A DNA stretch of 64,000 nucleotides from Curvibacter sp. GWA2_63_95 (GTDB lineage Bacteria > Pseudomonadota > Gammaproteobacteria > Burkholderiales > Burkholderiaceae_C), in contig MGPB01000019.1 of the NCBI GenBank assembly GCA_001795455.1, forward strand, positions 36,630 through 100,629. Reading direction: 5' to 3'. The translations under genes and the position numbers were made by a program. Positions 1-64,000 of this stretch are shown piece after piece. Position 1 is the stretch's first letter. Every line of letters starts with the position of its first letter. The notes under the pieces were generated by a model that was not told the origin of the DNA, searched no databases, and was given only the letters and a program-made list of their open reading frames with translations.

Positions 1-8
1 TCCCCACC

Positions 9-881
9 ATGAGCGCCTCCCGCATCCCCCCCATCCAGTGCCTGCTGACCTTTGAGGCCCTGGCACGGCTGCGATCGGTCACGCTGGCGGCAGAAGAGCT
101 CTTTGTCACACCCAGCGCAGTGAGCCACCGGGTACGGCAGCTGGAGCAGATCATTGGCACCAAGCTGTTTGGCCGCGCCGACTTTTCACTGACCACCGAG
201 GGCAGCGAGTACCTGGCCCATGTGCGTGAGGGCTTGGCGATCCTGCAGAAATTTCCCAGCGCATCCGCCGCGCCGGGCAAGCGCAAGCTGCGCCTGGCGG
301 TCACGCCCACGTTTTCGCGCTCCATCCTCATCCCGCGGCTGCGCCAGTTCACCGACGCCTACCCCGAGATCGACCTGACCTTGCAGGTGTCCATCCCCCT
401 GCTGGACGTGGTGGCCGAGGACGCTGACCTGATGGTGCGCTTTGGCCCCGGCCGTTACGCCGACATGGAGCATGTGTGCCTGATGAAGGACGAGGTGACG
501 CCGCTGGCCTCGCCCGCCTTTGTGCGCGAGCATGGCCCGTTTGAGACACCGCAAGACTTGGCCAACCTGCCCTTCCTGCGCAGCCCGCTGGAACCCTGGC
601 GCACCTGGTTCGCCGCCAACGGGCTGGACTGGCCCGAGCCGGTGGACGGCTCCCAGTTCAACGACATTGGCCTGATGTGCGACGCCGCGGCCGCGGGGAT
701 GGGTGTGGGCTTGGTGCGTCTGAAGCTGGGCGCCCCCTGGCTGGAGAACGGCTCGCTGGTGCGGCTCTACGACAACAACGTACCCAGCCCCCACGCCCAC
801 TACCTGTGCTGGCGCACCGGCGCCATGGACCGCTGGGAAGTGGCAGCTTTTGCCGACTGGTTGAAAAAAGCGGTGGGCTAG
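9..881 (+). CDS. LysR-family transcriptional regulator (GcvA-like)
   Basis: N-terminal HTH (FEALARLRSVTLAAEELFVTPSAVSHRVRQLE) plus LysR substrate-binding domain, 290 aa. Confidence 0.93.
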   Translation: MSASRIPPIQCLLTFEALARLRSVTLAAEELFVTPSAVSHRVRQLEQIIGTKLFGRADFSLTTEGSEYLAHVREGLAILQKFPSASAAPGKRKLRLAVTPTFSRSILIPRLRQFTDAYPEIDLTLQVSIPLLDVVAEDADLMVRFGPGRYADMEHVCLMKDEVTPLASPAFVREHGPFETPQDLANLPFLRSPLEPWRTWFAANGLDWPEPVDGSQFNDIGLMCDAAAAGMGVGLVRLKLGAPWLENGSLVRLYDNNVPSPHAHYLCWRTGAMDRWEVAAFADWLKKAVG

Positions 882-953
882 GCGCCAGTTTCTTCACGCC
901 ACAGCGCCCGGCTTTCCACTAGAGTGCAGACCACGCTACCCGAAAGCACCACC

Positions 954-2456
954 ATGAACGCCCCCGCCTCCGCCAGCACCGCCGATTTGCTATCAAAAAC
1001 AGAGCTGCTTTCGCATATTCTGCGAGGGCTTGCACCCTATTTGGCACCACACTCCCTGCTCTACCAGACCGAAGACACCACACCCTACGAATGCGACGGG
1101 CTGACCGCCTACCGCCAGCGCCCGCTGCTGGTGGCGCTGCCCGAGACCGAGGAGCAGGTGGCGGCCGTGCTCAAGGTCTGCCACAGCCTGAACGTGCCGG
1201 TGGTGGCGCGCGGCGCGGGCACCGGCCTGTCGGGCGGGGCCATGCCGCACGCGCTGGGCGTGACGCTGTCACTGGCCAAGTTCAACAAGATCCTCAAACT
1301 GGACAAGCGCAGCCGCACGGCGGTCGTGCAGTGTGGTGTGCGCAACCTGGCTATCAGCGAGGCGGCCTCACCGCTGGGCCTGTACTACGCACCCGACCCA
1401 TCCAGCCAGATCGCCTGCACCATAGGCGGCAACGTGGCCGAGAATTCGGGCGGCGTGCACTGCCTGAAATACGGCTTGACGCTGCACAACGTGCTGAAGG
1501 TGCGCGGCTTCACCATGGAGGGCGAACCGATTGAATTTGGCGGCGACGCACTGGACGCCCCCGGCTACGACCTGATGAGTGTGGTGGTGGGCAGCGAGGG
1601 CATGCTGGCCGTCATCACCGAAGTGACCGTGAAGCTGGTGCCCAAGCCGCAACTGGCACGCTGCATCATGGCCAGTTTTGACGATCTGCGCAAAGCCGGT
1701 GACGCGGTGGCCGCCGTCATTGCGGCCGGCATCATCCCCGCCGGGCTGGAGATGATGGACAAGCCCATGACCGCGGCCGTAGAAGATTTTGTGCATGCGG
1801 GTTACGACCTGAGTGCCGAGGCGATTTTGCTGTGCGAAAGCGACGGCACACCCGAAGAGGTGGAAGAAGAGATTGGCCGCATGACCGAGGTGCTGCGCAG
1901 TGCGGGTGCCACCGGCATTGCGGTCAGCAACAGCGAGGCCGAACGCCTGCGCTTCTGGAGCGGACGCAAAAACGCCTTCCCGGCCAGTGGCCGCATCAGC
2001 CCCGACTACATGTGCATGGACAGCACCATCCCCCGTGCGCGGCTGGCCGACATCCTGCTGGCGATTGCCGAGATGGAGAAGAAGTACCAGCTGCGCTGCG
2101 CCAATGTGTTCCACGCGGGCGACGGCAATCTGCACCCGCTGATCCTGTTCGATGCCAACGACGCTGACCAGCTGCGCCGCTGCGAACTGTTTGGCGCCGA
2201 GATTCTGGAAACCAGTGTGGCCATGGGCGGCACGGTGACCGGCGAGCACGGCGTGGGCGTGGAAAAACTCAACAGCATGTGTGTGCAATTCAGCGCCGAA
2301 GAAAACGCGCAAATGTTTGCGCTCAAGGCCGCGTTTGACCCCAAGGGCCTGCTCAATCCCGGGAAGGTGATTCCGACGCTGCAGCGCTGCGCCGAATACG
2401 GCCGCGAGCTGGTGCGCGGCGGCAAGATCAAGCACCCGGACTTGCCCCGGTTCTAG
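954..2456 (+). CDS. glcD: FAD-linked oxidase, glycolate oxidase subunit GlcD
   Basis: ARGAGTGLSGG FAD loop, PDPSSQIACTIGGN, HAGDGNLHP, GEHGVG motifs; start placed at ATG 954 (ORF track opens at 924). Confidence 0.88.
   Translation: MNAPASASTADLLSKTELLSHILRGLAPYLAPHSLLYQTEDTTPYECDGLTAYRQRPLLVALPETEEQVAAVLKVCHSLNVPVVARGAGTGLSGGAMPHALGVTLSLAKFNKILKLDKRSRTAVVQCGVRNLAISEAASPLGLYYAPDPSSQIACTIGGNVAENSGGVHCLKYGLTLHNVLKVRGFTMEGEPIEFGGDALDAPGYDLMSVVVGSEGMLAVITEVTVKLVPKPQLARCIMASFDDLRKAGDAVAAVIAAGIIPAGLEMMDKPMTAAVEDFVHAGYDLSAEAILLCESDGTPEEVEEEIGRMTEVLRSAGATGIAVSNSEAERLRFWSGRKNAFPASGRISPDYMCMDSTIPRARLADILLAIAEMEKKYQLRCANVFHAGDGNLHPLILFDANDADQLRRCELFGAEILETSVAMGGTVTGEHGVGVEKLNSMCVQFSAEENAQMFALKAAFDPKGLLNPGKVIPTLQRCAEYGRELVRGGKIKHPDLPRF
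986..1045 (+). repeat. AT-rich dispersed repeat family A, copy 1 (in frame in glcD)
   Basis: TTTGCTATCAAAAACAGAGCTGCTTTCGCATATTCTGCGAGGGCTTGCACCCTATTTGGC matches consensus TGCTATnAAAnnnnTAGCTGCTTGCGCAn...GGGCTAGAGGCCTATTTG. Confidence 0.8.
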
Positions 2457-2532
2457 GCCCGACAAGAGCCCCCCAGGGTTTGCTGAAACACAGTGCAGAG
2501 ATGCACACCCCGCCAGCTTCGTATTTCTCATC

Positions 2533-2561
2533 TTGACGCCTGGGCCCAAGCGGGTTTCAAT
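2533..2561 (+). promoter_or_regulatory. sigma70-like promoter of the Bor-like gene
   Basis: TTGACG (2533-2538), 17 bp spacer, TTCAAT (2556-2561); predicted transcript start coincides with hairpin CAGCCTGTG-aga-CACAGGCTG. Confidence 0.5.
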
Positions 2562-2621
2562 GGCCTGCAGCCTGTGAGACACAGGCTGTCTGTCTGCAAA
2601 CTCACTTAGGGAGATTCTTGA

Positions 2622-2918
2622 ATGATGAAATCAGCTTTCACCGTCATCACCGCCGTCGCGCTGCTGAGCGGTTGCGCCAACCAACGCTTCAACGTCGCGG
2701 GTGAACTCTCGGCTACGCCGACCGCCAAAGCCGAAGACAGCCAGACCTTCTTTGTCAGCGGCATTGGGCAAATGAAGTCGGTGGACGCTGGCAAGGTGTG
2801 TGGCGGTGCCGACAAAGTCACCGGCGTTGCCGTAGAGCAGTCGGCCACCGATGTGCTGCTTGGCATGGTCACCCTGGGCATCTACACACCCCGCACCGCC
2901 CGCGTGTACTGCAAATAA
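2622..2918 (+). CDS. Bor/Iss-family outer-membrane lipoprotein
   Basis: Lipobox LLSGC, FFVSGIGQ, CGGADKV and LGIYTPRTARVYC match lambda Bor family motifs; RBS AGGGAG upstream. Confidence 0.88.
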   Translation: MMKSAFTVITAVALLSGCANQRFNVAGELSATPTAKAEDSQTFFVSGIGQMKSVDAGKVCGGADKVTGVAVEQSATDVLLGMVTLGIYTPRTARVYCK

Positions 2919-2939
2919 ACCAGCCTCTGACGCAAATCC

Positions 2940-2965
2940 AAGCCCCTCGCCGAGGGGCTTTTTTA
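2940..2965 (+). terminator. Rho-independent terminator
   Basis: AAGCCCCTC-gcc-GAGGGGCTT followed by T tract. Confidence 0.85.
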
Positions 2966-2982
2966 CGGGCCTTTACGCATCG

Positions 2983-3046
2983 TTTTTAAGTCAAATAGAC
3001 CTCTAGCCCGCATGAAATATGCGCGACCAGCTCCTTATTTAGGAGC
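2983..3046 (-). repeat. Repeat family A, copy 2 (intergenic)
   Basis: Reverse complement GCTCCTAAATAAGGAGCTGGTCGCGCATATTTCATGCGGGCTAGAGGTCTATTTGACTTAAAAA. Confidence 0.85.
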
Positions 3047-3061
3047 GCCGCATCCGCAACA

Positions 3062-3721
3062 TCAGGCGACCGTGGCCCGCGCCAACATGCGGCTCACCGC
3101 GCGCGGGTCCAGGCCGTACATGTCGGCAAAGGCGTCCAGCGATTTGCCACTGGCTTTGAAAGCCTGCAGCAGCGCCTCGGTCTTGGCAGCGCGGGCATTG
3201 GCTTGCGCCATGGCCTCGTCGAGCACGGCATTGGCGGCTTCGTCGCGGCTGCGCACTAGTTCGCTGTAGGCTTGGGGTGTCAGGCCCGAGGCCTCACAAG
3301 CCACCACGATGCGCTGCACGAGCTTGGGGCGCAGGTCTTCCTTGCTGCGGGTCTGGCGGCGGCGAAACACTTCCAGCAGCGCGTGGTGCACATGCTCGGG
3401 GGCCATTGCCTCCACCGCCTGGCCTTGCAGGTCGTAGCGGTCACCCCCCGAGGCCACCGCCGTCAGGTAGCGGGTCGACCGGGTGTGGTGGGCCAACGCT
3501 GTCTTGAGGCTGTCGCGCTCGAAGGCGTCGGGATGGGCCTCCAGCAGGTCCTGAAAGATGCCGCGCTTCATGGGCTGGAACGTGGCGCCAAACATCTGGG
3601 GGTACAAGGCCGCCATGTGCTCCAACACCGGCAAAACATCGGGCCTGGAAGCCCGCTTGGACGGGGCCACAGGGGCATCGGCAGCCAGTGTTTCGGGTGG
3701 GATTGGCAAGGTGTCTGTCAT
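3062..3721 (-). CDS. ProQ/FinO-family RNA chaperone
   Basis: YPQMFG..QPMKRGIFQDL, LKTALAHHTRSTRYL, RYDLQG motifs. Confidence 0.85.
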   Translation of the reverse strand: MTDTLPIPPETLAADAPVAPSKRASRPDVLPVLEHMAALYPQMFGATFQPMKRGIFQDLLEAHPDAFERDSLKTALAHHTRSTRYLTAVASGGDRYDLQGQAVEAMAPEHVHHALLEVFRRRQTRSKEDLRPKLVQRIVVACEASGLTPQAYSELVRSRDEAANAVLDEAMAQANARAAKTEALLQAFKASGKSLDAFADMYGLDPRAVSRMLARATVA

Positions 3722-3802
3722 GTCAAAAATTCAGAATGGCTGGAGAAAAGCCCTCAATCATGCCAGCGACGGACACCGCCCTCCCGCCGTCCATCCAGTT
3801 GA

Positions 3803-4660
3803 CTAGGAAAGTACAAAACCCCGCACCGGGTCCGCCGCACTGCGCTGCAGCCAATTGGTCGCCGCATAGTCCGTGCTGGCGTCCGTCGCATGCAAGGTAT
3901 AGGCATGCCGCGACACGGCCGAACGGTTGGGCGCGCTGTAGTGTGGCAGCAGGCCATGGAAGACCACCAGCGCGCCCGCCTTCACCTCCAGCGGAACCGC
4001 ATTCACATTGCTGGCCGGCCAGGGCGTGGCGTCCAGCTTCTTCATCGTGATCGTGTCGCCATGGCGCTCAAAGCGCTCGCGCAGCACGCCGCGCGGGCCA
4101 CGGTGGCCGCCGGGTTCGGTCCACAGGCAGCCGTTGTCCAGCGTGGCGTCTTCCAGCGCAAACCAGAAGGTGGTGACGCTGATGGGCGTGGTGTCAAAAA
4201 ACGTGGCGTCCTGGTGCCAGCCGACCTCGCCGCCGATGCCGGGCTGCTTGAAGATGTACATGGACTGCCAGACCTGGGGCCGGGTCAGGCCCACATCGGC
4301 CGCCACTTCGGCCAGCGCGGCGCCGTGGCTGAAGGCTTCGAACACTGGGTCTTTGTCGTGCAAGGCGTGGCCAATCTTGTTGATGGACAGGGCCTTGGCC
4401 TGGCGCAGTTCACCGTCCGGGCCAAACGCCTCTTCTTCAAAAAAGCAGCTGATGCGGTCGGCCGAATCGAGGAAGTAGCGATCCACCTGGCGCACCTGGT
4501 CGTTGGTGGTGAAGATGGTCTTGCTCTCGTTGGGGTCAAAGGCCTCGACGATGGCCTCGGCCCGTGCGCGCACGGCGGCGATGTCGGCGGCGGATTTGAA
4601 ATTCGGCAGGATGAGGAAGCCGTCTTCCTGGTAGCGGGTTTTCTGTTCGGGTGTCAGCAT
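3803..4660 (-). CDS. Phytanoyl-CoA dioxygenase (PhyH)-family Fe(II)/2OG dioxygenase
   Basis: MLTPEQKTRYQEDGFL start, WHQDAT (HxD) and FHGLLPHYS (distal His) motifs; start at ATG 4660. Confidence 0.88.
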   Translation of the reverse strand: MLTPEQKTRYQEDGFLILPNFKSAADIAAVRARAEAIVEAFDPNESKTIFTTNDQVRQVDRYFLDSADRISCFFEEEAFGPDGELRQAKALSINKIGHALHDKDPVFEAFSHGAALAEVAADVGLTRPQVWQSMYIFKQPGIGGEVGWHQDATFFDTTPISVTTFWFALEDATLDNGCLWTEPGGHRGPRGVLRERFERHGDTITMKKLDATPWPASNVNAVPLEVKAGALVVFHGLLPHYSAPNRSAVSRHAYTLHATDASTDYAATNWLQRSAADPVRGFVLS

Positions 4661-4763
4661 GGGGCTATGCAAAGTTGGGCTGTGGCCATAGCGTTTCAGT
4701 ATAGACAGGCCGGGCACGGCCCCGGCCAAATCGGATACGCTTGTTGGCAGGAGAACCCGACCC

Positions 4764-5771
4764 GTGAACCTTGCCCCCCTGATCCAGCTCACCCGTGGCG
4801 GTACGCCCGAATGCCTGCACTTTGGTGCCATTGCCGTGGTCAACCGCACCGGCCAGCTCAAGGCCTTTGCGGGCGATCCGCACCTGGTCACCTTCACCCG
4901 CTCCACGCTGAAGGCGCTGCAGGCCCTGCCCTTTGTGGAGGCCGGTGGCCCTGCGCAGTTTGGTTTTACGCAAGCCGAGAACGCGCTCTTGTGCGCCAGC
5001 CACAACGGCGAAGCCATGCATGTGGATGGCGCCAACCGCATGCTGGTCAAGGCCGGCCACACCTACAAAACCTTGCGCTGCGGCTGCCATGTGCCGCTGC
5101 TGTTCAGCTACTTTGACAAGGGTGCCCCCGAAGGCGCCACCTACACCGAGGCCCACAATAACTGCAGCGGCAAACACGCGGGCTTCGTGGCCTATTGCGT
5201 GCAGCACGGCCTGCCGCTGGATGACTACACCGCGCCCGACCACCCGCTGCAGCAGGCCATTGCCCGCGATGTGGCGCGCGCCGTGGGCATGGAGGTGCAG
5301 GACATGCCGCGCGGCATTGACGGCTGCTCGGCCCCCAACTTCGCCATGCCGATTTCCAACCTGGCCCGCGGCTATGCGCGCCTGGCCAGCGGTGCGCAGG
5401 ACGCCGAGTTCGGCGCCAGCTTTGCGTTGCTGAGCGAGGCCATGACCGCCCACCCCGAGATGGTCAGCGGCACCGGCCGCAACGACCTGGACTTCATGCG
5501 CGTGGGCCGGGGCGACTGGGTCAGCAAGGTGGGCGCGGATGGCGTGCAGGTGGTGGGCAGCAAGAGCCGCGGCGAGGCCTTTGCACTCAAGATCATTGAC
5601 GGCAACAAACCCGCGCTGTTTGCGGCCAGCGTGGAAATTCTGGACCAGCTGGGCTGGCTGGACGACGCCCAGCGCGCCGCCTTGCAGCCCTGGCGCGCGG
5701 CCGAGATTCGCAATGCACGCGGCCTGCTGGTGGGCGAGCGGCTCCCTGTGTTCCAACTGGAAACCCCATGA
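4764..5771 (+). CDS. L-asparaginase II family protein
   Basis: RSTLKALQA, CASHNGE, NNCSGKHAGF, DGCSAP, SKVGADG motifs. Confidence 0.88.
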   Translation: MNLAPLIQLTRGGTPECLHFGAIAVVNRTGQLKAFAGDPHLVTFTRSTLKALQALPFVEAGGPAQFGFTQAENALLCASHNGEAMHVDGANRMLVKAGHTYKTLRCGCHVPLLFSYFDKGAPEGATYTEAHNNCSGKHAGFVAYCVQHGLPLDDYTAPDHPLQQAIARDVARAVGMEVQDMPRGIDGCSAPNFAMPISNLARGYARLASGAQDAEFGASFALLSEAMTAHPEMVSGTGRNDLDFMRVGRGDWVSKVGADGVQVVGSKSRGEAFALKIIDGNKPALFAASVEILDQLGWLDDAQRAALQPWRAAEIRNARGLLVGERLPVFQLETP

Positions 5772-6682
5772 ACCACAAGATCAGCCTGATTGGCGCACCC
5801 ACCGACATTGGCGCGGGCAGCCGCGGCGCCAGCATGGGGCCCGAAGCCCTGCGTGTGGCCAACATCACCAGCGTGCTGCAGGGCCATGGGCTGGAGGTGC
5901 TGGACAAGGGCAACCTCAGTGGCCCCAGCAACCCCTGGCTGCCGCCGGTCAACGGCTACCGCCACCTGGCCGAGGTGACGGCCTGGAACCGCAGCCTGCA
6001 CGACGCGGTGTACGCCGAGCTGCAGGACGGCCGCCTGCCCATCGTGCTGGGCGGGGACCACTGCTTGGGCATAGGCTCCATCAGCGCCGTGGCGCGCCAC
6101 TGCCGCGAGGCGGGCAAGAAGCTGCGCGTGCTGTGGCTGGACGCGCACGCCGACTTCAACACCAACACGCTCACACCCAGCGGCAACATCCACGGCATGC
6201 CCGTGGCCTGCCTGTGCGGCTTTGGGCCGCAGGAGTTGATCGAGATTGGTGGCCACGTGCCCGCCATTTCACCCAAGTGGGTGCGGCAAATCGGCATCCG
6301 CAGTGTGGACGAGGGCGAGAAACGTTTTGTGCATGAGCAGGACCTGGAGGTCTTTGACATGCGCTACATCGACGAGATGGGCATGCGCGCCGCTATGGAG
6401 CTGGCGTTGGCCCTGACCGACGCCAACACCCACCTGCATGTGAGCTTTGACGTGGACTTTCTGGACCCCGACATCGCGCCCGGCGTGGGCACCACGGTGC
6501 GCGGTGGCCCCACCTACCGCGAGGCGCAGCTCTGCATGGAGATGATTGCCGACACCGGCCGTATAGCCAGCCTGGATGTGTTCGAGCTCAACCCCGCACT
6601 GGACGAGCGCAACCGCACGGCGGAGGTGGCGGTGGACCTGATCGCATCGCTGTTTGGCAAAAGCACCTTGATGCGAAAGTAA
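5768..6682 (+). CDS. rocF: Arginase
   Basis: LGGDHC, WLDAHADFN, HGMP, SFDVDFLDP Mn-binding motifs; 4 bp overlap with upstream gene. Confidence 0.92.
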   Translation: MNHKISLIGAPTDIGAGSRGASMGPEALRVANITSVLQGHGLEVLDKGNLSGPSNPWLPPVNGYRHLAEVTAWNRSLHDAVYAELQDGRLPIVLGGDHCLGIGSISAVARHCREAGKKLRVLWLDAHADFNTNTLTPSGNIHGMPVACLCGFGPQELIEIGGHVPAISPKWVRQIGIRSVDEGEKRFVHEQDLEVFDMRYIDEMGMRAAMELALALTDANTHLHVSFDVDFLDPDIAPGVGTTVRGGPTYREAQLCMEMIADTGRIASLDVFELNPALDERNRTAEVAVDLIASLFGKSTLMRK

Positions 6683-6694
6683 GCCCGGCGCCGC

Positions 6695-8551
6695 TCAGCC
6701 GAGCTTGCACTCTTTCTTCAGCTGCACGATCAATCGGGTGACGGTGGACGAGGCCTCCGAGAACGGCGTGCCGTTGCCCAGCATGTCTTGCGCGCGCGCG
6801 GCCTGGCCTTGGTTGATCGTCTGCGCCACTTGACCGGCAGCCACATGGAATTTCTGGTGCGCCTGAATCAGCGCACTGAAACTGGGCACGCCGGCGCATT
6901 TGCCGTTGGCACCCGCCCCGTGCAACCACTTGCCCAATTCACAGCAGTCATCGCGGCTGACCGTTTCCGCATCCAGGGTTTCATGGCGCTGCGCCGCCAG
7001 GCGCAGTTTGGAACGCCAATCCGCGTGGGCCTTGATGGCGTTGTCCAGGTTGATGCCCGCCCCGCCAGCCGGCAGGCGCGGCGCAGCTGAATGGGCAGCC
7101 ACCAGTGCAGGCACCACGCCAGTTGCACTGGCGGTGTTGCCGCGAAACACCGCCACGGTGTGCACCAGGTCCTGCGCCTGGCTGCGCAGGCTGCCCGCTG
7201 CGGCGGCCATTTCCTCCACCAGCGCGGCGTTTTGCTGGGTGGCCTGGTCCATCTGGGCCACGGCGTCGCGAACCTCTGCCACTCCGGTGGCCTGGGCAGC
7301 ACTGGCCGCGCTGATTTCACCCACGATCTCGGTCACCCGGCGGATGCTTCCCACCACCTCGGTCATGGTCTCGCCTGCGTGATTGACCAAGGCGCTGCCC
7401 TGCTCCACACGCTCCACGCTGTCGCTGATGAGCGTTTTGATTTCTTTGGCGGCTTCGGCGCTGCGGCCAGCCAGGCTGCGTACCTCACTGGCCACCACCG
7501 CAAAGCCGCGGCCTTGCTCTCCGGCGCGGGCAGCTTCTACCGCTGCGTTCAGTGCCAGGATATTGGTCTGGAAGGCAATGCCGTCGATGACGCTGATGAT
7601 GTCGCTGATCTTGCGCGAGCTGTCATTGATGCCCTGCATGGTCTGCACCACCTGGGCCACCACCTCACCGCCTTTGGCGGCGGTTTGGCTGGCGGCCAGG
7701 GCCAGGGTGTTGGCCTCGCGGGCGTTGTCAGCCGACAGGCTGACGGCACCGGTGAGTTGCTCCATGCTGCTGGCAGTGCGCTGCAGATTCGCGGCGGTCT
7801 GTTCGGTGCGGTTGCTCAGGTCCTGGTTGCCGCTGGCAATTTCGGAGCAGGCCACCTCAATGCTGGCCGAGCTGCTGCGCACGGCGGCCACGGCGACCTC
7901 CATACGGCCCAGGGTGGCCTTGAGCGAGTCGCCGCCGCGGGTGCTGGTGAGCGTGCCCCGCACATCGAGGGAGATGCTGTCCTCCCGGTTCACATGGGCC
8001 ACCAGAATACGCAGCTCGTCGCCTTCGCGGGCGGCCCGGGCCATGTTGATGGCCATGACCGCTTCCACGCCCGACTGGATCACCACATACAGCGCGTGGA
8101 TGACGATGCGGCCAAAGTCCGCTTCGGTGGTGCAATACAGGCCAAAACCCGCCGCCTGCAAGCGGTCAAATGCCACGTGGTGCACCGCAAACAGGGCGGC
8201 ACCAAAGACGATGACACGCCAGTCACGGTAGACCAGAAACAAGGCCAGCGCCACAAACACGCCGAAGTGCATCTCCGACATGCCGCGGGCCAACTGGATA
8301 TGCAGGGCCACAAAAGACACCAGGACAAAGGTCAGCACAAAACGGCTGGCCACGGTGTAGCGGGCCAGCCCAAACACACCAAAGGCCAGGGCCAGCAAGA
8401 CCAGTGTGGCGGTGAGGGCCAGGCCCGAGTCGACAAAGTTCACGCCCAGGGCGATGCTGACCACCGCGGCCAGGCAGATATAGCTGAGCAGGACGCGGTC
8501 GCCCAGCATGGCCAGGGCCTCCATGCTGGAGATGGTTTTTTTGGATGTCAT
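6695..8551 (-). CDS. Methyl-accepting chemotaxis protein with multi-TM N-terminus and C-terminal CZB domain
   Basis: [30 protein letters not shown] signalling hairpin; [23 protein letters not shown] motif; start at ATG 8551. Confidence 0.9.
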
Positions 8552-8787
8552 AGGTGTTCCAACAGAGTGCAAAGAGGTGCCGAAAGGGATCTCCCCCACC
8601 ACGGATTCAGTTTATGGGGGTGGGGCGTAGGAAAGCAGCGCAAAAACAGCATTTCACACGTCCATTTCAGTGCGCTCCCACGCCATTGCACAGAGGACAA
8701 GCCACCATGGCGGTGGCCCGCAGTTTGCGTTAGAGTCTCAAAGATTGATGGGCGCACGCCTATTGCGACTGTGTACAGGCCGGTGCC

Positions 8788-10980
8788 GTGATTCCAGACC
8801 CTGACCCTCTCCCCCCCACCGCTGCGCCGATCTCTTCCGCACTGGACGAGTTGCACCTGCCCCACCGCTTTCGGGCCTGGAGCGGCTCCCAGTTCGAAGA
8901 CGACAGTGACAACCTCTGGAAATTGGCCCTGGAAGGCTCTGGCGCTGGGGCCTGGGACTGGAACCTGATCACCGGCGAACAAATCCACTCCCAACGCTGG
9001 CAGCAAATGCTGGGCTACGAGGTCGGCGAAATTGCCGACGCCAACCACGAGTTTGTGAGCCGCGTCCACCCGGACGACCTGCCCCACGTGAGCGCGGCAT
9101 TCACCGACTACCTGCAGGGCCGCATCCCCAGCTACGCCGCGGATTTGCGCCTGCGCTGCAAGGACGGCCACTGGAAGTGGATCCACACGCGTGGCACGGT
9201 GGTGAGCCGCAACGCCCAGGGCCAACCACTGCGCATGATTGGCACCCACACCGACATCACCGATCGCAAGGCCGCCGAGATCGCCCTGCGCGACAGCGAA
9301 GAACGCTGGAAACTGGCACTGGAGAGCACCGGCGACGGCGTGTGGGACTGGCACATTGCCAGCGGGCGCGAATACTTCAGCAAACGCCTGGTGGAGATGT
9401 ACGGCTTTACCGAAGACGAACTGGCCGACCGGCCCGAAGAGCTCGACCAACGCACCCACCCGGACGATGTAGAGGCCATGCAGCGAGACCGCCAGGCCCA
9501 CTTCGACGGCATGACCCCCACCTACTCCAACGAACACCGCGTGCGGTGCAAAGACGGCAGCTGGAAATGGGTGCACACCCGCGGCATGGTGATCAGCCGC
9601 GACGCCAACGGCACGCCTGCCCGCATGATTGGCACGCACACCGACATCACCGACCGCAAGAACGCCGAAGCCCAGGTACGCCAGCATGCCTATTTCGACC
9701 CCCTGACCGGCCTGCCCAACCGGCGCATGCTGCGCGACCGGCTGGAGCAGGAAATCAAACGCAGCCGACGCGACGGCCTGCAACTGGCCATTCTGTTCAT
9801 CGACCTGGACCACTTCAAGGAAGTCAACGACACCCTGGGCCATGACAACGGCGACCTGCTGCTGGTAGAGGCAGCGCGCCGCCTGCGCCAGTGCGTGCGC
9901 GAATGCGACACCGTAGCCCGCATGGGCGGCGACGAGTTCACCGTGCTGCTCACCGAGCTGGCGCCCGACACCCACCTGGAGCAGCTGCTGCACAAGCTGC
10001 TACAGACCATGGCCCAGGTATTCCAGCTCGGGCAGGAGCAGGTGTTTGTGTCGGCCAGCGTGGGCGTCACGCTCTACCCGGCCGACGGCACCGAGCTGGA
10101 GGCGCTGTACAAAAACGCCGACCAGGCGCTGTATGTGGCCAAGGGCGCAGGGCGCAACCGCTTCAGCTTCTTCACCCCGGCGCTCCAGGAAGCTGCGCTC
10201 ACGCGTGCCCGGCTGACCAACGACTTGCGCCACGCAGTGGGCCAGCAGCAGTTGCAGCTGCTCTACCAGCCCATCGTGGCGCTGGCCAGTGGCGCCGTGC
10301 ACAAGGCCGAGGCCCTGCTGCGCTGGCGCCACCCCGAGCGCGGGCTGATCAGCCCGGCCGCATTCATCCCCATGGCCGAGACCAGTGGCCTGATCGTGCC
10401 CATGGGTGACTGGGTGTTTGAGCAGGCTGCGCTGCAGGTGCAGGCCTGGCGCCGCAGCCTGGCACCGACCTTTCAGATCAGCATCAATACCTCGCCCGTG
10501 CAGTTCCAGCACACCCAGCTGCCCGACGCCAACTGGGTGCGGCGCCTGGCGGCCATGGGTCTGCCCGGCGACAGCCTGTCCATCGAAATCACCGAAGGCG
10601 TGTTGCTGGACAGCAATGACGGTGTGACCGCCAAGCTGCTGGAGTGGCGCGACGCGGGACTGCAGGTGGCGCTGGACGACTTCGGCACCGGCTATTCCTC
10701 CCTGTCCTACCTGTTGAAGTTCGACATCGACTTCATCAAGATCGACCAGTCCTTTGTGCGCGACCTGCAGCCGGGGTCCACCAACTTCACGCTGTGCAAA
10801 GCGATGGTGGCCATGGCCCATGCGCTAGGCCTGCAGGTGGTGGCCGAGGGGGTGGAAACCGCCCAGCAGCGCGACCTGTTGATCGACGCGGGGTGCGACT
10901 ACGCGCAGGGCTACTTCTTTGCCCGGCCCATGACCGCCCCGGCCCTGGCGGAGTGGGTGACGCAGCAAGCCCCGGCATGA
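8788..10980 (+). CDS. PAS-PAS-GGDEF-EAL c-di-GMP signalling protein
   Basis: Two near-duplicate PAS_3/PAC repeats (RVHPDD, CKDG.WKW), RMGGDEF, KAEALLRW, DDFGTGYSSL. Confidence 0.92.
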   Translation: MIPDPDPLPPTAAPISSALDELHLPHRFRAWSGSQFEDDSDNLWKLALEGSGAGAWDWNLITGEQIHSQRWQQMLGYEVGEIADANHEFVSRVHPDDLPHVSAAFTDYLQGRIPSYAADLRLRCKDGHWKWIHTRGTVVSRNAQGQPLRMIGTHTDITDRKAAEIALRDSEERWKLALESTGDGVWDWHIASGREYFSKRLVEMYGFTEDELADRPEELDQRTHPDDVEAMQRDRQAHFDGMTPTYSNEHRVRCKDGSWKWVHTRGMVISRDANGTPARMIGTHTDITDRKNAEAQVRQHAYFDPLTGLPNRRMLRDRLEQEIKRSRRDGLQLAILFIDLDHFKEVNDTLGHDNGDLLLVEAARRLRQCVRECDTVARMGGDEFTVLLTELAPDTHLEQLLHKLLQTMAQVFQLGQEQVFVSASVGVTLYPADGTELEALYKNADQALYVAKGAGRNRFSFFTPALQEAALTRARLTNDLRHAVGQQQLQLLYQPIVALASGAVHKAEALLRWRHPERGLISPAAFIPMAETSGLIVPMGDWVFEQAALQVQAWRRSLAPTFQISINTSPVQFQHTQLPDANWVRRLAAMGLPGDSLSIEITEGVLLDSNDGVTAKLLEWRDAGLQVALDDFGTGYSSLSYLLKFDIDFIKIDQSFVRDLQPGSTNFTLCKAMVAMAHALGLQVVAEGVETAQQRDLLIDAGCDYAQGYFFARPMTAPALAEWVTQQAPA

Positions 10981-11038
10981 GGCCGCCTGGGGCGCACAGC
11001 TCCGTTCGGGCTGTGCCTGGCAACGCCCGTCTTTTGCG

Positions 11039-14000
11039 TCAATGCAGGCTGGCCAGCAGCGCCGCATTGCCACCCGCGGCGGTGGTGTTCACGGTCACCG
11101 TCTGCTCCGCGCAGAAGCGGAACAGGTAGTGCGGGCCGCCGGCTTTGGGGCCGGTGCCTGACAGGCCTTCGCCACCGAAAGGCTGCACCCCCACCACGGC
11201 GCCAATCATGTTGCGGTTGATGTAGATGTTGCCCACATGCGCCGCGTTTGCCAGCGCCTGGGCGCGGCTGTCGATGCGGGTCTGGATGCCCAGCGTGAGG
11301 CCGTAGCCCAGCGCGTTGATATGTGCGATCACGTCCTCGGGGTTGCTGGTATCCCCCGTGCCCCAGCGCACCACCTGCAGCACCGGGCCGAAAATTTCGG
11401 CCTTCACCTGGGCAATGCTGGCCACCTCGAAAGCATGTGGCGCGATCAGATTTGCTATTAAATTAGTAGCTGTTTGCGCACTATTTACGGGCGCTACAAG
11501 CACTTTTGACTCATTTTTCAGACGGTCGATGTGGCGCTGGATGTTGTCATAGGCCTCCCGGTCGATCAACGGCCCCAGGTCCGTGGCCAAGTCGGCCGGC
11601 GTGCCCACCTGCAACTCCTGGGCCGCCCCTTGCAGCATCTCGATCACACCGTCGGCAATGGCTTGGTGCACCACCAACAGGCGCAGTGCAGAGCAGCGCT
11701 GGCCGGCCGAGCGGAAGGCGCTTTGCACCACCGCGTCCACCACCTGTTCGGGCAGCGCGCTGCTGTCCACCAGCATGGCGTTGATGCCACCGGTCTCGGC
11801 AATCAGCGGCACGATGGGGCCGTCTTTGGCGGCCAGCGCGCGCTGGATGATCTTGGCCACCTGGGTGGAACCGGTGAACACCACACCAGCCACGCCGGGC
11901 TGCGCCACCAGGGCGGCGCCTACGGTTTCGCCCGCACCATGCAGCAGTTGCAAGGCATCGGCGGGCACGCCAGCGGCCACCATCAGGTCCACTGCGGCTT
12001 TGGCCACGCCTGGGGTTTGCTCGGCCGGCTTGGCCAGCACCGTGTTGCCCGTCGCCAAGGCGGCGGCCACCTGGCCCATGAAGATGGCCAGCGGGAAGTT
12101 CCAGGGGCTGATGCAGACCCAGACGCCACGCGCCGTGAGGCGCAGGGTGTTGGTCTCGCCGGTCACGCCGTACTGGTAGCCGGCTTGTGCGTTGGCGACC
12201 ACGGGACACTGAATGGGCTGCATGATGCGCTGCGCCTCGTCGGCGTAATAGCGCAGGAAGTCCACGGCCTCGCGCACCTCGCTCACCGCGTCACCCCAAG
12301 TCTTGAAGGCTTCTTTGACCAGCAGTGCGCAGAACTGCGGCATGGCGGCCTGCAGCGCATCGGCAGCGCGACGCAGCACCACGGCGCGCTCTTCGACGGG
12401 AACCTTGCTCCATTTTTGATAGCTGCTTGCGCAGGCAGCATAAGCATCAGGCACCCGTTTGGTATCAAACTCGGGCACCACCGGCACCGGGGTGGCCGGC
12501 AGGGCAGCCAGCAACGGGTCGCGCATGGTGGCCACGGTCAGGTCCAGGCCGGTGCTGTTGGCGCGGCTGCCCGGGTGCGTGCCAAACAGGTCGGCCGGCA
12601 ATGGCAGGCTGGGGTGGGGCTCCAGGCGCAGGGGCGAGATCAGCAGCTCCTCCATGCCCACCGACTCGTCGGCCAACTGGTGCACAAAGCTGGAGTTGGC
12701 GCCGTTTTCCAGCAGGCGGCGCACCAGGTAGGCCAACAAATCTTTGTGCGCGCCCACAGGGGCGTAGACGCGGCAGGCGACCAGGGGGTTCTTCAACACC
12801 TCGCGGTACACCCCTTCACCCATGCCGTGCAGGCGCTGCAGCTCAAACGGTGCGCCACTTTTGGCGCCCATTTGCAAAATGGCAGCGATGGTCGCCGCGT
12901 TGTGGGTGGCGAACTGGGGGTAGATGGCATCCGGCGCCGCCAGCAGTGCACGGGCGCAGGCCAGGTAGGACACATCGGTGTGGTGCTTGTGGGTGAACAC
13001 CGGGTAGTGCGGCAGGCCCAACTCCTGGGCGCGCTTGATTTCGGCGTCCCAGTAGGCGCCCTTGACCAGCCGGCACATCAGCTTGATCTGGTACTTGCGG
13101 GCCAGCACGGTGACGTGCTCGATGAGCTCCAGCGCACGGGTCTGGTAGGCCTGCATGGCCAGGCCCAGGCCGGTCCACTGCGGGCAGTGGCGGGCCACCA
13201 GCACCAGCAGGGCTTCCAGCACTTCGAGCGACAGCTCCAGGCGGTCCACCTCTTCCGCGTCAATGGTCAGGTTGATATGGGCCGCCGCAGCCGCTTCGCA
13301 CAGCGTCCAGACGCGGGGCACCAGCGCGTCCAGCACCGCCTGGCGGTGCGCGTCTTCGTAGCGCGGGTAGAGCGCGCTCAGCTTGATGGAAATACCATCG
13401 TTTTCGGCCAGTGCGCCCGTCTTGCTTGCGCGAGCAGCTATGAAATCAATAGCATCACCATAACTCTTCAAATAGCGCAACGCGTCCTTGTCGGTGCGGG
13501 CACCCTCGCCCAGCATGTCGTAGCTGAAGCGCACATTGGCTTTTTTGCGTGCGGCATCGGCCTCCTTCATCGCCTCGGGCATGGTCTGGCCCAGCACGAA
13601 CTGGCGGCCCAAGAGCTGCACGGCACGCAGGGTGGCCGCCACCACCGTGCGCGCACCCAACTTGGCCATGAGACCAGGCTCGTTCTGCGCATCGGGCAAA
13701 AAGTGTTTGGACAGCGCAATGGCCGTACTGGACAGGCGCGCGAGCACCTTGTCGCCGCTGGCCTCGAAGTCAGCGCGGCCCAGTTGGTCGGTGGTCAGCG
13801 CGATGGCGGTCTCGGCATCCGGCACCCGCAGCAGGGCTTCGGCCAGGCGCATCAGGGCCAGACCTTCGGCGCTGGAGATGGGGTATTCCTTGAGCAGGCT
13901 TTCCATGGCCCAGAAGGGCGGCGGGTTCTCGCGCACGGCCTGCACCCAAGGTTCGGCGGTGCGGGCGGCATGGGCCCAGTACAAGGTGCCGTCCAATTGC

Positions 14001-14074
14001 TGCAGACGCTGCGCAACGATTTCGCTCTCCGGGCGGTAGGGGGTGGGCAAACGGGGGGGGACGGCTTGGAACAT
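11039..14074 (-). CDS. putA: Bifunctional proline dehydrogenase / P5C dehydrogenase (no N-terminal RHH domain)
   Basis: SYDMLGEGA, GISIKLSAL, RLVKGAYWD, FATHNA, ISPWNFPLAIF, AETGG, SAGQRCSA, EIFGPVL; GGAG RBS before ATG 14074. Confidence 0.95.
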   Translation of the reverse strand: MFQAVPPRLPTPYRPESEIVAQRLQQLDGTLYWAHAARTAEPWVQAVRENPPPFWAMESLLKEYPISSAEGLALMRLAEALLRVPDAETAIALTTDQLGRADFEASGDKVLARLSSTAIALSKHFLPDAQNEPGLMAKLGARTVVAATLRAVQLLGRQFVLGQTMPEAMKEADAARKKANVRFSYDMLGEGARTDKDALRYLKSYGDAIDFIAARASKTGALAENDGISIKLSALYPRYEDAHRQAVLDALVPRVWTLCEAAAAAHINLTIDAEEVDRLELSLEVLEALLVLVARHCPQWTGLGLAMQAYQTRALELIEHVTVLARKYQIKLMCRLVKGAYWDAEIKRAQELGLPHYPVFTHKHHTDVSYLACARALLAAPDAIYPQFATHNAATIAAILQMGAKSGAPFELQRLHGMGEGVYREVLKNPLVACRVYAPVGAHKDLLAYLVRRLLENGANSSFVHQLADESVGMEELLISPLRLEPHPSLPLPADLFGTHPGSRANSTGLDLTVATMRDPLLAALPATPVPVVPEFDTKRVPDAYAACASSYQKWSKVPVEERAVVLRRAADALQAAMPQFCALLVKEAFKTWGDAVSEVREAVDFLRYYADEAQRIMQPIQCPVVANAQAGYQYGVTGETNTLRLTARGVWVCISPWNFPLAIFMGQVAAALATGNTVLAKPAEQTPGVAKAAVDLMVAAGVPADALQLLHGAGETVGAALVAQPGVAGVVFTGSTQVAKIIQRALAAKDGPIVPLIAETGGINAMLVDSSALPEQVVDAVVQSAFRSAGQRCSALRLLVVHQAIADGVIEMLQGAAQELQVGTPADLATDLGPLIDREAYDNIQRHIDRLKNESKVLVAPVNSAQTATNLIANLIAPHAFEVASIAQVKAEIFGPVLQVVRWGTGDTSNPEDVIAHINALGYGLTLGIQTRIDSRAQALANAAHVGNIYINRNMIGAVVGVQPFGGEGLSGTGPKAGGPHYLFRFCAEQTVTVNTTAAGGNAALLASLH
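11451..11518 (+). repeat. Repeat family A, copy 3 (inside putA, antisense)
   Basis: TTTGCTATTAAATTAGTAGCTGTTTGCGCACTATTTACGGGCGCTACAAGCACTTTTGACTCATTTTT. Confidence 0.88.
12406..12469 (+). repeat. Repeat family A, copy 4 (inside putA, antisense)
   Basis: TGCTCCATTTTTGATAGCTGCTTGCGCAGGCAGCATAAGCATCAGGCACCCGTTTGGTATCAAA. Confidence 0.75.
13401..13454 (-). repeat. Repeat family A, copy 5 (inside putA, sense)
   Basis: Reverse complement TGCTATTGATTTCATAGCTGCTCGCGCAAGCAAGACGGGCGCACTGGCCGAAAA. Confidence 0.78.
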
Positions 14075-14092
14075 ACGCACTCCATGAAATGT

Positions 14093-14155
14093 GAAACTTG
14101 TGCGTATTTTTAAAAGTTTCTACACGAATAAATATCTATATTTATCGAGATATTT
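14093..14155. promoter_or_regulatory. AT-rich divergent promoter region of putA with two inverted repeats (candidate PutR/Lrp sites)
   Basis: GAAACTT...AAGTTTC (14093-14120) and AAATATCT...AGATATTT (14130-14155). Confidence 0.4.
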
Positions 14156-14270
14156 AGTTTTAAATGCGGTATCGCCACCTGCAACATCCTGGTACGCACG
14201 GCGCCATCTATTGATGGAGGTCAAGTTTGCGCCAAGAATGCACCGCAGAATGCGCTTCAGGAGTTCGTGC

Positions 14271-16835
14271 ATGCCCCAAACCCGTTTGTTCACTGTGGGA
14301 AGGCGCCCTTGGGTGCTGGTACTGGCCCTGCTGGCCGTCCTGCAGGGCCTGGCCGGCGCCGCCCGAGCCGACCACCCGCGCGAGGTGCGCATGGGGGTCT
14401 ACCAAAACGAGCCCAAGATCTTCCTGAACGGGCAGCAGCAGCCCTCTGGCATTTTTGGCGAGTTGGCGCTGCAGATCGCCCGGCACCACAACTGGACCCT
14501 GGTGCCCGTGCCCTGCGAGTGGAAAGCCTGCCTGGAGGGCCTGCAGAACGGCAGCATCGACCTGATGCCGGACGTGGCCTTCACGCCCGAGCGGGCTGCG
14601 CTGTTTGACTTCCACACCACCCCGGCGCTGTTGAGCTGGTCGCAGATCTACGCCCGTCCGGAGGTGCCGATCCGCTCGGCCCTGGACCTCAAGGACCGGC
14701 GCGTTGCGGTACTGCAGGGTTCGGTGCAGCAGGAGTACCTGCGCAACCTGATGGCGGGTTTTGGGGTGCATGCCGAGCTGGTGCCGGTCGAAACCCTGGA
14801 GGAGGCGTTTCAACTGGCGGCCCGCGGCGGGGCGGACGCCGCCGTTGCCAACCGCTTCTATGGCGACTTGCAGGCGCCGCGCTTCAAGATGCAGTCCACG
14901 CCCGTGCTGTTCCAGCCCTCGCAGCTGTTTTTTGCCACCGGCAAAAACAAGAACCCAGACCTGCTTACCGCTGTCGAGACGGAGCTGCGGGCATGGCAGG
15001 CCGAGCCCACTTCGCACTACTTTGAGGTACTCAAGCGCTGGATGGAAACGCCGCCCCCAGCGCGGGTGCCCACCGTGGTGTGGTGGGCGCTGGGCGGCTT
15101 GGGCGGAGTCTTGGCACTGGCGGTGGGCGCCTGGGGCTTGTTGCGGCGCGAGGTGGCCGACAAAACCCGCAGCCTGCGCGCCAGCGAGGACCGGCTCAAC
15201 ACCATTCTGGACAGCGTGGATGCATTCATCTACATCAAAGACACCGAGCTGCGCTACCAGTATGCCAACCGCAAGGTGTACGAGCTGTTTGGCGCCCGCC
15301 CCGACGAGGTGGTGGGGCAAACCGACGACCACTACTTCGATGCCCCCACGGCGGCCAAGCTGCGGATCCACGACCTGCGGGTGGTGCAACACGGGGAGCG
15401 TGTGGAAGAGGTGGAGACCAACCGCCGCCTGGACGGGCAAAAAGAACGCACCTACCTGTCCATCAAGCTCCCCTTGCACCGGCCCGACGGCTCCATCTAC
15501 GCGCTGTGCGGCATTTCTACCGACATTTCCAAACAAAAGCAGGCCGAGCACGCCATCCACCAACTCGCGTTCTACGACCCGCTGACCCACCTGCCCAACC
15601 GGCGCCTGCTGATGGAGCGCCTGCAGCAGGCCCTCGCCGTCCAGCAACGCAGCCACGCATGCGGCGCCCTGCTGTTCATTGATGTGGACAACTTCAAAGA
15701 CCTCAACGACACCCTGGGCCACAGCACCGGGGATTTGCTGCTGTGCGAAATTGCGTCCCGCTTGTCGGCTTGCACCCGGGCCCAGGACACGCTGGCACGC
15801 CAAGGCGGCGATGAGTTTCTGGCCATGGTGCAAGACCTGGGCCAGTCGATGAGCGAGGCCGTGCTGCACACCCAGCACCTGGCTGAAAAAATTCTGCAGC
15901 GGCTGAGTGAGCCCTACTTGCTGGACGGCCACTACTACCAAACCTCGGTCAGCATTGGGGTGGCGATGTTTGGCGGCCCTGACTCCGACCAGGAGGAACT
16001 GCTCAAGCAAGCCGATCTGGCCATGTACCAGGCCAAAGCCGATGGGCGCAATACGGTGCGCTTTTTCAACCCCCAGATGCAGGCGCAAGTCAGCGCCCGC
16101 ACCGCCCTGGAGACGGACCTGCACCGCGCCCTGGAGGCGCGGCAGTTCTTGCTGTACTACCAGCCTCAGGTGGACACACAGGGGCAAGTGGTGGGCGTGG
16201 AGGCCTTGGTGCGCTGGCAGCACCCGGTGCGCGGCCTGGTGTCCCCGGCGGAATTTATCCCGGTGGCCGAAAGCTCCGGGCTGATTCTTCCCCTGGGCGA
16301 GTGGATACTGGAAACCGCCTGCAGGCAACTGGTGCAATGGGCCGCGCAAGCGCACACCGCGGCACTGTCGATTGCTGTCAACCTCAGCGCACGCCAGTTT
16401 CGCCAGGCAGACTTTGTGGACCAGGTCCGGTCCGTTCTGCAAGCCACCGGCGCCAATCCGCAACGCCTGGAGTTGGAGCTGACCGAAAGCCAGCTGATTG
16501 ACGACTTGGGCGGGGTGATCCAAAAAATGGATGCACTCAAGGCATTGGGCGTGCGCATCTCGCTGGACGACTTTGGCACAGGCTATTCCTCGCTCAACGT
16601 GCTCAAGCGCCTGCCACTGGACCAGCTCAAGATCGACCAGTCGTTTGTGCACGACCTGCTGCTGGACCACTCCAGCGCCAGCATCGTGCGTGCCATCGTC
16701 ACGCTGGGCGATAGCCTGCACCTGCAGGTGATCGCCGAGGGCGTGGAAACCACGGAACAGCGCGACGCCCTGGTGGCCTTGGGCTGCACCCACTTTCAGG
16801 GCTACCTCTTTGGCAGACCAACACCCACACCATGA
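14271..16835 (+). CDS. Periplasmic-binding-protein sensor-PAS-GGDEF-EAL protein
   Basis: Signal/TM segment, PBPb domain (GVYQNEPKIF, DLMPDVAFTPER), PAS, RQGGDEF, VEALVRW, DDFGTGYSS; AGGAG before ATG 14271. Confidence 0.9.
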   Translation: MPQTRLFTVGRRPWVLVLALLAVLQGLAGAARADHPREVRMGVYQNEPKIFLNGQQQPSGIFGELALQIARHHNWTLVPVPCEWKACLEGLQNGSIDLMPDVAFTPERAALFDFHTTPALLSWSQIYARPEVPIRSALDLKDRRVAVLQGSVQQEYLRNLMAGFGVHAELVPVETLEEAFQLAARGGADAAVANRFYGDLQAPRFKMQSTPVLFQPSQLFFATGKNKNPDLLTAVETELRAWQAEPTSHYFEVLKRWMETPPPARVPTVVWWALGGLGGVLALAVGAWGLLRREVADKTRSLRASEDRLNTILDSVDAFIYIKDTELRYQYANRKVYELFGARPDEVVGQTDDHYFDAPTAAKLRIHDLRVVQHGERVEEVETNRRLDGQKERTYLSIKLPLHRPDGSIYALCGISTDISKQKQAEHAIHQLAFYDPLTHLPNRRLLMERLQQALAVQQRSHACGALLFIDVDNFKDLNDTLGHSTGDLLLCEIASRLSACTRAQDTLARQGGDEFLAMVQDLGQSMSEAVLHTQHLAEKILQRLSEPYLLDGHYYQTSVSIGVAMFGGPDSDQEELLKQADLAMYQAKADGRNTVRFFNPQMQAQVSARTALETDLHRALEARQFLLYYQPQVDTQGQVVGVEALVRWQHPVRGLVSPAEFIPVAESSGLILPLGEWILETACRQLVQWAAQAHTAALSIAVNLSARQFRQADFVDQVRSVLQATGANPQRLELELTESQLIDDLGGVIQKMDALKALGVRISLDDFGTGYSSLNVLKRLPLDQLKIDQSFVHDLLLDHSSASIVRAIVTLGDSLHLQVIAEGVETTEQRDALVALGCTHFQGYLFGRPTPTP

Positions 16836-16969
16836 CACGACACAGCGCGACTGGTCCGCAGTGGCGACAAGGCCAAGGCCCCGATTTGCGGACGAGCCGG
16901 CGTGTCGTTGACACACGCCCCCCATCTGACCATGATGGACTAAATTAGATTTATTTACTAAGGAACGAC

Positions 16970-18937
16970 ATGAGCAACGTGATCGCCGGTGATGCCGGAT
17001 TTGGGTCTTTTTTCCGGTATCACGGTTGGCTGTCGCCGGGAGTCCGCCTGTTTCGACGGCTGAACTTCCCTGCCAAGGCGGGCTGGATTGCGGTGATGTT
17101 TCTGATACCGCTGACCATCATGCTGGGGGACCTGTGGAAAGCCAGCAACGACCAGGTGGAGTTCGCCCGCTCGGAATTGCTGGGTGTGGCCTATGTCCAA
17201 CCCTTGCATGACCTGATCCAGGTCGCGCAGGGACGGCGTCTAGCGGCCATGGATGGGGCCTCAGACCTCGACACCTGGAAGACCAAGGTAAGCGATGCTT
17301 TTGCCAAACTGGCAGAACAAAACAAGGCCAACGGCCAAACACTGGGAACGGGTCGCGCGTACGCTGCCGTCGAGACAGCCCATCAGGCCCTGCTGAACGC
17401 GCCTGTTGGCGCAGACCCCACGGCAACCTTCAATGCCCATAGCGCCTACATCGCGCTCTTGCTGGAACTGGGGCGAGAGGTGGCAGATACCTCACAACTG
17501 GCGCTGGATCCGGAGCTGGACACTTTTCATTTGATGAACTACGCCGTGCTGTTTGGCCCGCAACAAACAGACAATGTGTCCAAACTTACCGCCTTGGGCA
17601 AACTGGTGCTGAAAACCGGAAGCAAAACAGCCGACCAAAACGAAGACCTGGTCATGTTTGCAGGTGTTTTGGCCTTTGTCGACGGGATTGTTGAAAACAG
17701 TTATCTCAAGGCGGTGGCAGCAGAGGGCCTCAAAGACCCGGATGCCAAGTACGGCATGGCCCAGAACGACCAGCTGTATGACGACTTCGGCAAGGCCCTG
17801 AAAACCATGGTGCTTGGCGAAAAGGTGGAAGGTGACCCGAACCAACTGGAGCAGATGGGCACGGCCTCCGCGCGCGCAGAGCACGCCCTGAACACCAAAC
17901 TGATGGAGCGTCTGCGGTCCCGCCTGGAAGAGCGCGTGGGACAGATGCAAGCCCAGTTCCTGCAACAACTGGGGATTGCGGTGTTGTTTGTGGCCTTGGC
18001 GTTTTACATGCTGCTGGCGTTTTACAAAGTGATGATGGGGGGCCTGCGCGAGGTAACCGGGCACCTGGAGCAAATCAGCCAAGGCAACCTGATTACGGCC
18101 CCCACCCCGTGGGGCAAGGACGAGGCGGCCCACCTGATGATTACCCTGCGGGACATGGAGGCCAGCTTGCGCGTGATCGTGCGTGACACCTTGGACGGTG
18201 CGGCCAATGTCAATACGGCCAGCGAAGAGATTGCCTCCGCGTCACAAGACCTGTCGCGCCGCACCGAGGCCAGCGCGGCCGCTCTGGAGGAAACCGCGGC
18301 CACCATGACGCAGATTGCAGAAACCGTGCAGCGCACCTCCGACACGGTATCGGGCGCCGCCGACATTGTTCGCGCCAACGCCCGCTCGGCCCAACACGGC
18401 GGGGAGGTGATCTCACAGGTCGAGCAGACCATGCAAGGCATCAATGCCTCGTCCAGCAAGATTTCCGAAATCATCAGCGTCATCGACGGCATCGCCTTCC
18501 AAACCAACATCCTGGCCCTGAATGCGGCGGTAGAAGCAGCGCGTGCCGGTGAGCAGGGTCGCGGTTTTGCGGTCGTGGCCAGCGAGGTGCGCTCACTCGC
18601 CGGGCGCAGTGCCGAGGCAGCCAAGGAAATCAAGACCCTCATCAACGCCAGCATTGAGCAAGTTGAAAAAGGCACCCAGGTGGTGGGCGAGGCGGGCACC
18701 GCCATTGCGGACATTGTGGGGAACGCCGGGCGCATTGACAGCTTGATGACCGAAATCGCCAACGCCACCAAGGAGCAATCGGCAGGTGTCGGTCAGGTGG
18801 GCGCCGCGGTGCACGACCTGGACCAAAACACCCAACAAAATGCCGCCTTGGTGGAAGAAACCGCCGCTGCGGCCACCGCGCTGTCGGACCAGGCCGAGCG
18901 CCTGGCGCAGGTGGTGTCATTTTTCAAACTCAAATAA
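16970..18937 (+). CDS. Methyl-accepting chemotaxis protein
   Basis: Two TM segments, HAMP and [26 protein letters not shown] signalling domain. Confidence 0.92.
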
Positions 18938-18948
18938 GAAGGCCCCGC

Positions 18949-19422
18949 GTGAGCGACTTGGCTGAACTGGACCGGATTGACCTGCGCATCCTGACCTGCC
19001 TGCAAGAGGATGGACGACTGTCCAATCTGAAACTGGCCGAGACCGTGGGGCTATCCCCCACGGCGGTACTGGCCCGCGTACAGCGGCTCACCAAAGACGC
19101 GTACATCCTGGGCTATGAAGCCCGTTTGAACCCGCTCAAGTTGGGCGCGGGCATGATGGTCTTTATTGAGGTACTGCTGGACAAGACCACGCCCAATGTG
19201 TTTGACGCCTTCAAGGCTGCGGTGCAGGTGCGCCCCGAAATCATGGAGTGCCACATGGTGGCCGGCGGCTTTGACTACCTGCTCAAAACCCGCATGGCGG
19301 ACATGGTGGCCTACCGGCAGTTTGCAGGGACCGTGCTGTGGCAGCTGCCCGGCGTACGCGAGACGCGCACCTATGCGGTGATGGAAGAAATCAAGAACAC
19401 CACCCATCTGAAGCTGCAATAA
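18949..19422 (+). CDS. Lrp/AsnC-family regulator (PutR-like)
   Basis: LDRIDLRILTCLQEDGRLSNLKLAETVGLS HTH; ECHMVAGGFDYLLK. Confidence 0.92.
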   Translation: MSDLAELDRIDLRILTCLQEDGRLSNLKLAETVGLSPTAVLARVQRLTKDAYILGYEARLNPLKLGAGMMVFIEVLLDKTTPNVFDAFKAAVQVRPEIMECHMVAGGFDYLLKTRMADMVAYRQFAGTVLWQLPGVRETRTYAVMEEIKNTTHLKLQ

Positions 19423-19482
19423 CAAGCTGGCGCCCAAGCTTGTGAAGTGACCCATGCCTACCGACGGCGGGCGCGGGCGCAC

Positions 19483-20181
19483 TCAAGTCGCGGCAGGGTA
19501 GCTGCGGGCGCCAAAGATCGCACTGCCCACCCGCACCTGGGTGCTACCGCTGGCCACGGCAGCATCCAGGTCAGCACTCATGCCCATGGAGAGGGTGTCC
19601 AGCCCCAGCCCCTCTGCATTTAATGCATCAAATAGGCCTCTAGCCCTCTTGAATACTGCGCAAGCAGCTACAAAATCAATAGCAGGTTCGGGAATACACA
19701 TCAGACCTCGCAACTGCAGGCGCGGCAACTGCGCTACGGCGCGAGCCAGCGCCAGCGCCTCGTCGGGCAACACGCCCGACTTGGTGGGACCGCCATCCAC
19801 ATTCACCTGCACACACACCTGCAAGGGCGGCAAATGCGCCGGACGCTGCTCGCTCAGGCGCTGGGCGATCTTCAACCGGTCCACCGTGTGTGCCCATTGG
19901 AAGTGCTCCGCCACCAGCCGCGTCTTGTTGCTCTGGATGGGGCCGATGCAGTGCCATTCAATCGGCAGCGCGGTCAGTGCGGCGATTTTTTCCACCGCTT
20001 CCTGGATGTAGTTTTCGCCAAACGCACGCTGGCCCGCGTCAAAGGCCTGCTGCACCGCATCGGGGCCAAAAGTCTTGGAAACTGCCAGCAGTTGCACCGC
20101 GTCCACCGGCCGTCCGGCCTGTGTGCACGCCTGGGTGATGCGGGCGCGTACCGCGTGGAGATTGTCTGCAATCATCGTCAT
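19483..20181 (-). CDS. yggS: PLP homeostasis protein YggS
   Basis: LLAVSKT, FGENYIQE, WHCIGPIQSNK, LSMGMS.D, VRVGSAIFG. Confidence 0.95.
   Translation of the reverse strand: MTMIADNLHAVRARITQACTQAGRPVDAVQLLAVSKTFGPDAVQQAFDAGQRAFGENYIQEAVEKIAALTALPIEWHCIGPIQSNKTRLVAEHFQWAHTVDRLKIAQRLSEQRPAHLPPLQVCVQVNVDGGPTKSGVLPDEALALARAVAQLPRLQLRGLMCIPEPAIDFVAACAVFKRARGLFDALNAEGLGLDTLSMGMSADLDAAVASGSTQVRVGSAIFGARSYPAAT
19619..19684 (-). repeat. Repeat family A, copy 6 (in frame in yggS)
   Basis: Reverse complement TGCTATTGATTTTGTAGCTGCTTGCGCAGTATTCAAGAGGGCTAGAGGCCTATTTGATGCATTAAA. Confidence 0.9.
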
Positions 20182-20235
20182 AATCTGCCAAGCGTACCAA
20201 ACCCTTCCCAGCCCATCTCAGCGAAAGAGGATTCC

Positions 20236-21279
20236 GTGGACATTACCCAGCTGTTGGCGTTCAGCGTCAAAAACAAGGCTTCCGACTTGCACCTCTCTGC
20301 CGGTCTCCCTCCCATGATCCGGGTGCATGGCGATGTGCGACGCATCAACGTGGAGCCGCTGGACCACAAGCAGGTGCACGCCATGGTGTACGACATCATG
20401 AACGACACGCAGCGCAAGATGTACGAGGAGTTCCTGGAAATCGACTTCTCTTTCGAGATTGACGGTCTGGCGCGCTTCCGGGTCAACGCCTTCAACCACA
20501 ACCGCGGCGCGGGTGCAGTGTTCCGGACGATTCCGAGCAAAATCCTCTCGCTGGAGCAGCTCAACGCACCCAAGATTTTTGCCGACCTGGCCTTGAAGCC
20601 ACGCGGCCTGGTACTGGTCACCGGCCCCACGGGATCGGGCAAGTCCACCACGCTGGCGGCCATGGTCAACTTCTTAAACGAAACCGAGTTCGGCCACATC
20701 CTGACGGTGGAAGACCCGATCGAGTTTGTGCACGAGTCCAAGAAGTGTCTGGTCAACCAGCGTGAAGTGGGGCCGCACACGCTGAGTTTTGCCGCCGCGC
20801 TGAAGTCCGCGCTACGGGAAGATCCAGATGCGATTCTGGTGGGCGAAATGCGCGACCTGGAAACCATTCGCCTGGCCATGACGGCCGCAGAAACAGGCCA
20901 CTTGGTGTTTGGTACCTTGCACACATCGAGTGCGGCCAAGACCATCGACCGGATCATTGACGTGTTCCCGTCCGAAGAAAAGGAAATGGTGCGGGCCATG
21001 TTGTCCGAGTCGCTGCAGGCCGTGATCTCGCAAACCCTGTGCAAAACCAAAGACGGCCAGGGCCGTGTGGCAGCGCACGAAATCATGTTGGGCACCAGCG
21101 CCATCCGCAACCTGATCCGCGAGGCCAAGGTGGCACAGATGTACTCCTCCATCCAGACCGGCAACAGCGTGGGCATGCAGACGCTGGACCAGAACCTGAC
21201 CGACCTGGTGAAGCGCAACATCATCAGCCCCTCAGAAGCCCGTGGCAAAGCCAAAATCCCTGAGAACTTCCCGGGGTAG
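20236..21279 (+). CDS. pilT: Type IV pilus retraction ATPase PilT
   Basis: GTG start MDITQLLAFSVKNKASDLHLSAG, GPTGSGKST, LREDPD, AIRNLIRE. Confidence 0.96.
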   Translation: MDITQLLAFSVKNKASDLHLSAGLPPMIRVHGDVRRINVEPLDHKQVHAMVYDIMNDTQRKMYEEFLEIDFSFEIDGLARFRVNAFNHNRGAGAVFRTIPSKILSLEQLNAPKIFADLALKPRGLVLVTGPTGSGKSTTLAAMVNFLNETEFGHILTVEDPIEFVHESKKCLVNQREVGPHTLSFAAALKSALREDPDAILVGEMRDLETIRLAMTAAETGHLVFGTLHTSSAAKTIDRIIDVFPSEEKEMVRAMLSESLQAVISQTLCKTKDGQGRVAAHEIMLGTSAIRNLIREAKVAQMYSSIQTGNSVGMQTLDQNLTDLVKRNIISPSEARGKAKIPENFPG

Positions 21280-21283
21280 CTGT

Positions 21284-21377
21284 GGAACACCCCCCGGCTT
21301 GCCCACTGCGTGTGGCCGCTTTCCCCCTTGCAGGGGGCAACACCAGCGGTCCGGCAAAGCCGGTCCCGCGGTGTTCC
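21284..21377. repeat. MITE/REP-like palindromic element (family C)
   Basis: 8 bp terminal inverted repeats GGAACACC...GGTGTTCC with internal hairpin CCCCCTTGCAGGGGG and CCGG-caaag-CCGG. Confidence 0.6.
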
Positions 21378-21434
21378 TGGGTTTTGGGGGCACTTCGCTC
21401 CACCGTGTCGATTTAGCGAAAAGGAGGTGTTCTT

Positions 21435-22571
21435 ATGGAACGCGATCAGGCAACCAAATTTATCAACGACCTGCTCAAGCTGATGGTCAGCCGCAATGGC
21501 AGCGACTTGTTCATCACCGCCGAGTTTCCGCCCGCCATCAAGGTGGACGGCAAGATCACCAAGGTCTCGCCCCAGCCACTCAACGCGGCGCACACCATGG
21601 CACTGGCGCGTTCCATCATGAACGACAAGCAGGTGGCGGAGTTCGAGCGCACCAAGGAGAGCAACTTCGCCATCGCGCCGGCCGGCATAGGCCGCTTCCG
21701 CGCCAACGCTTTCATCCAGCAGGGCAAGGTCGGGCTGGTGCTGCGCGTGATTCCGCAGGTGCTGCCCACCATCGACGGGCTGGGCGTGCCCCAGGTGCTC
21801 AAGGAGGTGGTGATGGCCAAGCGCGGCCTGTGCATCATGGTGGGCGCCACGGGTTCAGGCAAATCCACCACGCTGGCGGCCATGGTGGATTGGCGCAATG
21901 ACAAGTCCTTTGGCCACATCATCACCATCGAAGACCCGGTGGAGTTTGTGCATGCGCACAAGAACTGTGTGGTCACGCAGCGCGAAGTGGGCCTGGATAC
22001 CGACAGCTGGGAAGCGGCGCTGAAGAACACGCTGCGCCAGGCGCCAGATGTGATTCTGATGGGCGAGATCCGCGACCGCGAAACCATGGAACACGCGGTG
22101 GCCTTTGCCGAAACCGGCCACCTGTGCCTGGCCACCCTGCACGCCAACAGCGCCAACCAGGCGCTGGACCGCATCATCAACTTCTTCCCCGAAGAGCGCC
22201 GCAGCCAGTTGCTGATGGACCTGTCACTGAACCTGAAAGCCCTGGTCTCGCAGCGCCTGATCCCCAAGCAGGATGGCAAGGGCCGTGTCGCTGCGGTAGA
22301 GATCATGATCAACTCGCCGCTGATTTCCGACCTGATCTTCAAGGGCGAAGTGTCCGAGGTGAAGGAAATCATGAAGAAGAGCCGCCAGGCCGGCATGCAA
22401 ACCTTCGACCAGGCGCTATTCGACCTCTACGAAGGCAATGCGATCACCTACGAAGACGCGCTGCGCAACGCCGATTCGCTCAACGACCTGCGCCTGCAGA
22501 TCAAACTCAACAGCCAGCGCGGCAAGTCCAACGACCTGTCCGCCGGTACCGAAAATTTCGCGATTATGTAA
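21435..22571 (+). CDS. pilU: PilT-family ATPase PilU
   Basis: GSDLFIT, GATGSGKST, LRQAPD, GMQTFDQ. Confidence 0.95.
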   Translation: MERDQATKFINDLLKLMVSRNGSDLFITAEFPPAIKVDGKITKVSPQPLNAAHTMALARSIMNDKQVAEFERTKESNFAIAPAGIGRFRANAFIQQGKVGLVLRVIPQVLPTIDGLGVPQVLKEVVMAKRGLCIMVGATGSGKSTTLAAMVDWRNDKSFGHIITIEDPVEFVHAHKNCVVTQREVGLDTDSWEAALKNTLRQAPDVILMGEIRDRETMEHAVAFAETGHLCLATLHANSANQALDRIINFFPEERRSQLLMDLSLNLKALVSQRLIPKQDGKGRVAAVEIMINSPLISDLIFKGEVSEVKEIMKKSRQAGMQTFDQALFDLYEGNAITYEDALRNADSLNDLRLQIKLNSQRGKSNDLSAGTENFAIM

Positions 22572-22577
22572 AACGTG

Positions 22578-22655
22578 GCCCCCACGCTCCGCCGCTGCGC
22601 GGGTCGCTGCCCCCCAAGGGGGCTAATTTTCCTTGGGGCGGCCCGGCGGAAAATT
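22578..22655 (+). repeat. GC-rich palindromic repeat family B, intergenic copy
   Basis: GCCCCCACGCTCCGCCGCTGCGCGGGTCGCTGCCCCCCAAGGGGGCTAATTTTCCTTGGGGCGGCCCGGCGGAAAATT; near-identical to reverse complement of 44462-44533. Confidence 0.88.
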
Positions 22656-22686
22656 GCCTTTCCACCCGATTGAATCCTTTATTGTC

Positions 22687-23613
22687 ATGCCCAACATCAA
22701 CGACAAAACCTACGAACCCTCCCCCGCCTACTCCGTCGCCTTTCTGGGCCTGGGCGTCATGGGCTACCCCATGGCCGGGCACCTGGCCCGCGCTGGCCAC
22801 CAGGTCACGGTGTACAACCGGACCGCTACAAAATCGATAGCTTGGTGCGCAGAATTTGCGGGGGCTAGCAGCCAATTGGGCGCCCATTCCCACGCCCCCA
22901 CACCTCGCCAGGCGGTACAGCAGGCGGACATCGTGTTTTGCTGCGTGGGCAATGACGACGACCTGCGCAGCGTGACCCTGGGGGCCGATGGTGCCTTTGC
23001 GGGCATGAAGCCCGGCGCCATTTTTGTGGACCACACCACCGCGTCTGCCGATATCGCACGCGAGCTCAGTGTCGCAGCACACGCCCGGAGCCTGCAGTTC
23101 ATCGATGCCCCCGTGTCCGGCGGCCAAGCCGGTGCGCAAAACGGTCTGCTGACCGTGATGTGTGGGGGTGATGCGAATGCGTTTGAAACGGTCAAACCCG
23201 TCGCCATGGCCTTCTCCCGTGCCTTCACGCTGCTCGGTGAGAGCGGTGCCGGTCAACTCGCCAAGATGGTGAACCAGATTTGTATTGCCGGGCTGGTGCA
23301 GGGCCTCTCGGAGGCGATTGCTTTTGGCCAGAAAGCCGGGCTGGACATGAACCAGGTGCTGGACGTGATCGGCAAGGGCGCAGCCCAAAGCTGGCAGCTG
23401 GACAACCGTGGCAAGACCATGGTGGCCGACAAGTTTGATTTCGGGTTTGCGGTGGACTGGATGCGCAAGGACCTGGGTCTGGTGCTGGATGAAGCCAAAC
23501 GCAACGGTGCACGCCTGCCAGTGACCGCCTTGGTAGACCAGTTCTACGCCGATGTGCAGCAGATGGGCGGCAAGCGCTGGGACACCAGCAGCCTGATCAA
23601 GCGGTTGAAGTGA
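22687..23613 (+). CDS. NAD(P)-dependent oxidoreductase, 3-hydroxyisobutyrate dehydrogenase family
   Basis: FLGLGVMGYPMA, DAPVSGG, GQLAKMVNQI motifs. Confidence 0.92.
   Translation: MPNINDKTYEPSPAYSVAFLGLGVMGYPMAGHLARAGHQVTVYNRTATKSIAWCAEFAGASSQLGAHSHAPTPRQAVQQADIVFCCVGNDDDLRSVTLGADGAFAGMKPGAIFVDHTTASADIARELSVAAHARSLQFIDAPVSGGQAGAQNGLLTVMCGGDANAFETVKPVAMAFSRAFTLLGESGAGQLAKMVNQICIAGLVQGLSEAIAFGQKAGLDMNQVLDVIGKGAAQSWQLDNRGKTMVADKFDFGFAVDWMRKDLGLVLDEAKRNGARLPVTALVDQFYADVQQMGGKRWDTSSLIKRLK
22825..22881 (+). repeat. Repeat family A, copy 7 (in frame in the oxidoreductase)
   Basis: GCTACAAAATCGATAGCTTGGTGCGCAGAATTTGCGGGGGCTAGCAGCCAATTGGGC. Confidence 0.8.
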
Positions 23614-23637
23614 ATGTAGTCCCCGCGCCCCACCATG

Positions 23638-23662
23638 AAAAACGGCCCTGACGGGCCGTTTT

Positions 23663-23664
<2 letters not shown>
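23638..23664. terminator. Bidirectional Rho-independent terminator
   Basis: AAAAACGGCCC-tgac-GGGCCGTTTTTT between convergent genes. Confidence 0.88.
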
Positions 23665-24954
<1,290 letters not shown>

Positions 24955-25344
24955 TCAGGATGCATCAAATGCGGCCTGCAGCCATTCGATCTGGTCGCCG
25001 TCCAGGACCACCACATCGAAACGGCAGGGAGGCAAGCGCGCCAGGCGCAGCAGGTAATGCTGTGCAGCAAACACAATGCGGCGCTGTTTGACCGCCCCCA
25101 CACTGGCGGCACCCCCGCCGTGGCTGCTGGAGGCCCGTTTGCGCACCTCCACAAACACCAGGGTGCCATCGGGCGAGCGCATGATCAGATCGATTTCTCC
25201 GCCGCCCCGTCCGGGGGTTCGATAATTGCGGGTGACCAGCATCAGCCCCTGCCCTTGCAAATAGCGCAGAGCGGCGTCTTCTCCCGCGTCCCCCAGCTGT
25301 TTGGTGGTCGCGCTTCGTGCAGGTCGTTTCGGAAAGAATTCCAT
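24955..25344 (-). CDS. yraN: YraN family (UPF0102) predicted nuclease
   Basis: GDAGEDAA, RNYR..GGEIDLI, FVEVRKR, CRFDV. Confidence 0.92.
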   Translation of the reverse strand: MEFFPKRPARSATTKQLGDAGEDAALRYLQGQGLMLVTRNYRTPGRGGGEIDLIMRSPDGTLVFVEVRKRASSSHGGGAASVGAVKQRRIVFAAQHYLLRLARLPPCRFDVVVLDGDQIEWLQAAFDAS

Positions 25345-25346
25345 CT

Positions 25347-26258
25347 ATGAGTGCGTCGTTTATCTCTGCCCTGTCCGCTGCCAAAGAGGCTGCCGGTGCG
25401 CAGCATTATCCGCAGGGCGCGCTGTACCTGATAGCCACCCCGATTGGCAACCTGGCCGACATCAGCTTGCGCGCGCTGCACGTGCTGGCGCTGGCCGACA
25501 CAATTGCCTGCGAGGACACCCGCCATACCCAGCAATTGCTGCGCGCCTACGGCATCGACAAATCGTCCGCACAGCTGCTGGCGGTGCACCAGCACAATGA
25601 GGCCCAGGCGGCGGAAGGTGTTGTAAACCGCCTGCGCCAGGACCAGCGTGTGGCCTATGTGAGCGATGCGGGGACACCCGGCATCAGTGACCCTGGTGCG
25701 CGGCTGGTGACCCAGGTACGGGCTGCGGGCCTGCGCAGCATCCCCCTGCCCGGGGCCAGCAGCGTGACCACGGCCCTGTGTGCGGCCGGCTTGGCAGAAG
25801 GTGGTGATGGCCACAGTGGTTTTGTGTTCCGGGGGTTTTTATCCTCCAAGGCGACCGAACGCGGCCACGAGGTGCAGCTGCTGGCCGAAGAACGCCGCGC
25901 GGTGGTGCTGCTGGAAGCCCCCCACCGCATTGAAGCGCTGGCGCTGGCGCTGGCACCGCTGGGCGAACGCCTGGTCACCGTGGGACGTGAACTGACCAAG
26001 CAGTTTGAAGAGATTGCCACCGTGGCAGCGGCGGAGTTGGCGGCCTGGCTGGCCGCCGATGCAAACCGCTTACGCGGCGAGTTTGCGTTGGTGATTCACC
26101 CCGCCGCAGGCAACGCCACGCAAGCGCCGGACGACCGGGTGCTCAAGCTGTTGCTGGCAGAGCTGCCACTTAAAACCGCGGTGAAGCTGGCGGCCGACAT
26201 CACCGGTGAGGCCCGCAACGCGCTGTACGACCGCGCCCTGGCCCTCAAGCAGGGCTAA
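25347..26258 (+). CDS. rsmI: 16S rRNA C1402 2'-O-methyltransferase
   Basis: LYLIATPIGNLADIS, ACEDTR, VSDAGTPGISDPG, RELTK.FEE. Confidence 0.95.
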   Translation: MSASFISALSAAKEAAGAQHYPQGALYLIATPIGNLADISLRALHVLALADTIACEDTRHTQQLLRAYGIDKSSAQLLAVHQHNEAQAAEGVVNRLRQDQRVAYVSDAGTPGISDPGARLVTQVRAAGLRSIPLPGASSVTTALCAAGLAEGGDGHSGFVFRGFLSSKATERGHEVQLLAEERRAVVLLEAPHRIEALALALAPLGERLVTVGRELTKQFEEIATVAAAELAAWLAADANRLRGEFALVIHPAAGNATQAPDDRVLKLLLAELPLKTAVKLAADITGEARNALYDRALALKQG

Positions 26259-26262
26259 GGCC

Positions 26263-26895
26263 TCAGGCCTGTTGCCAGGCCTGCACGTAGGCGCGCCCGC
26301 GCTGCAACACATCGGCCGCAGAAGTACCCGGTGCAAACAGCTGGCTGCCAATGCCGAAGCCGGTCGCGCCAGCCTTCTTCCAGGGGGCCATGCTTTCGGG
26401 GGTGATGCCACCCACGGGCCACAGGTCGGTGCCCGCAGGGAGCACCGACTTCAGGGCCTTGATGCCGCCGTGGCCCACCATCTCGGCCGGGAAGAGCTTG
26501 AGCGCGTGGGCACCCGCCTGCAAAGCCGCAAAGGCCTCCGTCGGCGTGGCCACACCAGGCGCGCACAGCATGCCCAGCTCCACCGCACGGCGGATCACTG
26601 CGACATCGCAGTTGGGCGAGACCATGAGGCGGCCGCCGGCAGCGTGCACAGCTTCCACATCGGCCACGGCCAGCATGGTGCCGCCGCCCACAATGGCGTC
26701 GGCCGGCAGGGTGCGCGCCAGCGTGGCAATACATTCCAGCGCACCTGGGCGGTTCAGTGGCACTTCCAGCGTGCGAAAGCCGCTCTCGACCAGTGCCTCC
26801 CCCACAGCTTGCGCCTCGGCAGGCAGCAGCCCGCGCAAGATGGCCACCAAGGGGGTGCGGCGCGCACGCGCCAACAGTTCCAGGGAATCGCTCAT
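26263..26895 (-). CDS. dgoA: 2-dehydro-3-deoxy-6-phosphogalactonate aldolase
   Basis: LVAILRG, LEVPLN, VSPN, PTEAF, LKLFPA, PVGG; start at ATG 26895. Confidence 0.9.
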   Translation of the reverse strand: MSDSLELLARARRTPLVAILRGLLPAEAQAVGEALVESGFRTLEVPLNRPGALECIATLARTLPADAIVGGGTMLAVADVEAVHAAGGRLMVSPNCDVAVIRRAVELGMLCAPGVATPTEAFAALQAGAHALKLFPAEMVGHGGIKALKSVLPAGTDLWPVGGITPESMAPWKKAGATGFGIGSQLFAPGTSAADVLQRGRAYVQAWQQA

Positions 26896-27818
26896 AGGGG
26901 TTTCCAGTTCAGGTGAATGTGGTGGACGGCCGCCACAAAGGCAGCCTTGGCGTCGAGGATGTCGAACGACAGGCCCAGGTGCTGGGCCGCAGTCTGGTAG
27001 TGGGCCGCGAGTTGCGGCGAGCCCAGCAGTTTGAACGTGCCCTGCGGGCCTGTGCCTGCGCTGCCCTGCAACACGTCTTTGAGTTCGGTGCCAATCAACA
27101 AACCGCTCAAATAGGCGGTAGTGCTGGAGGCCGCCATGTCTTTGCAGACCACGCGCGCCCGGACACTGAAAATCTGGTGACTCAGCGCATGGTGGCCCGC
27201 AGCCTTCACGCCTTCTGCAAAGGCCGTCTCGTCCCACACCGGAGCCACACCACCGGCTGCCGCGGCCACCGTGCCATGTTTGCTGAGCAGGTCGAACAAT
27301 TCACCGGTCATGTAGGTGCGTAGCTGGACTACGCGGCCTTCGTGCAACTCCACCCACTTGCTGTGCGTGCCGGGCAGCACAAACCAGCCACTGCGGTGCC
27401 CCAGGGCCCAGGCGCCCAACAGCTGGGTTTCTTCGCCGCGCATCACATCGGGCACGCCCTGCGCATTGCGTACGCGGTAGCCCGGAATAATGATGGCCGA
27501 CACGCCAGGCGCCGCATCGGGCACCCGCATGGCATGGGCGGCCAGGTCTTGCACGGGCACGCTGCTATCGACATACGGCACCTCGTGCCAGCCCAGTGCG
27601 CTGCCCACCATGCCTGCCAGCACCACGCCCGTGCCGTGCACATCCAACGCTTGCAGCGCGACGTCCAGAGCGGCGGGAAAGCGGCCTTTGCAGGCCAGCG
27701 CGCCGTCCGAATCAGAGATTTCACGTGCACACGCGCCGTCGCCCGTGATCGCATACGCCCGACGGTGGGTGGTACCCCAGTCCACACCGACAATCGAAAC
27801 AAGAGGGTTGGCAGCCAT
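26892..27818 (-). CDS. dgoK: 2-dehydro-3-deoxygalactonokinase
   Basis: VDWGTT, GMVGS..GW, DVMRGEETQ, LPGTHSKW, MTGELF. Confidence 0.93.
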   Translation of the reverse strand: MAANPLVSIVGVDWGTTHRRAYAITGDGACAREISDSDGALACKGRFPAALDVALQALDVHGTGVVLAGMVGSALGWHEVPYVDSSVPVQDLAAHAMRVPDAAPGVSAIIIPGYRVRNAQGVPDVMRGEETQLLGAWALGHRSGWFVLPGTHSKWVELHEGRVVQLRTYMTGELFDLLSKHGTVAAAAGGVAPVWDETAFAEGVKAAGHHALSHQIFSVRARVVCKDMAASSTTAYLSGLLIGTELKDVLQGSAGTGPQGTFKLLGSPQLAAHYQTAAQHLGLSFDILDAKAAFVAAVHHIHLNWKPL

Positions 27819-27859
27819 ATTTTGGGAGTTCACAGTGGATGTTCAGGCGAATTTAAACA

Positions 27860-27869
27860 TATGATGATT
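27860..27869. promoter_or_regulatory. Candidate FadR/DgoR operator (copy 1)
   Basis: TATGATGATT, repeated exactly at 28658-28667 upstream of the SDR gene. Confidence 0.5.
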
Positions 27870-27907
27870 AGACCCGATTTTTCCGCAAAACACCCCCGCC
27901 TTGCCCC

Positions 27908-28642
27908 ATGAAGTCTTCCGTACCCCCTCCCCACGCCACCTATGCCGGGCGCAACCTGCATGGCCAGGTGGTGAACGAGTTGGGCCGCCGGGTGGTTGGC
28001 GGCGTCTATGCCGCGGGGGCCTTGCTGCCCAATGAAGACCAGCTCTGCGCCGAGCTGGCAGTCAGCCGCACCGCGCTGCGTGAAGCCATCAAGGTGCTGG
28101 CGGCCAAAGGCCTGCTGGAGCCGCGGCCGCGCATCGGCACACGCGTGCGCCCCACCGAACAGTGGAACCTGCTGGACCCCGACATCCTGGCTTGGCGCTG
28201 CGCCACGGGCGCCGATGCCGAGTTTTTGCAGCACCTGACCGAGTTGCGCGAAATCATCGAACCCTCCGCCGCTGCGCTGGCCGCTACCAGCCACAAACCC
28301 GAGCAACTGGCCGATATTGCCCGCGCGCTGGATGCCATGCAAAAGGCCAGCCATATCAGTGAATGGGTGCAAGCCGACCTGGCCTTCCATACCGCCGTGC
28401 TCAAAGCCACCAACAACCCGCTGCTGATGCCGTTGGCCGCCATCATTGGCAGTGCGCTGGAGTCTCTCTTGGCGGTAAGCGCACGCACGTCCGAAAACTT
28501 CAAGCAAGCCCTGCCCGACCACCAGAAGGTGTTTGAAGCCATTGAGGCACGCGATGCCCAGAGTGCCTTGCATCGCATGGCGGGCCTGCTGTCAGACACC
28601 CGCTCACTGATGAAGCGGGCGGTTATTCCCCCCGTGTTGTGA
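27908..28642 (+). CDS. GntR/FadR-family regulator (DgoR-like)
   Basis: LPNEDQL..ELAVSRTALREAIKVLAAKGL..PRIGTRV HTH plus FCD domain; divergent from dgoK. Confidence 0.9.
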   Translation: MKSSVPPPHATYAGRNLHGQVVNELGRRVVGGVYAAGALLPNEDQLCAELAVSRTALREAIKVLAAKGLLEPRPRIGTRVRPTEQWNLLDPDILAWRCATGADAEFLQHLTELREIIEPSAAALAATSHKPEQLADIARALDAMQKASHISEWVQADLAFHTAVLKATNNPLLMPLAAIIGSALESLLAVSARTSENFKQALPDHQKVFEAIEARDAQSALHRMAGLLSDTRSLMKRAVIPPVL

Positions 28643-28657
28643 ATGTCCATTTATTTG

Positions 28658-28667
28658 TATGATGATT
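28658..28667. promoter_or_regulatory. Candidate FadR/DgoR operator (copy 2)
   Basis: TATGATGATT identical to 27860-27869. Confidence 0.5.
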
Positions 28668-28713
28668 GAGACACTTTCGCTACAATTCCCGCATCCTTTT
28701 TTGAGTCCTTTCC

Positions 28714-29493
28714 ATGTCCTCCCCCTCTCTTTCTGAATTTGCCAGGTACCCCAGCCTGGCTGGGCGCACGGTTTTTGTGACCGGTGGCAGCTCCGGCATT
28801 GGTGCCGACATCGTGATCGCCTATGCGCGCCAGGGCGCCAAGGTGGGCTTTACCGGCCGCAATGCCGAAGCGGCCGCCAAGGTGGTCGAAGCGGCCTCGG
28901 CTTTGGGCCCCACCCCCCTGTTTTTGCAGAGTGACGCCGCCGATGTGAACGCCTTGCGTGAAGCCATTGCGACCACAGCCCAGCGCTTTGGTGACATCAG
29001 CGTCCTGGTCAACAACGTGGCCAACGACCAGCGCCACAACCTGGCCGATGTGACCCCGGACGACTTTGACTGGCGTGTGGCCATCAACCTGCGTCCGGCT
29101 TTCTTTGCGGCGCAGGCCGTGGTGGACGGCATGACACGGCTGGGCGGCGGTGCCATCGTCAACCTGGGCTCCATCAGCTGGATGATCAAAGGCGCGGGCT
29201 ACCCGGTGTATGCCACCTGCAAATCGGCCACCGTGGGTCTGTCGCGCAGCCTGGCGCGTGACTTGGGCAAACTCAATATCCGCGTGAACACCCTGTCACC
29301 CGGCTGGATCATGACCGAGAAACAACTCACCATGTGGGTGGATGAAGCCGGTGAAAAAGCCATGGACGAAAACCAGTGCCTCCCCGGTCGCATTGTGGGC
29401 AGCGACGTGGCCAATATGGCCCTGTTCCTCTCCGCTGACGACAGCCGCATGGTGACGGCACAAGACTTTGTGGTGGACGCCGGATGGACCTGA
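28714..29493 (+). CDS. SDR-family sugar dehydrogenase (xylose/galactose dehydrogenase-like)
   Basis: TGGSSGIG, NNVANDQRH, YATCK (YxxxK), PGWIMTEKQ. Confidence 0.88.
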   Translation: MSSPSLSEFARYPSLAGRTVFVTGGSSGIGADIVIAYARQGAKVGFTGRNAEAAAKVVEAASALGPTPLFLQSDAADVNALREAIATTAQRFGDISVLVNNVANDQRHNLADVTPDDFDWRVAINLRPAFFAAQAVVDGMTRLGGGAIVNLGSISWMIKGAGYPVYATCKSATVGLSRSLARDLGKLNIRVNTLSPGWIMTEKQLTMWVDEAGEKAMDENQCLPGRIVGSDVANMALFLSADDSRMVTAQDFVVDAGWT

Positions 29494-30371
29494 ACATGCC
29501 CCCCACTCGTACCGTCTGGCCCGCCGACCTGCAACTGGGTGAAGGTCCGCTGTGGCACGCTGCCAGCGAACGCTTCTTCTTTGTGGACATTCATGGCCGT
29601 GCCTTGCATGCCTGGACCCCCGCGACGGACGCGCGGCAAACCTGGGCCATGCCTGAGCGCATAGGCTGGTTGATTCCCCGCACCGACGGGGATGGCTTCA
29701 TCGCCGGCCTGCAATCGGGCTTTGTACGCCTGTGGCTGGAGCCCGTCCTGCGCATTGAGCCCATCGGCACGCCGCACCCCGGTGAACCGCTGGTACGCCT
29801 GAACGATGCCAAGGCGGATTGCCATGGCCGCATCTGGGCAGGATCCATGCGCAACGACGAACCTGGTTTGCGCCAGGGCCGCCTGGCCCAGCTTGCACCC
29901 TCGGGTGAGATCAGTGTGGTCGAAAGTGGTATCTACATCGCCAACGGCCCTGCCATCGCACACGACGGCAGCTGGATGTTGCACACCGATTCGTTTCTGG
30001 ACACGGTCTACCGCTACGACCTCTCGCCCCAAGGCGTGCTCTCGGGCAAGACGGAGTGGAACAAGTTTGGTGGTGATGACGGCACGCCGGACGGCATGAC
30101 GCTGGACCGCGATGGCAACGTATGGGTGGCGTTTTGGGGTGGCAGTTGCATTCGGCAGTTCACCCCCCAAGGTGCCTTGCTACGCACCATCGCCCTGCCC
30201 GCACCGCAGATCACCAGCATGGCCTTTGGTGGCGCCAACTTGGATCTGCTGCTGGTGACAAGCGCCCGCGCAGGGCTGGACGAGGCCACGCTGGAACGTT
30301 ACCCGCTGGCCGGCAGCATTTTTGTCGTGGAGCCAGGCGTACAGGGCGTCTTGCCCTGCACTTTTGGCTAG
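29484..30371 (+). CDS. SMP-30/gluconolactonase-family sugar lactonase
   Basis: LGEGPLW, RLNDAKAD, IANGPA, PDGMTLD motifs. Confidence 0.92.
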   Translation: MDLNMPPTRTVWPADLQLGEGPLWHAASERFFFVDIHGRALHAWTPATDARQTWAMPERIGWLIPRTDGDGFIAGLQSGFVRLWLEPVLRIEPIGTPHPGEPLVRLNDAKADCHGRIWAGSMRNDEPGLRQGRLAQLAPSGEISVVESGIYIANGPAIAHDGSWMLHTDSFLDTVYRYDLSPQGVLSGKTEWNKFGGDDGTPDGMTLDRDGNVWVAFWGGSCIRQFTPQGALLRTIALPAPQITSMAFGGANLDLLLVTSARAGLDEATLERYPLAGSIFVVEPGVQGVLPCTFG

Positions 30372-30377
30372 AGACGG

Positions 30378-31733
30378 CTACTCGCCGGCACGCAGGCGCC
30401 TGCGGCTGTCGCGCGCGTTGGGCAACCAACCGCGCCACAACCAGCGGGCCAGGAGCAACAGGCCACGGATCCATTCGTCAATGGCGTAAGCCATCCAGAT
30501 GCCGGGCAGGCCGAACAAGCGCCCCAGCCAGAACGACCCCACGCCCAGCACCAACACCAGCGAAGCCACGCTGGAAGCCGCGGGGTAAATCGCGTCGCCG
30601 GTTGCCCGCAAGGCTCCGTTCAGGATCAGGTTGAACACGCGCCCGGTTTCCAGAACCAGCGAAATCCACAACAGCGTCTGGGCGGCCTGAATCACTGCCG
30701 GGTCTTTGGTGAACATGCGCATCAGCCAAGGCGCGCCCAGCGCAGCCAGCAGTGCCAGCGACCCCGAGGCCAGCAGCCCATTGCGCACCGCCTTGCGCAC
30801 CAGGCCATTGGCCACGCGCAAATCCCCGGCACCGACCAGACGCCCCACCATGATTTCGCAGGCCCACCCAATGGCCATGCTGGTCAGCAGCACGTACTTG
30901 AGCAACTGCAGGGTGTAAGAGTGAGTGGCCAGTGCCGTCACGCCCAGCCGGGCCGTGGCCGCCACCGACACCATGAAGGCGCCACGGTACGCCACCTCGA
31001 CCCCAGCGCCGGGCAAGCCCACGCGCAGCACCGGCCCCAGATCTTTCCAGCTCGCAGCCCACCAGTCGCGCGCTTGCGGCACCAGATGCATGCGGATGCG
31101 CCAGAACCACAGGTGCATCACCAACCCTAGCGCGCGGCTGACCAGCATGGCAATCGCGTAGCCCTCCAGCCCCATGCCGTCCCATTCGCCCCAGCCGCGC
31201 ATCAACACGGCGGCCAACAGCAAGTGGCTGCTGTGCATGACGATCATGACCTTGAGGGAGTCGCGTGAGAACAGATGGGCACGCAGCACAGAAGCCATGC
31301 TGAGGTTGTACGCCTCCAGCATCAAGGCAGGCGCGAACCACTGCAAAAACGGTGCAGCCAGTGCCACGATCGCGTCGGGCGCATTGAGCCAGTCCAGTAC
31401 CAGATCGTTACCGGCCACCACCGTACAGACCACCAGAACACCCGCCCAGGTGCTGGCCCCCAGGGCCAGCAAGGCAGCACGTCGCGAGGCGGCATGCTGC
31501 CCGCCGCCCAGGTACTGGGTCACCACCACGCCCAGGCCAATCGCCAGCACACGGAACACCACAAACAGGGTTTCCAGAATCTGGTTCACCAGTCCGAACG
31601 CACCGGCGGCCGCATCCGAAGTATGTGAAGCCAGCCACAGACCGCCCATGGCCACACTCATGCCCAGCAAAAACTCACCCAGCAAGGGGCCAGCAATGGT
31701 ATTGAGACGCGGGCGGGAGATGGGTGGCATCAA
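30378..31733 (-). CDS. MATE-family efflux transporter
   Basis: About 12 hydrophobic segments, twofold MATE repeat pattern, 451 aa. Confidence 0.85.
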   Translation of the reverse strand: MMPPISRPRLNTIAGPLLGEFLLGMSVAMGGLWLASHTSDAAAGAFGLVNQILETLFVVFRVLAIGLGVVVTQYLGGGQHAASRRAALLALGASTWAGVLVVCTVVAGNDLVLDWLNAPDAIVALAAPFLQWFAPALMLEAYNLSMASVLRAHLFSRDSLKVMIVMHSSHLLLAAVLMRGWGEWDGMGLEGYAIAMLVSRALGLVMHLWFWRIRMHLVPQARDWWAASWKDLGPVLRVGLPGAGVEVAYRGAFMVSVAATARLGVTALATHSYTLQLLKYVLLTSMAIGWACEIMVGRLVGAGDLRVANGLVRKAVRNGLLASGSLALLAALGAPWLMRMFTKDPAVIQAAQTLLWISLVLETGRVFNLILNGALRATGDAIYPAASSVASLVLVLGVGSFWLGRLFGLPGIWMAYAIDEWIRGLLLLARWLWRGWLPNARDSRRRLRAGE

Positions 31734-31790
31734 ACAACTCTCTGACCTGGCAACACCACCGCGGCGCTGCCAAACCCTGAAGCGTACAAG

Positions 31791-33443
31791 CTAAACCAGC
31801 CGGAGATACGCGCCCCCCCACGCAGGCATCTGCAATACATGGCTGGCGCGTGGCACCTCGGCCAAGCCACTGCCCGGCAGGACCATGGCTGCGGCGTAGG
31901 CAGCGGGGATCTCCCAAGCGGCAACGGCATCACTGAAATTGAACACACACAGAATCTGTACACCGTCCAGAGCCCGGACAAAGGCCAGCACCTGCGGATG
32001 CGCCGGCAGCACGTGCAGCGTGCCGCTCACCAACGCTGGCTGCGTCTTGCGCCAGCGCAGCAAGCCGCGGTAGAAGTTGAGCAAGGAACCCGCATCCCGC
32101 TCCTGCACATCCACCGCCAGTGCACGGTGCGGTTCGATGACCGGCAACCACGGGGCCGCCGGCTGGGGCGCGCTGGAGAAGCCCAGATCGTCCGAGTCTC
32201 TGGCCCAAGGGTGGGCGGTACGGCAACCGTCACGGCCCTTGAACTCGGGCCACATGGTGATGCCGTAGGGGTCCTGCAGGTCTTCAAAGGCAATGTCGGC
32301 TTCGGGCAGGCCCAGCTCGTCGCCCTGGTAAATGCAAGGCGAGCCGCGCAGGCTCATCTGCAACGCAGCGCCCAGACGCAAGAGGTCGGGGTGGGCGGGC
32401 TTGTCAGCGCTGCCCCAGCGGCTGGCGACGCGCACCACGTCGTGGTTGGAGAGAGCCCAGCACGGCCAGCCCCCAGGCGCCACTTCTTCAAAGCGCTGCA
32501 CAAAGCCGCGGAAGTGGGCGGCACTGTGGGCCGTGCCCAGCAGGTCAAAGCAGTAGGCCATGTGCAGTTTGTCGCCGCCACTGGTGTACTCGGCCACGCG
32601 GGCCAGGCCATCGTCGTCACCAATTTCACCCACCATGGTGGTGTTCGGGTACTGGTCCAGCAACGCGCGCAGGCGGCGCAGAAAAGCCAGGTTCTCGGGT
32701 TGGCTCTTGTCGTGCTTGTGCCATTGCCAGCCATAGGGGTTCACGGCGTTCACGGCAGGGTCTTCGCCGTCAGGGCGGCCACGGGGCGGGTTGCTGCGCA
32801 ACTGCGCATCGTGGAAGTAGAAGTTGGCGGTGTCCAGACGGTAGCCGTCCACGCCCAGGTCCAGCCAAAACTTCACCGTGTCCAACAAGGCGTTCTGCAC
32901 CTCGGCGTTGTGGAAGTTCAGATCGGGCTGGCTGGTCAGGAAGTTGTGCATGTAGTACTGGCAACGGCGGGTGTCCCACTGCCAGGCGCTACCACCAAAA
33001 ATCGACAACCAGTTGTTTGGCGGCGTGCCATCACTCTGGGCGTCCGCCCACACGTACCAGTCGGCCTTGGGGTTCGTGAGGTTGGAGCGGCTCTCGACAA
33101 ACCAGGGGTGCTGGTCCGAGCTGTGCGACAGCACCTGGTCAATCATGACCTTGAGACCCAGCGCATGGGCGCGGTCCACCAGTTTGCGGAAGTCGGCCAC
33201 GGTGCCGAACATGGGATCTACATCGCAGTAGTCGCTGACGTCGTAGCCGAAGTCTTTCATCGGGCTCTTGAAAAACGGCGAGAGCCAGATGCCATCGGCC
33301 CCCAAGGCCGCCACATAGTCCAGCTTGGCGGTGATGCCGTTCAGGTCACCAATGCCGTCACCATTGCTGTCGGCGAAGCTGCGGGGGTAGATTTGGTAGA
33401 TGACGCCGCCGCGCCACCAGTTGTCATTCGATGCTTTGGTCAT
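31791..33443 (-). CDS. aglA: GH13 alpha-glucosidase
   Basis: WWRGGVIYQIYPRSFADSNGDGIGD, DFGYDVSDY, GYRLDT, SNHDVVR, DGCRT; start at ATG 33443. Confidence 0.9.
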   Translation of the reverse strand: MTKASNDNWWRGGVIYQIYPRSFADSNGDGIGDLNGITAKLDYVAALGADGIWLSPFFKSPMKDFGYDVSDYCDVDPMFGTVADFRKLVDRAHALGLKVMIDQVLSHSSDQHPWFVESRSNLTNPKADWYVWADAQSDGTPPNNWLSIFGGSAWQWDTRRCQYYMHNFLTSQPDLNFHNAEVQNALLDTVKFWLDLGVDGYRLDTANFYFHDAQLRSNPPRGRPDGEDPAVNAVNPYGWQWHKHDKSQPENLAFLRRLRALLDQYPNTTMVGEIGDDDGLARVAEYTSGGDKLHMAYCFDLLGTAHSAAHFRGFVQRFEEVAPGGWPCWALSNHDVVRVASRWGSADKPAHPDLLRLGAALQMSLRGSPCIYQGDELGLPEADIAFEDLQDPYGITMWPEFKGRDGCRTAHPWARDSDDLGFSSAPQPAAPWLPVIEPHRALAVDVQERDAGSLLNFYRGLLRWRKTQPALVSGTLHVLPAHPQVLAFVRALDGVQILCVFNFSDAVAAWEIPAAYAAAMVLPGSGLAEVPRASHVLQMPAWGGAYLRLV

Positions 33444-33471
33444 ACAGAAACGAAGGAAAGGGAAGAAAAAG

Positions 33472-34644
33472 TTACTTGACGGAACCCGACAGCAGGCCGC
33501 GCACAAAGAAGCGCTGCAACGAGAAGAACACCGCGACCGGCACCGCGATCGACACAAAGGCGCTGGCGGTCAGGATTTCCCAGCTCTCGCCGCGCGAACC
33601 CAGCAAATCATTGAGCTTGATGGTCAGCACGATCTGGTCCGGGGCCTTGCCCAGGAACACCAGCGCGATGAGGAAGTCGTTCCAGACCCAGAGGAACTGG
33701 AAGATGGCAAAGCTGGCCAGCGCGGGAATCGACAGCGGCAGCACAATGCCCGTGAAAATCTGGAAGTGCGAGGCGCCATCCATGCGCGCACTCTCGATGA
33801 TGTCGCGCGGCAGCGAAGCGATGTAGTTGCGCAACAGGTAAATGGCCAATGGCAGGCCAAAGGCCGAGTGCGCTAGCCACACCCCCAGGTAAGACTTGGA
33901 CTCCATGCCCAAGGTCTCGCCCAACTGGTTGTACAGGCGCAGCAACGGAATCAGGGACATCTGCAGCGGCACCACCAACAGGCCGACCACCACCACAAAC
34001 AACCACTTGCGTCCCGGGAACTCCATCCAGCTGAAGGCATAGGCCGCAAAGGCGGCAATCAGGATGGGGATGAAGGTGGCCGGAATAGTGACCTTGAAGG
34101 TGTTGAGAAAGGCCTGGCCGACACCTTCGGAAGCCACCACCTTCTCGTAGTTCTGTGTCAGGAACACGGGCGGCGACTCGGCCACATAAAACACCCGAAT
34201 GCCGCGGTCCTTGTCGTAAGGTGCATTGAGCTCCAGCCGATAGGCCCCGTCGGCTGCCACTGTCAGGGTGCCATCGGGTTTGCCGTCCTCCTCGTCAAAC
34301 ACCTGGCCATCTGCCACCTCGGCCACGGTGCCTACCGCAAACTCCTTGGGGTTGGCCGACTTGAGCGAAAACTGCTTGATGCGCACGGCCGACTGCTCGC
34401 CAAACAGCAAGCCCTTGATGACCGTCTTGTCACCCTCCTGCACCGCACTCTGGCCCCCCCCGGTGCGGCGCATGTCAGCACGCGTTTGGGTCGACAGGGC
34501 CGTCCACCAGCCACTGGAGACCAGTTGCTGCTTGTCGCGGAAGCTGGACACAAACAGACCGAAGGTAGGTAGCACCCAGACCAGCACAATGGCCAGCAGC
34601 AAAGCCTGGGCGGCCAGCGATGGCAGGCTGAAATATTTTTTCAT
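33472..34644 (-). CDS. aglG: Alpha-glucoside ABC transporter permease
   Basis: EAA loop (ESARMDGA), WVWNDFL. Confidence 0.85.
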
Positions 34645-35645
34645 CGTTGCGCCTCCTCGGTGCGGAACCGGCGGATATTGAAGGCCATGACGGGAATCAC
34701 CGCGAACATGAGCACCATGGCCAGCGTGGAGCTGCGCCCGTAGTCACCGCCACCGCGGAACATCCAGTCATACATCAGGTTGGCCAGCACGCTGGTGTCC
34801 CACTGGCCACCGGTCATGGCCATCACGATGTCGAACACCTTGAGCACGGTGATGGTGATGGTGGTCCAGACCACCAGTACCGTGGACATGACCTGCGGCA
34901 CCATGATCTCGAAAAAGATTTGAAGCTCACTGGCACCATCGATGCGCGCCGCCTCGATGGTTTCGTGCGGCACGCCACGCAGCGCGGCGGACAGGATCAC
35001 CATGGCAAAACCCGTCTGGATCCAGATCAGGATGGCCATGAGGAAAAAGTTGTTCCAGAACGGCACGGTGACCCAGGCCTGGGGCTCAAACCCCATGCCC
35101 ATGACGATGGCGTTCAGGATGCCAATTTGCTCGGCATCGGGGCCGCGGAAGTCGTAGACAAACTTCCAGATCACGCTGGCTCCCACAAAGCTGATGGCCA
35201 TGGGCATGAACACCATGGACTTGGCAAAACCGCCCCACCACACGCGATCGGCCAGCACGGCCACCACCAGCCCCAGGGCCGTCGCGGCTGCCGGCACCAC
35301 CAGCAGCCATATGAAGTTGTTGCGGATGGTGATCAGAAAGTTCTGGTCGACCAACACCCACTGGTAATTGGCAAGCCCGACAAATTGCTCGCCCGTCGCG
35401 TCAAAAAAACCGAGGCGAAAGGTTTCGAACAGGGGGTACAGCAAATAGGTGCCCAACAACAGGAGGGCGGGCGCCAGGAACAACCAGGGCCGCACGCTGG
35501 CGCGCAACACCTCTCGACCACTCTTGCTGCCCAGGGGCAGGTGAACAATCTTGTCGAGCAGGAAATTGGAGCCGGCAAAGTACAGCAGGCAAAACGCAAT
35601 GCTGACCACCACCGCAGTCAGGGTCTGGAGGATTTGATCGGTCAT
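34641..35645 (-). CDS. aglF: Alpha-glucoside ABC transporter permease
   Basis: [32 protein letters not shown]. Confidence 0.85.
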
Positions 35646-35692
35646 GGGACCCACTCTGGTACGTTGCGTGAGGAAGAGTTCGACAGGGATTC

Positions 35693-35723
35693 AAAAAGGC
35701 CGGCAGCCCGCAAGCCGCCGGCC
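35693..35723 (-). terminator. Intercistronic hairpin/terminator after the solute-binding protein gene
   Basis: Minus strand GGCCGGCGGC-ttgcg-GGCTGCCGGCC-TTTTT. Confidence 0.7.
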
Positions 35724-35759
35724 GGAAGACGCGCCCCACGGCGCTGTCAGAGGAGAGGC

Positions 35760-37061
35760 TTACTTGATGGCGTCCCAGCTCTTCTGGATTTCGTCAGCCA
35801 CCGCTTGGGCGGACTGGCCACCGGAGTAGTTGACCATGCCCTTCCAGAAGCTGCCCGCACCTACTGCGCCAGGCATCAGGTCGGAACCGTCAAAGCGGAA
35901 GGTGGTGGCGTTCTGCAAGATCTCGCCCTGCTTTTTCAGCGAGGCCGTCTTGTACTTGGCCAGGTCCACACCCTTGTGCGGTGTCAGGAAACCACCTTCG
36001 GCCATCCAGATCTCATGCGACTGGGGATGCTGCAGGTACTCCATGAAGGCACGGGCGCCCTTGCTGTCCTTGGTGATGGTGAGGATGGTGCCGCCGCCCA
36101 GGACCGGGTTGCCCAGCTTCTTGCTGGCGTAGGACGGGAAATAGAAGAAGTCGGCTTCATCGGCCTTGCCTTCGGGGAAGAAGGCCGGAATGAAGGACGC
36201 CTGGCGGTGCATATAGCACTTGGGTGGCGAGCCGAACAGGCCTTTGGGGCTGTCCTTGAAGCTCACGGTGGCCACGGCTTTGGCGCCGCCGTCCACATAG
36301 GCGTCGTTCTTGGCAAACCAGCCGTAGGCCTCGATGGCGTCAACTACGCGCTTGTCGTTGAACTTGACCTTGTTGCTGACCCAGCCGTCGTACACCTCGG
36401 GGGACTGGGTGCGCAGCATCATGTCTTCCACCCAGTCGGTCGCGGGCCAGCCGGTGGCGGCGTCCGAACCCAGGCCGATACACCAGGGCTTGCCACCGTC
36501 GGCGGCAATTTTCTTGGTCAGGGCTTGCAGGTCTTCCATGGACTTGGGCACTTTGTAGCCCTTTTCCTTGAAGTTCTCAGGCAGGTACCAGACCAGGCTC
36601 TTCACGTTCACGTTGTAGAACATGCCGTAGAACTCTTTCTTGCCGGCCTTGTTGGCGTAGGTGCCCAGATCGGCCCAGGAACTGCCCGCGGCGTAGTTCT
36701 TCTTCACCCAGTCTTGTGCCTTGGAGCCCAGGGGCTTCAGGCCATCGATGGCGGCCATGTTGGCGGCCAGGCCGGGCTGGGGAAACACCGAGATGTTGGA
36801 CGGCGAACCGGCCTTGATGTCGATCACGATCTGCTGCTCGGAGCTTTGCGAGCAGGAATGCTTCACGGTCGCGCCAGTGGCTTTCTCAAAGTTGGCAACC
36901 ACCTTCTTGAACATGCCTTCTTCGGCACCGGTCCAGGGGCAGGTAATGGTGATGACTTCACCCTTCAGGTCCGGGCCTTTGTAGTCCGCCGCCATTGCGG
37001 GGCTGACCAGGGACCCCAATGCCAAAACCGAAGCCCCGGCGATCATGGATTTCTTGAACAT
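35760..37061 (-). CDS. aglE: Alpha-glucoside ABC transporter substrate-binding protein
   Basis: Signal peptide, FPQPG, KSLVWY, GWPATDWVEDMMLR, FDGSDLMPGAVG. Confidence 0.88.
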   Translation of the reverse strand: MFKKSMIAGASVLALGSLVSPAMAADYKGPDLKGEVITITCPWTGAEEGMFKKVVANFEKATGATVKHSCSQSSEQQIVIDIKAGSPSNISVFPQPGLAANMAAIDGLKPLGSKAQDWVKKNYAAGSSWADLGTYANKAGKKEFYGMFYNVNVKSLVWYLPENFKEKGYKVPKSMEDLQALTKKIAADGGKPWCIGLGSDAATGWPATDWVEDMMLRTQSPEVYDGWVSNKVKFNDKRVVDAIEAYGWFAKNDAYVDGGAKAVATVSFKDSPKGLFGSPPKCYMHRQASFIPAFFPEGKADEADFFYFPSYASKKLGNPVLGGGTILTITKDSKGARAFMEYLQHPQSHEIWMAEGGFLTPHKGVDLAKYKTASLKKQGEILQNATTFRFDGSDLMPGAVGAGSFWKGMVNYSGGQSAQAVADEIQKSWDAIK

Positions 37062-37126
37062 CGTCTCTCTCCTCTTGTTGTGCCGCGGCCCATCCGCAGC
37101 ACGTTAAAAATGGATGCCTCGGTGCG

Positions 37127-38131
<1,005 letters not shown>

Positions 38132-38177
38132 ATGCATGCTCCTGACGGTGGGACAGCGGCGTGCCGCTACGCCTCAA

Positions 38178-38196
38178 AATGTAATCAGATTACATT
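38178..38196. promoter_or_regulatory. HexR-like operator
   Basis: Perfect palindrome AATGTAATC-A-GATTACATT fitting TGTAAT-N3-ATTACA. Confidence 0.6.
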
Positions 38197-38220
38197 CACA
38201 TGCGATGAGGGAAAACCCTT

Positions 38221-38297
38221 GAAAATCGGTACGAAAGTCAATTTTCAAAACCGATTTTGTCCAGTGAAGATGCAGAACACGAAAAAGAACGATTTTG
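38221..38297. promoter_or_regulatory. Cluster of LacI-family operator-like sites
   Basis: GAAAATCGGT (38221), CAAAACCGATTTTG (38246-38259), AAGAACGATTTTG (38285-38297), each with central CG. Confidence 0.45.
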
Positions 38298-38316
38298 TGT
38301 TCAGAAAGTAATACGG

Positions 38317-38634
38317 TTACACATCAGTTACCGACGGCAAGGCCCAGCCCAGCAGCTCGGCCAAGCGGCACACCACCCACTGCGCCTCAGGCGGTGTGAC
38401 CACCGCCGCCTCGCCATGCAGCCCCTGGCGAACGCGCGACAACACATCCGACTCGGCCAAGCCCAGGCTGAACTCCATGTCTTTGGCCGTGGTGGTGAGC
38501 AGATTGGCCAGGTCTTCACACAGCTCGTAGCGCTGCGCCACCTCCGGCCAGGGCGTACTCAGGCGCTGGCGCCGGGTGTCGGTGTACAGCAGCAAAAAGC
38601 TCTGGGGAATCTCGATCTGGTAGTCGTCAGACAT
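38317..38634 (-). CDS. Conserved hypothetical protein
   Basis: MSDDYQIEIPQSF... about 105 aa, host-like codon usage. Confidence 0.65.
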   Translation of the reverse strand: MSDDYQIEIPQSFLLLYTDTRRQRLSTPWPEVAQRYELCEDLANLLTTTAKDMEFSLGLAESDVLSRVRQGLHGEAAVVTPPEAQWVVCRLAELLGWALPSVTDV

Positions 38635-38691
38635 GGGGCCGTCCCTGCAGGTCGGTGCGGGCCTGCACCGCAAGACAGGCCATGCACCTCA

Positions 38692-38757
38692 TTTATAAGC
38701 AAAATAGGGCTCTAGCCCTCGTGGAATATGCGCGGATAGCTACTAACTTAATAGCAA
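38692..38757 (-). repeat. Repeat family A, copy 8 (intergenic, abuts helicase stop)
   Basis: TTTATAAGCAAAATAGGGCTCTAGCCCTCGTGGAATATGCGCGGATAGCTACTAACTTAATAGCAA. Confidence 0.9.
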
Positions 38758-39996
38758 TCACGCAAGTGGCGGCAACAAACCAGCCGCGCGCAGCTTGTCT
38801 TTTTTGCTGGGGCGGTGGCCCTTGATGCCGCCACCCAACGTAGCCACCGGCACGGTGGCCGTGGGCGCAAAGCCGGCCACCTGCTCGCGCGCAATGGTGG
38901 TGCGATGGCGTTTTTCGATCAGGCGGAAATGCGACTCCATGTCCGCCGTGACAAAACTCACCGCCAGGCCACTGGCACCGGCGCGCGCGGTGCGGCCAAT
39001 GCGGTGGGTGTAGTCGGTGGCCGAGCGCGGCAGGTCAAAGTTGACCACCACCGGCAGGTCGCTGATGTCGATGCCGCGGGCCGCAACATCGGTGGCCACC
39101 ACCACCTGGATGGCGGAAGCCTTGAAATCCATCAGCACCTGGGTGCGTTTGCCCTGGCTCAGCTGGGCATGGAAAGGCTCGGCCAACAGGCCGGCCCGGC
39201 GCAACTTGTCGGCCACCATCTCGGCCGCGTATTTGGTCGCCACAAACACCAGCACCCGGCTCCAGCCGTGTTCGGCAATCAAGTGGCGCAGCAGCTGGGT
39301 GCGCTGGCTGGCGTCCACCTGGATGGCGCGCTGGGCGATGTCGGGCTGCTCGCCCTCCTCGGCCACCACATTCACTTCCACCGGGTTGTGCAGGCTGGCC
39401 TGCGCCATGGTGCGCACGCCAGCAGAAAAGGTTGCCGAATACAGCAGGCTCTGGTGGCGTGCCGGCAGCAGGCCGCGGATGCGGTCAAGCTCCTGTGCAA
39501 AGCCCAGGTCCAGCAAGCGGTCGGCCTCGTCCAGCACCAGGGTCTCCACGCCGCCCAGGCTCAGCGCGCGGTGGTCCACCACATCGAGCAAACGGCCCGG
39601 CGTGGCCACCACGATGTCGGTGCCGCCACGCAGGCCCATGAGCTGCGGATTGATGGAGACCCCACCAAACAACACAGTTACCCGGGCCGCCTGGCCTGCG
39701 TGCTGGGCCAGGGTGCGCAGCGTGTCGCCGACCTGGGTGGCCAGCTCGCGCGTGGGCACGACCACCAGTGCGGCAGCGTGGCGAGATTTGGGCCCCGTGC
39801 GGCTGGCCAGTTGCGCCAGCAACACCATGGCATAGGCCGCGGTTTTGCCCGAGCCCGTTTGCGCACAGGCCAGCACATCCTGCCCACCCAGGGCCACGGG
39901 CACGGTCTGGGCTTGCACGGGCGTGGGCAACACAAAGCCCTGCAGCACCATGGCGTGGGCCAGTGCGGGGGAAATACCGAGGTCGGAAAAGGGCAT
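38758..39996 (-). CDS. DEAD-box RNA helicase (RhlE-like)
   Basis: Q motif PTPVQ, AQTGSGKT, PTRELA, DEAD, SAT, HRIGRTAR. Confidence 0.93.
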   Translation of the reverse strand: MPFSDLGISPALAHAMVLQGFVLPTPVQAQTVPVALGGQDVLACAQTGSGKTAAYAMVLLAQLASRTGPKSRHAAALVVVPTRELATQVGDTLRTLAQHAGQAARVTVLFGGVSINPQLMGLRGGTDIVVATPGRLLDVVDHRALSLGGVETLVLDEADRLLDLGFAQELDRIRGLLPARHQSLLYSATFSAGVRTMAQASLHNPVEVNVVAEEGEQPDIAQRAIQVDASQRTQLLRHLIAEHGWSRVLVFVATKYAAEMVADKLRRAGLLAEPFHAQLSQGKRTQVLMDFKASAIQVVVATDVAARGIDISDLPVVVNFDLPRSATDYTHRIGRTARAGASGLAVSFVTADMESHFRLIEKRHRTTIAREQVAGFAPTATVPVATLGGGIKGHRPSKKDKLRAAGLLPPLA

Positions 39997-40136
39997 GGAG
40001 TGGGGAAGGTAAAGAGGAAAACCGGCAAGGCGGGCCCTGCAACGAACCGGGCTGGCGACCCGGATCGGTCCGCTGCGTGCGGGTGTGTAGTGCATTTTAG
40101 GTCGCCGGCCTCCCGCGCGCGCAAAAACACGGCGCC

Positions 40137-40943
40137 TTAGAGCAGGGGCCGCAGCTCCCGCGCAGCATCTTGCAACACCGGCAGCAGCTCCCGCTGCAGG
40201 GCCTGCACCGTCCAGCGATGCGGTGCAGCCACCACATTGAGCGCAGCCACGGTGTCGCCCTGCACATTGCGCAAGGGCACCGCCAAGGCTTGCACACCCA
40301 GCTCATGCTCTTCGCTCGCCAGATAGAAGTCTTGCCGCCGCGCCGCGTCAATGCTCTGGCGCAGGGCCTGGGGGTCGGTAACGGTGTGTGCAGTCAGGCG
40401 CCGCAAGGGTTGCGCCTTGATCCAGGCTGCCACCTGCGGCTTGGGCAGCGCGGCCAGCAGCAGGCGGCCGGTTGACGTGGCGTGGGCAGGCAAGCGCGCG
40501 CCCAGGTGCAGACCGTAGGCCAGCACCTGGGCCTTGCCCGAGGGCGAGCTGCGCCAGTCATTGCCGCTGCGGGCCACGATGACCACCTCGTGCCCGTCCA
40601 ACACCACCGCCGAGAACGACTCCTGCGTCTGCGCCGCCAGCCGGTTCAGCGTGGGCTGCAGCACCCGCGGCATACGCGCCGACGCCAGGTAGCTGCCTGA
40701 AAAACGCAGCACCTTGCTGGAGAGCCAGTAGTAACTGCCATCGGTCTCCAGATACCCCAGGTAGGCCAGTGTGAGCAGGTGGCGGCGCGCCGCGGCCCGC
40801 GTAATGCCGGCGCGCTGGGCCGCCAGCGTGGCATTGAGCCGCTGGCGCTCGGTGTCAAAACTCTCCAGCACCGCCATGCCCTTGGCCATGCCGGCAATCA
40901 GGTCAGCCTTGGCAATGCCGGGAGGGGAATCGGTCGAAGTCAT
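40137..40943 (-). CDS. pobR: IclR-family regulator PobR/PcaR
   Basis: KGMAVLESF, ITRAAARRHLLTL HTH, LPAHATSTGR; divergent from pobA. Confidence 0.85.
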   Translation of the reverse strand: MTSTDSPPGIAKADLIAGMAKGMAVLESFDTERQRLNATLAAQRAGITRAAARRHLLTLAYLGYLETDGSYYWLSSKVLRFSGSYLASARMPRVLQPTLNRLAAQTQESFSAVVLDGHEVVIVARSGNDWRSSPSGKAQVLAYGLHLGARLPAHATSTGRLLLAALPKPQVAAWIKAQPLRRLTAHTVTDPQALRQSIDAARRQDFYLASEEHELGVQALAVPLRNVQGDTVAALNVVAAPHRWTVQALQRELLPVLQDAARELRPLL

Positions 40944-40962
40944 CGTGTGCATTCAGGTGATG

Positions 40963-42250
<1,288 letters not shown>

Positions 42251-42256
42251 GGGATT

Positions 42257-42332
42257 TGGTGCGGCTGGCGGGGATCGAACCCACGACCCTTGGCTTCGGA
42301 GGCCAATACTCTATCCACTGAGCTACAGCCGC
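42257..42332 (-). tRNA. tRNA-Arg(CCG)
   Basis: GCGGCTGTAGCTCAGTGGATAGAGTATTGGCCTCCGAAGCCAAGGGTCGTGGGTTCGATCCCCGCCAGCCGCACCA: 76 nt cloverleaf, anticodon CCG, encoded CCA. Confidence 0.97.
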
Positions 42333-42425
42333 GTCCAGAAGAGTGGGCATTGTAGGTGTTTTCGCAGAGGGCCCCCGTTATAATCCGCAGCTGTTTCGAA
42401 GCCCCCGACTTTTTTGAGGACACCC

Positions 42426-42956
42426 ATGAGCGACTCCAGCCACGCGACCGCGCACGATGAGGCCCACACCGGCCCCATCAAGACTCCCAAGCAATTGTTG
42501 CTGGCGGCTTTTTTCTCATTCGTGATCCCCATCTTCGTGATCATCGGCTTGGTGTACTACGTCACCGCCGACAACAAGCCCGCCGCGGGCACAGTGAATG
42601 CAGAAAAAGCCCTGGCCGAGCGCATCCAAAAGGTGGGCATGGTCGAGATCCGCGATGCCAACCGCGAAATGAAAACCGGTGAGCAGGTGTTCACCGCCCA
42701 GTGCTCGGCCTGCCACGCGGCTGGTTTGGCCGGCTCGCCCAAGTTTGGCGATGCGGGTGCGTGGGGTCCCCGCATCAAGACTGGCTTTGACGCCTTGTTG
42801 AACTCCGCCCTCAAGGGCAAGGGCGCCATGGGTGCCCAGGGCGGTGGTGATCTGGACGATTTCGAGATTGCCCGCGCGGTGGTCTACATGGTGAACGGCA
42901 GCGGTGGCAAGTTTGACGAGCCCAAGAAGGCCGCAGCCCCCGAAGCCGCGAAGTAA
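42426..42956 (+). CDS. Membrane-anchored cytochrome c5
   Basis: N-terminal TM helix, CSACH heme motif, ALKGKGAM. Confidence 0.9.
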   Translation: MSDSSHATAHDEAHTGPIKTPKQLLLAAFFSFVIPIFVIIGLVYYVTADNKPAAGTVNAEKALAERIQKVGMVEIRDANREMKTGEQVFTAQCSACHAAGLAGSPKFGDAGAWGPRIKTGFDALLNSALKGKGAMGAQGGGDLDDFEIARAVVYMVNGSGGKFDEPKKAAAPEAAK

Positions 42957-42986
42957 GCCCCTGCAGCGGCAGACGCTGCGCCCCCG

Positions 42987-43015
42987 AAAAAGCCGACAAC
43001 CTTGTCGGCTTTTTT
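42987..43015. terminator. Bidirectional Rho-independent terminator
   Basis: AAAAAGCCGACAA-cc-TTGTCGGCTTTTTT. Confidence 0.9.
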
Positions 43016-43024
43016 GTGGCCAGC

Positions 43025-43089
43025 TTCAAGCCAAATTGGCCTCTAGCCCCCGCAGATATTGCGCGAGCAGCTACTATATTGATAGCAAA
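43025..43089 (-). repeat. Repeat family A, copy 9 (supplies last codons and stop of the 43074-43625 gene)
   Basis: TTCAAGCCAAATTGGCCTCTAGCCCCCGCAGATATTGCGCGAGCAGCTACTATATTGATAGCAAA; minus strand TTG CTA TCA ATA TAG. Confidence 0.9.
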
Positions 43090-43625
43090 CTGGCCTGGAG
43101 CACCTGGGGGCTTGGAGCGTAGGCGAAGCGCTGCGGCAGGTCTGCCCGGCGCACCTCATGCAAAGCCCACAGCCCTTGCTCCAGCGCCTGCGCGGCGCGG
43201 CCCGTGTCTTGGGTGTGGACCAGGCCAAAGCCCAGATCGGTATGGAGGTAGAGCCAACCTTCTTCGTCCAGCAGGGCTTGTTGCACCTGTGCGGGAGCAC
43301 CTGTGTGGGCCACCACCACACCATCGTCGGCTACACGCCAGACCCAAGGCGTGGCCTCCAGCTCCACAAACACACGCTGCGGACCGTTCTGGAAGAACCA
43401 GCGCCCGCTGGCATCGGCCGCATAGTTGCGCTGGATAAAGTCAATCAGCTTTTCGTGTTGCAGGCGGCTCCCCTTGGCGCCGGCTTGGCCGCTGGCAAAC
43501 GCGCCCTGCGCCTGGGCCGCGTCGTCGCGCATAAACCATTGGCCACGTGCGTCCAGACCCAGCCAACCGTAGCAGTCCGGCACATTGGGCCATTTGGCCA
43601 TGGCTTGTTTGACGATGTCGTCCAT
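43074..43625 (-). CDS. DUF2946-like conserved protein
   Basis: MDDIVKQAMAKWPNVPDCYGWLGLDARG, FFQNGPQRVFVEL. Confidence 0.8.
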   Translation of the reverse strand: MDDIVKQAMAKWPNVPDCYGWLGLDARGQWFMRDDAAQAQGAFASGQAGAKGSRLQHEKLIDFIQRNYAADASGRWFFQNGPQRVFVELEATPWVWRVADDGVVVAHTGAPAQVQQALLDEEGWLYLHTDLGFGLVHTQDTGRAAQALEQGLWALHEVRRADLPQRFAYAPSPQVLQASLLSI

Positions 43626-43634
43626 GGACCGCCT

Positions 43635-44690
43635 TCAGGTCAGGTGACGGTTTAGCCAGCCGCCCACGGCGTCGGGCATGGTGCGCACATGGCCGGGCAC
43701 CGGCCCTTGCGGAAAACCCACATGGCCACCGTGCGCAGGCTGCCACAGCGTGACATGTGTGCCCACCTCGCCCTGCGAGGGCAGGCACCAGGCCGGGACA
43801 AAGGGGTCGTTGCGCGCATTGACCACCAGCGCCGGCACGCGAATGGCGGCCAGATGGGGCTTGGCCGAGGCGCGGGCCCAGTAGTCCTCGGTGCTGTGGA
43901 AGCCGTGCAGGGGCGCGGTAAAGATGTTGTCGAACTCGTAGAGGTCGCGTGCGGCCTTGAGCGCGGCACCATCGAACAGGCCTGGGTGCTGCTGCAGCTT
44001 GCGCAGGGCCTTGGGCACCATGGTATTGAGGAACATGCGGGTGTAGACCAGTCGGTTGAAGCCACGCCCAATGGCATAGCCGCCCGCCGCGAGATCGATG
44101 GGCGAGCACACGGCTGCCACGCCCCGCACCACCCGGGCAGCGCTGTCGCCCATCTCTTCGGCCCAGCGCAGCAGCGCGTTGCCGCCCAAAGAGACACCCA
44201 CCGCGAGGATGGGGCCGCGATGCTTGGCACGGAATTGCTCCAGCATCCATCCGACCTCGGCAAAGTCACCCGAGTGGTAGGCGCGGGGTGCGTGGTTCAG
44301 CTCGCCACCACAGCCCCGGAAATGCGGCACGGCGTAGGCCATGCCGTGGGTGCGGGCGAAGTCGGCAAAAGCCTCGGCGTAGTGGCTGCGCGAGCTGCCC
44401 TCCAGGCCGTGGAACAGCACCAGCAAGGGGCGCTCCTCCTCGCGCGACGTCGACGGCTGCAGCGCAGGGCCGCCCCAAGCAAGGCCAGCCCCCTCGGGGG
44501 GCAGCGACCCGTGCAGCGGCGGAGCGTGGGGGCTAGTCAGCCAGTCCACGTCCACAAAGTCAGCGTCCGGCGTAGCCCAGCGTTCACGCCGGTACTGCGG
44601 GTGCGGGCCGAACACGCGGTGCGAGTACAGCGCGGGCCAGATGGTCTGCAGGTTGCCGCCGGGCAACCAGCGGGGCGCTACATAATTCAT
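43635..44690 (-). CDS. YheT-family alpha/beta hydrolase
   Basis: PGGNLQTIW, FHGLEGSS, PHFRGCGG, GVSLGG nucleophile elbow, GGHVGF; start at ATG 44690 (alternative 44726). Confidence 0.9.
   Translation of the reverse strand: MNYVAPRWLPGGNLQTIWPALYSHRVFGPHPQYRRERWATPDADFVDVDWLTSPHAPPLHGSLPPEGAGLAWGGPALQPSTSREEERPLLVLFHGLEGSSRSHYAEAFADFARTHGMAYAVPHFRGCGGELNHAPRAYHSGDFAEVGWMLEQFRAKHRGPILAVGVSLGGNALLRWAEEMGDSAARVVRGVAAVCSPIDLAAGGYAIGRGFNRLVYTRMFLNTMVPKALRKLQQHPGLFDGAALKAARDLYEFDNIFTAPLHGFHSTEDYWARASAKPHLAAIRVPALVVNARNDPFVPAWCLPSQGEVGTHVTLWQPAHGGHVGFPQGPVPGHVRTMPDAVGGWLNRHLT
44462..44533 (-). repeat. Repeat family B, in-frame copy inside the YheT hydrolase
   Basis: Reverse complement GCCCCCACGCTCCGCCGCTGCACGGGTCGCTGCCCCCCGAGGGGGCTGGCCTTGCTTGGGGCGGCCCTGCGC, encoding PHAPPLHGSLPPEGAGLAWGGPA. 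Confidence 0.9.
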
Positions 44691-44739
44691 AGCTGCTTGC
44701 GCATATTCCACGGGCTCCAGAGGCATATTTAATGCAAAA
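44677..44739 (+). repeat. Repeat family A, copy 10 (spans stop of the NTF2 gene and start of yheT)
   Basis: GCTACATAATTCATAGCTGCTTGCGCATATTCCACGGGCTCCAGAGGCATATTTAATGCAAAA. Confidence 0.88.
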
Positions 44740-45184
44740 CCTGGGCGCCAACGGGCACATGGGCCGCGTCTTCCGGCGTGCCCGGGCTGGCGTGGTGGAC
44801 CACCATACGCCAGCCTTGCGGGGTCTTGTGGTAGACGTTGGTGGCCAGCACATGGGCCTTGGCCGGGCCTTCGGGGGTCATCACCTCCACCCGCTCCAGC
44901 ACATGGTGCACCGCGCTGGCCAGCGAGTCGACGCGGCGAATCTGCTCGGCCTGCACGTGCACCGCGCCGCCGTGTGCAAACAGGGCGTCAAATGCCGCAC
45001 GGATGGCGCCCACACCCACCACGCGTGGGCCACCAGGATGGATGCAGGCGATCTCGTCCTCGTCGGCCCAGCAGGCCATGAGCTTTTCGATGTCGCCGGT
45101 CTGCAGCGCCTCGTAAAACGCGGCTTCAACTTCGTCGGGGGTTCCGCCCAGGGCGGCGTGCAAGGTGGCTTTGTGTCGGGGCAT
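44729..45184 (-). CDS. NTF2/SnoaL-like (YybH) protein
   Basis: EAAFYEAL..GDIEKLM, CIHPGG, ATNVY, WRMVVHHAS; start at ATG 45184. Confidence 0.85.
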   Translation of the reverse strand: MPRHKATLHAALGGTPDEVEAAFYEALQTGDIEKLMACWADEDEIACIHPGGPRVVGVGAIRAAFDALFAHGGAVHVQAEQIRRVDSLASAVHHVLERVEVMTPEGPAKAHVLATNVYHKTPQGWRMVVHHASPGTPEDAAHVPVGAQVLH

Positions 45185-45203
45185 GGGGCAATTCTCGCGC
45201 AAC

Positions 45204-45944
45204 TCAGGAGGCCAACCAGGCACGTACGGTCTCTTGCACCGTGGCCTCTGTGGTGCGGCGTGCCAGTTCGGGCGGCGCAATGTGCACGCCGGGCGGCATC
45301 TCGCGCAGAGCCACGTCCACCAGCGCGGCGACGTCAGCCGCACGCGGCGGCATCTCGTTGCTGGGCACCATGTAGGCAAAGATGGACAGCATGCGGTGCG
45401 CCAGCCATTCCAAGACGTTGGCATGCGGTGGCGCCTGGGGCGCGGCGGCGGGCCGCACCAGCAGCAGGCGCGTAAAACCCATGCTGGCCACGGCCTGCTC
45501 GTCCAGGTTGGCCAGGCCGGCTTTCAGCGCTTGCGGCAGGCGGCCTTGGTCGTGCGGCACGACCACGGCCAGGGTGTGCACGCCGCAGTGCAGCATCCAG
45601 GCAGCCAGTGCGGGCAGTTGCGCGGGTTGTGGTGTCCACAACGCACGTTCGCGGTCGTTGTAGAGGTTGGGCGCGTCAAACACGATGACGCCCACCGTGG
45701 CAGGCTGCAACGGCCAGTTGGCGGGATCGTCCGAAGGCACACCCACGATCTGCACCCGGTCCAAGGCCGGGGTCATGTCCTCTTGCACCAGCACCCGTAG
45801 CGTGCGGTAGTGGTGGCCGCCGGCCAGGCGCTGCAGCACCTCAGCCCCCAGCGTACCTGCGGCACCTGCAATCAAGGCCTCGGGGAGCAGCGCCGGGGGC
45901 GCAGGGCCACGTTGGGCGGCTTGTAGGGCATGGAGTAGGGTCAT
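45204..45944 (-). CDS. Hypothetical protein with Rossmann-like N-terminus
   Basis: LIAGAAGTLG (GxxGxxG) motif; host-like codon usage. Confidence 0.6.
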   Translation of the reverse strand: MTLLHALQAAQRGPAPPALLPEALIAGAAGTLGAEVLQRLAGGHHYRTLRVLVQEDMTPALDRVQIVGVPSDDPANWPLQPATVGVIVFDAPNLYNDRERALWTPQPAQLPALAAWMLHCGVHTLAVVVPHDQGRLPQALKAGLANLDEQAVASMGFTRLLLVRPAAAPQAPPHANVLEWLAHRMLSIFAYMVPSNEMPPRAADVAALVDVALREMPPGVHIAPPELARRTTEATVQETVRAWLAS

Positions 45945-46002
45945 GGCGGGGCGATCGGGTAGCGCTCTATAGTACGGGCTGTTGCATTAGCAGGAGCTTC
46001 CC

Positions 46003-46611
46003 ATGCGTTTGTCTACTTTTCGGGCCCGGGTTTGGCTGGCTGCGGTGGCGATGGCCACCCTGCTGAGTGGGTGTGGCTACAACGACTTCCAGCGTCTGGA
46101 CGAGCAGACCAAGGCCGCGTGGAGCGAGGTGCTGAACCAGTACCAGCGCCGCGCAGACTTGGTCCCCAATATCGTGGCCACCGTCAAAGGCGAAGCGGCT
46201 TTTGAACAAGAGACACTGACCAAAGTGGTGGAGGCGCGTGCCAAGGCCACATCGATCCAGGTGACGCCCGAGACGCTGAATAACCCCGAGGCCTTCTCCA
46301 AATTCCAGGCCGCACAGGGCGAGCTGGGGGGCGCATTGAGCCGTCTGATGGTGGTGAGCGAGCAGTACCCCAACCTGAAGGCGAACCAGGGCTTTAGCGA
46401 CCTGCGGGTACAACTCGAAGGCACCGAGAACCGCATCACCGTGGCGCGCAACCGCTACATCCAGGCGGTGCAGGCGTACAACGTGCTGGCGCGCAGCTTC
46501 CCCAGCAACCTGACGGCCATGGTGTTCAGCTACGCCCCCAAGCCCGTCTTTGCGGTGCAAAACGAAGCGGCCATCAGCGCCCCGCCGGTGGTCGACTTCA
46601 ACAAGAAGTAA
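46003..46611 (+). CDS. lemA: LemA-family lipoprotein
   Basis: LLSGCGYN, QYQRRADLVPN, EQYPNLKA, LEGTENRI. Confidence 0.93.
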   Translation: MRLSTFRARVWLAAVAMATLLSGCGYNDFQRLDEQTKAAWSEVLNQYQRRADLVPNIVATVKGEAAFEQETLTKVVEARAKATSIQVTPETLNNPEAFSKFQAAQGELGGALSRLMVVSEQYPNLKANQGFSDLRVQLEGTENRITVARNRYIQAVQAYNVLARSFPSNLTAMVFSYAPKPVFAVQNEAAISAPPVVDFNKK

Positions 46612-46617
46612 GCCCGC

Positions 46618-47520
46618 ATGCACGTGTTGCTTCGTTGGCACCGGGCTCTGGTGCTGGGCTTTGCCGGGCTGGCCTTGGCGGTCTGCGTGCCTCTGCTGCA
46701 CGCGCAAGACCTTCAGCCCGTACCCGCGCTGAGTAGCCATGTCATCGACACCACGGCGACGTTGAGCACTGCACAGCTGCAGGCACTGGACGCCAAGCTG
46801 GTGGCATTTGAAGCCGCCAGTGGCGCCCAGGTGGTGGTGTTGATGGTGCCAACTACAGCGCCTGAGGACATTGCCAGCTACGCCAACCGGGTGGGCAACA
46901 CCTGGAAGATTGGGCGCAAAGACATTGGCGATGGCCTGATCCTTTTGGTGGCAAAGAATGACCGCAAGCTGCGCATTGAAGTAGCCAAGACACTGGAAGG
47001 TGCGATTCCCGATCTGATGGCCAAACGTGTGATTGACCAGGCCATTGCGCCCCGCCTGAAAGAGGGCGACTTTGCCGGCGGCATGGATGCGGGGCTGGAA
47101 CAGATCATGGGGCTGATTCGCGGCGAGGCCTTGCCAGCACCCGCGCCAATGCGCAGCAACACAAACGCAGGGTTTCAGTGGATGGACCTGGCGGTGTTTC
47201 TCTTCTTTGCCGTGGCGGTCGGGGGCAGCATGGCGCGGCGCGTGCTGGGCAACAAGCTGGGCTCATTGCTCATCGGTGGTGTGGCGGGAGGCTTGGTGTG
47301 GTTTGTGAGCAGCAGCATCCTGCTGGCGGGCCTGGCTGCCGTCGTCGCGCTGATTTTTACCTTGTTGAGCAGCCTCAACAAAACCGGCTCAAGCCGACAC
47401 AGCACCGCTTGGGGTGGCTCGGGTTCCGGTAGTGGCTGGAGCTCCGGCTCCGGCGGCGGCGGGTTCAGTTCAGGCGGTGGTGGCAATTTTGGAGGCGGTG
47501 GCGCCTCGGGAGGTTGGTGA
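46618..47520 (+). CDS. TPM-domain (YgcG-like) membrane protein with Gly-rich tail
   Basis: WKIGRKDIGDGLILLVAKNDRKLRIEV, GGGGFSSGGGGNFGGGGASGGW. Confidence 0.9.
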   Translation: MHVLLRWHRALVLGFAGLALAVCVPLLHAQDLQPVPALSSHVIDTTATLSTAQLQALDAKLVAFEAASGAQVVVLMVPTTAPEDIASYANRVGNTWKIGRKDIGDGLILLVAKNDRKLRIEVAKTLEGAIPDLMAKRVIDQAIAPRLKEGDFAGGMDAGLEQIMGLIRGEALPAPAPMRSNTNAGFQWMDLAVFLFFAVAVGGSMARRVLGNKLGSLLIGGVAGGLVWFVSSSILLAGLAAVVALIFTLLSSLNKTGSSRHSTAWGGSGSGSGWSSGSGGGGFSSGGGGNFGGGGASGGW

Positions 47521-48035
47521 TGTTGTCGCGTTTGCAGCGCCTTTTTAAACACCGCTGGATGGAGAACGCCGATCGTGTGCTCACTGCCGAGGCCCTGCTG
47601 CGCCTGCAAACCCGGGTCACCGCCAGCGAGGCCCAGCACAGTGGCGAGATCCGCATTTGCGTGGAAGCCGGTTTGCCCAATAGCTATCTGCTGCGGCCCG
47701 ACACCACGGCAGCCCTGTTGCGCCAACGCGCACTTGCGCAATTCGGCCGCTTGCGGGTGTGGGACACCGAGCAGAACAACGGCGTGCTGATTTACCTGTG
47801 CCTGGCCGAGCGCGCCATAGAACTGGTGGCAGACCGCGGCGTGGACCGTATGGTGCCTGCGGACCAGTGGCGCGGTGTCGTGCAGCAGTTGGCCATGGCG
47901 CTGCGGGCAGGCCAGTACGAACAGGGCCTGGCCCAGTCCATCGACGCCGTGTGTGCCGTGCTGACGCGACATTTTCCGTTGCAGCCCGGACAGCACAACC
48001 CCAATGAATTGCCGGACGCACCGGCCCTGTCTTAG
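47520..48035 (+). CDS. TPM-domain protein
   Basis: SGEIRICVEA, VWDTEQNNGVLIY, IELVADRG, NELPD. Confidence 0.88.
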   Translation: MLSRLQRLFKHRWMENADRVLTAEALLRLQTRVTASEAQHSGEIRICVEAGLPNSYLLRPDTTAALLRQRALAQFGRLRVWDTEQNNGVLIYLCLAERAIELVADRGVDRMVPADQWRGVVQQLAMALRAGQYEQGLAQSIDAVCAVLTRHFPLQPGQHNPNELPDAPALS

Positions 48036-48046
48036 CCCCTGAAACG

Positions 48047-48072
48047 ACAAAACCGCCCGAAGGCGGTTTTGT
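48047..48072. terminator. Bidirectional terminator ending the atp operon
   Basis: ACAAAACCGCC-cgaa-GGCGGTTTTGT. Confidence 0.9.
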
Positions 48073-48090
48073 AAGGGCAAGCGCGCACGC

Positions 48091-48507
48091 TTATTTTTTG
48101 CGCAAGAACTTGCGTGCAGCAGTAATCTCCGCCGCCATGATGGCGATCTCCGACTGGATCTTCGCAATATCGATCTCGCTCTTGGCGTTCTTCAACGCTT
48201 CTTCAGCAGCAGCCTTGGCGGCGTTGGCCTTCTCTTCGTCCAGGTCCTTGCCGCGAATGGCTGTGTCAGACAACACAGTCACGCAGTGGGGCTGCACTTC
48301 GAGAATGCCACCGGCCACGAACACAAACTCTTCGCTGCCGTCCGCCTTTTCGATGCGCACCGAGCCAGGCTTGATGCGCGTGATCAGGGGCGTGTGGCGG
48401 GGCTTGATGCCCAGCTCGCCAGCCTCACCGGGAAGCGCCACGAAGACGGCTTCACCGGAGAAGATGGACTCTTCTGCACTGACCACATCAACGTGGATGG
48501 TGTTCAT
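48091..48507 (-). CDS. atpC: ATP synthase epsilon subunit
   Basis: [28 protein letters not shown]. Confidence 0.96.
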
Positions 48508-48510
48508 GTC

Positions 48511-50825
<2,315 letters not shown>

Positions 50826-50852
50826 CAATGGCTCCTTGTGATCAGGTGGAAA

Positions 50853-52406
50853 TCAAGCAAAGGTTTTCTTGAACGCGGCCACAGCAGCAGTCAATTCAGC
50901 CTCGGCATCCTTGTCCAGTGCCTTGGTGTCTTCCACCTTGGCCAACAGGGCTGCGTGCTTGTCCTTGAGGTAGGCATGAAGGCCGTGCTCGAAAGCCAGG
51001 ATCTTCTTGACTTCCACGTCATCCATGAAGCCCTTGTTCACTGCGAACAGCGAAGCGCTCATGATGCTGATGGACTGAGGGCTGTATTGCTTTTGCTTCA
51101 GCAGTTCGGTCACGCGGGCACCGCGGTCCAGCTGCTTGCGGGTGGCTTCGTCCAGATCGGAAGCGAACTGCGCGAACGCAGCCAGTTCACGGTACTGGGC
51201 CAAGTCGTTACGGATACCGCCGGACTGGCCCTTGACCACTTTGGTCTGCGCAGCAGAACCCACGCGGGACACCGAAATACCGGCGTTGATCGCGGGACGC
51301 ACACCGGCGTTGAACAACGAGGTTTCCAAGAAGATCTGGCCGTCGGTGATCGAGATCACGTTGGTAGGCACGAAAGCAGACACGTCACCGGCTTGGGTTT
51401 CGATGATAGGCAGAGCGGTCAAAGAACCGGTCTTGCCTTTCACAGCGCCCTTGGTGAAGGCTTCCACGTACTCTGCGTTCACGCGGGCTGCGCGCTCCAG
51501 CAAACGGCTGTGGAGATAGAACACGTCGCCAGGGTAGGCTTCGCGGCCCGGTGGACGGCGCAACAGCAAGGAAACCTGGCGGTAGGCCACGGCTTGCTTG
51601 GACAAATCGTCATACACGATCAGTGCGTCTTCGCCGCGGTCGCGGAAGTACTCACCCATGGTGCAGCCGGAGTACGCAGACACGTACTGCATGGCGGCAG
51701 ATTCAGAGGCGGAAGCTGCCACCACGATGGTGTATTCCATGGCGCCAGCTTGTTCCAGAGCGCGCACCACGTTCTTGATCGAGGAAGCCTTTTGGCCGAT
51801 CGCAACGTAGACGCAGGTCATGTTCTGACCCTTCTGGTTGATGATGGCGTCGATGGCCACGGCAGTCTTGCCGGTCTGGCGGTCGCCAATGATCAATTCG
51901 CGCTGGCCGCGGCCGACGGGAACCATGGAGTCGATGGACTTCAGGCCGGTCTGCATGGGCTGATCCACGGATTTACGGGCGATCACACCAGGTGCCACCT
52001 TTTCGATCACGTCGGTCATCTTGGCGTTGATGGGGCCTTTGCCGTCAATGGGCTGACCCAGGGCGTTAACCACGCGGCCTTTGAGCTCGGGGCCCACGGG
52101 CACTTCCAGAATGCGGCCGGTGCACTTGACCGTGTCGCCTTCGGAGATGTGCTCGTACTCACCCAAGATCACGGAACCCACCGAGTCACGCTCAAGGTTC
52201 AGTGCCAGACCATAGGTGGGCAGGCCGTCGGAGCCAGCGGGGAATTCCAGCATTTCGCCTTGCATCACGTCAGACAGACCGTGGATGCGGCAGATACCGT
52301 CCGTCACCGACACCACAGTGCCTTGGTTGCGGATGTCAGCGCTGACGGACAGGCCGTCGATACGGCTCTTGATCAATTCAGAAATTTCTGCGGGATTGAG
52401 TTGCAT
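50853..52406 (-). CDS. atpA: ATP synthase alpha subunit
   Basis: [30 protein letters not shown]. Confidence 0.98.
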
Positions 52407-52456
52407 GACTCTTTCCTTCTTTCTTTAGTTGGGCTTCACGGCAAGAGGCTTGCGCC

Positions 52457-52987
52457 TCAGGCAGTGAGAGCCACTTTCATTTGTTCCAGACGGGCCTTGA
52501 CGGAAGTGTCGAGCACTTCATCACCCACCACCACACGGATACCGCCAATCAGCTCGGCGTCGAGCTCAACGGAGACATTGAGCTTGCGGTTGAAACGCTT
52601 TTCGAGCGCAGCCGCAACGTCCGCCAACGCAGCTGCGTCGATCGGGAAAGCGCTGTAAACAACGGCATCAGACAGTCCGCTTTTCGCGTTCTTGAGTCCG
52701 CGAAACAGGGCTGCAATCTCGGGCAGCGCTTCCAGGCGTCCGTTGTCGATGACCGTGCGCAGGAAGTTTTTGCCTTGCTCCGGCAGCGCTGCCTTCATCA
52801 CACCGGCAATCAGGTCAAAGACCTGTGCGCTGGTGACTTTGGGGTTGCTGGCGAACTGCTGCAATTGGCCATTTTGGGCAATTTCAGCAAGTTCATCCAA
52901 CCACACGGCAGCGGCGTTCAAGTCGGCTTGCGCCGCCTTGAACAAGGCTTCGGCATAAGGCCTGGCAATGGTGGCAAGTTCAGCCAT
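52457..52987 (-). CDS. atpH: ATP synthase delta subunit
   Basis: [21 protein letters not shown]; operon position. Confidence 0.96.
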
Positions 52988-52996
52988 GGTCTTCCC

Positions 52997-53467
52997 TTAC
53001 AGCTCAGTCTTCAGACGAGACAGCAAGTCGGCATGCACACCGGCATTGACTTCCTTGCGCAGGATCTGCTCGGCGCCTTTGACGGCGAGAGCGGCGACTT
53101 GCTCGCGCAATGCTTCACGGGCCTTGACCGACTGTTGCTCGGCTTCCGCCTTGGCAGCCGCAATGATGCGGTTGCCCTCTTCAGTGGCACGCGCCTTGGC
53201 CTCTTCCACAATGGCCTGGCCACGACGCTCGGCATCAGCCAGGCGACCTGCGGTTTCATTTTTGGAAGTAGCCAGTTCGGCTTCCACACGTTGGTTGGCA
53301 GACGCCAGTTCGGCCTTGGCCTTGTCGGCGGCGGCAAGGCCGTCGGCGATTTTCTGTGCCCGCTCGTCCAGCGCTTTCGTGATCGGGGGCCACACGAATT
53401 TCATCGTGAACCACACCAGGATCGCAAAAACGATAGCCTGCAGGAACAGGGTTGCGTTGATGTTCAC
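52997..53467 (-). CDS. atpF: ATP synthase b subunit
   Basis: MNINATL, KFVWPP; operon position. Confidence 0.96.
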
Positions 53468-53502
53468 GGTTTGATTCCTTCTCTAACGTGAAGGGCCGTT
53501 GA

Positions 53503-53760
<258 letters not shown>

Positions 53761-53811
53761 CTAAAAGTTAGTGGAAAAGAAAAAGAAACGAAATAAAACG
53801 AGAGATTTACA

Positions 53812-54690
53812 TCAATGTGCGTCGTGCGCTTGACCGGTGTAGATCAGCGTCAACATCATAAAGATGAAGGCTTGCAAAGTGATCACCAGAATGTGGAACA
53901 AGGTCCACACGGTTCCGGCGATGACGTGGCCGATGGCCAAGCCAACACCGGTTGCCGACAACGCCCAGCCACCACCCATCAGGGCAATCAACATGAACAC
54001 CAGCTCACCCGCAAACATGTTGCCAAACAACCGCATGCCGTGGGACACGGTCTTGGCAAGGTACTCAATCATCTGCATCAGGAAGTTCACGGGGTACAGG
54101 GCCCAGTGGTCACCAAACGGTGCAGCAATCAACTCGTGCGCCCAGCCGCCCAGCCCCTTGATCTTGATGTTGTAGAACACACAGATCAGCAGAACAGAAC
54201 AAGACAGACCCAGTGTCGTGGAAAGGTCCGCGGTAGGAACCACACGCATGTAATCTTTGAAACCCATGGCAGGACCGGCGGCGTGCCAGATCTGGGGGAT
54301 CAGATCCACGGGCAACATGTCCATGGCGTTCATCAGGAAAATCCAGACAAACACGGTCAAGGCGAGAGGGGAAATCAGTTTGCGGCTCTTGGCGTTGTGG
54401 ATCACACCCTTGGCCTGGTTTTCCACCATTTCGGAGAGGATTTCAACGGCTGCCTGGAAGCGGCCGGGCACGCCGGACGTAGCCTTGCGCGCAGCGCTCC
54501 ACAACACGAAACAACCGATCACACCCAGGATGACCGAAAACAGCACCGAGTCAAAATTGAACAGGCTGAAGTCGACAATGCTGGTTTGCTTCACGCTCTG
54601 GAAGGAAAAGTCCTTCTGCAGGTGTTGCAAGTGGTGCTGGATATATTCACCAGCGGAGGGGGCATGTGTTCCAGTGTTTTCTGCAGACAT
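53812..54690 (-). CDS. atpB: ATP synthase a subunit
   Basis: YIQHHL, RLFGNMFAGE, LQAFIF. Confidence 0.96.
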   Translation of the reverse strand: MSAENTGTHAPSAGEYIQHHLQHLQKDFSFQSVKQTSIVDFSLFNFDSVLFSVILGVIGCFVLWSAARKATSGVPGRFQAAVEILSEMVENQAKGVIHNAKSRKLISPLALTVFVWIFLMNAMDMLPVDLIPQIWHAAGPAMGFKDYMRVVPTADLSTTLGLSCSVLLICVFYNIKIKGLGGWAHELIAAPFGDHWALYPVNFLMQMIEYLAKTVSHGMRLFGNMFAGELVFMLIALMGGGWALSATGVGLAIGHVIAGTVWTLFHILVITLQAFIFMMLTLIYTGQAHDAH

Positions 54691-54704
54691 AGGTCACCAA
54701 AATA

Positions 54705-55205
54705 TCAATTCGAACCGTTGAGACTTCGGCGTCGCGAGTGCAACCACGCGGCCACCCAATACACCTTCATCGTCACCACAAAGCCAGCCACCAGGGCTAG
54801 CCAGTTGAGCGGGGAAACCACCTTTGGCGCCAATAACAACATGGCAACCGTCAAGGCAACTTTCACCGACTCCCAAATCACAAATCCCATCATCGCCGCG
54901 CCGGGCTGGGTCACTGCGCGCTGGCGCTGCAAACCCCGAACCATCAACGCCGCGGGAAAAACCACCGCCAATGCACCGTAGGCAGCAGAAATACCCGCCA
55001 CCTCGCCGCCCCACCAGCCAGCCAGCAAAGCCAGCACCACACCTGCCACCAATTGCCACACAACCACCCACCAAGGAGAGATCGCGGGATGGGCACTGCG
55101 CCATTGCTGGACTTCTTCTGCCGTCAAGGGCTTGAACTCTGCGTCAAAGAGCCCATCTGGGTTCTCTGCGTCAGTAGACACATAAGGCTGAGGCGCGATT
55201 GTCAT
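54705..55205 (-). CDS. atpI: ATP synthase protein I
   Basis: Four hydrophobic segments; first gene of the atp operon. Confidence 0.85.
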   Translation of the reverse strand: MTIAPQPYVSTDAENPDGLFDAEFKPLTAEEVQQWRSAHPAISPWWVVVWQLVAGVVLALLAGWWGGEVAGISAAYGALAVVFPAALMVRGLQRQRAVTQPGAAMMGFVIWESVKVALTVAMLLLAPKVVSPLNWLALVAGFVVTMKVYWVAAWLHSRRRSLNGSN

Positions 55206-55365
55206 GAATCAAAATTACGCTCAGGTTACTGCCGCTGTTCAATGCACAGCCTACGATTATACGTAGAAACCCGCCTGCGCCTAGCACTTCGCGCTCGGGC
55301 GCCCACACCAAACACCCCGCAGCGATAATTCAGCCCTGCATTTGCCCTTGAGAAAGCCCCCCTGC

Positions 55366-55647
55366 ATGAGCACCCCTCCCCTCCCACCGGCCGAATCGCT
55401 GATCGAATATCCCTCGCGCTTCCCCATCAAGGTCATGGGCCACAAAGTGGACGGACTGGTGCATGCCATCACGGTGATTGCCAAGCAGTTTGACCCCGAC
55501 TTCGACGCTGCGACCATCGAGCTGCGCGAGAGCAAGGGCGGCAACTACCTCGGCGTCACGATCACCGTCACAGCCACCAGCCGCGAGCAGTTGGACGAGT
55601 TGTACCGCACCCTGAGCACCCACCCCATGGTCAAAGTGGTGCTGTAA
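55366..55647 (+). CDS. ybeD: YbeD/DUF493 family protein
   Basis: LIEYPSRFPIKVMG, SKGGNY, HPMVKVVL; upstream of lipB. Confidence 0.9.
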   Translation: MSTPPLPPAESLIEYPSRFPIKVMGHKVDGLVHAITVIAKQFDPDFDAATIELRESKGGNYLGVTITVTATSREQLDELYRTLSTHPMVKVVL

Positions 55648-55650
55648 CCA

Positions 55651-56355
55651 ATGGCCATAGAGCGCTCGACCCTGGGCCGCGTGGACTACCTGCCCACCTA
55701 TGCGGCGATGCAGGCGTTTACCAACGAAAGAGCCGTCGGCCCCGCATCCACCCAGCGTGACCAGCTATGGATTTGTGAGCATCCGCCAGTATTCACCCAA
55801 GGGCTCGCGGGCAAACCGGAGCACATTTTCCTGCCCGGCGACATTCCCATCGTGCAAACCAACCGGGGCGGCCAGGTGACTTACCACGGCCCCGGCCAGG
55901 TGGTGGGGTACCCGCTGATCGACCTCAAACGCGCAGGCTACTTCGTCAAGGAATATGTCTACCGCATCGAAGAAGCGGTGATCAAGACGCTGGCGCACTT
56001 GGGTGTGACCGGCCACCGCGTGGCCGGTGCGCCCGGCATTTATGTGCGGCTAGACGACCCCACGGGCCATGCCCCACTGGCGCAGCGCCCCCAAAACGGT
56101 GCGGCCAGCGCCGCCGAGCCGGACTTCACCGGTCTGGGCAAGATCGCCGCCTTGGGCATCAAGGTCAGCCGCAACTGCACCTACCACGGCGTAGCGCTCA
56201 ACGTGGCCATGGACCTGGAACCCTTCTCACGCATCAACCCTTGCGGCTACACAAAGCTGCAAACCGTGGACCTTTCTACAATCGGGGTCTCTGTTGGCTG
56301 GGCTGATGCCGCCGACGTTCTGGGCCACAAGCTCGCCACTTACCTCACACCATGA
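55651..56355 (+). CDS. lipB: Octanoyltransferase LipB
   Basis: [37 protein letters not shown]. Confidence 0.95.
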
Positions 56356-57344
56356 GCCAAGACACACCCAACGCCACCGTCCGCGAGGTGCAATCCACCG
56401 AAACCTACAAGGCCACCGACAAACAAAAGGCCGCGGCCAAGCTGTCGCGCATTCCGGTGAAAGTGGTACAGGGCGAAGTGCTCAAGAAACCCGACTGGAT
56501 CCGTGTCAAGGCCGGCAGCCCCAGCACCCGTTTTTACGAAATCAAGGACACATTGCGCGCCAACAAGCTGGTCACCGTGTGCGAAGAAGCCAGTTGTCCC
56601 AATATCGGCGAATGCTTCGGCAAGGGCACGGCCACCTTCATGATCATGGGTGACAAATGCACGCGCCGCTGCCCCTTCTGCGACGTGGGCCACGGCCGCC
56701 CCGACCCGCTGGACGCGAACGAGCCCGACAACCTGGCCAAGACCATCGCCCAGCTCAAGCTGAACTATGTGGTGATTACCAGCGTGGACCGGGATGATTT
56801 GCGCGACGGCGGCGCCGGCCACTTTGTGGAATGCATCCGCAAGACCCGCGAGTTGTCGCCCAAAACGCAAATCGAAGTCCTGGTGCCCGACTTCCGCGGC
56901 CGCGATGACCGCGCTTTGGAAATTTTGAAGGCCGCGCCACCCGATGTGATGAACCACAACCTGGAAACCATTCCGCGCCTCTACAAGGAAGCCCGCCCCG
57001 GCTCGGACTACCAGTTCAGCCTGAACCTGCTCAAGAAGTTCAAGGCCCTGTTCCCCGACGTGCCGACCAAGAGCGGCCTGATGGTCGGCCTGGGTGAGAC
57101 CGACGAAGAAATTTTGGAAGTGATGCGCGACATGCGCGCCCACAACATCGAGATGCTGACCATCGGCCAGTACCTCGCACCCAGCACATCACACCTACCC
57201 GTGCGCCGCTACGTGCACCCCGACACCTTCAAGATGTTCGAGGAAGAGGCCTACAAAATGGGCTTCAAGCATGCGGCCGTGGGCGCGATGGTTCGCAGCT
57301 CGTACCATGCCGATGTGCAGGCCGGGCACGCGCTGGGCATGTGA
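56352..57344 (+). CDS. lipA: Lipoyl synthase LipA
   Basis: [27 protein letters not shown]; stop TGA at 57342-57344 overlaps the transposon end. Confidence 0.97.
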
Positions 57345-57411
57345 ATGATTAGAAGTTATTGCAACAATCCAGTAGTTGTTGCGAAAAATATTAGAAGTTA
57401 ACGCGACATTT
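57340..57411 (+). repeat. Tn7/Tn5053-type transposon end: TGT terminus plus three transposase-binding-like repeats
   Basis: TGTGAATG then ATTAGAAGTTATTGCAACA (57348), TCCAGTAGTTGTTGCGAAA (57368), ATTAGAAGTTAACGCGACA (57390); spacing 20 and 22 bp. Confidence 0.75.
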
Positions 57412-57418
57412 GGGCGCA

Positions 57419-59107
57419 ATGGACCCCGAAAAAGGCCTGAAATACTCGGGATTCTCCAATGGAATGCCTCGAATTTCGGCCTTTCCAACTGGGCCAAATT
57501 TTTGGCGAATTGATTGGTTCGGTGACATTGCCTATCCAGATCGATCCAACCGCCGGAAACAGCCCTCGATGTTTGTTCACCTCTCCAGGGTTAAAGACGA
57601 GCGCTTCCGCAACGATCCATCCGTTCTTTTGTCACCAGATGGCACCGCTCCCGCCCAATTCCAGAAACGTGCCTGGATTTCCATCGGAACCTTGCCACTA
57701 CTGCGGATAGGTGACATCTGGCGCGATGGCCAGCTCGATGCCCAACCAGACTACGAGCTGGAAAAGTTCAAGAACATCCAGATCGACGCAAAAACCACCA
57801 CGTTGATCAAAGCGGGGCTGAATATTGGCGACGCAGGATTTCTGCTGCCTTTGGCCGAACATCCTTGGCACCTGCAATGTACGCAGTCCTACTGCGTTAT
57901 GGTGAACTTGCCTGCTGGGGAACGATTGATCATTCCCTGCATGGAGTTGATTCGCTTCTACTTTGGATCTTCCAGCAACTTGCTTTCCAAGCTCTTCATT
58001 CCGCCGCTGGATCGTAAGTCCCTGTACAGCACCGCGTCATTTGATGTCCGCTCGAAACATCTATTCCTTCAACTTGCCGAAAAAATATCAGGCACATCAG
58101 CCGCCGACATTGGACGCTTGCATCTGAGCCCACTCGCATGGCGTGCGGCGGCAGTGGTGAGTACCTCGCTCCTCAAGGCATCGGTGGCTCAACAATCGAT
58201 CCACCCCCAGGCGCTTTTCCCATTCGAAGGCGAGACGACTTTGGTTGCCGCCGGCAAATGGTTGTCTTTTGCAGGACAACCTCGCTCCACGTTCTTGGTT
58301 TACAACCTGCGCTCTTGCGAGCATCCCTTTCCATTCAGGTCTTTGAGCTACAAGGTCACAGGCAGTCGTGCCCAACCTAACAGTCCTATTGGGGACTCAG
58401 ATCAATCGCGAGCACAGCCCGGGCACGCTGCAGCTCGAGACGCACAAGATCAACCATTGGTTGAGCGCGATGCGTCCAACAATCTTTCGCCAAGAATACG
58501 AACCTACCGGATTGAGCCACGATTTCCGGATCTCGCACCGAAACCAATCTGGAAAAACCGCACGCTAACTCATGCAGAATGGCTTGAAAAGCTAGATCGG
58601 CGACGAAGCACTTCGCCGATCTCTCATGGCTCCGTAGGTGACCCCGGTTCAGAGCGTCGAATTCGCTCTGTTGATTTTGCTTTACTTAGCAAAATCAACC
58701 CATCCTTTTTTGAAAGGGCCCCGGAGTTTTTACGCCCGATCGTTCAAGACCTATGTGCCCTCCAAGACACCGCAGTTGAGCTACTAACAGAAAGCGATGA
58801 GGATGGATGGACTGTCCCGATATCCGTACTCGCCGATGAAGATGGAGAAATTGATCCCAAGCTATTTACACAAACCAGTGAAAAGGACGCTCGACTCAGA
58901 AGAGTCGGTGCTTTTTGGCTCAAACGCACTGAAAAATACATGTGCCTAGTGGTCATTGAATCAACGCCCGCGTGCATCAAACTATGTCCAACAGTCGAAT
59001 TCAATAGGGGAGATATTTTGAGAATTCTCCGAAATGTAGCTGCTAATTTTCTGGATAACCCAGATAGCACTGGACACCTGCCAAGTCTTTTAAAAACTAT
59101 GTCCTAA
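57419..59107 (+). CDS. Hypothetical protein, distant TnsE-like target selector (tentative)
   Basis: About 560 aa (like TnsE); collinear weak motif matches from memory: LIIPCMELIRFYF vs TnsE YHIPQLELARSLF, RRVGAFWLKRTEKYMCLVVIE vs RVIKAVGVQRNGSEFVLLEVD; ATG 57419 (TTG 57410 alternative). Confidence 0.5.
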   Translation: MDPEKGLKYSGFSNGMPRISAFPTGPNFWRIDWFGDIAYPDRSNRRKQPSMFVHLSRVKDERFRNDPSVLLSPDGTAPAQFQKRAWISIGTLPLLRIGDIWRDGQLDAQPDYELEKFKNIQIDAKTTTLIKAGLNIGDAGFLLPLAEHPWHLQCTQSYCVMVNLPAGERLIIPCMELIRFYFGSSSNLLSKLFIPPLDRKSLYSTASFDVRSKHLFLQLAEKISGTSAADIGRLHLSPLAWRAAAVVSTSLLKASVAQQSIHPQALFPFEGETTLVAAGKWLSFAGQPRSTFLVYNLRSCEHPFPFRSLSYKVTGSRAQPNSPIGDSDQSRAQPGHAAARDAQDQPLVERDASNNLSPRIRTYRIEPRFPDLAPKPIWKNRTLTHAEWLEKLDRRRSTSPISHGSVGDPGSERRIRSVDFALLSKINPSFFERAPEFLRPIVQDLCALQDTAVELLTESDEDGWTVPISVLADEDGEIDPKLFTQTSEKDARLRRVGAFWLKRTEKYMCLVVIESTPACIKLCPTVEFNRGDILRILRNVAANFLDNPDSTGHLPSLLKTMS

Positions 59108-59426
59108 CCCAGCCATCGGAGTTGTGCACATTCCAAAAATCACAACGCTCATGTTGAGAATTTCTGACCAGCCCGCTCATATTGAGCAATGCCAGTTGAT
59201 GGAAATCAACCACTGACCCATCCGACCATGCTCGATACCGGAATACGCAAATTGCATGGTGTACGGCATTCCATCGGCTACTATCTGTTCTAAATTAATA
59301 CAGGTAGTAGAGGCAATTCAAAGAATGAACAGTTTGAGCGCTCGGTATGATCCGCGTCACAAGCGGTTCGATTGAGCACAGAAACTCAGCAGCCCAACTG
59401 TATTTAATCGGTACAAAGGAGGCGTC

Positions 59427-62075
59427 ATGCCCAATGGAGGCGCATTGGACGAAGAACATCAGCGACCAGATGCAGAAATTAAAATTTCTGCACGTGTGCT
59501 CATTCAGTTGGGCGAGGAGCTTGTGACCGATGGAGAGCAAGCGATCCTTGAATGCGTTAAGAACGCTTATGACGCTGATTCCCCCGGTTGCAAAATTCTG
59601 ATCCGCACAAAGTCCTCTGGCCATTTTGAGCAGGAGGATAGAGCCGGACGCCTTCTCGACTTCCGGGAGGCGGCTGAGAACGTCCACGTATCCTTCACGA
59701 AAGAAGGGCACGCCATTGACGTGTCAGACAACTGGCGAGAGGAACAAGAAATCGCAGCCACTGATCTTATACGACGGAGGCTCGATTGGACTGGCTTCAT
59801 TACTATTGAGGACAGTGGTGACGGAATCGCCGCAGAGAAACTGCGCAAGTCCTGGCTCACCATCAGCGGATCAAACAAACGATCTACCGAAGGCAAGCGG
59901 AAGGCAACGACTACAAAGGGGCGCACCCCACTTGGCGACAAGGGCGTAGGCCGGCTGGGTTCGATGAAACTCGGCGATATCTTGGAAGTTGTAACGAGCA
60001 CGAGCGAGGATCAGCCATTGGCGTCAGCAGTGTTCAGATGGGCGGATTGCGAAAAAGCAGAGACAGTCGATGAGATTCCAGTCTTTGTAAAAACTGAACT
60101 CCCAAATCCAGATCGATTCAAGGGCACACGAGTTTCTGTTTACGGCTTGAAAAATGCTGGGCAATGGGCGAGCGCCAAAGGCGCGAACGCCATCAAGAAT
60201 AGCCTAGCCGCCTTGGTATCTCCATTTGAGGCAAAAGCGCAGTTCCCCGTAACTGTGGACGTCAATTCCGACAAAACCAGTCTGGTCTCAGTCACTGAAA
60301 CGCTGCTTGCGCGAGCGGTCGCCGACTTTCGATTCGAATGGGTGACCGGGACAAATGGCACATCGGAATTGCAGTGCGTCGCACGGTTCCGGGAGAAGCT
60401 ATTTCGCGCCACCATCGGAAGTAGGGCTCAAAAACAAAAGTCCAAGATCGTCTTTGATCAGGATAATGGTGATGGATTTCTTGCATGGCTCAGCGATCCC
60501 AAGCGACTGAAGCGCTACAAAATTACTCCCCGTCCGGACTCCGAATGGCTTGTTGAAGTTCGGCAAACCATTCCGTGGTCGAAAATCAAAACCGTCGCGC
60601 AAGGAGCCGAAGCAGAAGATCCCGGCGCCTTGAGCGCGGCTTTCTATTTCTTCAATCTACGGGATATCTCAAGCGACGAAAGCACTGACTCCGATCCAAC
60701 GGAATCAGAATCAGATGCGGAAGCCACGGCGGGGCTTGGAATTGATCGGGCGACGATCAAGCGGATGGCCGGCATATCCATTTTGCGGGATGGATTCCGA
60801 GTCCGGGCTCAAGGCGATTGGCTAAGACTTGCCGAGGGTATGACCACGGGCAGCACGTACCAATTGCGCGTGCACAACACATTGGGATATTTCGCCTTGA
60901 CCGGCGAACACAACTACAAACTCGTAGAGAAGTCCGACCGAGAGAGTTTCGTAGAGAACGATGCCTATCGCGGCTTTCATGCCATCGCTGTAGAGTGCAG
61001 AACTTTCGCAAACGACGCGCTGGAGTCGGTTCGACGGGCGATGGACAAATACGCCACGCTGGTTGTCCCGTCCGACGCTATTAGCCCTACGCCCGAGCGC
61101 TCGTTCGAAGTCGTCGAGACCTCGGTAGAAAGCGCGGCGACAGCTAAGCAAGACACCCAGTCCATCGTCGACGCCCTGGAGCAGGGGCTAGGACTTGTCG
61201 AGAGGCAAGACGCGCGCGCCACAAACGTACTAAAAGCAGCTCTCCAGAAAGCTCAGACCGTGCAGCGCAACTTGGACGCAGGTCAGCAAGCGAGCAGCGC
61301 CGTACGACTTCTCAGGCAGGAGTTTGCCGACAGCAAAGAGCGCACGCTGTCACTATATGAGAGCGCAGCGGTCGGCCTCAGCGCACGCGGTCTGGCGCAC
61401 GAACTGCGCACCCACATTGTGGAGATCCGAAGACGGATCGTTGGCATAGAGGAGCTAATCAAGGAGGGCCGGGCGGACGTCAAGAGCGTGGCCCGCCACA
61501 CAAGATCCATCCGCGCTGCGTGTGCGAGCATCACCAGCGCCGCCGCGATTATCGATCCGCTGCTCCCGCGAACTCGAACAGTGAAGGAGTCGATTGACCT
61601 CTTCGACTTTGTCACCCAATACAAAGAGAACCGCGCTGGCGCTTTAGAGCGTGAAGGCATTAGTTTCGAGATCAAAAACGCGACTGACAAGGCCGTCGCC
61701 AAGATCAATAGGGGCCGACTACTAGCCGTTTTCGATAACCTGATTCGAAACAGCGTCTATTGGTTGCGCCGCGGCACTGATGTGCTTGAGATCAAACGTC
61801 CTAAACGTATCCGCATAGAAATTACTCCAATTGGATTTTCAGTAGCCGATAGTGGCCCGGGGGTAGACCCGGCCTACGAGGACAACATATTTGACATGTT
61901 CATCTCAGCGAAGCCGGCATCGGAGCGCGGGCAAGGCCTGGGACTATTCATTTCGACGCAATTACTCGCAGCGGATGGCTGCAGCATTAGCCTGAGTGCG
62001 GATAAGAACCAAGATGGTCGACCGTACAAATTTATTGTGAACCTTGGGGCAGTCATGCAGGGAGGAACTAAATGA
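59427..62075 (+). CDS. MORC/GHKL ATPase fused to a histidine kinase
   Basis: N-terminal ECVKNAYDA, EDSGDG, GDKGVGR, KGTRV; central S5-like RDGFRV..DWL..EKSDRE; C-terminal AHELRTH, DNLIRNS, DSGPGV, GQGLGL; RBS AAAGGAGG. Confidence 0.88.
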   Translation: MPNGGALDEEHQRPDAEIKISARVLIQLGEELVTDGEQAILECVKNAYDADSPGCKILIRTKSSGHFEQEDRAGRLLDFREAAENVHVSFTKEGHAIDVSDNWREEQEIAATDLIRRRLDWTGFITIEDSGDGIAAEKLRKSWLTISGSNKRSTEGKRKATTTKGRTPLGDKGVGRLGSMKLGDILEVVTSTSEDQPLASAVFRWADCEKAETVDEIPVFVKTELPNPDRFKGTRVSVYGLKNAGQWASAKGANAIKNSLAALVSPFEAKAQFPVTVDVNSDKTSLVSVTETLLARAVADFRFEWVTGTNGTSELQCVARFREKLFRATIGSRAQKQKSKIVFDQDNGDGFLAWLSDPKRLKRYKITPRPDSEWLVEVRQTIPWSKIKTVAQGAEAEDPGALSAAFYFFNLRDISSDESTDSDPTESESDAEATAGLGIDRATIKRMAGISILRDGFRVRAQGDWLRLAEGMTTGSTYQLRVHNTLGYFALTGEHNYKLVEKSDRESFVENDAYRGFHAIAVECRTFANDALESVRRAMDKYATLVVPSDAISPTPERSFEVVETSVESAATAKQDTQSIVDALEQGLGLVERQDARATNVLKAALQKAQTVQRNLDAGQQASSAVRLLRQEFADSKERTLSLYESAAVGLSARGLAHELRTHIVEIRRRIVGIEELIKEGRADVKSVARHTRSIRAACASITSAAAIIDPLLPRTRTVKESIDLFDFVTQYKENRAGALEREGISFEIKNATDKAVAKINRGRLLAVFDNLIRNSVYWLRRGTDVLEIKRPKRIRIEITPIGFSVADSGPGVDPAYEDNIFDMFISAKPASERGQGLGLFISTQLLAADGCSISLSADKNQDGRPYKFIVNLGAVMQGGTK

Positions 62076-63898
62076 AGCCACTTGAGGCACTGAAGCTACT
62101 AGGTGCAAAACGAGTTATATGGATTGATGACCGTTTTGCAACTGCATCGGTAGCGGAGTTGGTAGCCCTTCTCACTGAGAACGCAGATATCGCGGAAGAG
62201 GTGTGTCCCGAACCGATGCAAGCCTCCCTGCGCAAGATTGCTGACAGCGATGAGACTGGCAATCACGAGTTGACGCAGCTGGTCGCAGACCTGACTGAAG
62301 AGGCGCGCATCACGTTACTGCGCCTCGTTCAGGTGAAGTTGGAAAGCACTGACACTCCAGACCTATCTGACGAACAGATCGAGAGCGTGTGCGCACACCT
62401 TTCCATCGCAAAGGAGGATCGTTGGCCCTTCGATAAAGCAGAGGCATCCATGCTGGCTCTCGCAAAGGATGGGAGCGACAACGAGCTCAGCTACATCATC
62501 GACCTGAACGATGCCCAGGGTGCTGACAACAACAGGCGAGGACTGGAGCTCCTGAAGGTACTTCATAGTGCAGACTCAAAAGCCACAGCGTTGTTGCTAA
62601 CGCATTACGCGACCAAGAGCAACGAGGCGGAAAAGGAACTTGAGTTGCGCGATGAGCTCTCAAAAGACGGTCCATTCAACGTATCGCCAGTGTGCGTCAT
62701 CGCGAAAGAGCGTCTCTATCCCGAGGCTGATGCGGCATCAACGGCAGAAGGACGTGACAGCGCAGTCGCCCAAGCGTTACGCATCGCGATCAAGAGAGCA
62801 GGACTCCGCCGCAATGTTCACGAAGTCCTAGTTCGCGTCCAAGACCATATTGAAAAAGCGTTCAAGGCCGCAAGCGATGACCTACTTGAGGTCCCGCCTG
62901 AGCAGTTGGACGAGTATGTGATTGATCGGGCCTATGCGGAAGGCGTCTCTGAACTTCATGTGGTGGAACGCGCGCTCACCGCGTCCATGTCGGAATCGTT
63001 CCGTCGCCTATTTTCAGTCGATGCGGATACCCGCGAAAACGAGCGTCGTCTGCGTTTACTTCGCGACGTGCCGCTCGATATCGACGCGACAGTCCACCAC
63101 AAAAAGCTGGAAACGTTCAGAAAGCTAGAGGTCTGGGAATCAGAAGATTTAGTCAACAGGGGCTGCTCTCCCCTGGCATGCGGCGATGTCTTTGAAATGG
63201 ATGCTCAGGACGGCACTCAGGCTCATCGCTTTATATTGCTGGCGCAACCTTGCGATGTCACGTTACGCCCAAAGGGCGATCGAGATGCCGAAGTCGGCTT
63301 CCTGGTAATGCTCAAGCAGCTTTCAAATATAAATGTTGTTCCCAATCAAAAACAAACCCGACTACCCTTCCTGCTAGATGGAAAGCAATGGGTGTGCGAA
63401 CTGAGGAAGACGGCTTCGGTTCGACTCGACCTATTGGATCTAGTGTCTTACCGAACTGATGGCCGGCTTCAGTATGACGACAACCAGGTGATACCGGATT
63501 GGCTACTGCCAGGTCAGCGGGTCAGCGGAAAATCGGTTTTCGGTAGCCTCAAGAAGGCGCTAGATGCTCGGGCGGCCGCTAAATCTGCGCCTGCCAAGGA
63601 CATAAAGGACTCCAGGTGTCAACTGACGCTTTTGGCCGGAGGCCCCTTCCAGCATATCGCTCATGGGACATTCATAGAGGCCAAGCAAGCGAAGGATGCA
63701 GAACCAGCAGTTCCCGCTGGCTTTACCTGGAACCTGCGGCGCGTAGGTCGGGTGCGGATGCCTTATGCATCGGCATTGTTAGGTAGCTACCTTGCAGTTG
63801 TGGATAGGGATGCCTTCGACTTGGACTACCTCAGACCGAAGGCCCCGCAGGCAGCGGAGGCCGGGGCGTGTGGTGGCGGTCAGACAGCGTGCTCTTGA
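62072..63898 (+). CDS. Receiver-domain protein with a long insert and an uncharacterised C-terminal domain
   Basis: VIWIDD, IIDLN, GLELLKVL, LLLTH, IAKE receiver elements; C-terminal GDVFE..ILLAQPCD; 4 bp overlap with the kinase gene. Confidence 0.75.
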   Translation: MKPLEALKLLGAKRVIWIDDRFATASVAELVALLTENADIAEEVCPEPMQASLRKIADSDETGNHELTQLVADLTEEARITLLRLVQVKLESTDTPDLSDEQIESVCAHLSIAKEDRWPFDKAEASMLALAKDGSDNELSYIIDLNDAQGADNNRRGLELLKVLHSADSKATALLLTHYATKSNEAEKELELRDELSKDGPFNVSPVCVIAKERLYPEADAASTAEGRDSAVAQALRIAIKRAGLRRNVHEVLVRVQDHIEKAFKAASDDLLEVPPEQLDEYVIDRAYAEGVSELHVVERALTASMSESFRRLFSVDADTRENERRLRLLRDVPLDIDATVHHKKLETFRKLEVWESEDLVNRGCSPLACGDVFEMDAQDGTQAHRFILLAQPCDVTLRPKGDRDAEVGFLVMLKQLSNINVVPNQKQTRLPFLLDGKQWVCELRKTASVRLDLLDLVSYRTDGRLQYDDNQVIPDWLLPGQRVSGKSVFGSLKKALDARAAAKSAPAKDIKDSRCQLTLLAGGPFQHIAHGTFIEAKQAKDAEPAVPAGFTWNLRRVGRVRMPYASALLGSYLAVVDRDAFDLDYLRPKAPQAAEAGACGGGQTACS

Positions 63899-64000
63899 CC
63901 TCATCAACGCTGATCTACCCAACTGAGAAATTCTCTCACTCTGGGAGATCTAGATGTTGGGACAACATGGCGCCATTAAGGGTCAGCGGATATCCCTTCA

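Follow-up and report, generated by a model that had tools for sequence, protein, structure and literature searches.

Introduction

Several described repeat systems approach the one reported here. Rickettsia palindromic elements are 100–150 bp long and add a surface segment of 30–50 residues (Ogata et al. 2000, 2002, as summarised in PMC10969869 and PMC3733652). REP elements are GC-rich imperfect palindromes of 20–40 nt with compensatory stems, usually found in pairs or clusters (PMC3733652), and uptake sequences have 9–12-bp cores occurring at ∼1 per kb (PMC2817400, PMC3630211). In an unsupervised motif-pair screen, ATAGCT(N)22CAAAAG was reported from Polaromonas naphthalenivorans (125 copies, 14% in genes, near gene ends), and Rhodoferax ferrireducens had the most motif pairs of any genome (PMC5217627).

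The window, which is the whole 64,000-nt stretch of Curvibacter sp. GWA2_63_95 DNA analysed here, carries ten copies of a 69-nt repeat that overlays native protein segments rather than adding new ones. The preferred explanation, which we regard as evenly poised between right and wrong, is that the repeats form an old REP-like family, dispersed in the genomes of Comamonadaceae, passed on by vertical descent and by now assimilated into proteins.

The repeat family

A profile search of the whole 3.88-Mb, Rhodoferax-like genome (nhmmer, E<0.01) detected 601 copies, or 1 per 6.5 kb, and none in the reversed genome at the same threshold. The ten sites listed in an earlier sequence-only reading all align significantly (nhmmer E from 1e-16 to 1e-4 over the whole genome, covariance model (CM) scores of 28–71 bits), which supports its view of AT-rich, rare-codon DNA forming one dispersed family. 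Its figure of at least 10 copies stands for the window, with no other significant copy between 44,745 and 64,000, and is a small part of the ∼600 present genome-wide. The unit is ∼69 nt, slightly longer than the ∼65 bp proposed, and as a multiple of three it encodes 23 residues. The ends are sharp, flanks carrying 0.01 bit per column. GC content is 47% against 63% for the genome; GCT, AGCT, CGCA, GGGCT and ATTT are nearly invariant and the variable columns remain A/T. Information content is 64 bits over 69 nt, and 600 sites would need log2(7.8e6/600)=13.7 bits. This excess over the needs of a binding site indicates that the copies originated by copying, and they derive from one common sequence.

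The palindrome previously given as GCTAY-N8-RTAGC has a spacer of N7 (GCTAY-N7-RTAGC), and its RTAGC is internal, at columns 14–18 of a 58-nt model, where R is G in 52% of copies and the next position is T in 67%. The invariant part is GCT/AGC only. Stem columns vary independently, with no compensatory variation in the short palindrome (mutual information of candidate pairs 0.00–0.15, paired fractions equal to expectation), and RNAalifold finds 3 invariant pairs. Neither hallmark of a MITE was seen: consensus ends read against each other by eye form no terminal inverted repeat, and flanking k-mer identity, with no excess at any boundary or k, reveals no target-site duplication.

The family was found in 28 of the 61 genera sampled and in named records of Polaromonas, Rhodoferax, Acidovorax, Variovorax, Curvibacter, Simplicispira and Ottowia, and several genera have the same consensus. 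No formal description was found in the literature, just as the sequence-only reading knew of none.

Copies in the window

Five copies are internal to Pfam-confirmed genes (PutA three times, YggS and a HIBADH-like gene) and two are intergenic. Another lies in the N-terminal region of a GlcD-like protein, one forms the end and stop of a DUF2946 gene and one spans a SnoaL/hydrolase junction, and in this form the earlier claim that eight copies overlap coding sequences without breaking frame holds.

Three copies are inside putA (11039–14080, minus strand). The full-length copy at 11449–11518 (plus strand, CM 58.8 bits) covers residues ∼855–877 in the aldehyde dehydrogenase (ALDH) domain and is read in an antisense frame (..SKVLVAPVNSAQTATNLIAN..), with a net gain of 7 residues relative to PutA 3HAZ. 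In same-genus species this site holds motif-like DNA in some and GC-rich DNA of equal length in others. A weaker copy at 12404–12473 (plus, 28.6 bits) encodes the conserved N-terminal helix of the ALDH domain (..AYAACASSYQKWSK..) and leaves no gap against 3HAZ; the same position scores 41 bits in genome G001 and 38 bits in G010. The partial copy at 13413–13455 (minus, 29 bits), in the proline dehydrogenase domain, is read in a sense frame (..DAIDFIAARASKTG..) and adds 1 residue relative to 3HAZ while retaining the native AIxxI residues; GC-rich synonymous versions occur in L007 and L010.

A full-length, near-consensus copy at 19620–19687 (minus, 62 bits) lies within yggS (19483–20181, minus) in a sense frame (..PAIDFVAACAVFKRARGLFDALN..). 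The protein aligns without gaps to E. coli YggS 1W8G, and it has the same length in 17 relatives, five other families included, which share the D, F, K/R and L positions. The copy at 22821–22889 (plus, 35.6 bits) lies in the NAD-binding domain (..ATKSIAWCAEFAGASSQL..) of a 3-hydroxyisobutyrate/6-phosphogluconate dehydrogenase-like (HIBADH-like) gene (22633–23613, Pfam), with a net gain of 9 residues relative to 3W6U. At 984–1053 (plus, CM 47 bits, nhmmer E=3.5e-10), the copy reads ..LLSKTELLSHILRGLAPYL.. at residues ∼21–43 in the N-terminal region of a glcD-like FAD oxidase (predicted ORF 924–2456, Pfam), upstream of the FAD_binding_4 domain and within the N-terminal 40 codons as counted from a putative start codon.

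The best copy of the window, at 43024–43091 (minus, 70.6 bits), is flanked by a terminator-like hairpin on one side and on the other by the convergent DUF2946 gene (43074–43625, minus), to which it provides the last codons and the stop. Positional orthologues are present in G014, G013, G010 and G001, the last two without 23 nt. The copy at 44675–44742 (plus, 52 bits), at the junction of a SnoaL-like gene (stop 44729–44731) and an alpha/beta-hydrolase gene (43635–44726), holds the stop of the former and candidate start codons of the latter; it is found in the same four genomes, with the GCGCTACRTAATTCATAGC part nearly unchanged and one A/G difference in G013. The intergenic copy at 2981–3047 (minus, 57 bits) lies downstream of the stop of a ProQ-family gene (3062–3721, minus, Pfam). 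The other extragenic copy, 38690–38759 (minus, 61 bits), begins 1 nt past the stop codon of a DEAD-box helicase gene (38758–40095, minus) and has orthologous copies at the same place in G010, G001 and G004, though the neighbouring gene there differs from that in the window.

Effect on host proteins

Relative to homologues without the element, net changes are 0, 0, +1, +7, +9, +10, +12 and +14 residues, never the 23 that are encoded, and the earlier suggestion that peptide segments are added as by Rickettsia palindromic elements is not borne out. The larger gains are in loops or linkers (ProA +14, Cca +12, DapF +10), and the copies in XdhA and UvrD also occupy linkers. Residues encoded by the element fall on conserved native ones in YggS, PutA and Cca, where the coinciding motifs are D..F..K/R.L, AIxxI and TINxxA, respectively. 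Domains recognised by Pfam or PDB homology flank internal copies on both sides. Judged from the sequence, intragenic copies must be translated because they fill structurally required native segments.

Placement across the genome

Between 137 (strict) and 188 (lenient) copies, or 23–31%, are in frame inside coding sequences, a range being given because the gene calls were home-made, using a codon-usage log-odds score. Most of these (151 of 188, 80%) are read in one of the two open frames of the consensus, in line with the read-through in several frames noticed earlier. A further 93 copies, about 100, hold the stop codon of the host gene. For extragenic copies the median distance to a stop codon is 9 nt, the distances peak at exact offsets, and density per kb of spacer is 1.45 in convergent, 0.82 in tandem and 0.23 in divergent spacers. 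The repeats are thus mostly at gene 3′ ends, often touching or supplying the stop, and about a quarter are inside genes. Strand use is equal, with no replication or gene-orientation bias. Copy density is 10-fold lower in bins below 56% GC (0.18 per 10 kb) than in typical DNA (1.8 per 10 kb), and only 0.9% of neighbouring copies are <500 nt apart, against 7.9% expected. Internal copies score below intergenic ones.

Age and conservation

The highest identity between any two copies is 85.5%, and the longest exact stretch common to two copies is ∼14 nt. Every window copy tested has a positional orthologue in same-genus species, and same-length GC-rich versions of intragenic copies occur in some lineages. 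Copies retain their location even between species that have lost alignable spacers. Their length is fixed and the near-invariant positions named above are preserved: ∼80% of matches cover the model without a net indel and 90 copies are gap-free over 76 columns. Scores peak at 45–50 bits, and weak copies are few even when the threshold is relaxed to E<100. The peaked scores, the lack of indels and the survival of the core in otherwise unalignable spacers argue for constraint on the element.

The repeats are not detectably mobile today. The sequence-only reading had proposed a mobile element acting as a source of new protein sequence; the identity maximum, the missing target-site duplications, the depletion in low-GC DNA and the genus-wide sharing of tested copies speak against present mobility, and the repeats are not a current source of such sequence.

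A RAYT-type transposase gene

The genome has a single Y1_Tnp gene (RAYT-type HUH tyrosine transposase; contig C8, 203157–203837), and its stop codon is overlain by a repeat copy that is oriented opposite to the gene. This layout is conserved in several genera, occurring in G077 and G050 and, in weaker form, in G037 and G010, with copies on both sides of the gene in G077 only. A copy would be expected beside one given gene by chance in ∼9% of cases. The association is not specific, because a RAYT-like gene is also carried by 8 of 10 family members without the element. The gene is a candidate for the enzyme of past spread.

Origin of the repeats

Under the preferred explanation, an ancient REP-like family, the repeat would have spread long ago by copy-and-paste without target duplication, with the RAYT-type HUH tyrosine transposase as candidate enzyme. 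Only those copies would have survived that fell into one of the two open frames and at a site compatible with the protein. Upkeep would later have come from constraint on the DNA itself, most likely through recognition by a protein, while trimming removed dispensable codons or spacer bases beside the element and the variable columns adapted to the host protein. Where constraint lapsed, intragenic copies would have drifted to GC-rich codons at unchanged length. Copies may have been inserted and then trimmed, or may have overlain an equally long stretch. Insertion alone leaves the change of 0 or +1 at high-scoring full-length copies unexplained (YggS, 62 bits; the second PutA site, 41 bits in G001), so that it would need a matching loss of native codons, or else an overlay mechanism. 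The match of element residues with native motifs also resembles change in place, or homology-guided placement, more than random insertion. Further points against this reading are that no defining REP feature is clearly present, compensatory stems being absent and close pairs depleted, and that the RAYT association lacks specificity.

It is worth considering, as a less likely but serious prospect, that the repeat overwrites rather than interrupts. It would then be either a copy-and-overwrite (conversion-like) element or a self-recognition motif of unusual length that is driven into place. If so, 69 nt would replace the same length of native codons wherever the encoded helix can be accommodated, and ∼5% of the proteome would have been remodelled at unchanged protein length.

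The motif form of this idea, which we consider unlikely, is that a recognition motif accumulates in place, like uptake sequences (USS/DUS) or the sites of a chromosome-organising protein, and is written over coding sequence where tolerated, match-improving point changes being favoured either through selection or through a bias in uptake and recombination. It agrees with same-length overlay that retains native residues, codons that are GC-rich in one species and synonymously AT-rich in another, equal and unbiased strand use, absence from foreign DNA, a consensus common to several genera, and a conserved core with A/T spacers at fixed spacing and scores peaked high; uptake sequences are themselves known in preferred coding frames (PMC2817400). 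However, the 64 bits in the 69-nt unit exceed several-fold both the content of any known uptake or binding motif and the need of 600 sites, and one copy per 6.5 kb is sparse for such a signal. Uptake drive would not be expected to place copies close to genes with peaks at exact stop-codon offsets, several sites have net insertions of 7–14 residues, and helical phasing of the A/T tracts is weak (autocorrelation 0.1–0.2).

Somewhat less probable still is a copy-and-overwrite element, pasted by a conversion-like process or templated repair over a stretch of similar length that it replaces, seeded by short similarity such as that of GCTAT..ATAGC to codons for A-I-x-x-I-A. Such an element would reconcile the excess information, a sign of copying, with zero length change and the register-exact match to native motifs in YggS, PutA and Cca, and would account for the lack of target-site duplications. 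Yet no known mechanism pastes 69 nt over non-homologous DNA, shared exact stretches of ∼14 nt are too short for RecA-type conversion, random conversion tracts would not be expected to give full-length copies with exact ends, and no event of recent date was seen.

A non-autonomous MITE or RPE-like element that is active today, inserting into genes and adding a ∼23-residue segment, is very improbable: the discrete, sharp-ended unit of a multiple of three, the in-frame copies in several frames and the net gains at some loops or linkers (ProA, Cca, DapF; the XdhA and UvrD linkers) fit it, but present-day activity is largely refuted by the 85.5% identity ceiling with neither near-identical copies nor target-site duplications, by absence from low-GC islands and by genus-wide sharing of tested copies, and the gain is never 23 residues, being 0 or +1 at three sites.

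Comparison with known systems

Like Rickettsia palindromic elements, as far as these are described in the two summaries cited above, the repeats are short and dispersed, in frame within functional ORFs of many unrelated housekeeping genes, translated, and include old copies common to species. They differ in size (69 nt), in a net gain of 0–14 residues rather than the full element length, in encoded residues that align with native conserved positions, in a free-living GC-rich betaproteobacterial host and in affecting several times more genes (∼140–190).

DNA uptake sequences of Pasteurellaceae and Neisseriaceae likewise overlay coding sequence in preferred frames at unchanged length, use both strands equally, are absent from foreign DNA, are common to related genera and have a conserved core with A/T-rich flanks. 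Here, in contrast to a short core at ∼1 per kb with information near the need of the site number, 64 bits are spread over 69 nt at 1 copy per 6.5 kb, and copies cluster at stop codons.

The GTAG-tagged REP/RAYT systems (REPtrons, PMC3733652) are similar in having ∼600 copies, a preference for tandem and convergent spacers downstream of ORFs, ends that supply stop codons, occasional in-frame intragenic copies, no target duplication, an RTAG motif and one RAYT-like Y1 transposase gene with an adjoining copy. Unlike REP elements, the repeat is 69 nt, AT-rich and solitary, without the palindromic stem (its stem columns vary independently) or the pairing seen in BIMEs and REPINs, and the RAYT-like gene also occurs in relatives without it.

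The screen of PMC5217627 gave pentamer pairs and location percentages only, with no element model, frame analysis or orthologue comparison. The published spacing differs from the consensus of this genome, so identity is a matter of probability, and the Comamonadaceae motif pairs probably represent the same or a sister family.

A single dispersed repeat family

Pattern searches returned 19 matches to the core RTAGCTGCTTGCGCA against 6.7 expected, and 4 to GGGCTAGAGGCCTATTTG against 0.04 expected. An HMM built from the ten window sites and iterated over the whole Curvibacter sp. GWA2_63_95 assembly (3.88 Mb, 40 contigs) converged on 601 matches at E<0.01, with none in the reversed-genome control. 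The window corresponds to C19:36630-100629 of this assembly. All ten sites were significant (E from 1e-16 to 1e-4) and mutually alignable, so their assignment to one family by the sequence-only reading is upheld, though the palindrome that it gave as GCTAY-N8-RTAGC has a spacer of 7 nt (GCTAY-N7-RTAGC). A covariance model run over the window found no extra copy except a marginal 42-nt match at 55741, and a scan of the window at Rfam gathering thresholds matched a tRNA only. No description of the element was found in the literature.

The 58-nt consensus is TGCTATTAATTTAGTAGCTGCTTGCGCAGAATCCACGGGGGCTAGAGGCCTATTTGGC. Column information places the ends of the element about 3 nt upstream and 8 nt downstream of this consensus, giving about 69 nt in total, and drops to 0.01 bit per column outside them. 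The GC content is 47%, compared with 63% for the genome, and the information content of 64 bits is about five times that needed for 600 sites in 7.8 Mb of two-stranded sequence. For Comamonadaceae MAGs it is a strong lineage marker; it also gives rise to rare-codon stretches in host genes and can mislead gene callers on starts and stops.

A second dispersed repeat, GC-rich and about 75 nt long (GGGCCGCCCCAAG..AGCCCCCTnGGGGGGCAGCGACCCGnGCAGCGGCGGAGCGTGGGGGC), forms the inverted pair I2 at 44463-44533 and 22578-22648, and the genome has at least 45 copies of it, which are 77-97% identical. An alpha/beta-hydrolase gene contains an in-frame copy (..SPHAPPLHGSLPPEGAGLAWGGPA..), and a further copy extends over the initial bases of the longest HIBADH-like ORF (22633-23613), a little upstream of the start preferred in gene calling (22654). 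Matches of 90% identity occur in the relatives' genomes G004, G014 and G003. As its copies are more alike than those of the AT-rich family, this may be a younger or more active repeat. Tandem pilT/pilU-type ATPase paralogues at 20218-22571, which include direct repeats D2 and D5 and the Walker A sequence GPTGSGKSTT, are divergent from yggS, their usual neighbourhood. Two paralogous gene pairs have members less than 10 kb apart. Paralogues at 8788-10980 and 14313-16835, resembling GGDEF/EAL signalling proteins, share stretches of 74-90% identity (D4, D19), and those at 6695-8551 and 16970-18937 give a 323-nt inverted repeat (I1, 76%).

Location of the copies

According to Pfam host calls, three window copies are inside putA (11039-14080, minus strand) at 13413-13455 (site 1), 12404-12473 (site 2) and 11449-11518 (site 3), and one each is inside yggS, inside a gene for an HIBADH-like dehydrogenase and among the N-terminal 40 codons of a gene for a GlcD-like oxidase. 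A DUF2946 gene takes its C-terminal codons and its stop from one copy, and another covers both the stop of a SnoaL-like gene and the region where a hydrolase gene starts. The remaining two are extragenic, and one of these is 1 nt past a helicase stop codon. The outer end of this helicase-proximal copy coincides exactly with a break in synteny with G010, G001 and G004 (38560-38700), beyond which the three relatives have one neighbour gene in common and the window has another. The break hints that element copies may mark rearrangement junctions. G001 is also not collinear with the window in the ProQ region.

Genome-wide, copies were classified using a codon log-odds score trained on long ORFs, a copy counting as internal when both of its flanks show coding signal in a single open frame. 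This class includes 87 copies under a strict rule of 150-nt flanks, 137 when each flank must have a coding score of 40 bits or more, and 188, spread over 180 genes, under a lenient rule. The stop of the host gene falls inside a further 93 copies, 88 open into the 5' end of a downstream gene and are ambiguous in class, and 216 are intergenic. Only 10 copies have coding flanks that are in different frames or contain stops. Consensus-open frames, one sense and one antisense, are used by 151 of the 188 internal copies, as predicted for survival under selection for an intact ORF. The sampled hosts are ordinary core genes (ProA, DapF, CCA-adding enzyme, XdhA, UvrD, YgiQ and DnaX) with homology flanking the copy on both sides. 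If these counts hold, about 1 gene in 20 of a free-living bacterium includes a translated copy, and the core enzymes affected include PutA (three times), ProA, DapF, YggS, the CCA-adding enzyme, UvrD and DnaX.

Extragenic copies favour the 3' ends of genes, with densities of 1.45 per kb in convergent, 0.82 in tandem and 0.23 in divergent spacers. They lie a median of 9 nt from a stop codon, with sharp peaks at fixed stop offsets and no orientation preference. A 3'-UTR RNA element was rejected, as orientation relative to the upstream gene is unbiased (139 versus 156), and a replication-oriented motif (Chi or KOPS-like) was rejected as the element has no skew by GC-skew sign. Element density is ten-fold lower in low-GC bins, in agreement with which the low-GC right third of the window is empty of copies.

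Overlay on host proteins

Net length changes were read from alignments with solved structures and with relatives from other genera. There is no change in YggS (compared with E. coli 1W8G and five other Burkholderiales families) or at PutA site 2, and a gain of 1 residue at PutA site 1 and 7 at site 3 (all PutA sites against 3HAZ), 9 in the HIBADH-like protein (3W6U), 10 in DapF (5HA4), 12 in Cca (six other families) and 14 in ProA (4GHK). A PDB search with the CCA enzyme gave no match at the threshold used, and one with WaaA gave no informative coverage of the element site. As the element encodes 23 residues, each copy covers at least 9 native codons. Examples of the encoded stretches are AIDFVAACAVFK in YggS, VLVAPVNSAQTATNLIANLIAPHAFEVASIAQVK in PutA and CDPEALAILTSNMPLATVDTAQAATNFVANLVPATEQDWYEEYLAPIVSVK in ProA.

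Native residues are retained under the copies, namely A-I-x-x-I at PutA site 1, which is found in 3HAZ too, the family motif RRDLTIN-x-x-A in Cca, and the D, F, K/R and L positions that YggS has in common with outgroups. At these three sites the overlay is in register with the native motifs. The sequence-only reading took the element for a source of new protein sequence; in the aligned proteins, intragenic copies mostly do not add peptide. In some species of the same genus the same codons are GC-rich and non-motif-like at equal length, and the 12-residue segment of Cca is genus-wide, with motif-like DNA only in the closest relatives of the window. Removal at the RNA or protein level (intron, intein or bypass) was rejected, since ORFs stay continuous and the residues that the element encodes take the place of native segments required by the structure.

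Two sites show further changes. The CCA-adding enzyme (contig C24, 31442-32740) has an apparent second, C-terminal sense-frame peptide copy at residues ~395-415 (..ATDSIAARAISMGATGPKIGQF..), and outgroup enzymes have about 15 fewer residues in total, the first site accounting for 12 of them. In the putA loci of G001 and G010 (L002 and L003), a different, GC-rich insert of about 57 nt, worth 19 extra residues (..RFAQVKEEPAKRAGDTEQNALS..), interrupts the site 3 copy or takes the place of part of it, indicating that this loop has been remodelled more than once.

Conservation, age and spread

The element is being kept and is not decaying. Scores peak at 45-50 bits, and the tail of weak copies is almost absent even at E<100. 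About 80% of matches cover the model with zero net indel, and 90 full-length copies align gap-free over 76 columns with a mean column identity of 68%. Some columns are 97-100% conserved and others are free to vary yet still A or T. The core can be aligned between species where the surrounding spacers no longer align. Indels do occur, as the DUF2946 copy is missing 23 nt in G010 and G001. Internal copies score below intergenic ones, which fits a conflict with protein constraint. An RNA or DNA hairpin was rejected, as RNAalifold and mutual information revealed no covariation. Helical phasing of the A/T tracts is attractive by eye but is not relied on, the autocorrelation being just 0.1-0.2 at lags 21-24. 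Concerted evolution by gene conversion was judged unlikely given a mean copy identity of 57% and exact runs of at most about 14 nt.

There is no sign of present-day mobility, and the earlier proposal of a currently mobile element is not borne out. Among 598 copies compared over 69 columns, the top pairwise identity is 85.5%, and the median nearest-neighbour identity is 75%, against 71% for column-shuffled copies. Target-site duplications (k=2-8) were absent at all boundaries. Every window copy compared (the three putA sites and the yggS, helicase 3', DUF2946 and SnoaL/hydrolase copies) has positional orthologues in same-genus genomes, whose coding DNA is only ~70-77% identical to the window. 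Exact matches to a 27-nt core pattern are found in records under the names Polaromonas, Rhodoferax, Acidovorax, Curvibacter, Variovorax, Simplicispira and Ottowia, and the element model is positive in 28 of 61 sampled genera of the GTDB family, reaching the scoring cap in 13 of the 28.

A candidate transposase

The genome includes a single Y1_Tnp (RAYT-like) gene (contig C8, 203157-203837; HUH motif NHFHLL), with an element copy on its stop codon in the opposite orientation. This arrangement is also found in the relatives G077 and G050 and is faint in G037 and G010, and G077 has another copy some 600 nt upstream of the gene. The link is a lead, not proof, as any given gene has a ~9% chance of a 3' copy, the orthologous sites are not independent, and the gene is also present in 8 of 10 element-free relatives.

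Origin of the family

The evidence on origin is in conflict. An information excess of this kind marks copying from a common source, as opposed to convergence of independent sequences on a binding site, but the zero length change and retained native residues are not given by simple insertion. As part of the overall view that this is an old REP-like family under constraint, we consider the chances about even that the copies are ancient insertions that would later have been trimmed, and the deletion pressure behind such trimming would also account for extragenic copies abutting stop codons. That the element is a recognition motif put in place by drive or selection would have a precedent in uptake sequences (PMC2817400) but is unlikely given an information content that points to copying. 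A conversion-like overwrite, in which a copy would be laid over existing sequence, has the copying signature in its favour and is more doubtful still. An active element like the Rickettsia palindromic elements (RPEs) is very improbable when nothing indicates current movement. A small remaining probability is given to none of these readings. The unexplained overlay is what deserves further work. The conflict opens the old question of the origin and persistence of dispersed bacterial repeats to direct testing with strain-level genomes of Rhodoferax, Polaromonas or Acidovorax.

Comparison with known systems

The element is a real and striking repeat family, a variant of the REP and RPE kinds and not a currently active mobile source of protein sequence. 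MITEs were reportedly described in the Polaromonas JS666 genome paper. An unsupervised motif screen found a spaced pair in P. naphthalenivorans with 125 copies, 14% of them in genes, and the most motif pairs among all of its genomes in R. ferrireducens (PMC5217627). REPs that give stop codons or sit within ORFs have been documented in other taxa (PMC3733652), and RPEs are the classic translated repeats (PMC10969869). If the counts here hold, the scale would be several times that of the classic Rickettsia case, and the host belongs to a large-population, GC-rich lineage, from which selfish DNA should be purged efficiently.

Follow-up and report, generated by a model that had tools for sequence, protein, structure and literature searches.

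In Tn7 inserted at glmS, Tn7R is the end that adjoins glmS, and the sites are packed in Tn7R and spaced in Tn7L. In ShCAST, the tnsB-distal (left) end adjoins the target (T-LR), as it does in the element described here. According to Faure et al. (2023; PMC10293859), short TniQ proteins are often adaptors for a separate target selector. In Tn6022, a distant TnsE is encoded at the end remote from the other transposition genes, and it supports TnsE-type transposition (PMC11014353). In this work we analyzed a 64-kb stretch of DNA (the window, C19:36630-100629 of a 3.88-Mb assembly in 40 contigs), in which a sequence-only reading had placed a Tn7-like transposon end in the last codons of lipA. The ends, the target-site duplication, the tns genes and the empty sites were all found as that reading predicted. 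Window coordinates equal the coordinates of contig C19 minus 36629, and the contig extends 26 kb beyond the window, which allowed the whole element to be delimited.

The lipA gene (lipoyl synthase, 330 aa; 56352-57344, plus strand; Pfam Radical_SAM at E 2.9e-26, and LIAS_N) is preceded by lipB and is the sole lipA of the genome (one tblastn match). Its 3' end reads ...CAC GCG CTG GGC ATG TGA, and the T of ATG at 57340 opens the transposon terminus TGTGAATG (57340-57347, plus strand; lipA-proximal and tnsA-distal), in agreement to the base with what had been read from the sequence; the final lipA codon and the stop (ATG TGA) are part-written by the transposon end. Of the two copies of the 5-bp target-site duplication (GGGCA), the left one occupies 57335-57339. 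The conserved lipA codons R-S-S-Y-H-A-D-x-Q-A (57294-57323, plus strand), a candidate recognition sequence for the target selector, lie 14-43 bp from the center of this duplication, and the RSSYHA codons among them (57294-57311) lie at the 26-43 bp given by the sequence-only reading. Such spacing is compatible with the TnsD/TniQ geometry that had been suggested for the site.

Three predicted TnsB-binding sites follow on the plus strand: ATTAGAAGTTATTGCAACA (57348-57366), TCCAGTAGTTGTTGCGAAA (57368-57386) and ATTAGAAGTTAACGCGACA (57390-57408). They are the 19-nt imperfect repeats noticed earlier, with start-to-start distances of 20 and 22 nt. A degenerate consensus of the three repeats matched only these three places in the 64-kb window at up to two mismatches (0.05 expected), and none of 100 shuffled windows contained three matches, but this chance test is circular because the pattern was derived from the tested sites themselves. 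Less circular is a scan of the whole 3.88-Mb genome with a weight matrix derived from all six end sites: the five best matches were all at one or the other end of the element, with the sites of the two ends inverted relative to each other, and no internal ends were detected within the element. The reported shift in base composition at the junction was also observed: GC goes from ~0.61 to 0.52, and GC3, which is 0.82 in lipA, is 0.51 in the ORF that follows.

The opposite end, expected as ACA followed by GGGCA and the displaced lipA 3' end, was seen 20,793 bp downstream (...CTCACA, GGGCA, CTGTGTGA). There, ...GGCTTGCTCACA ends at C19:114761 with the terminal ACA (C19:114759-114761), and is followed by the second GGGCA (C19:114762-114766) and by CTGTGTGA (C19:114767-114774), which is the original 3' end of lipA. 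Given the TGT...ACA termini, the two copies of GGGCA and the displaced lipA tail, we therefore delimited the element to C19:93969-114761 (20,793 bp; 57340-64000 for the part in the window). Read inward, the far end starts with TGTGAGCA (C19:114754-114761), the inverted counterpart of the lipA-proximal terminus, and continues with three predicted TnsB sites, AGCCACATGGTTTGCGACA, ATCACCAGTTAATGCGACA and TTCATAAGTTACCGAGACT (within C19:114670-114753). ORFs of low GC3 extend up to ~C19:114,500, and GC3 is host-like beyond. A mismatch-tolerant genome search for the inverted end and repeats returned mostly noise, and a match at C19:114692 pointed to the true far end. The genome contains one copy of the element. 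Rejoining the flanks gives a LipA tail of ...GHALGTV* vs. ...GHALGM* in the occupied gene, which confirms that the end donates the stop codon. The 8-kb distance of tnsA from the far end raised the question of whether two elements had formed a composite; this was rejected on the lack of internal ends, and the relative L043 also has cargo at that place.

The comparison with empty-site relatives called for by the sequence-only reading agreed with its prediction. A 306-nt query made of the rejoined flanks produced an unbroken alignment in four same-genus genomes that lack the island (G001, G004, G010, and G023), where lipA runs straight into the downstream flank. In these relatives LipA ends in ...GHAMGASAA* or similar, followed by a hairpin repeat and then by a convergent 157-aa gene. 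In three other same-genus genomes (G013, G021, and G024), lipA and the downstream gene are separated by 6-10 kb. These regions were examined as possible family members and rejected, as the genes there are unrelated (SNF2 helicase, HipA, AraC). Such regions would favor the view that the island is a recombinase-integrated or otherwise variable region with no transposon, located after lipA by chance. However, the inserts in G013, G021, and G024 begin only past the stop codon and hairpin native to lipA and contain neither genes nor ends of the Tn7 type, whereas the island studied here has TGT/ACA termini, a 5-bp duplication and TnsABC-TniQ, with no integrase or resolvase domain among the element ORFs scanned. 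The ends and the duplication refute this explanation, whose probability is next to nil.

All of the transposition genes expected near the end (tnsA, tnsB, tnsC, and tniQ) lie inside the island. They are tnsA (233 aa; C19:105982-106683; Pfam Tn7_TnsA-like_N at E 3.5e-13 plus a TnsA C domain; NCBIfam TnsA_like at 1.3e-20, below the curated cut-off), tnsB (636 aa; C19:104075-105985; Mu-transpos_C and HTH domains, with an IS481-type DDE core at E 2.7e-16), tniB/tnsC (299 aa; C19:103176-104075; Pfam TniB at E 2.3e-66), and tniQ (340 aa; C19:102157-103179; Pfam TniQ at E 8.1e-27). The four genes are on the minus strand, overlap, and form one operon in the middle of the element that is transcribed toward lipA. 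The TniQ profile matches solved TniQ chains, and the best Foldseek matches were TniQ and TnsD complexes (probabilities 0.97 and 0.92) for a structure model of modest quality (pLDDT 67). The next gene after tniQ (466 aa; C19:100631-102031, minus strand) was considered as a partner selector and dropped: it encodes a full-length type II methyltransferase (PADLOC E 1.7e-100) and is shared only with the Polaromonas element. Also present are an 882-aa protein (59427-62075, plus strand), which combines a GHKL ATPase at the N-terminus (HATPase_c_3, BbrUII/HgiDII-like) with a histidine-kinase-type ATPase at the C-terminus and has a homolog in the Polaromonas element L023, and a 608-aa protein (62072-63898, plus strand) that is translationally coupled to it, has no family match and has a weak homolog in L023. 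Between tnsA and the far end there are another 8 kb of cargo (C19:106889-114491) encoding an Rv2179c-like exonuclease, an Mrr_N-HNH protein, a C92 peptidase, a DUF3800 protein, a HEPN_Swt1-like protein, and two proteins without assignment. The cargo outside the transposition genes is exchangeable defense cargo; Pfam or PADLOC scans of element ORFs showed no Cas domain.

Next, we surveyed relatives of the element for insertion at lipA. TniQ has more than 600 homologs at E <= 1e-5, of which the best 120 are 54-100% identical and mostly from Burkholderiales. With a profile of 25 TniQ homologs, 80 genomic loci were collected with 10-kb flanks and searched by tblastn with the element proteins. The lipA gene was found within 10 kb downstream of tniQ in 21 of these 80 loci, convergent with tniQ in every one; the hosts include Polaromonas, Duganella, Massilia, Undibacterium, Paraburkholderia, Chromobacterium, Kingella denitrificans, Xanthomonas dyei, X. 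albilineans, and a Methylobacter MAG. For 30 genomes with lipA beyond the retrieved flank, the gene was located separately. Twenty-nine have a lipA, directly followed on the 3' side by a homolog of the 562-aa end-proximal protein (see below) in 23, by an element end only in two, and by a TniQ-like gene in two. In the locus from Tunturiibacter (Acidobacteria), a TniQ-like gene takes the place of the 562-aa gene beside lipA. In the closest relative, Rhodoferax sp. U11-2br (TniQ 89% identical), one contig carries both lipA and tniQ, oriented as expected and separated by ~30 kb.

The survey for TGT-ended islands right after lipA, as had been proposed, revealed the same position to be occupied in dozens of genomes with a related TniQ. 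An element end is borne by 44 lipA 3' ends, in genomes whose clade TniQ is 38-89% identical (Burkholderiales, Xanthomonas, Chromobacterium, Kingella, and others), and the orientation relative to lipA is identical across the occupied sites. When the 44 ends were aligned on RSSYHA and offsets were counted from the first base of the Arg codon, ~30 termini were located at exactly +47 nt and most others at +46 to +52. The offset is not absolute: the element studied here is at +46, and there are outliers at +55 and +66, the latter being the Rhodoferax sp. U11-2br end, which lies past the native stop codon. The conserved DNA of the 44 occupied sites reads ATGGTg CGnnnnagcTAcCAnGCn GAncaGCAGGC. In many elements the terminus and the first site read xxT GTG AAC GAT CAG TAG, that is, a short new tail and a stop; the terminus of some relatives is TGA or TAT, not TGT. 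Six elements of 8.7-20.8 kb were complete, each having its two ends and a perfect duplication of 5 bp: the studied one and five relatives from Massilia, Undibacterium, Xanthomonas dyei, X. albilineans, and a Lysobacterales MAG. The right flanks of these six are mutually unrelated, and therefore only the lipA side is conserved and able to carry the recognition sequence. We concluded, with a probability of roughly 0.87, that the 3' end of lipA is a dedicated chromosomal attachment site of a large Tn7-like (heteromeric TnsA/TnsB) clade and that the element is intact.

A single copy in the genome and the non-TGT termini of some relatives could also be accommodated if the element were a fixed relic, i.e., one old insertion that was inherited vertically with no active homing. 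This is very unlikely in view of the empty sites in same-genus genomes and of the occupied sites in distant orders, which differ in cargo, duplication and size (8.7-20.8 kb). Furthermore, all five core ORFs are full length compared with relatives, both termini and the duplication are perfect, and one MAG carries two element copies that are 99.99% identical at different sites.

The fifth core gene encodes a protein of 562 aa (57419-59107, plus strand) and is situated just inside the lipA-proximal end, with its ATG at 57419 and an in-frame TTG at 57410. A homolog is found directly beside lipA in 18 of the 21 lipA-linked loci, usually co-directional with lipA. The 562-aa protein from the window has no match in Pfam, NCBIfam or PADLOC, and a PDB sequence search with the family profile gave nothing real. 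Family members matched Pfam TnsE_C with E-values of 2.9e-5 (Kingella, residues 482-565) and 0.057, both below the cut-off. For an AlphaFold model made from 26 homologs (pLDDT 73), the highest-probability Foldseek matches were TnsE C-terminal domains, at non-significant E-values of ~0.7-2. Two members of 52-54% identity carry the UniRef label "TnsE C-terminal domain-containing protein". Based on the TnsE_C and Foldseek matches, the UniRef names and the Tn6022 layout, the protein was therefore called TnsE-like, an assignment we regard as likely. By analogy with Tn6022, for which such a pathway has been demonstrated by experiment, it probably gives the element a second targeting pathway that does not use lipA. 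Plasmid-borne family members were absent from PLSDB, where TniQ and TnsE-like queries gave at most 31% identity and one fragment cut by IS21, so the presumed TnsE pathway is without direct support here.

By elimination, we infer that TniQ is the protein that reads lipA. Apart from tnsABC-tniQ and the TnsE-like gene, the 8.7-kb Xanthomonas elements have just a methylase and one other gene, and TniQ is therefore the only conserved protein of the TniQ/TnsD family. In these minimal elements tniQ is the last gene of the operon, and the genes that follow are variable and on the other strand. TniQ is 49-55% identical in L031, L053, and L084, where TnsB/TnsC are at 42-48%, and the TnsE-like protein is at 25% in L084; L084 uses the same lipA site, and lipA is out of range for L053 and L031. 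The L042 locus has a different TnsABC backbone, on which the clade TniQ occurs as an additional, second TniQ.

The 562-aa protein is the only other non-TnsABC gene product conserved family-wide, and its gene sits at the lipA-proximal end. It could itself read lipA, with TniQ as a mere adaptor to TnsC, the part that TniQ plays for TnsF in Tn6022; at 340 aa, TniQ is in the short class that Faure et al. tied to partner selectors, and the TnsE assignment draws on weak, sub-cut-off Pfam matches and non-significant Foldseek E-values. We consider this unlikely. The C-terminal region of the 562-aa family does match TnsE_C, with close homologs named accordingly in UniRef, and Tn6022 shares the layout, having a distant TnsE distal to tnsABC-tniQ and untargeted TnsE-type transposition (PMC11014353). 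In addition, the 562-aa protein falls to 22-27% identity among elements still using the same site at +47, and a TniQ-domain gene fills its slot in L092, L122, and L126. It is likewise doubtful that the 562-aa protein is a TnsE-derived, sequence-specific reader of lipA, and not a replication-fork selector, that is expressed by read-through from lipB-lipA. Read-through enters this proposal because the insertion has put the native terminator hairpin beyond the far end of the element and no promoter-like site was found between lipA and the 562-aa gene. If true, the protein would represent a new class of Tn7 target selector, with expression set by the parking place of the element.

In the minimal Xanthomonas elements the far end is ~125 bp upstream of tnsA. 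By the usual convention the end near tnsA is the right end, and lipA thus faces the left end, which is the tnsA-distal one. The layout of sites is maintained family-wide: the lipA-proximal end has three contiguous sites, and the tnsA-proximal end has a gap of ~24 nt after the first site. The target-facing end thus has packed sites like Tn7R, and the functional polarity is therefore probably as in Tn7, with the tns operon located at the other end.

With TniQ as the preferred reader of lipA, insertion might proceed as follows. The 340-aa TniQ would bind the lipA codons for R-S-S-Y-H-A-D-x-Q-A and recruit the TniB-type AAA+ adaptor TnsC, which would place TnsA/TnsB for cut-and-paste insertion ~47 nt past the first base of the Arg codon, in a fixed orientation and with a 5-bp duplication. 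The tnsA-distal end with the three packed TnsB sites is turned toward lipA, overwriting the last, unconserved residues of LipA and supplying an in-frame stop, so that the sole lipA copy would stay functional. LipA with the altered tail presumably works.

A link between lipA (lipoyl synthase) and Tn7-like elements was found nowhere in the literature searched, in keeping with the sequence-only reading, which did not name lipA among the described attachment sites. Neither Benler et al. (2021) and Faure et al. (2023), supplements included, nor the main texts of the archaeal Tn7 preprint and of the Acinetobacter study mention lipA as an attachment site. The sole co-mention of "Tn7-like" and lipA in the literature searched concerns a lipA that is a lipase.

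If the main conclusion holds, the near-universal and highly conserved lipA joins the few homing sites of Tn7-like elements that are read by a protein, with a clade of more than 600 TniQ homologs over Betaproteobacteria, Gammaproteobacteria and one Acidobacterium. The clade combines two unusual traits: the transposon end writes a new C-terminus and stop inside a coding sequence, and the attachment gene faces the tnsA-distal end. Should the 340-aa TniQ alone read lipA, the system would amount to a small, protein-guided integration module of fixed orientation, and many bacteria probably carry its lipA target sequence. In genome annotation, an island directly after lipA would be a predictable place for defense cargo.

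The Tn5053/Tn402 elements (TniA, TniB, TniQ, and TniR) resemble the lipA element in their TniB and TniQ families and in ends with repeated 19-nt sites. They differ in that their target is a res site, whereas the lipA element has TnsA, no resolvase found, and a chromosomal gene as target. Type V-K CAST elements share the short TniB-like TnsC but employ Cas12k and a CRISPR array, while the element at lipA contains TnsA and would be guided by protein. The Tn6022/AbaR backbone (TnsABC, with TniQ and TnsF, into comM) is similar in its short TniQ, short TnsC and insertion in a coding sequence; its distant TnsE homolog is encoded far from the other transposition genes (PMC11014353), and the 562-aa protein fits it in position and length. 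In Tn6022, TnsF (inactivated tyrosine-recombinase-like) accompanies TniQ, whereas no TnsF-like gene follows tniQ here, and Tn6022 disrupts comM whereas the element studied here keeps lipA intact. With Tn7 at attTn7 the element has in common the heteromeric TnsA/TnsB, an AAA+ adaptor, a putative selector with a TniQ domain, TGT...ACA ends bearing several TnsB sites, a 5-bp duplication, one orientation, and a fixed distance (here ~14-43 bp) to conserved codons for the C-terminal part of a housekeeping protein. The traits of prototypic Tn7 that are absent from the lipA element are the long TnsD (~500 aa vs. the 340-aa TniQ), the glmS target and the tnsA-proximal end at the attachment gene, which here faces the tnsA-distal end; in addition, TnsC here is of the 299-aa TniB type and insertion takes place within the coding sequence, with the end giving a new tail and stop. 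In the Tn7-like elements at parE, nrdB, yhiN, guaC, yciA, and other sites, as at lipA, the TniQ clade matches the attachment site and the variable cargo is rich in defense genes (Benler et al., 2021; PMC8649781).

Among relatives of the 20,793-bp Tn7-like element at the 3' end of lipA (contig MGPB01000019.1, positions 93969-114761), both the insertion position and the terminal bases vary. The closest relative, L105 from Rhodoferax sp. U11-2br, carries an end sequence nearly identical to that of the Curvibacter element, and its insertion lies at +66 nt (counted from the first base of the Arg codon of RSSYHA to the element terminus), past the native lipA stop, versus +46/47. Two other insertions, at loci L107 and L101, are at +55 and +51. 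These three off-position insertions may result from targeting that was not precise, from indels that arose afterwards, or from scars that earlier insertions left behind. The lipA-proximal terminus is TGA instead of TGT at four loci (L083, L086, L093, and L110) and TAT at two others (L066 and L119); these relatives may have variant termini or be immobilised copies.

The junction and the three predicted TnsB-binding sites are flanked by a 12-nt direct repeat (window 57280-57291, TGGGCGCGATGG; 57411-57422, TGGGCGCAATGG), which probably arose by chance. Just past the element and outside the window, a hairpin (GGATAGCTACCAATTTGGTAGCTATCC ... ACGGGGGCTAGCGCCC) is located 3' of the original lipA stop at contig positions 114780-114830. 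This hairpin is included in a REP-like repeat with numerous copies in the Curvibacter genome and in three genomes of the same genus (G013, G021, and G024).

At three loci (L092, L122, and L126, from an Acidobacterium and two other genomes) a TniQ-domain gene with 25-31% identity to the TniQ of the Curvibacter element is found directly 3' of lipA, in place of the TnsE-like gene; lipA may also be used by other Tn7-like lineages or with other selector arrangements. At locus L042 a distinct Tn7-like backbone (TnsA/B/C 26-38% identical to those of the Curvibacter element) encodes a TniQ of its own, and after it comes a second one (54%) that belongs to the lipA clade, an arrangement that resembles modular acquisition of the selector. 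In MAG OZ260072.1 one family member is present twice in a single chromosome (L031 and L034, 99.99% identical), one copy ∼44 kb from lipA and the other 2 Mb away. The tnsA-proximal end of the distant copy lies within an ORF and it is therefore a non-lipA insertion, which fits a second targeting pathway.

The tns operon of the Massilia frigida element (L043) has cargo on both sides; this element carries a TOTE-type AEP primase-helicase gene (E 2e-97; L043:4046-6460) between the tnsA-proximal end and tnsA, and also a Schlafen/AlbA_2-HATPase_c_4 gene. Three cargo genes of the Curvibacter element (window 59427-63898 and contig positions 100631-102031) encode a type II methyltransferase, a double ATPase of 882 aa (GHKL plus histidine-kinase-type), and a protein of 608 aa that has no family match. 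The same trio is found in the Polaromonas element L023 (identities of 50%, 32%, and 23%), with two of the genes inverted relative to the Curvibacter element; together the three genes may form a restriction-like defence system.
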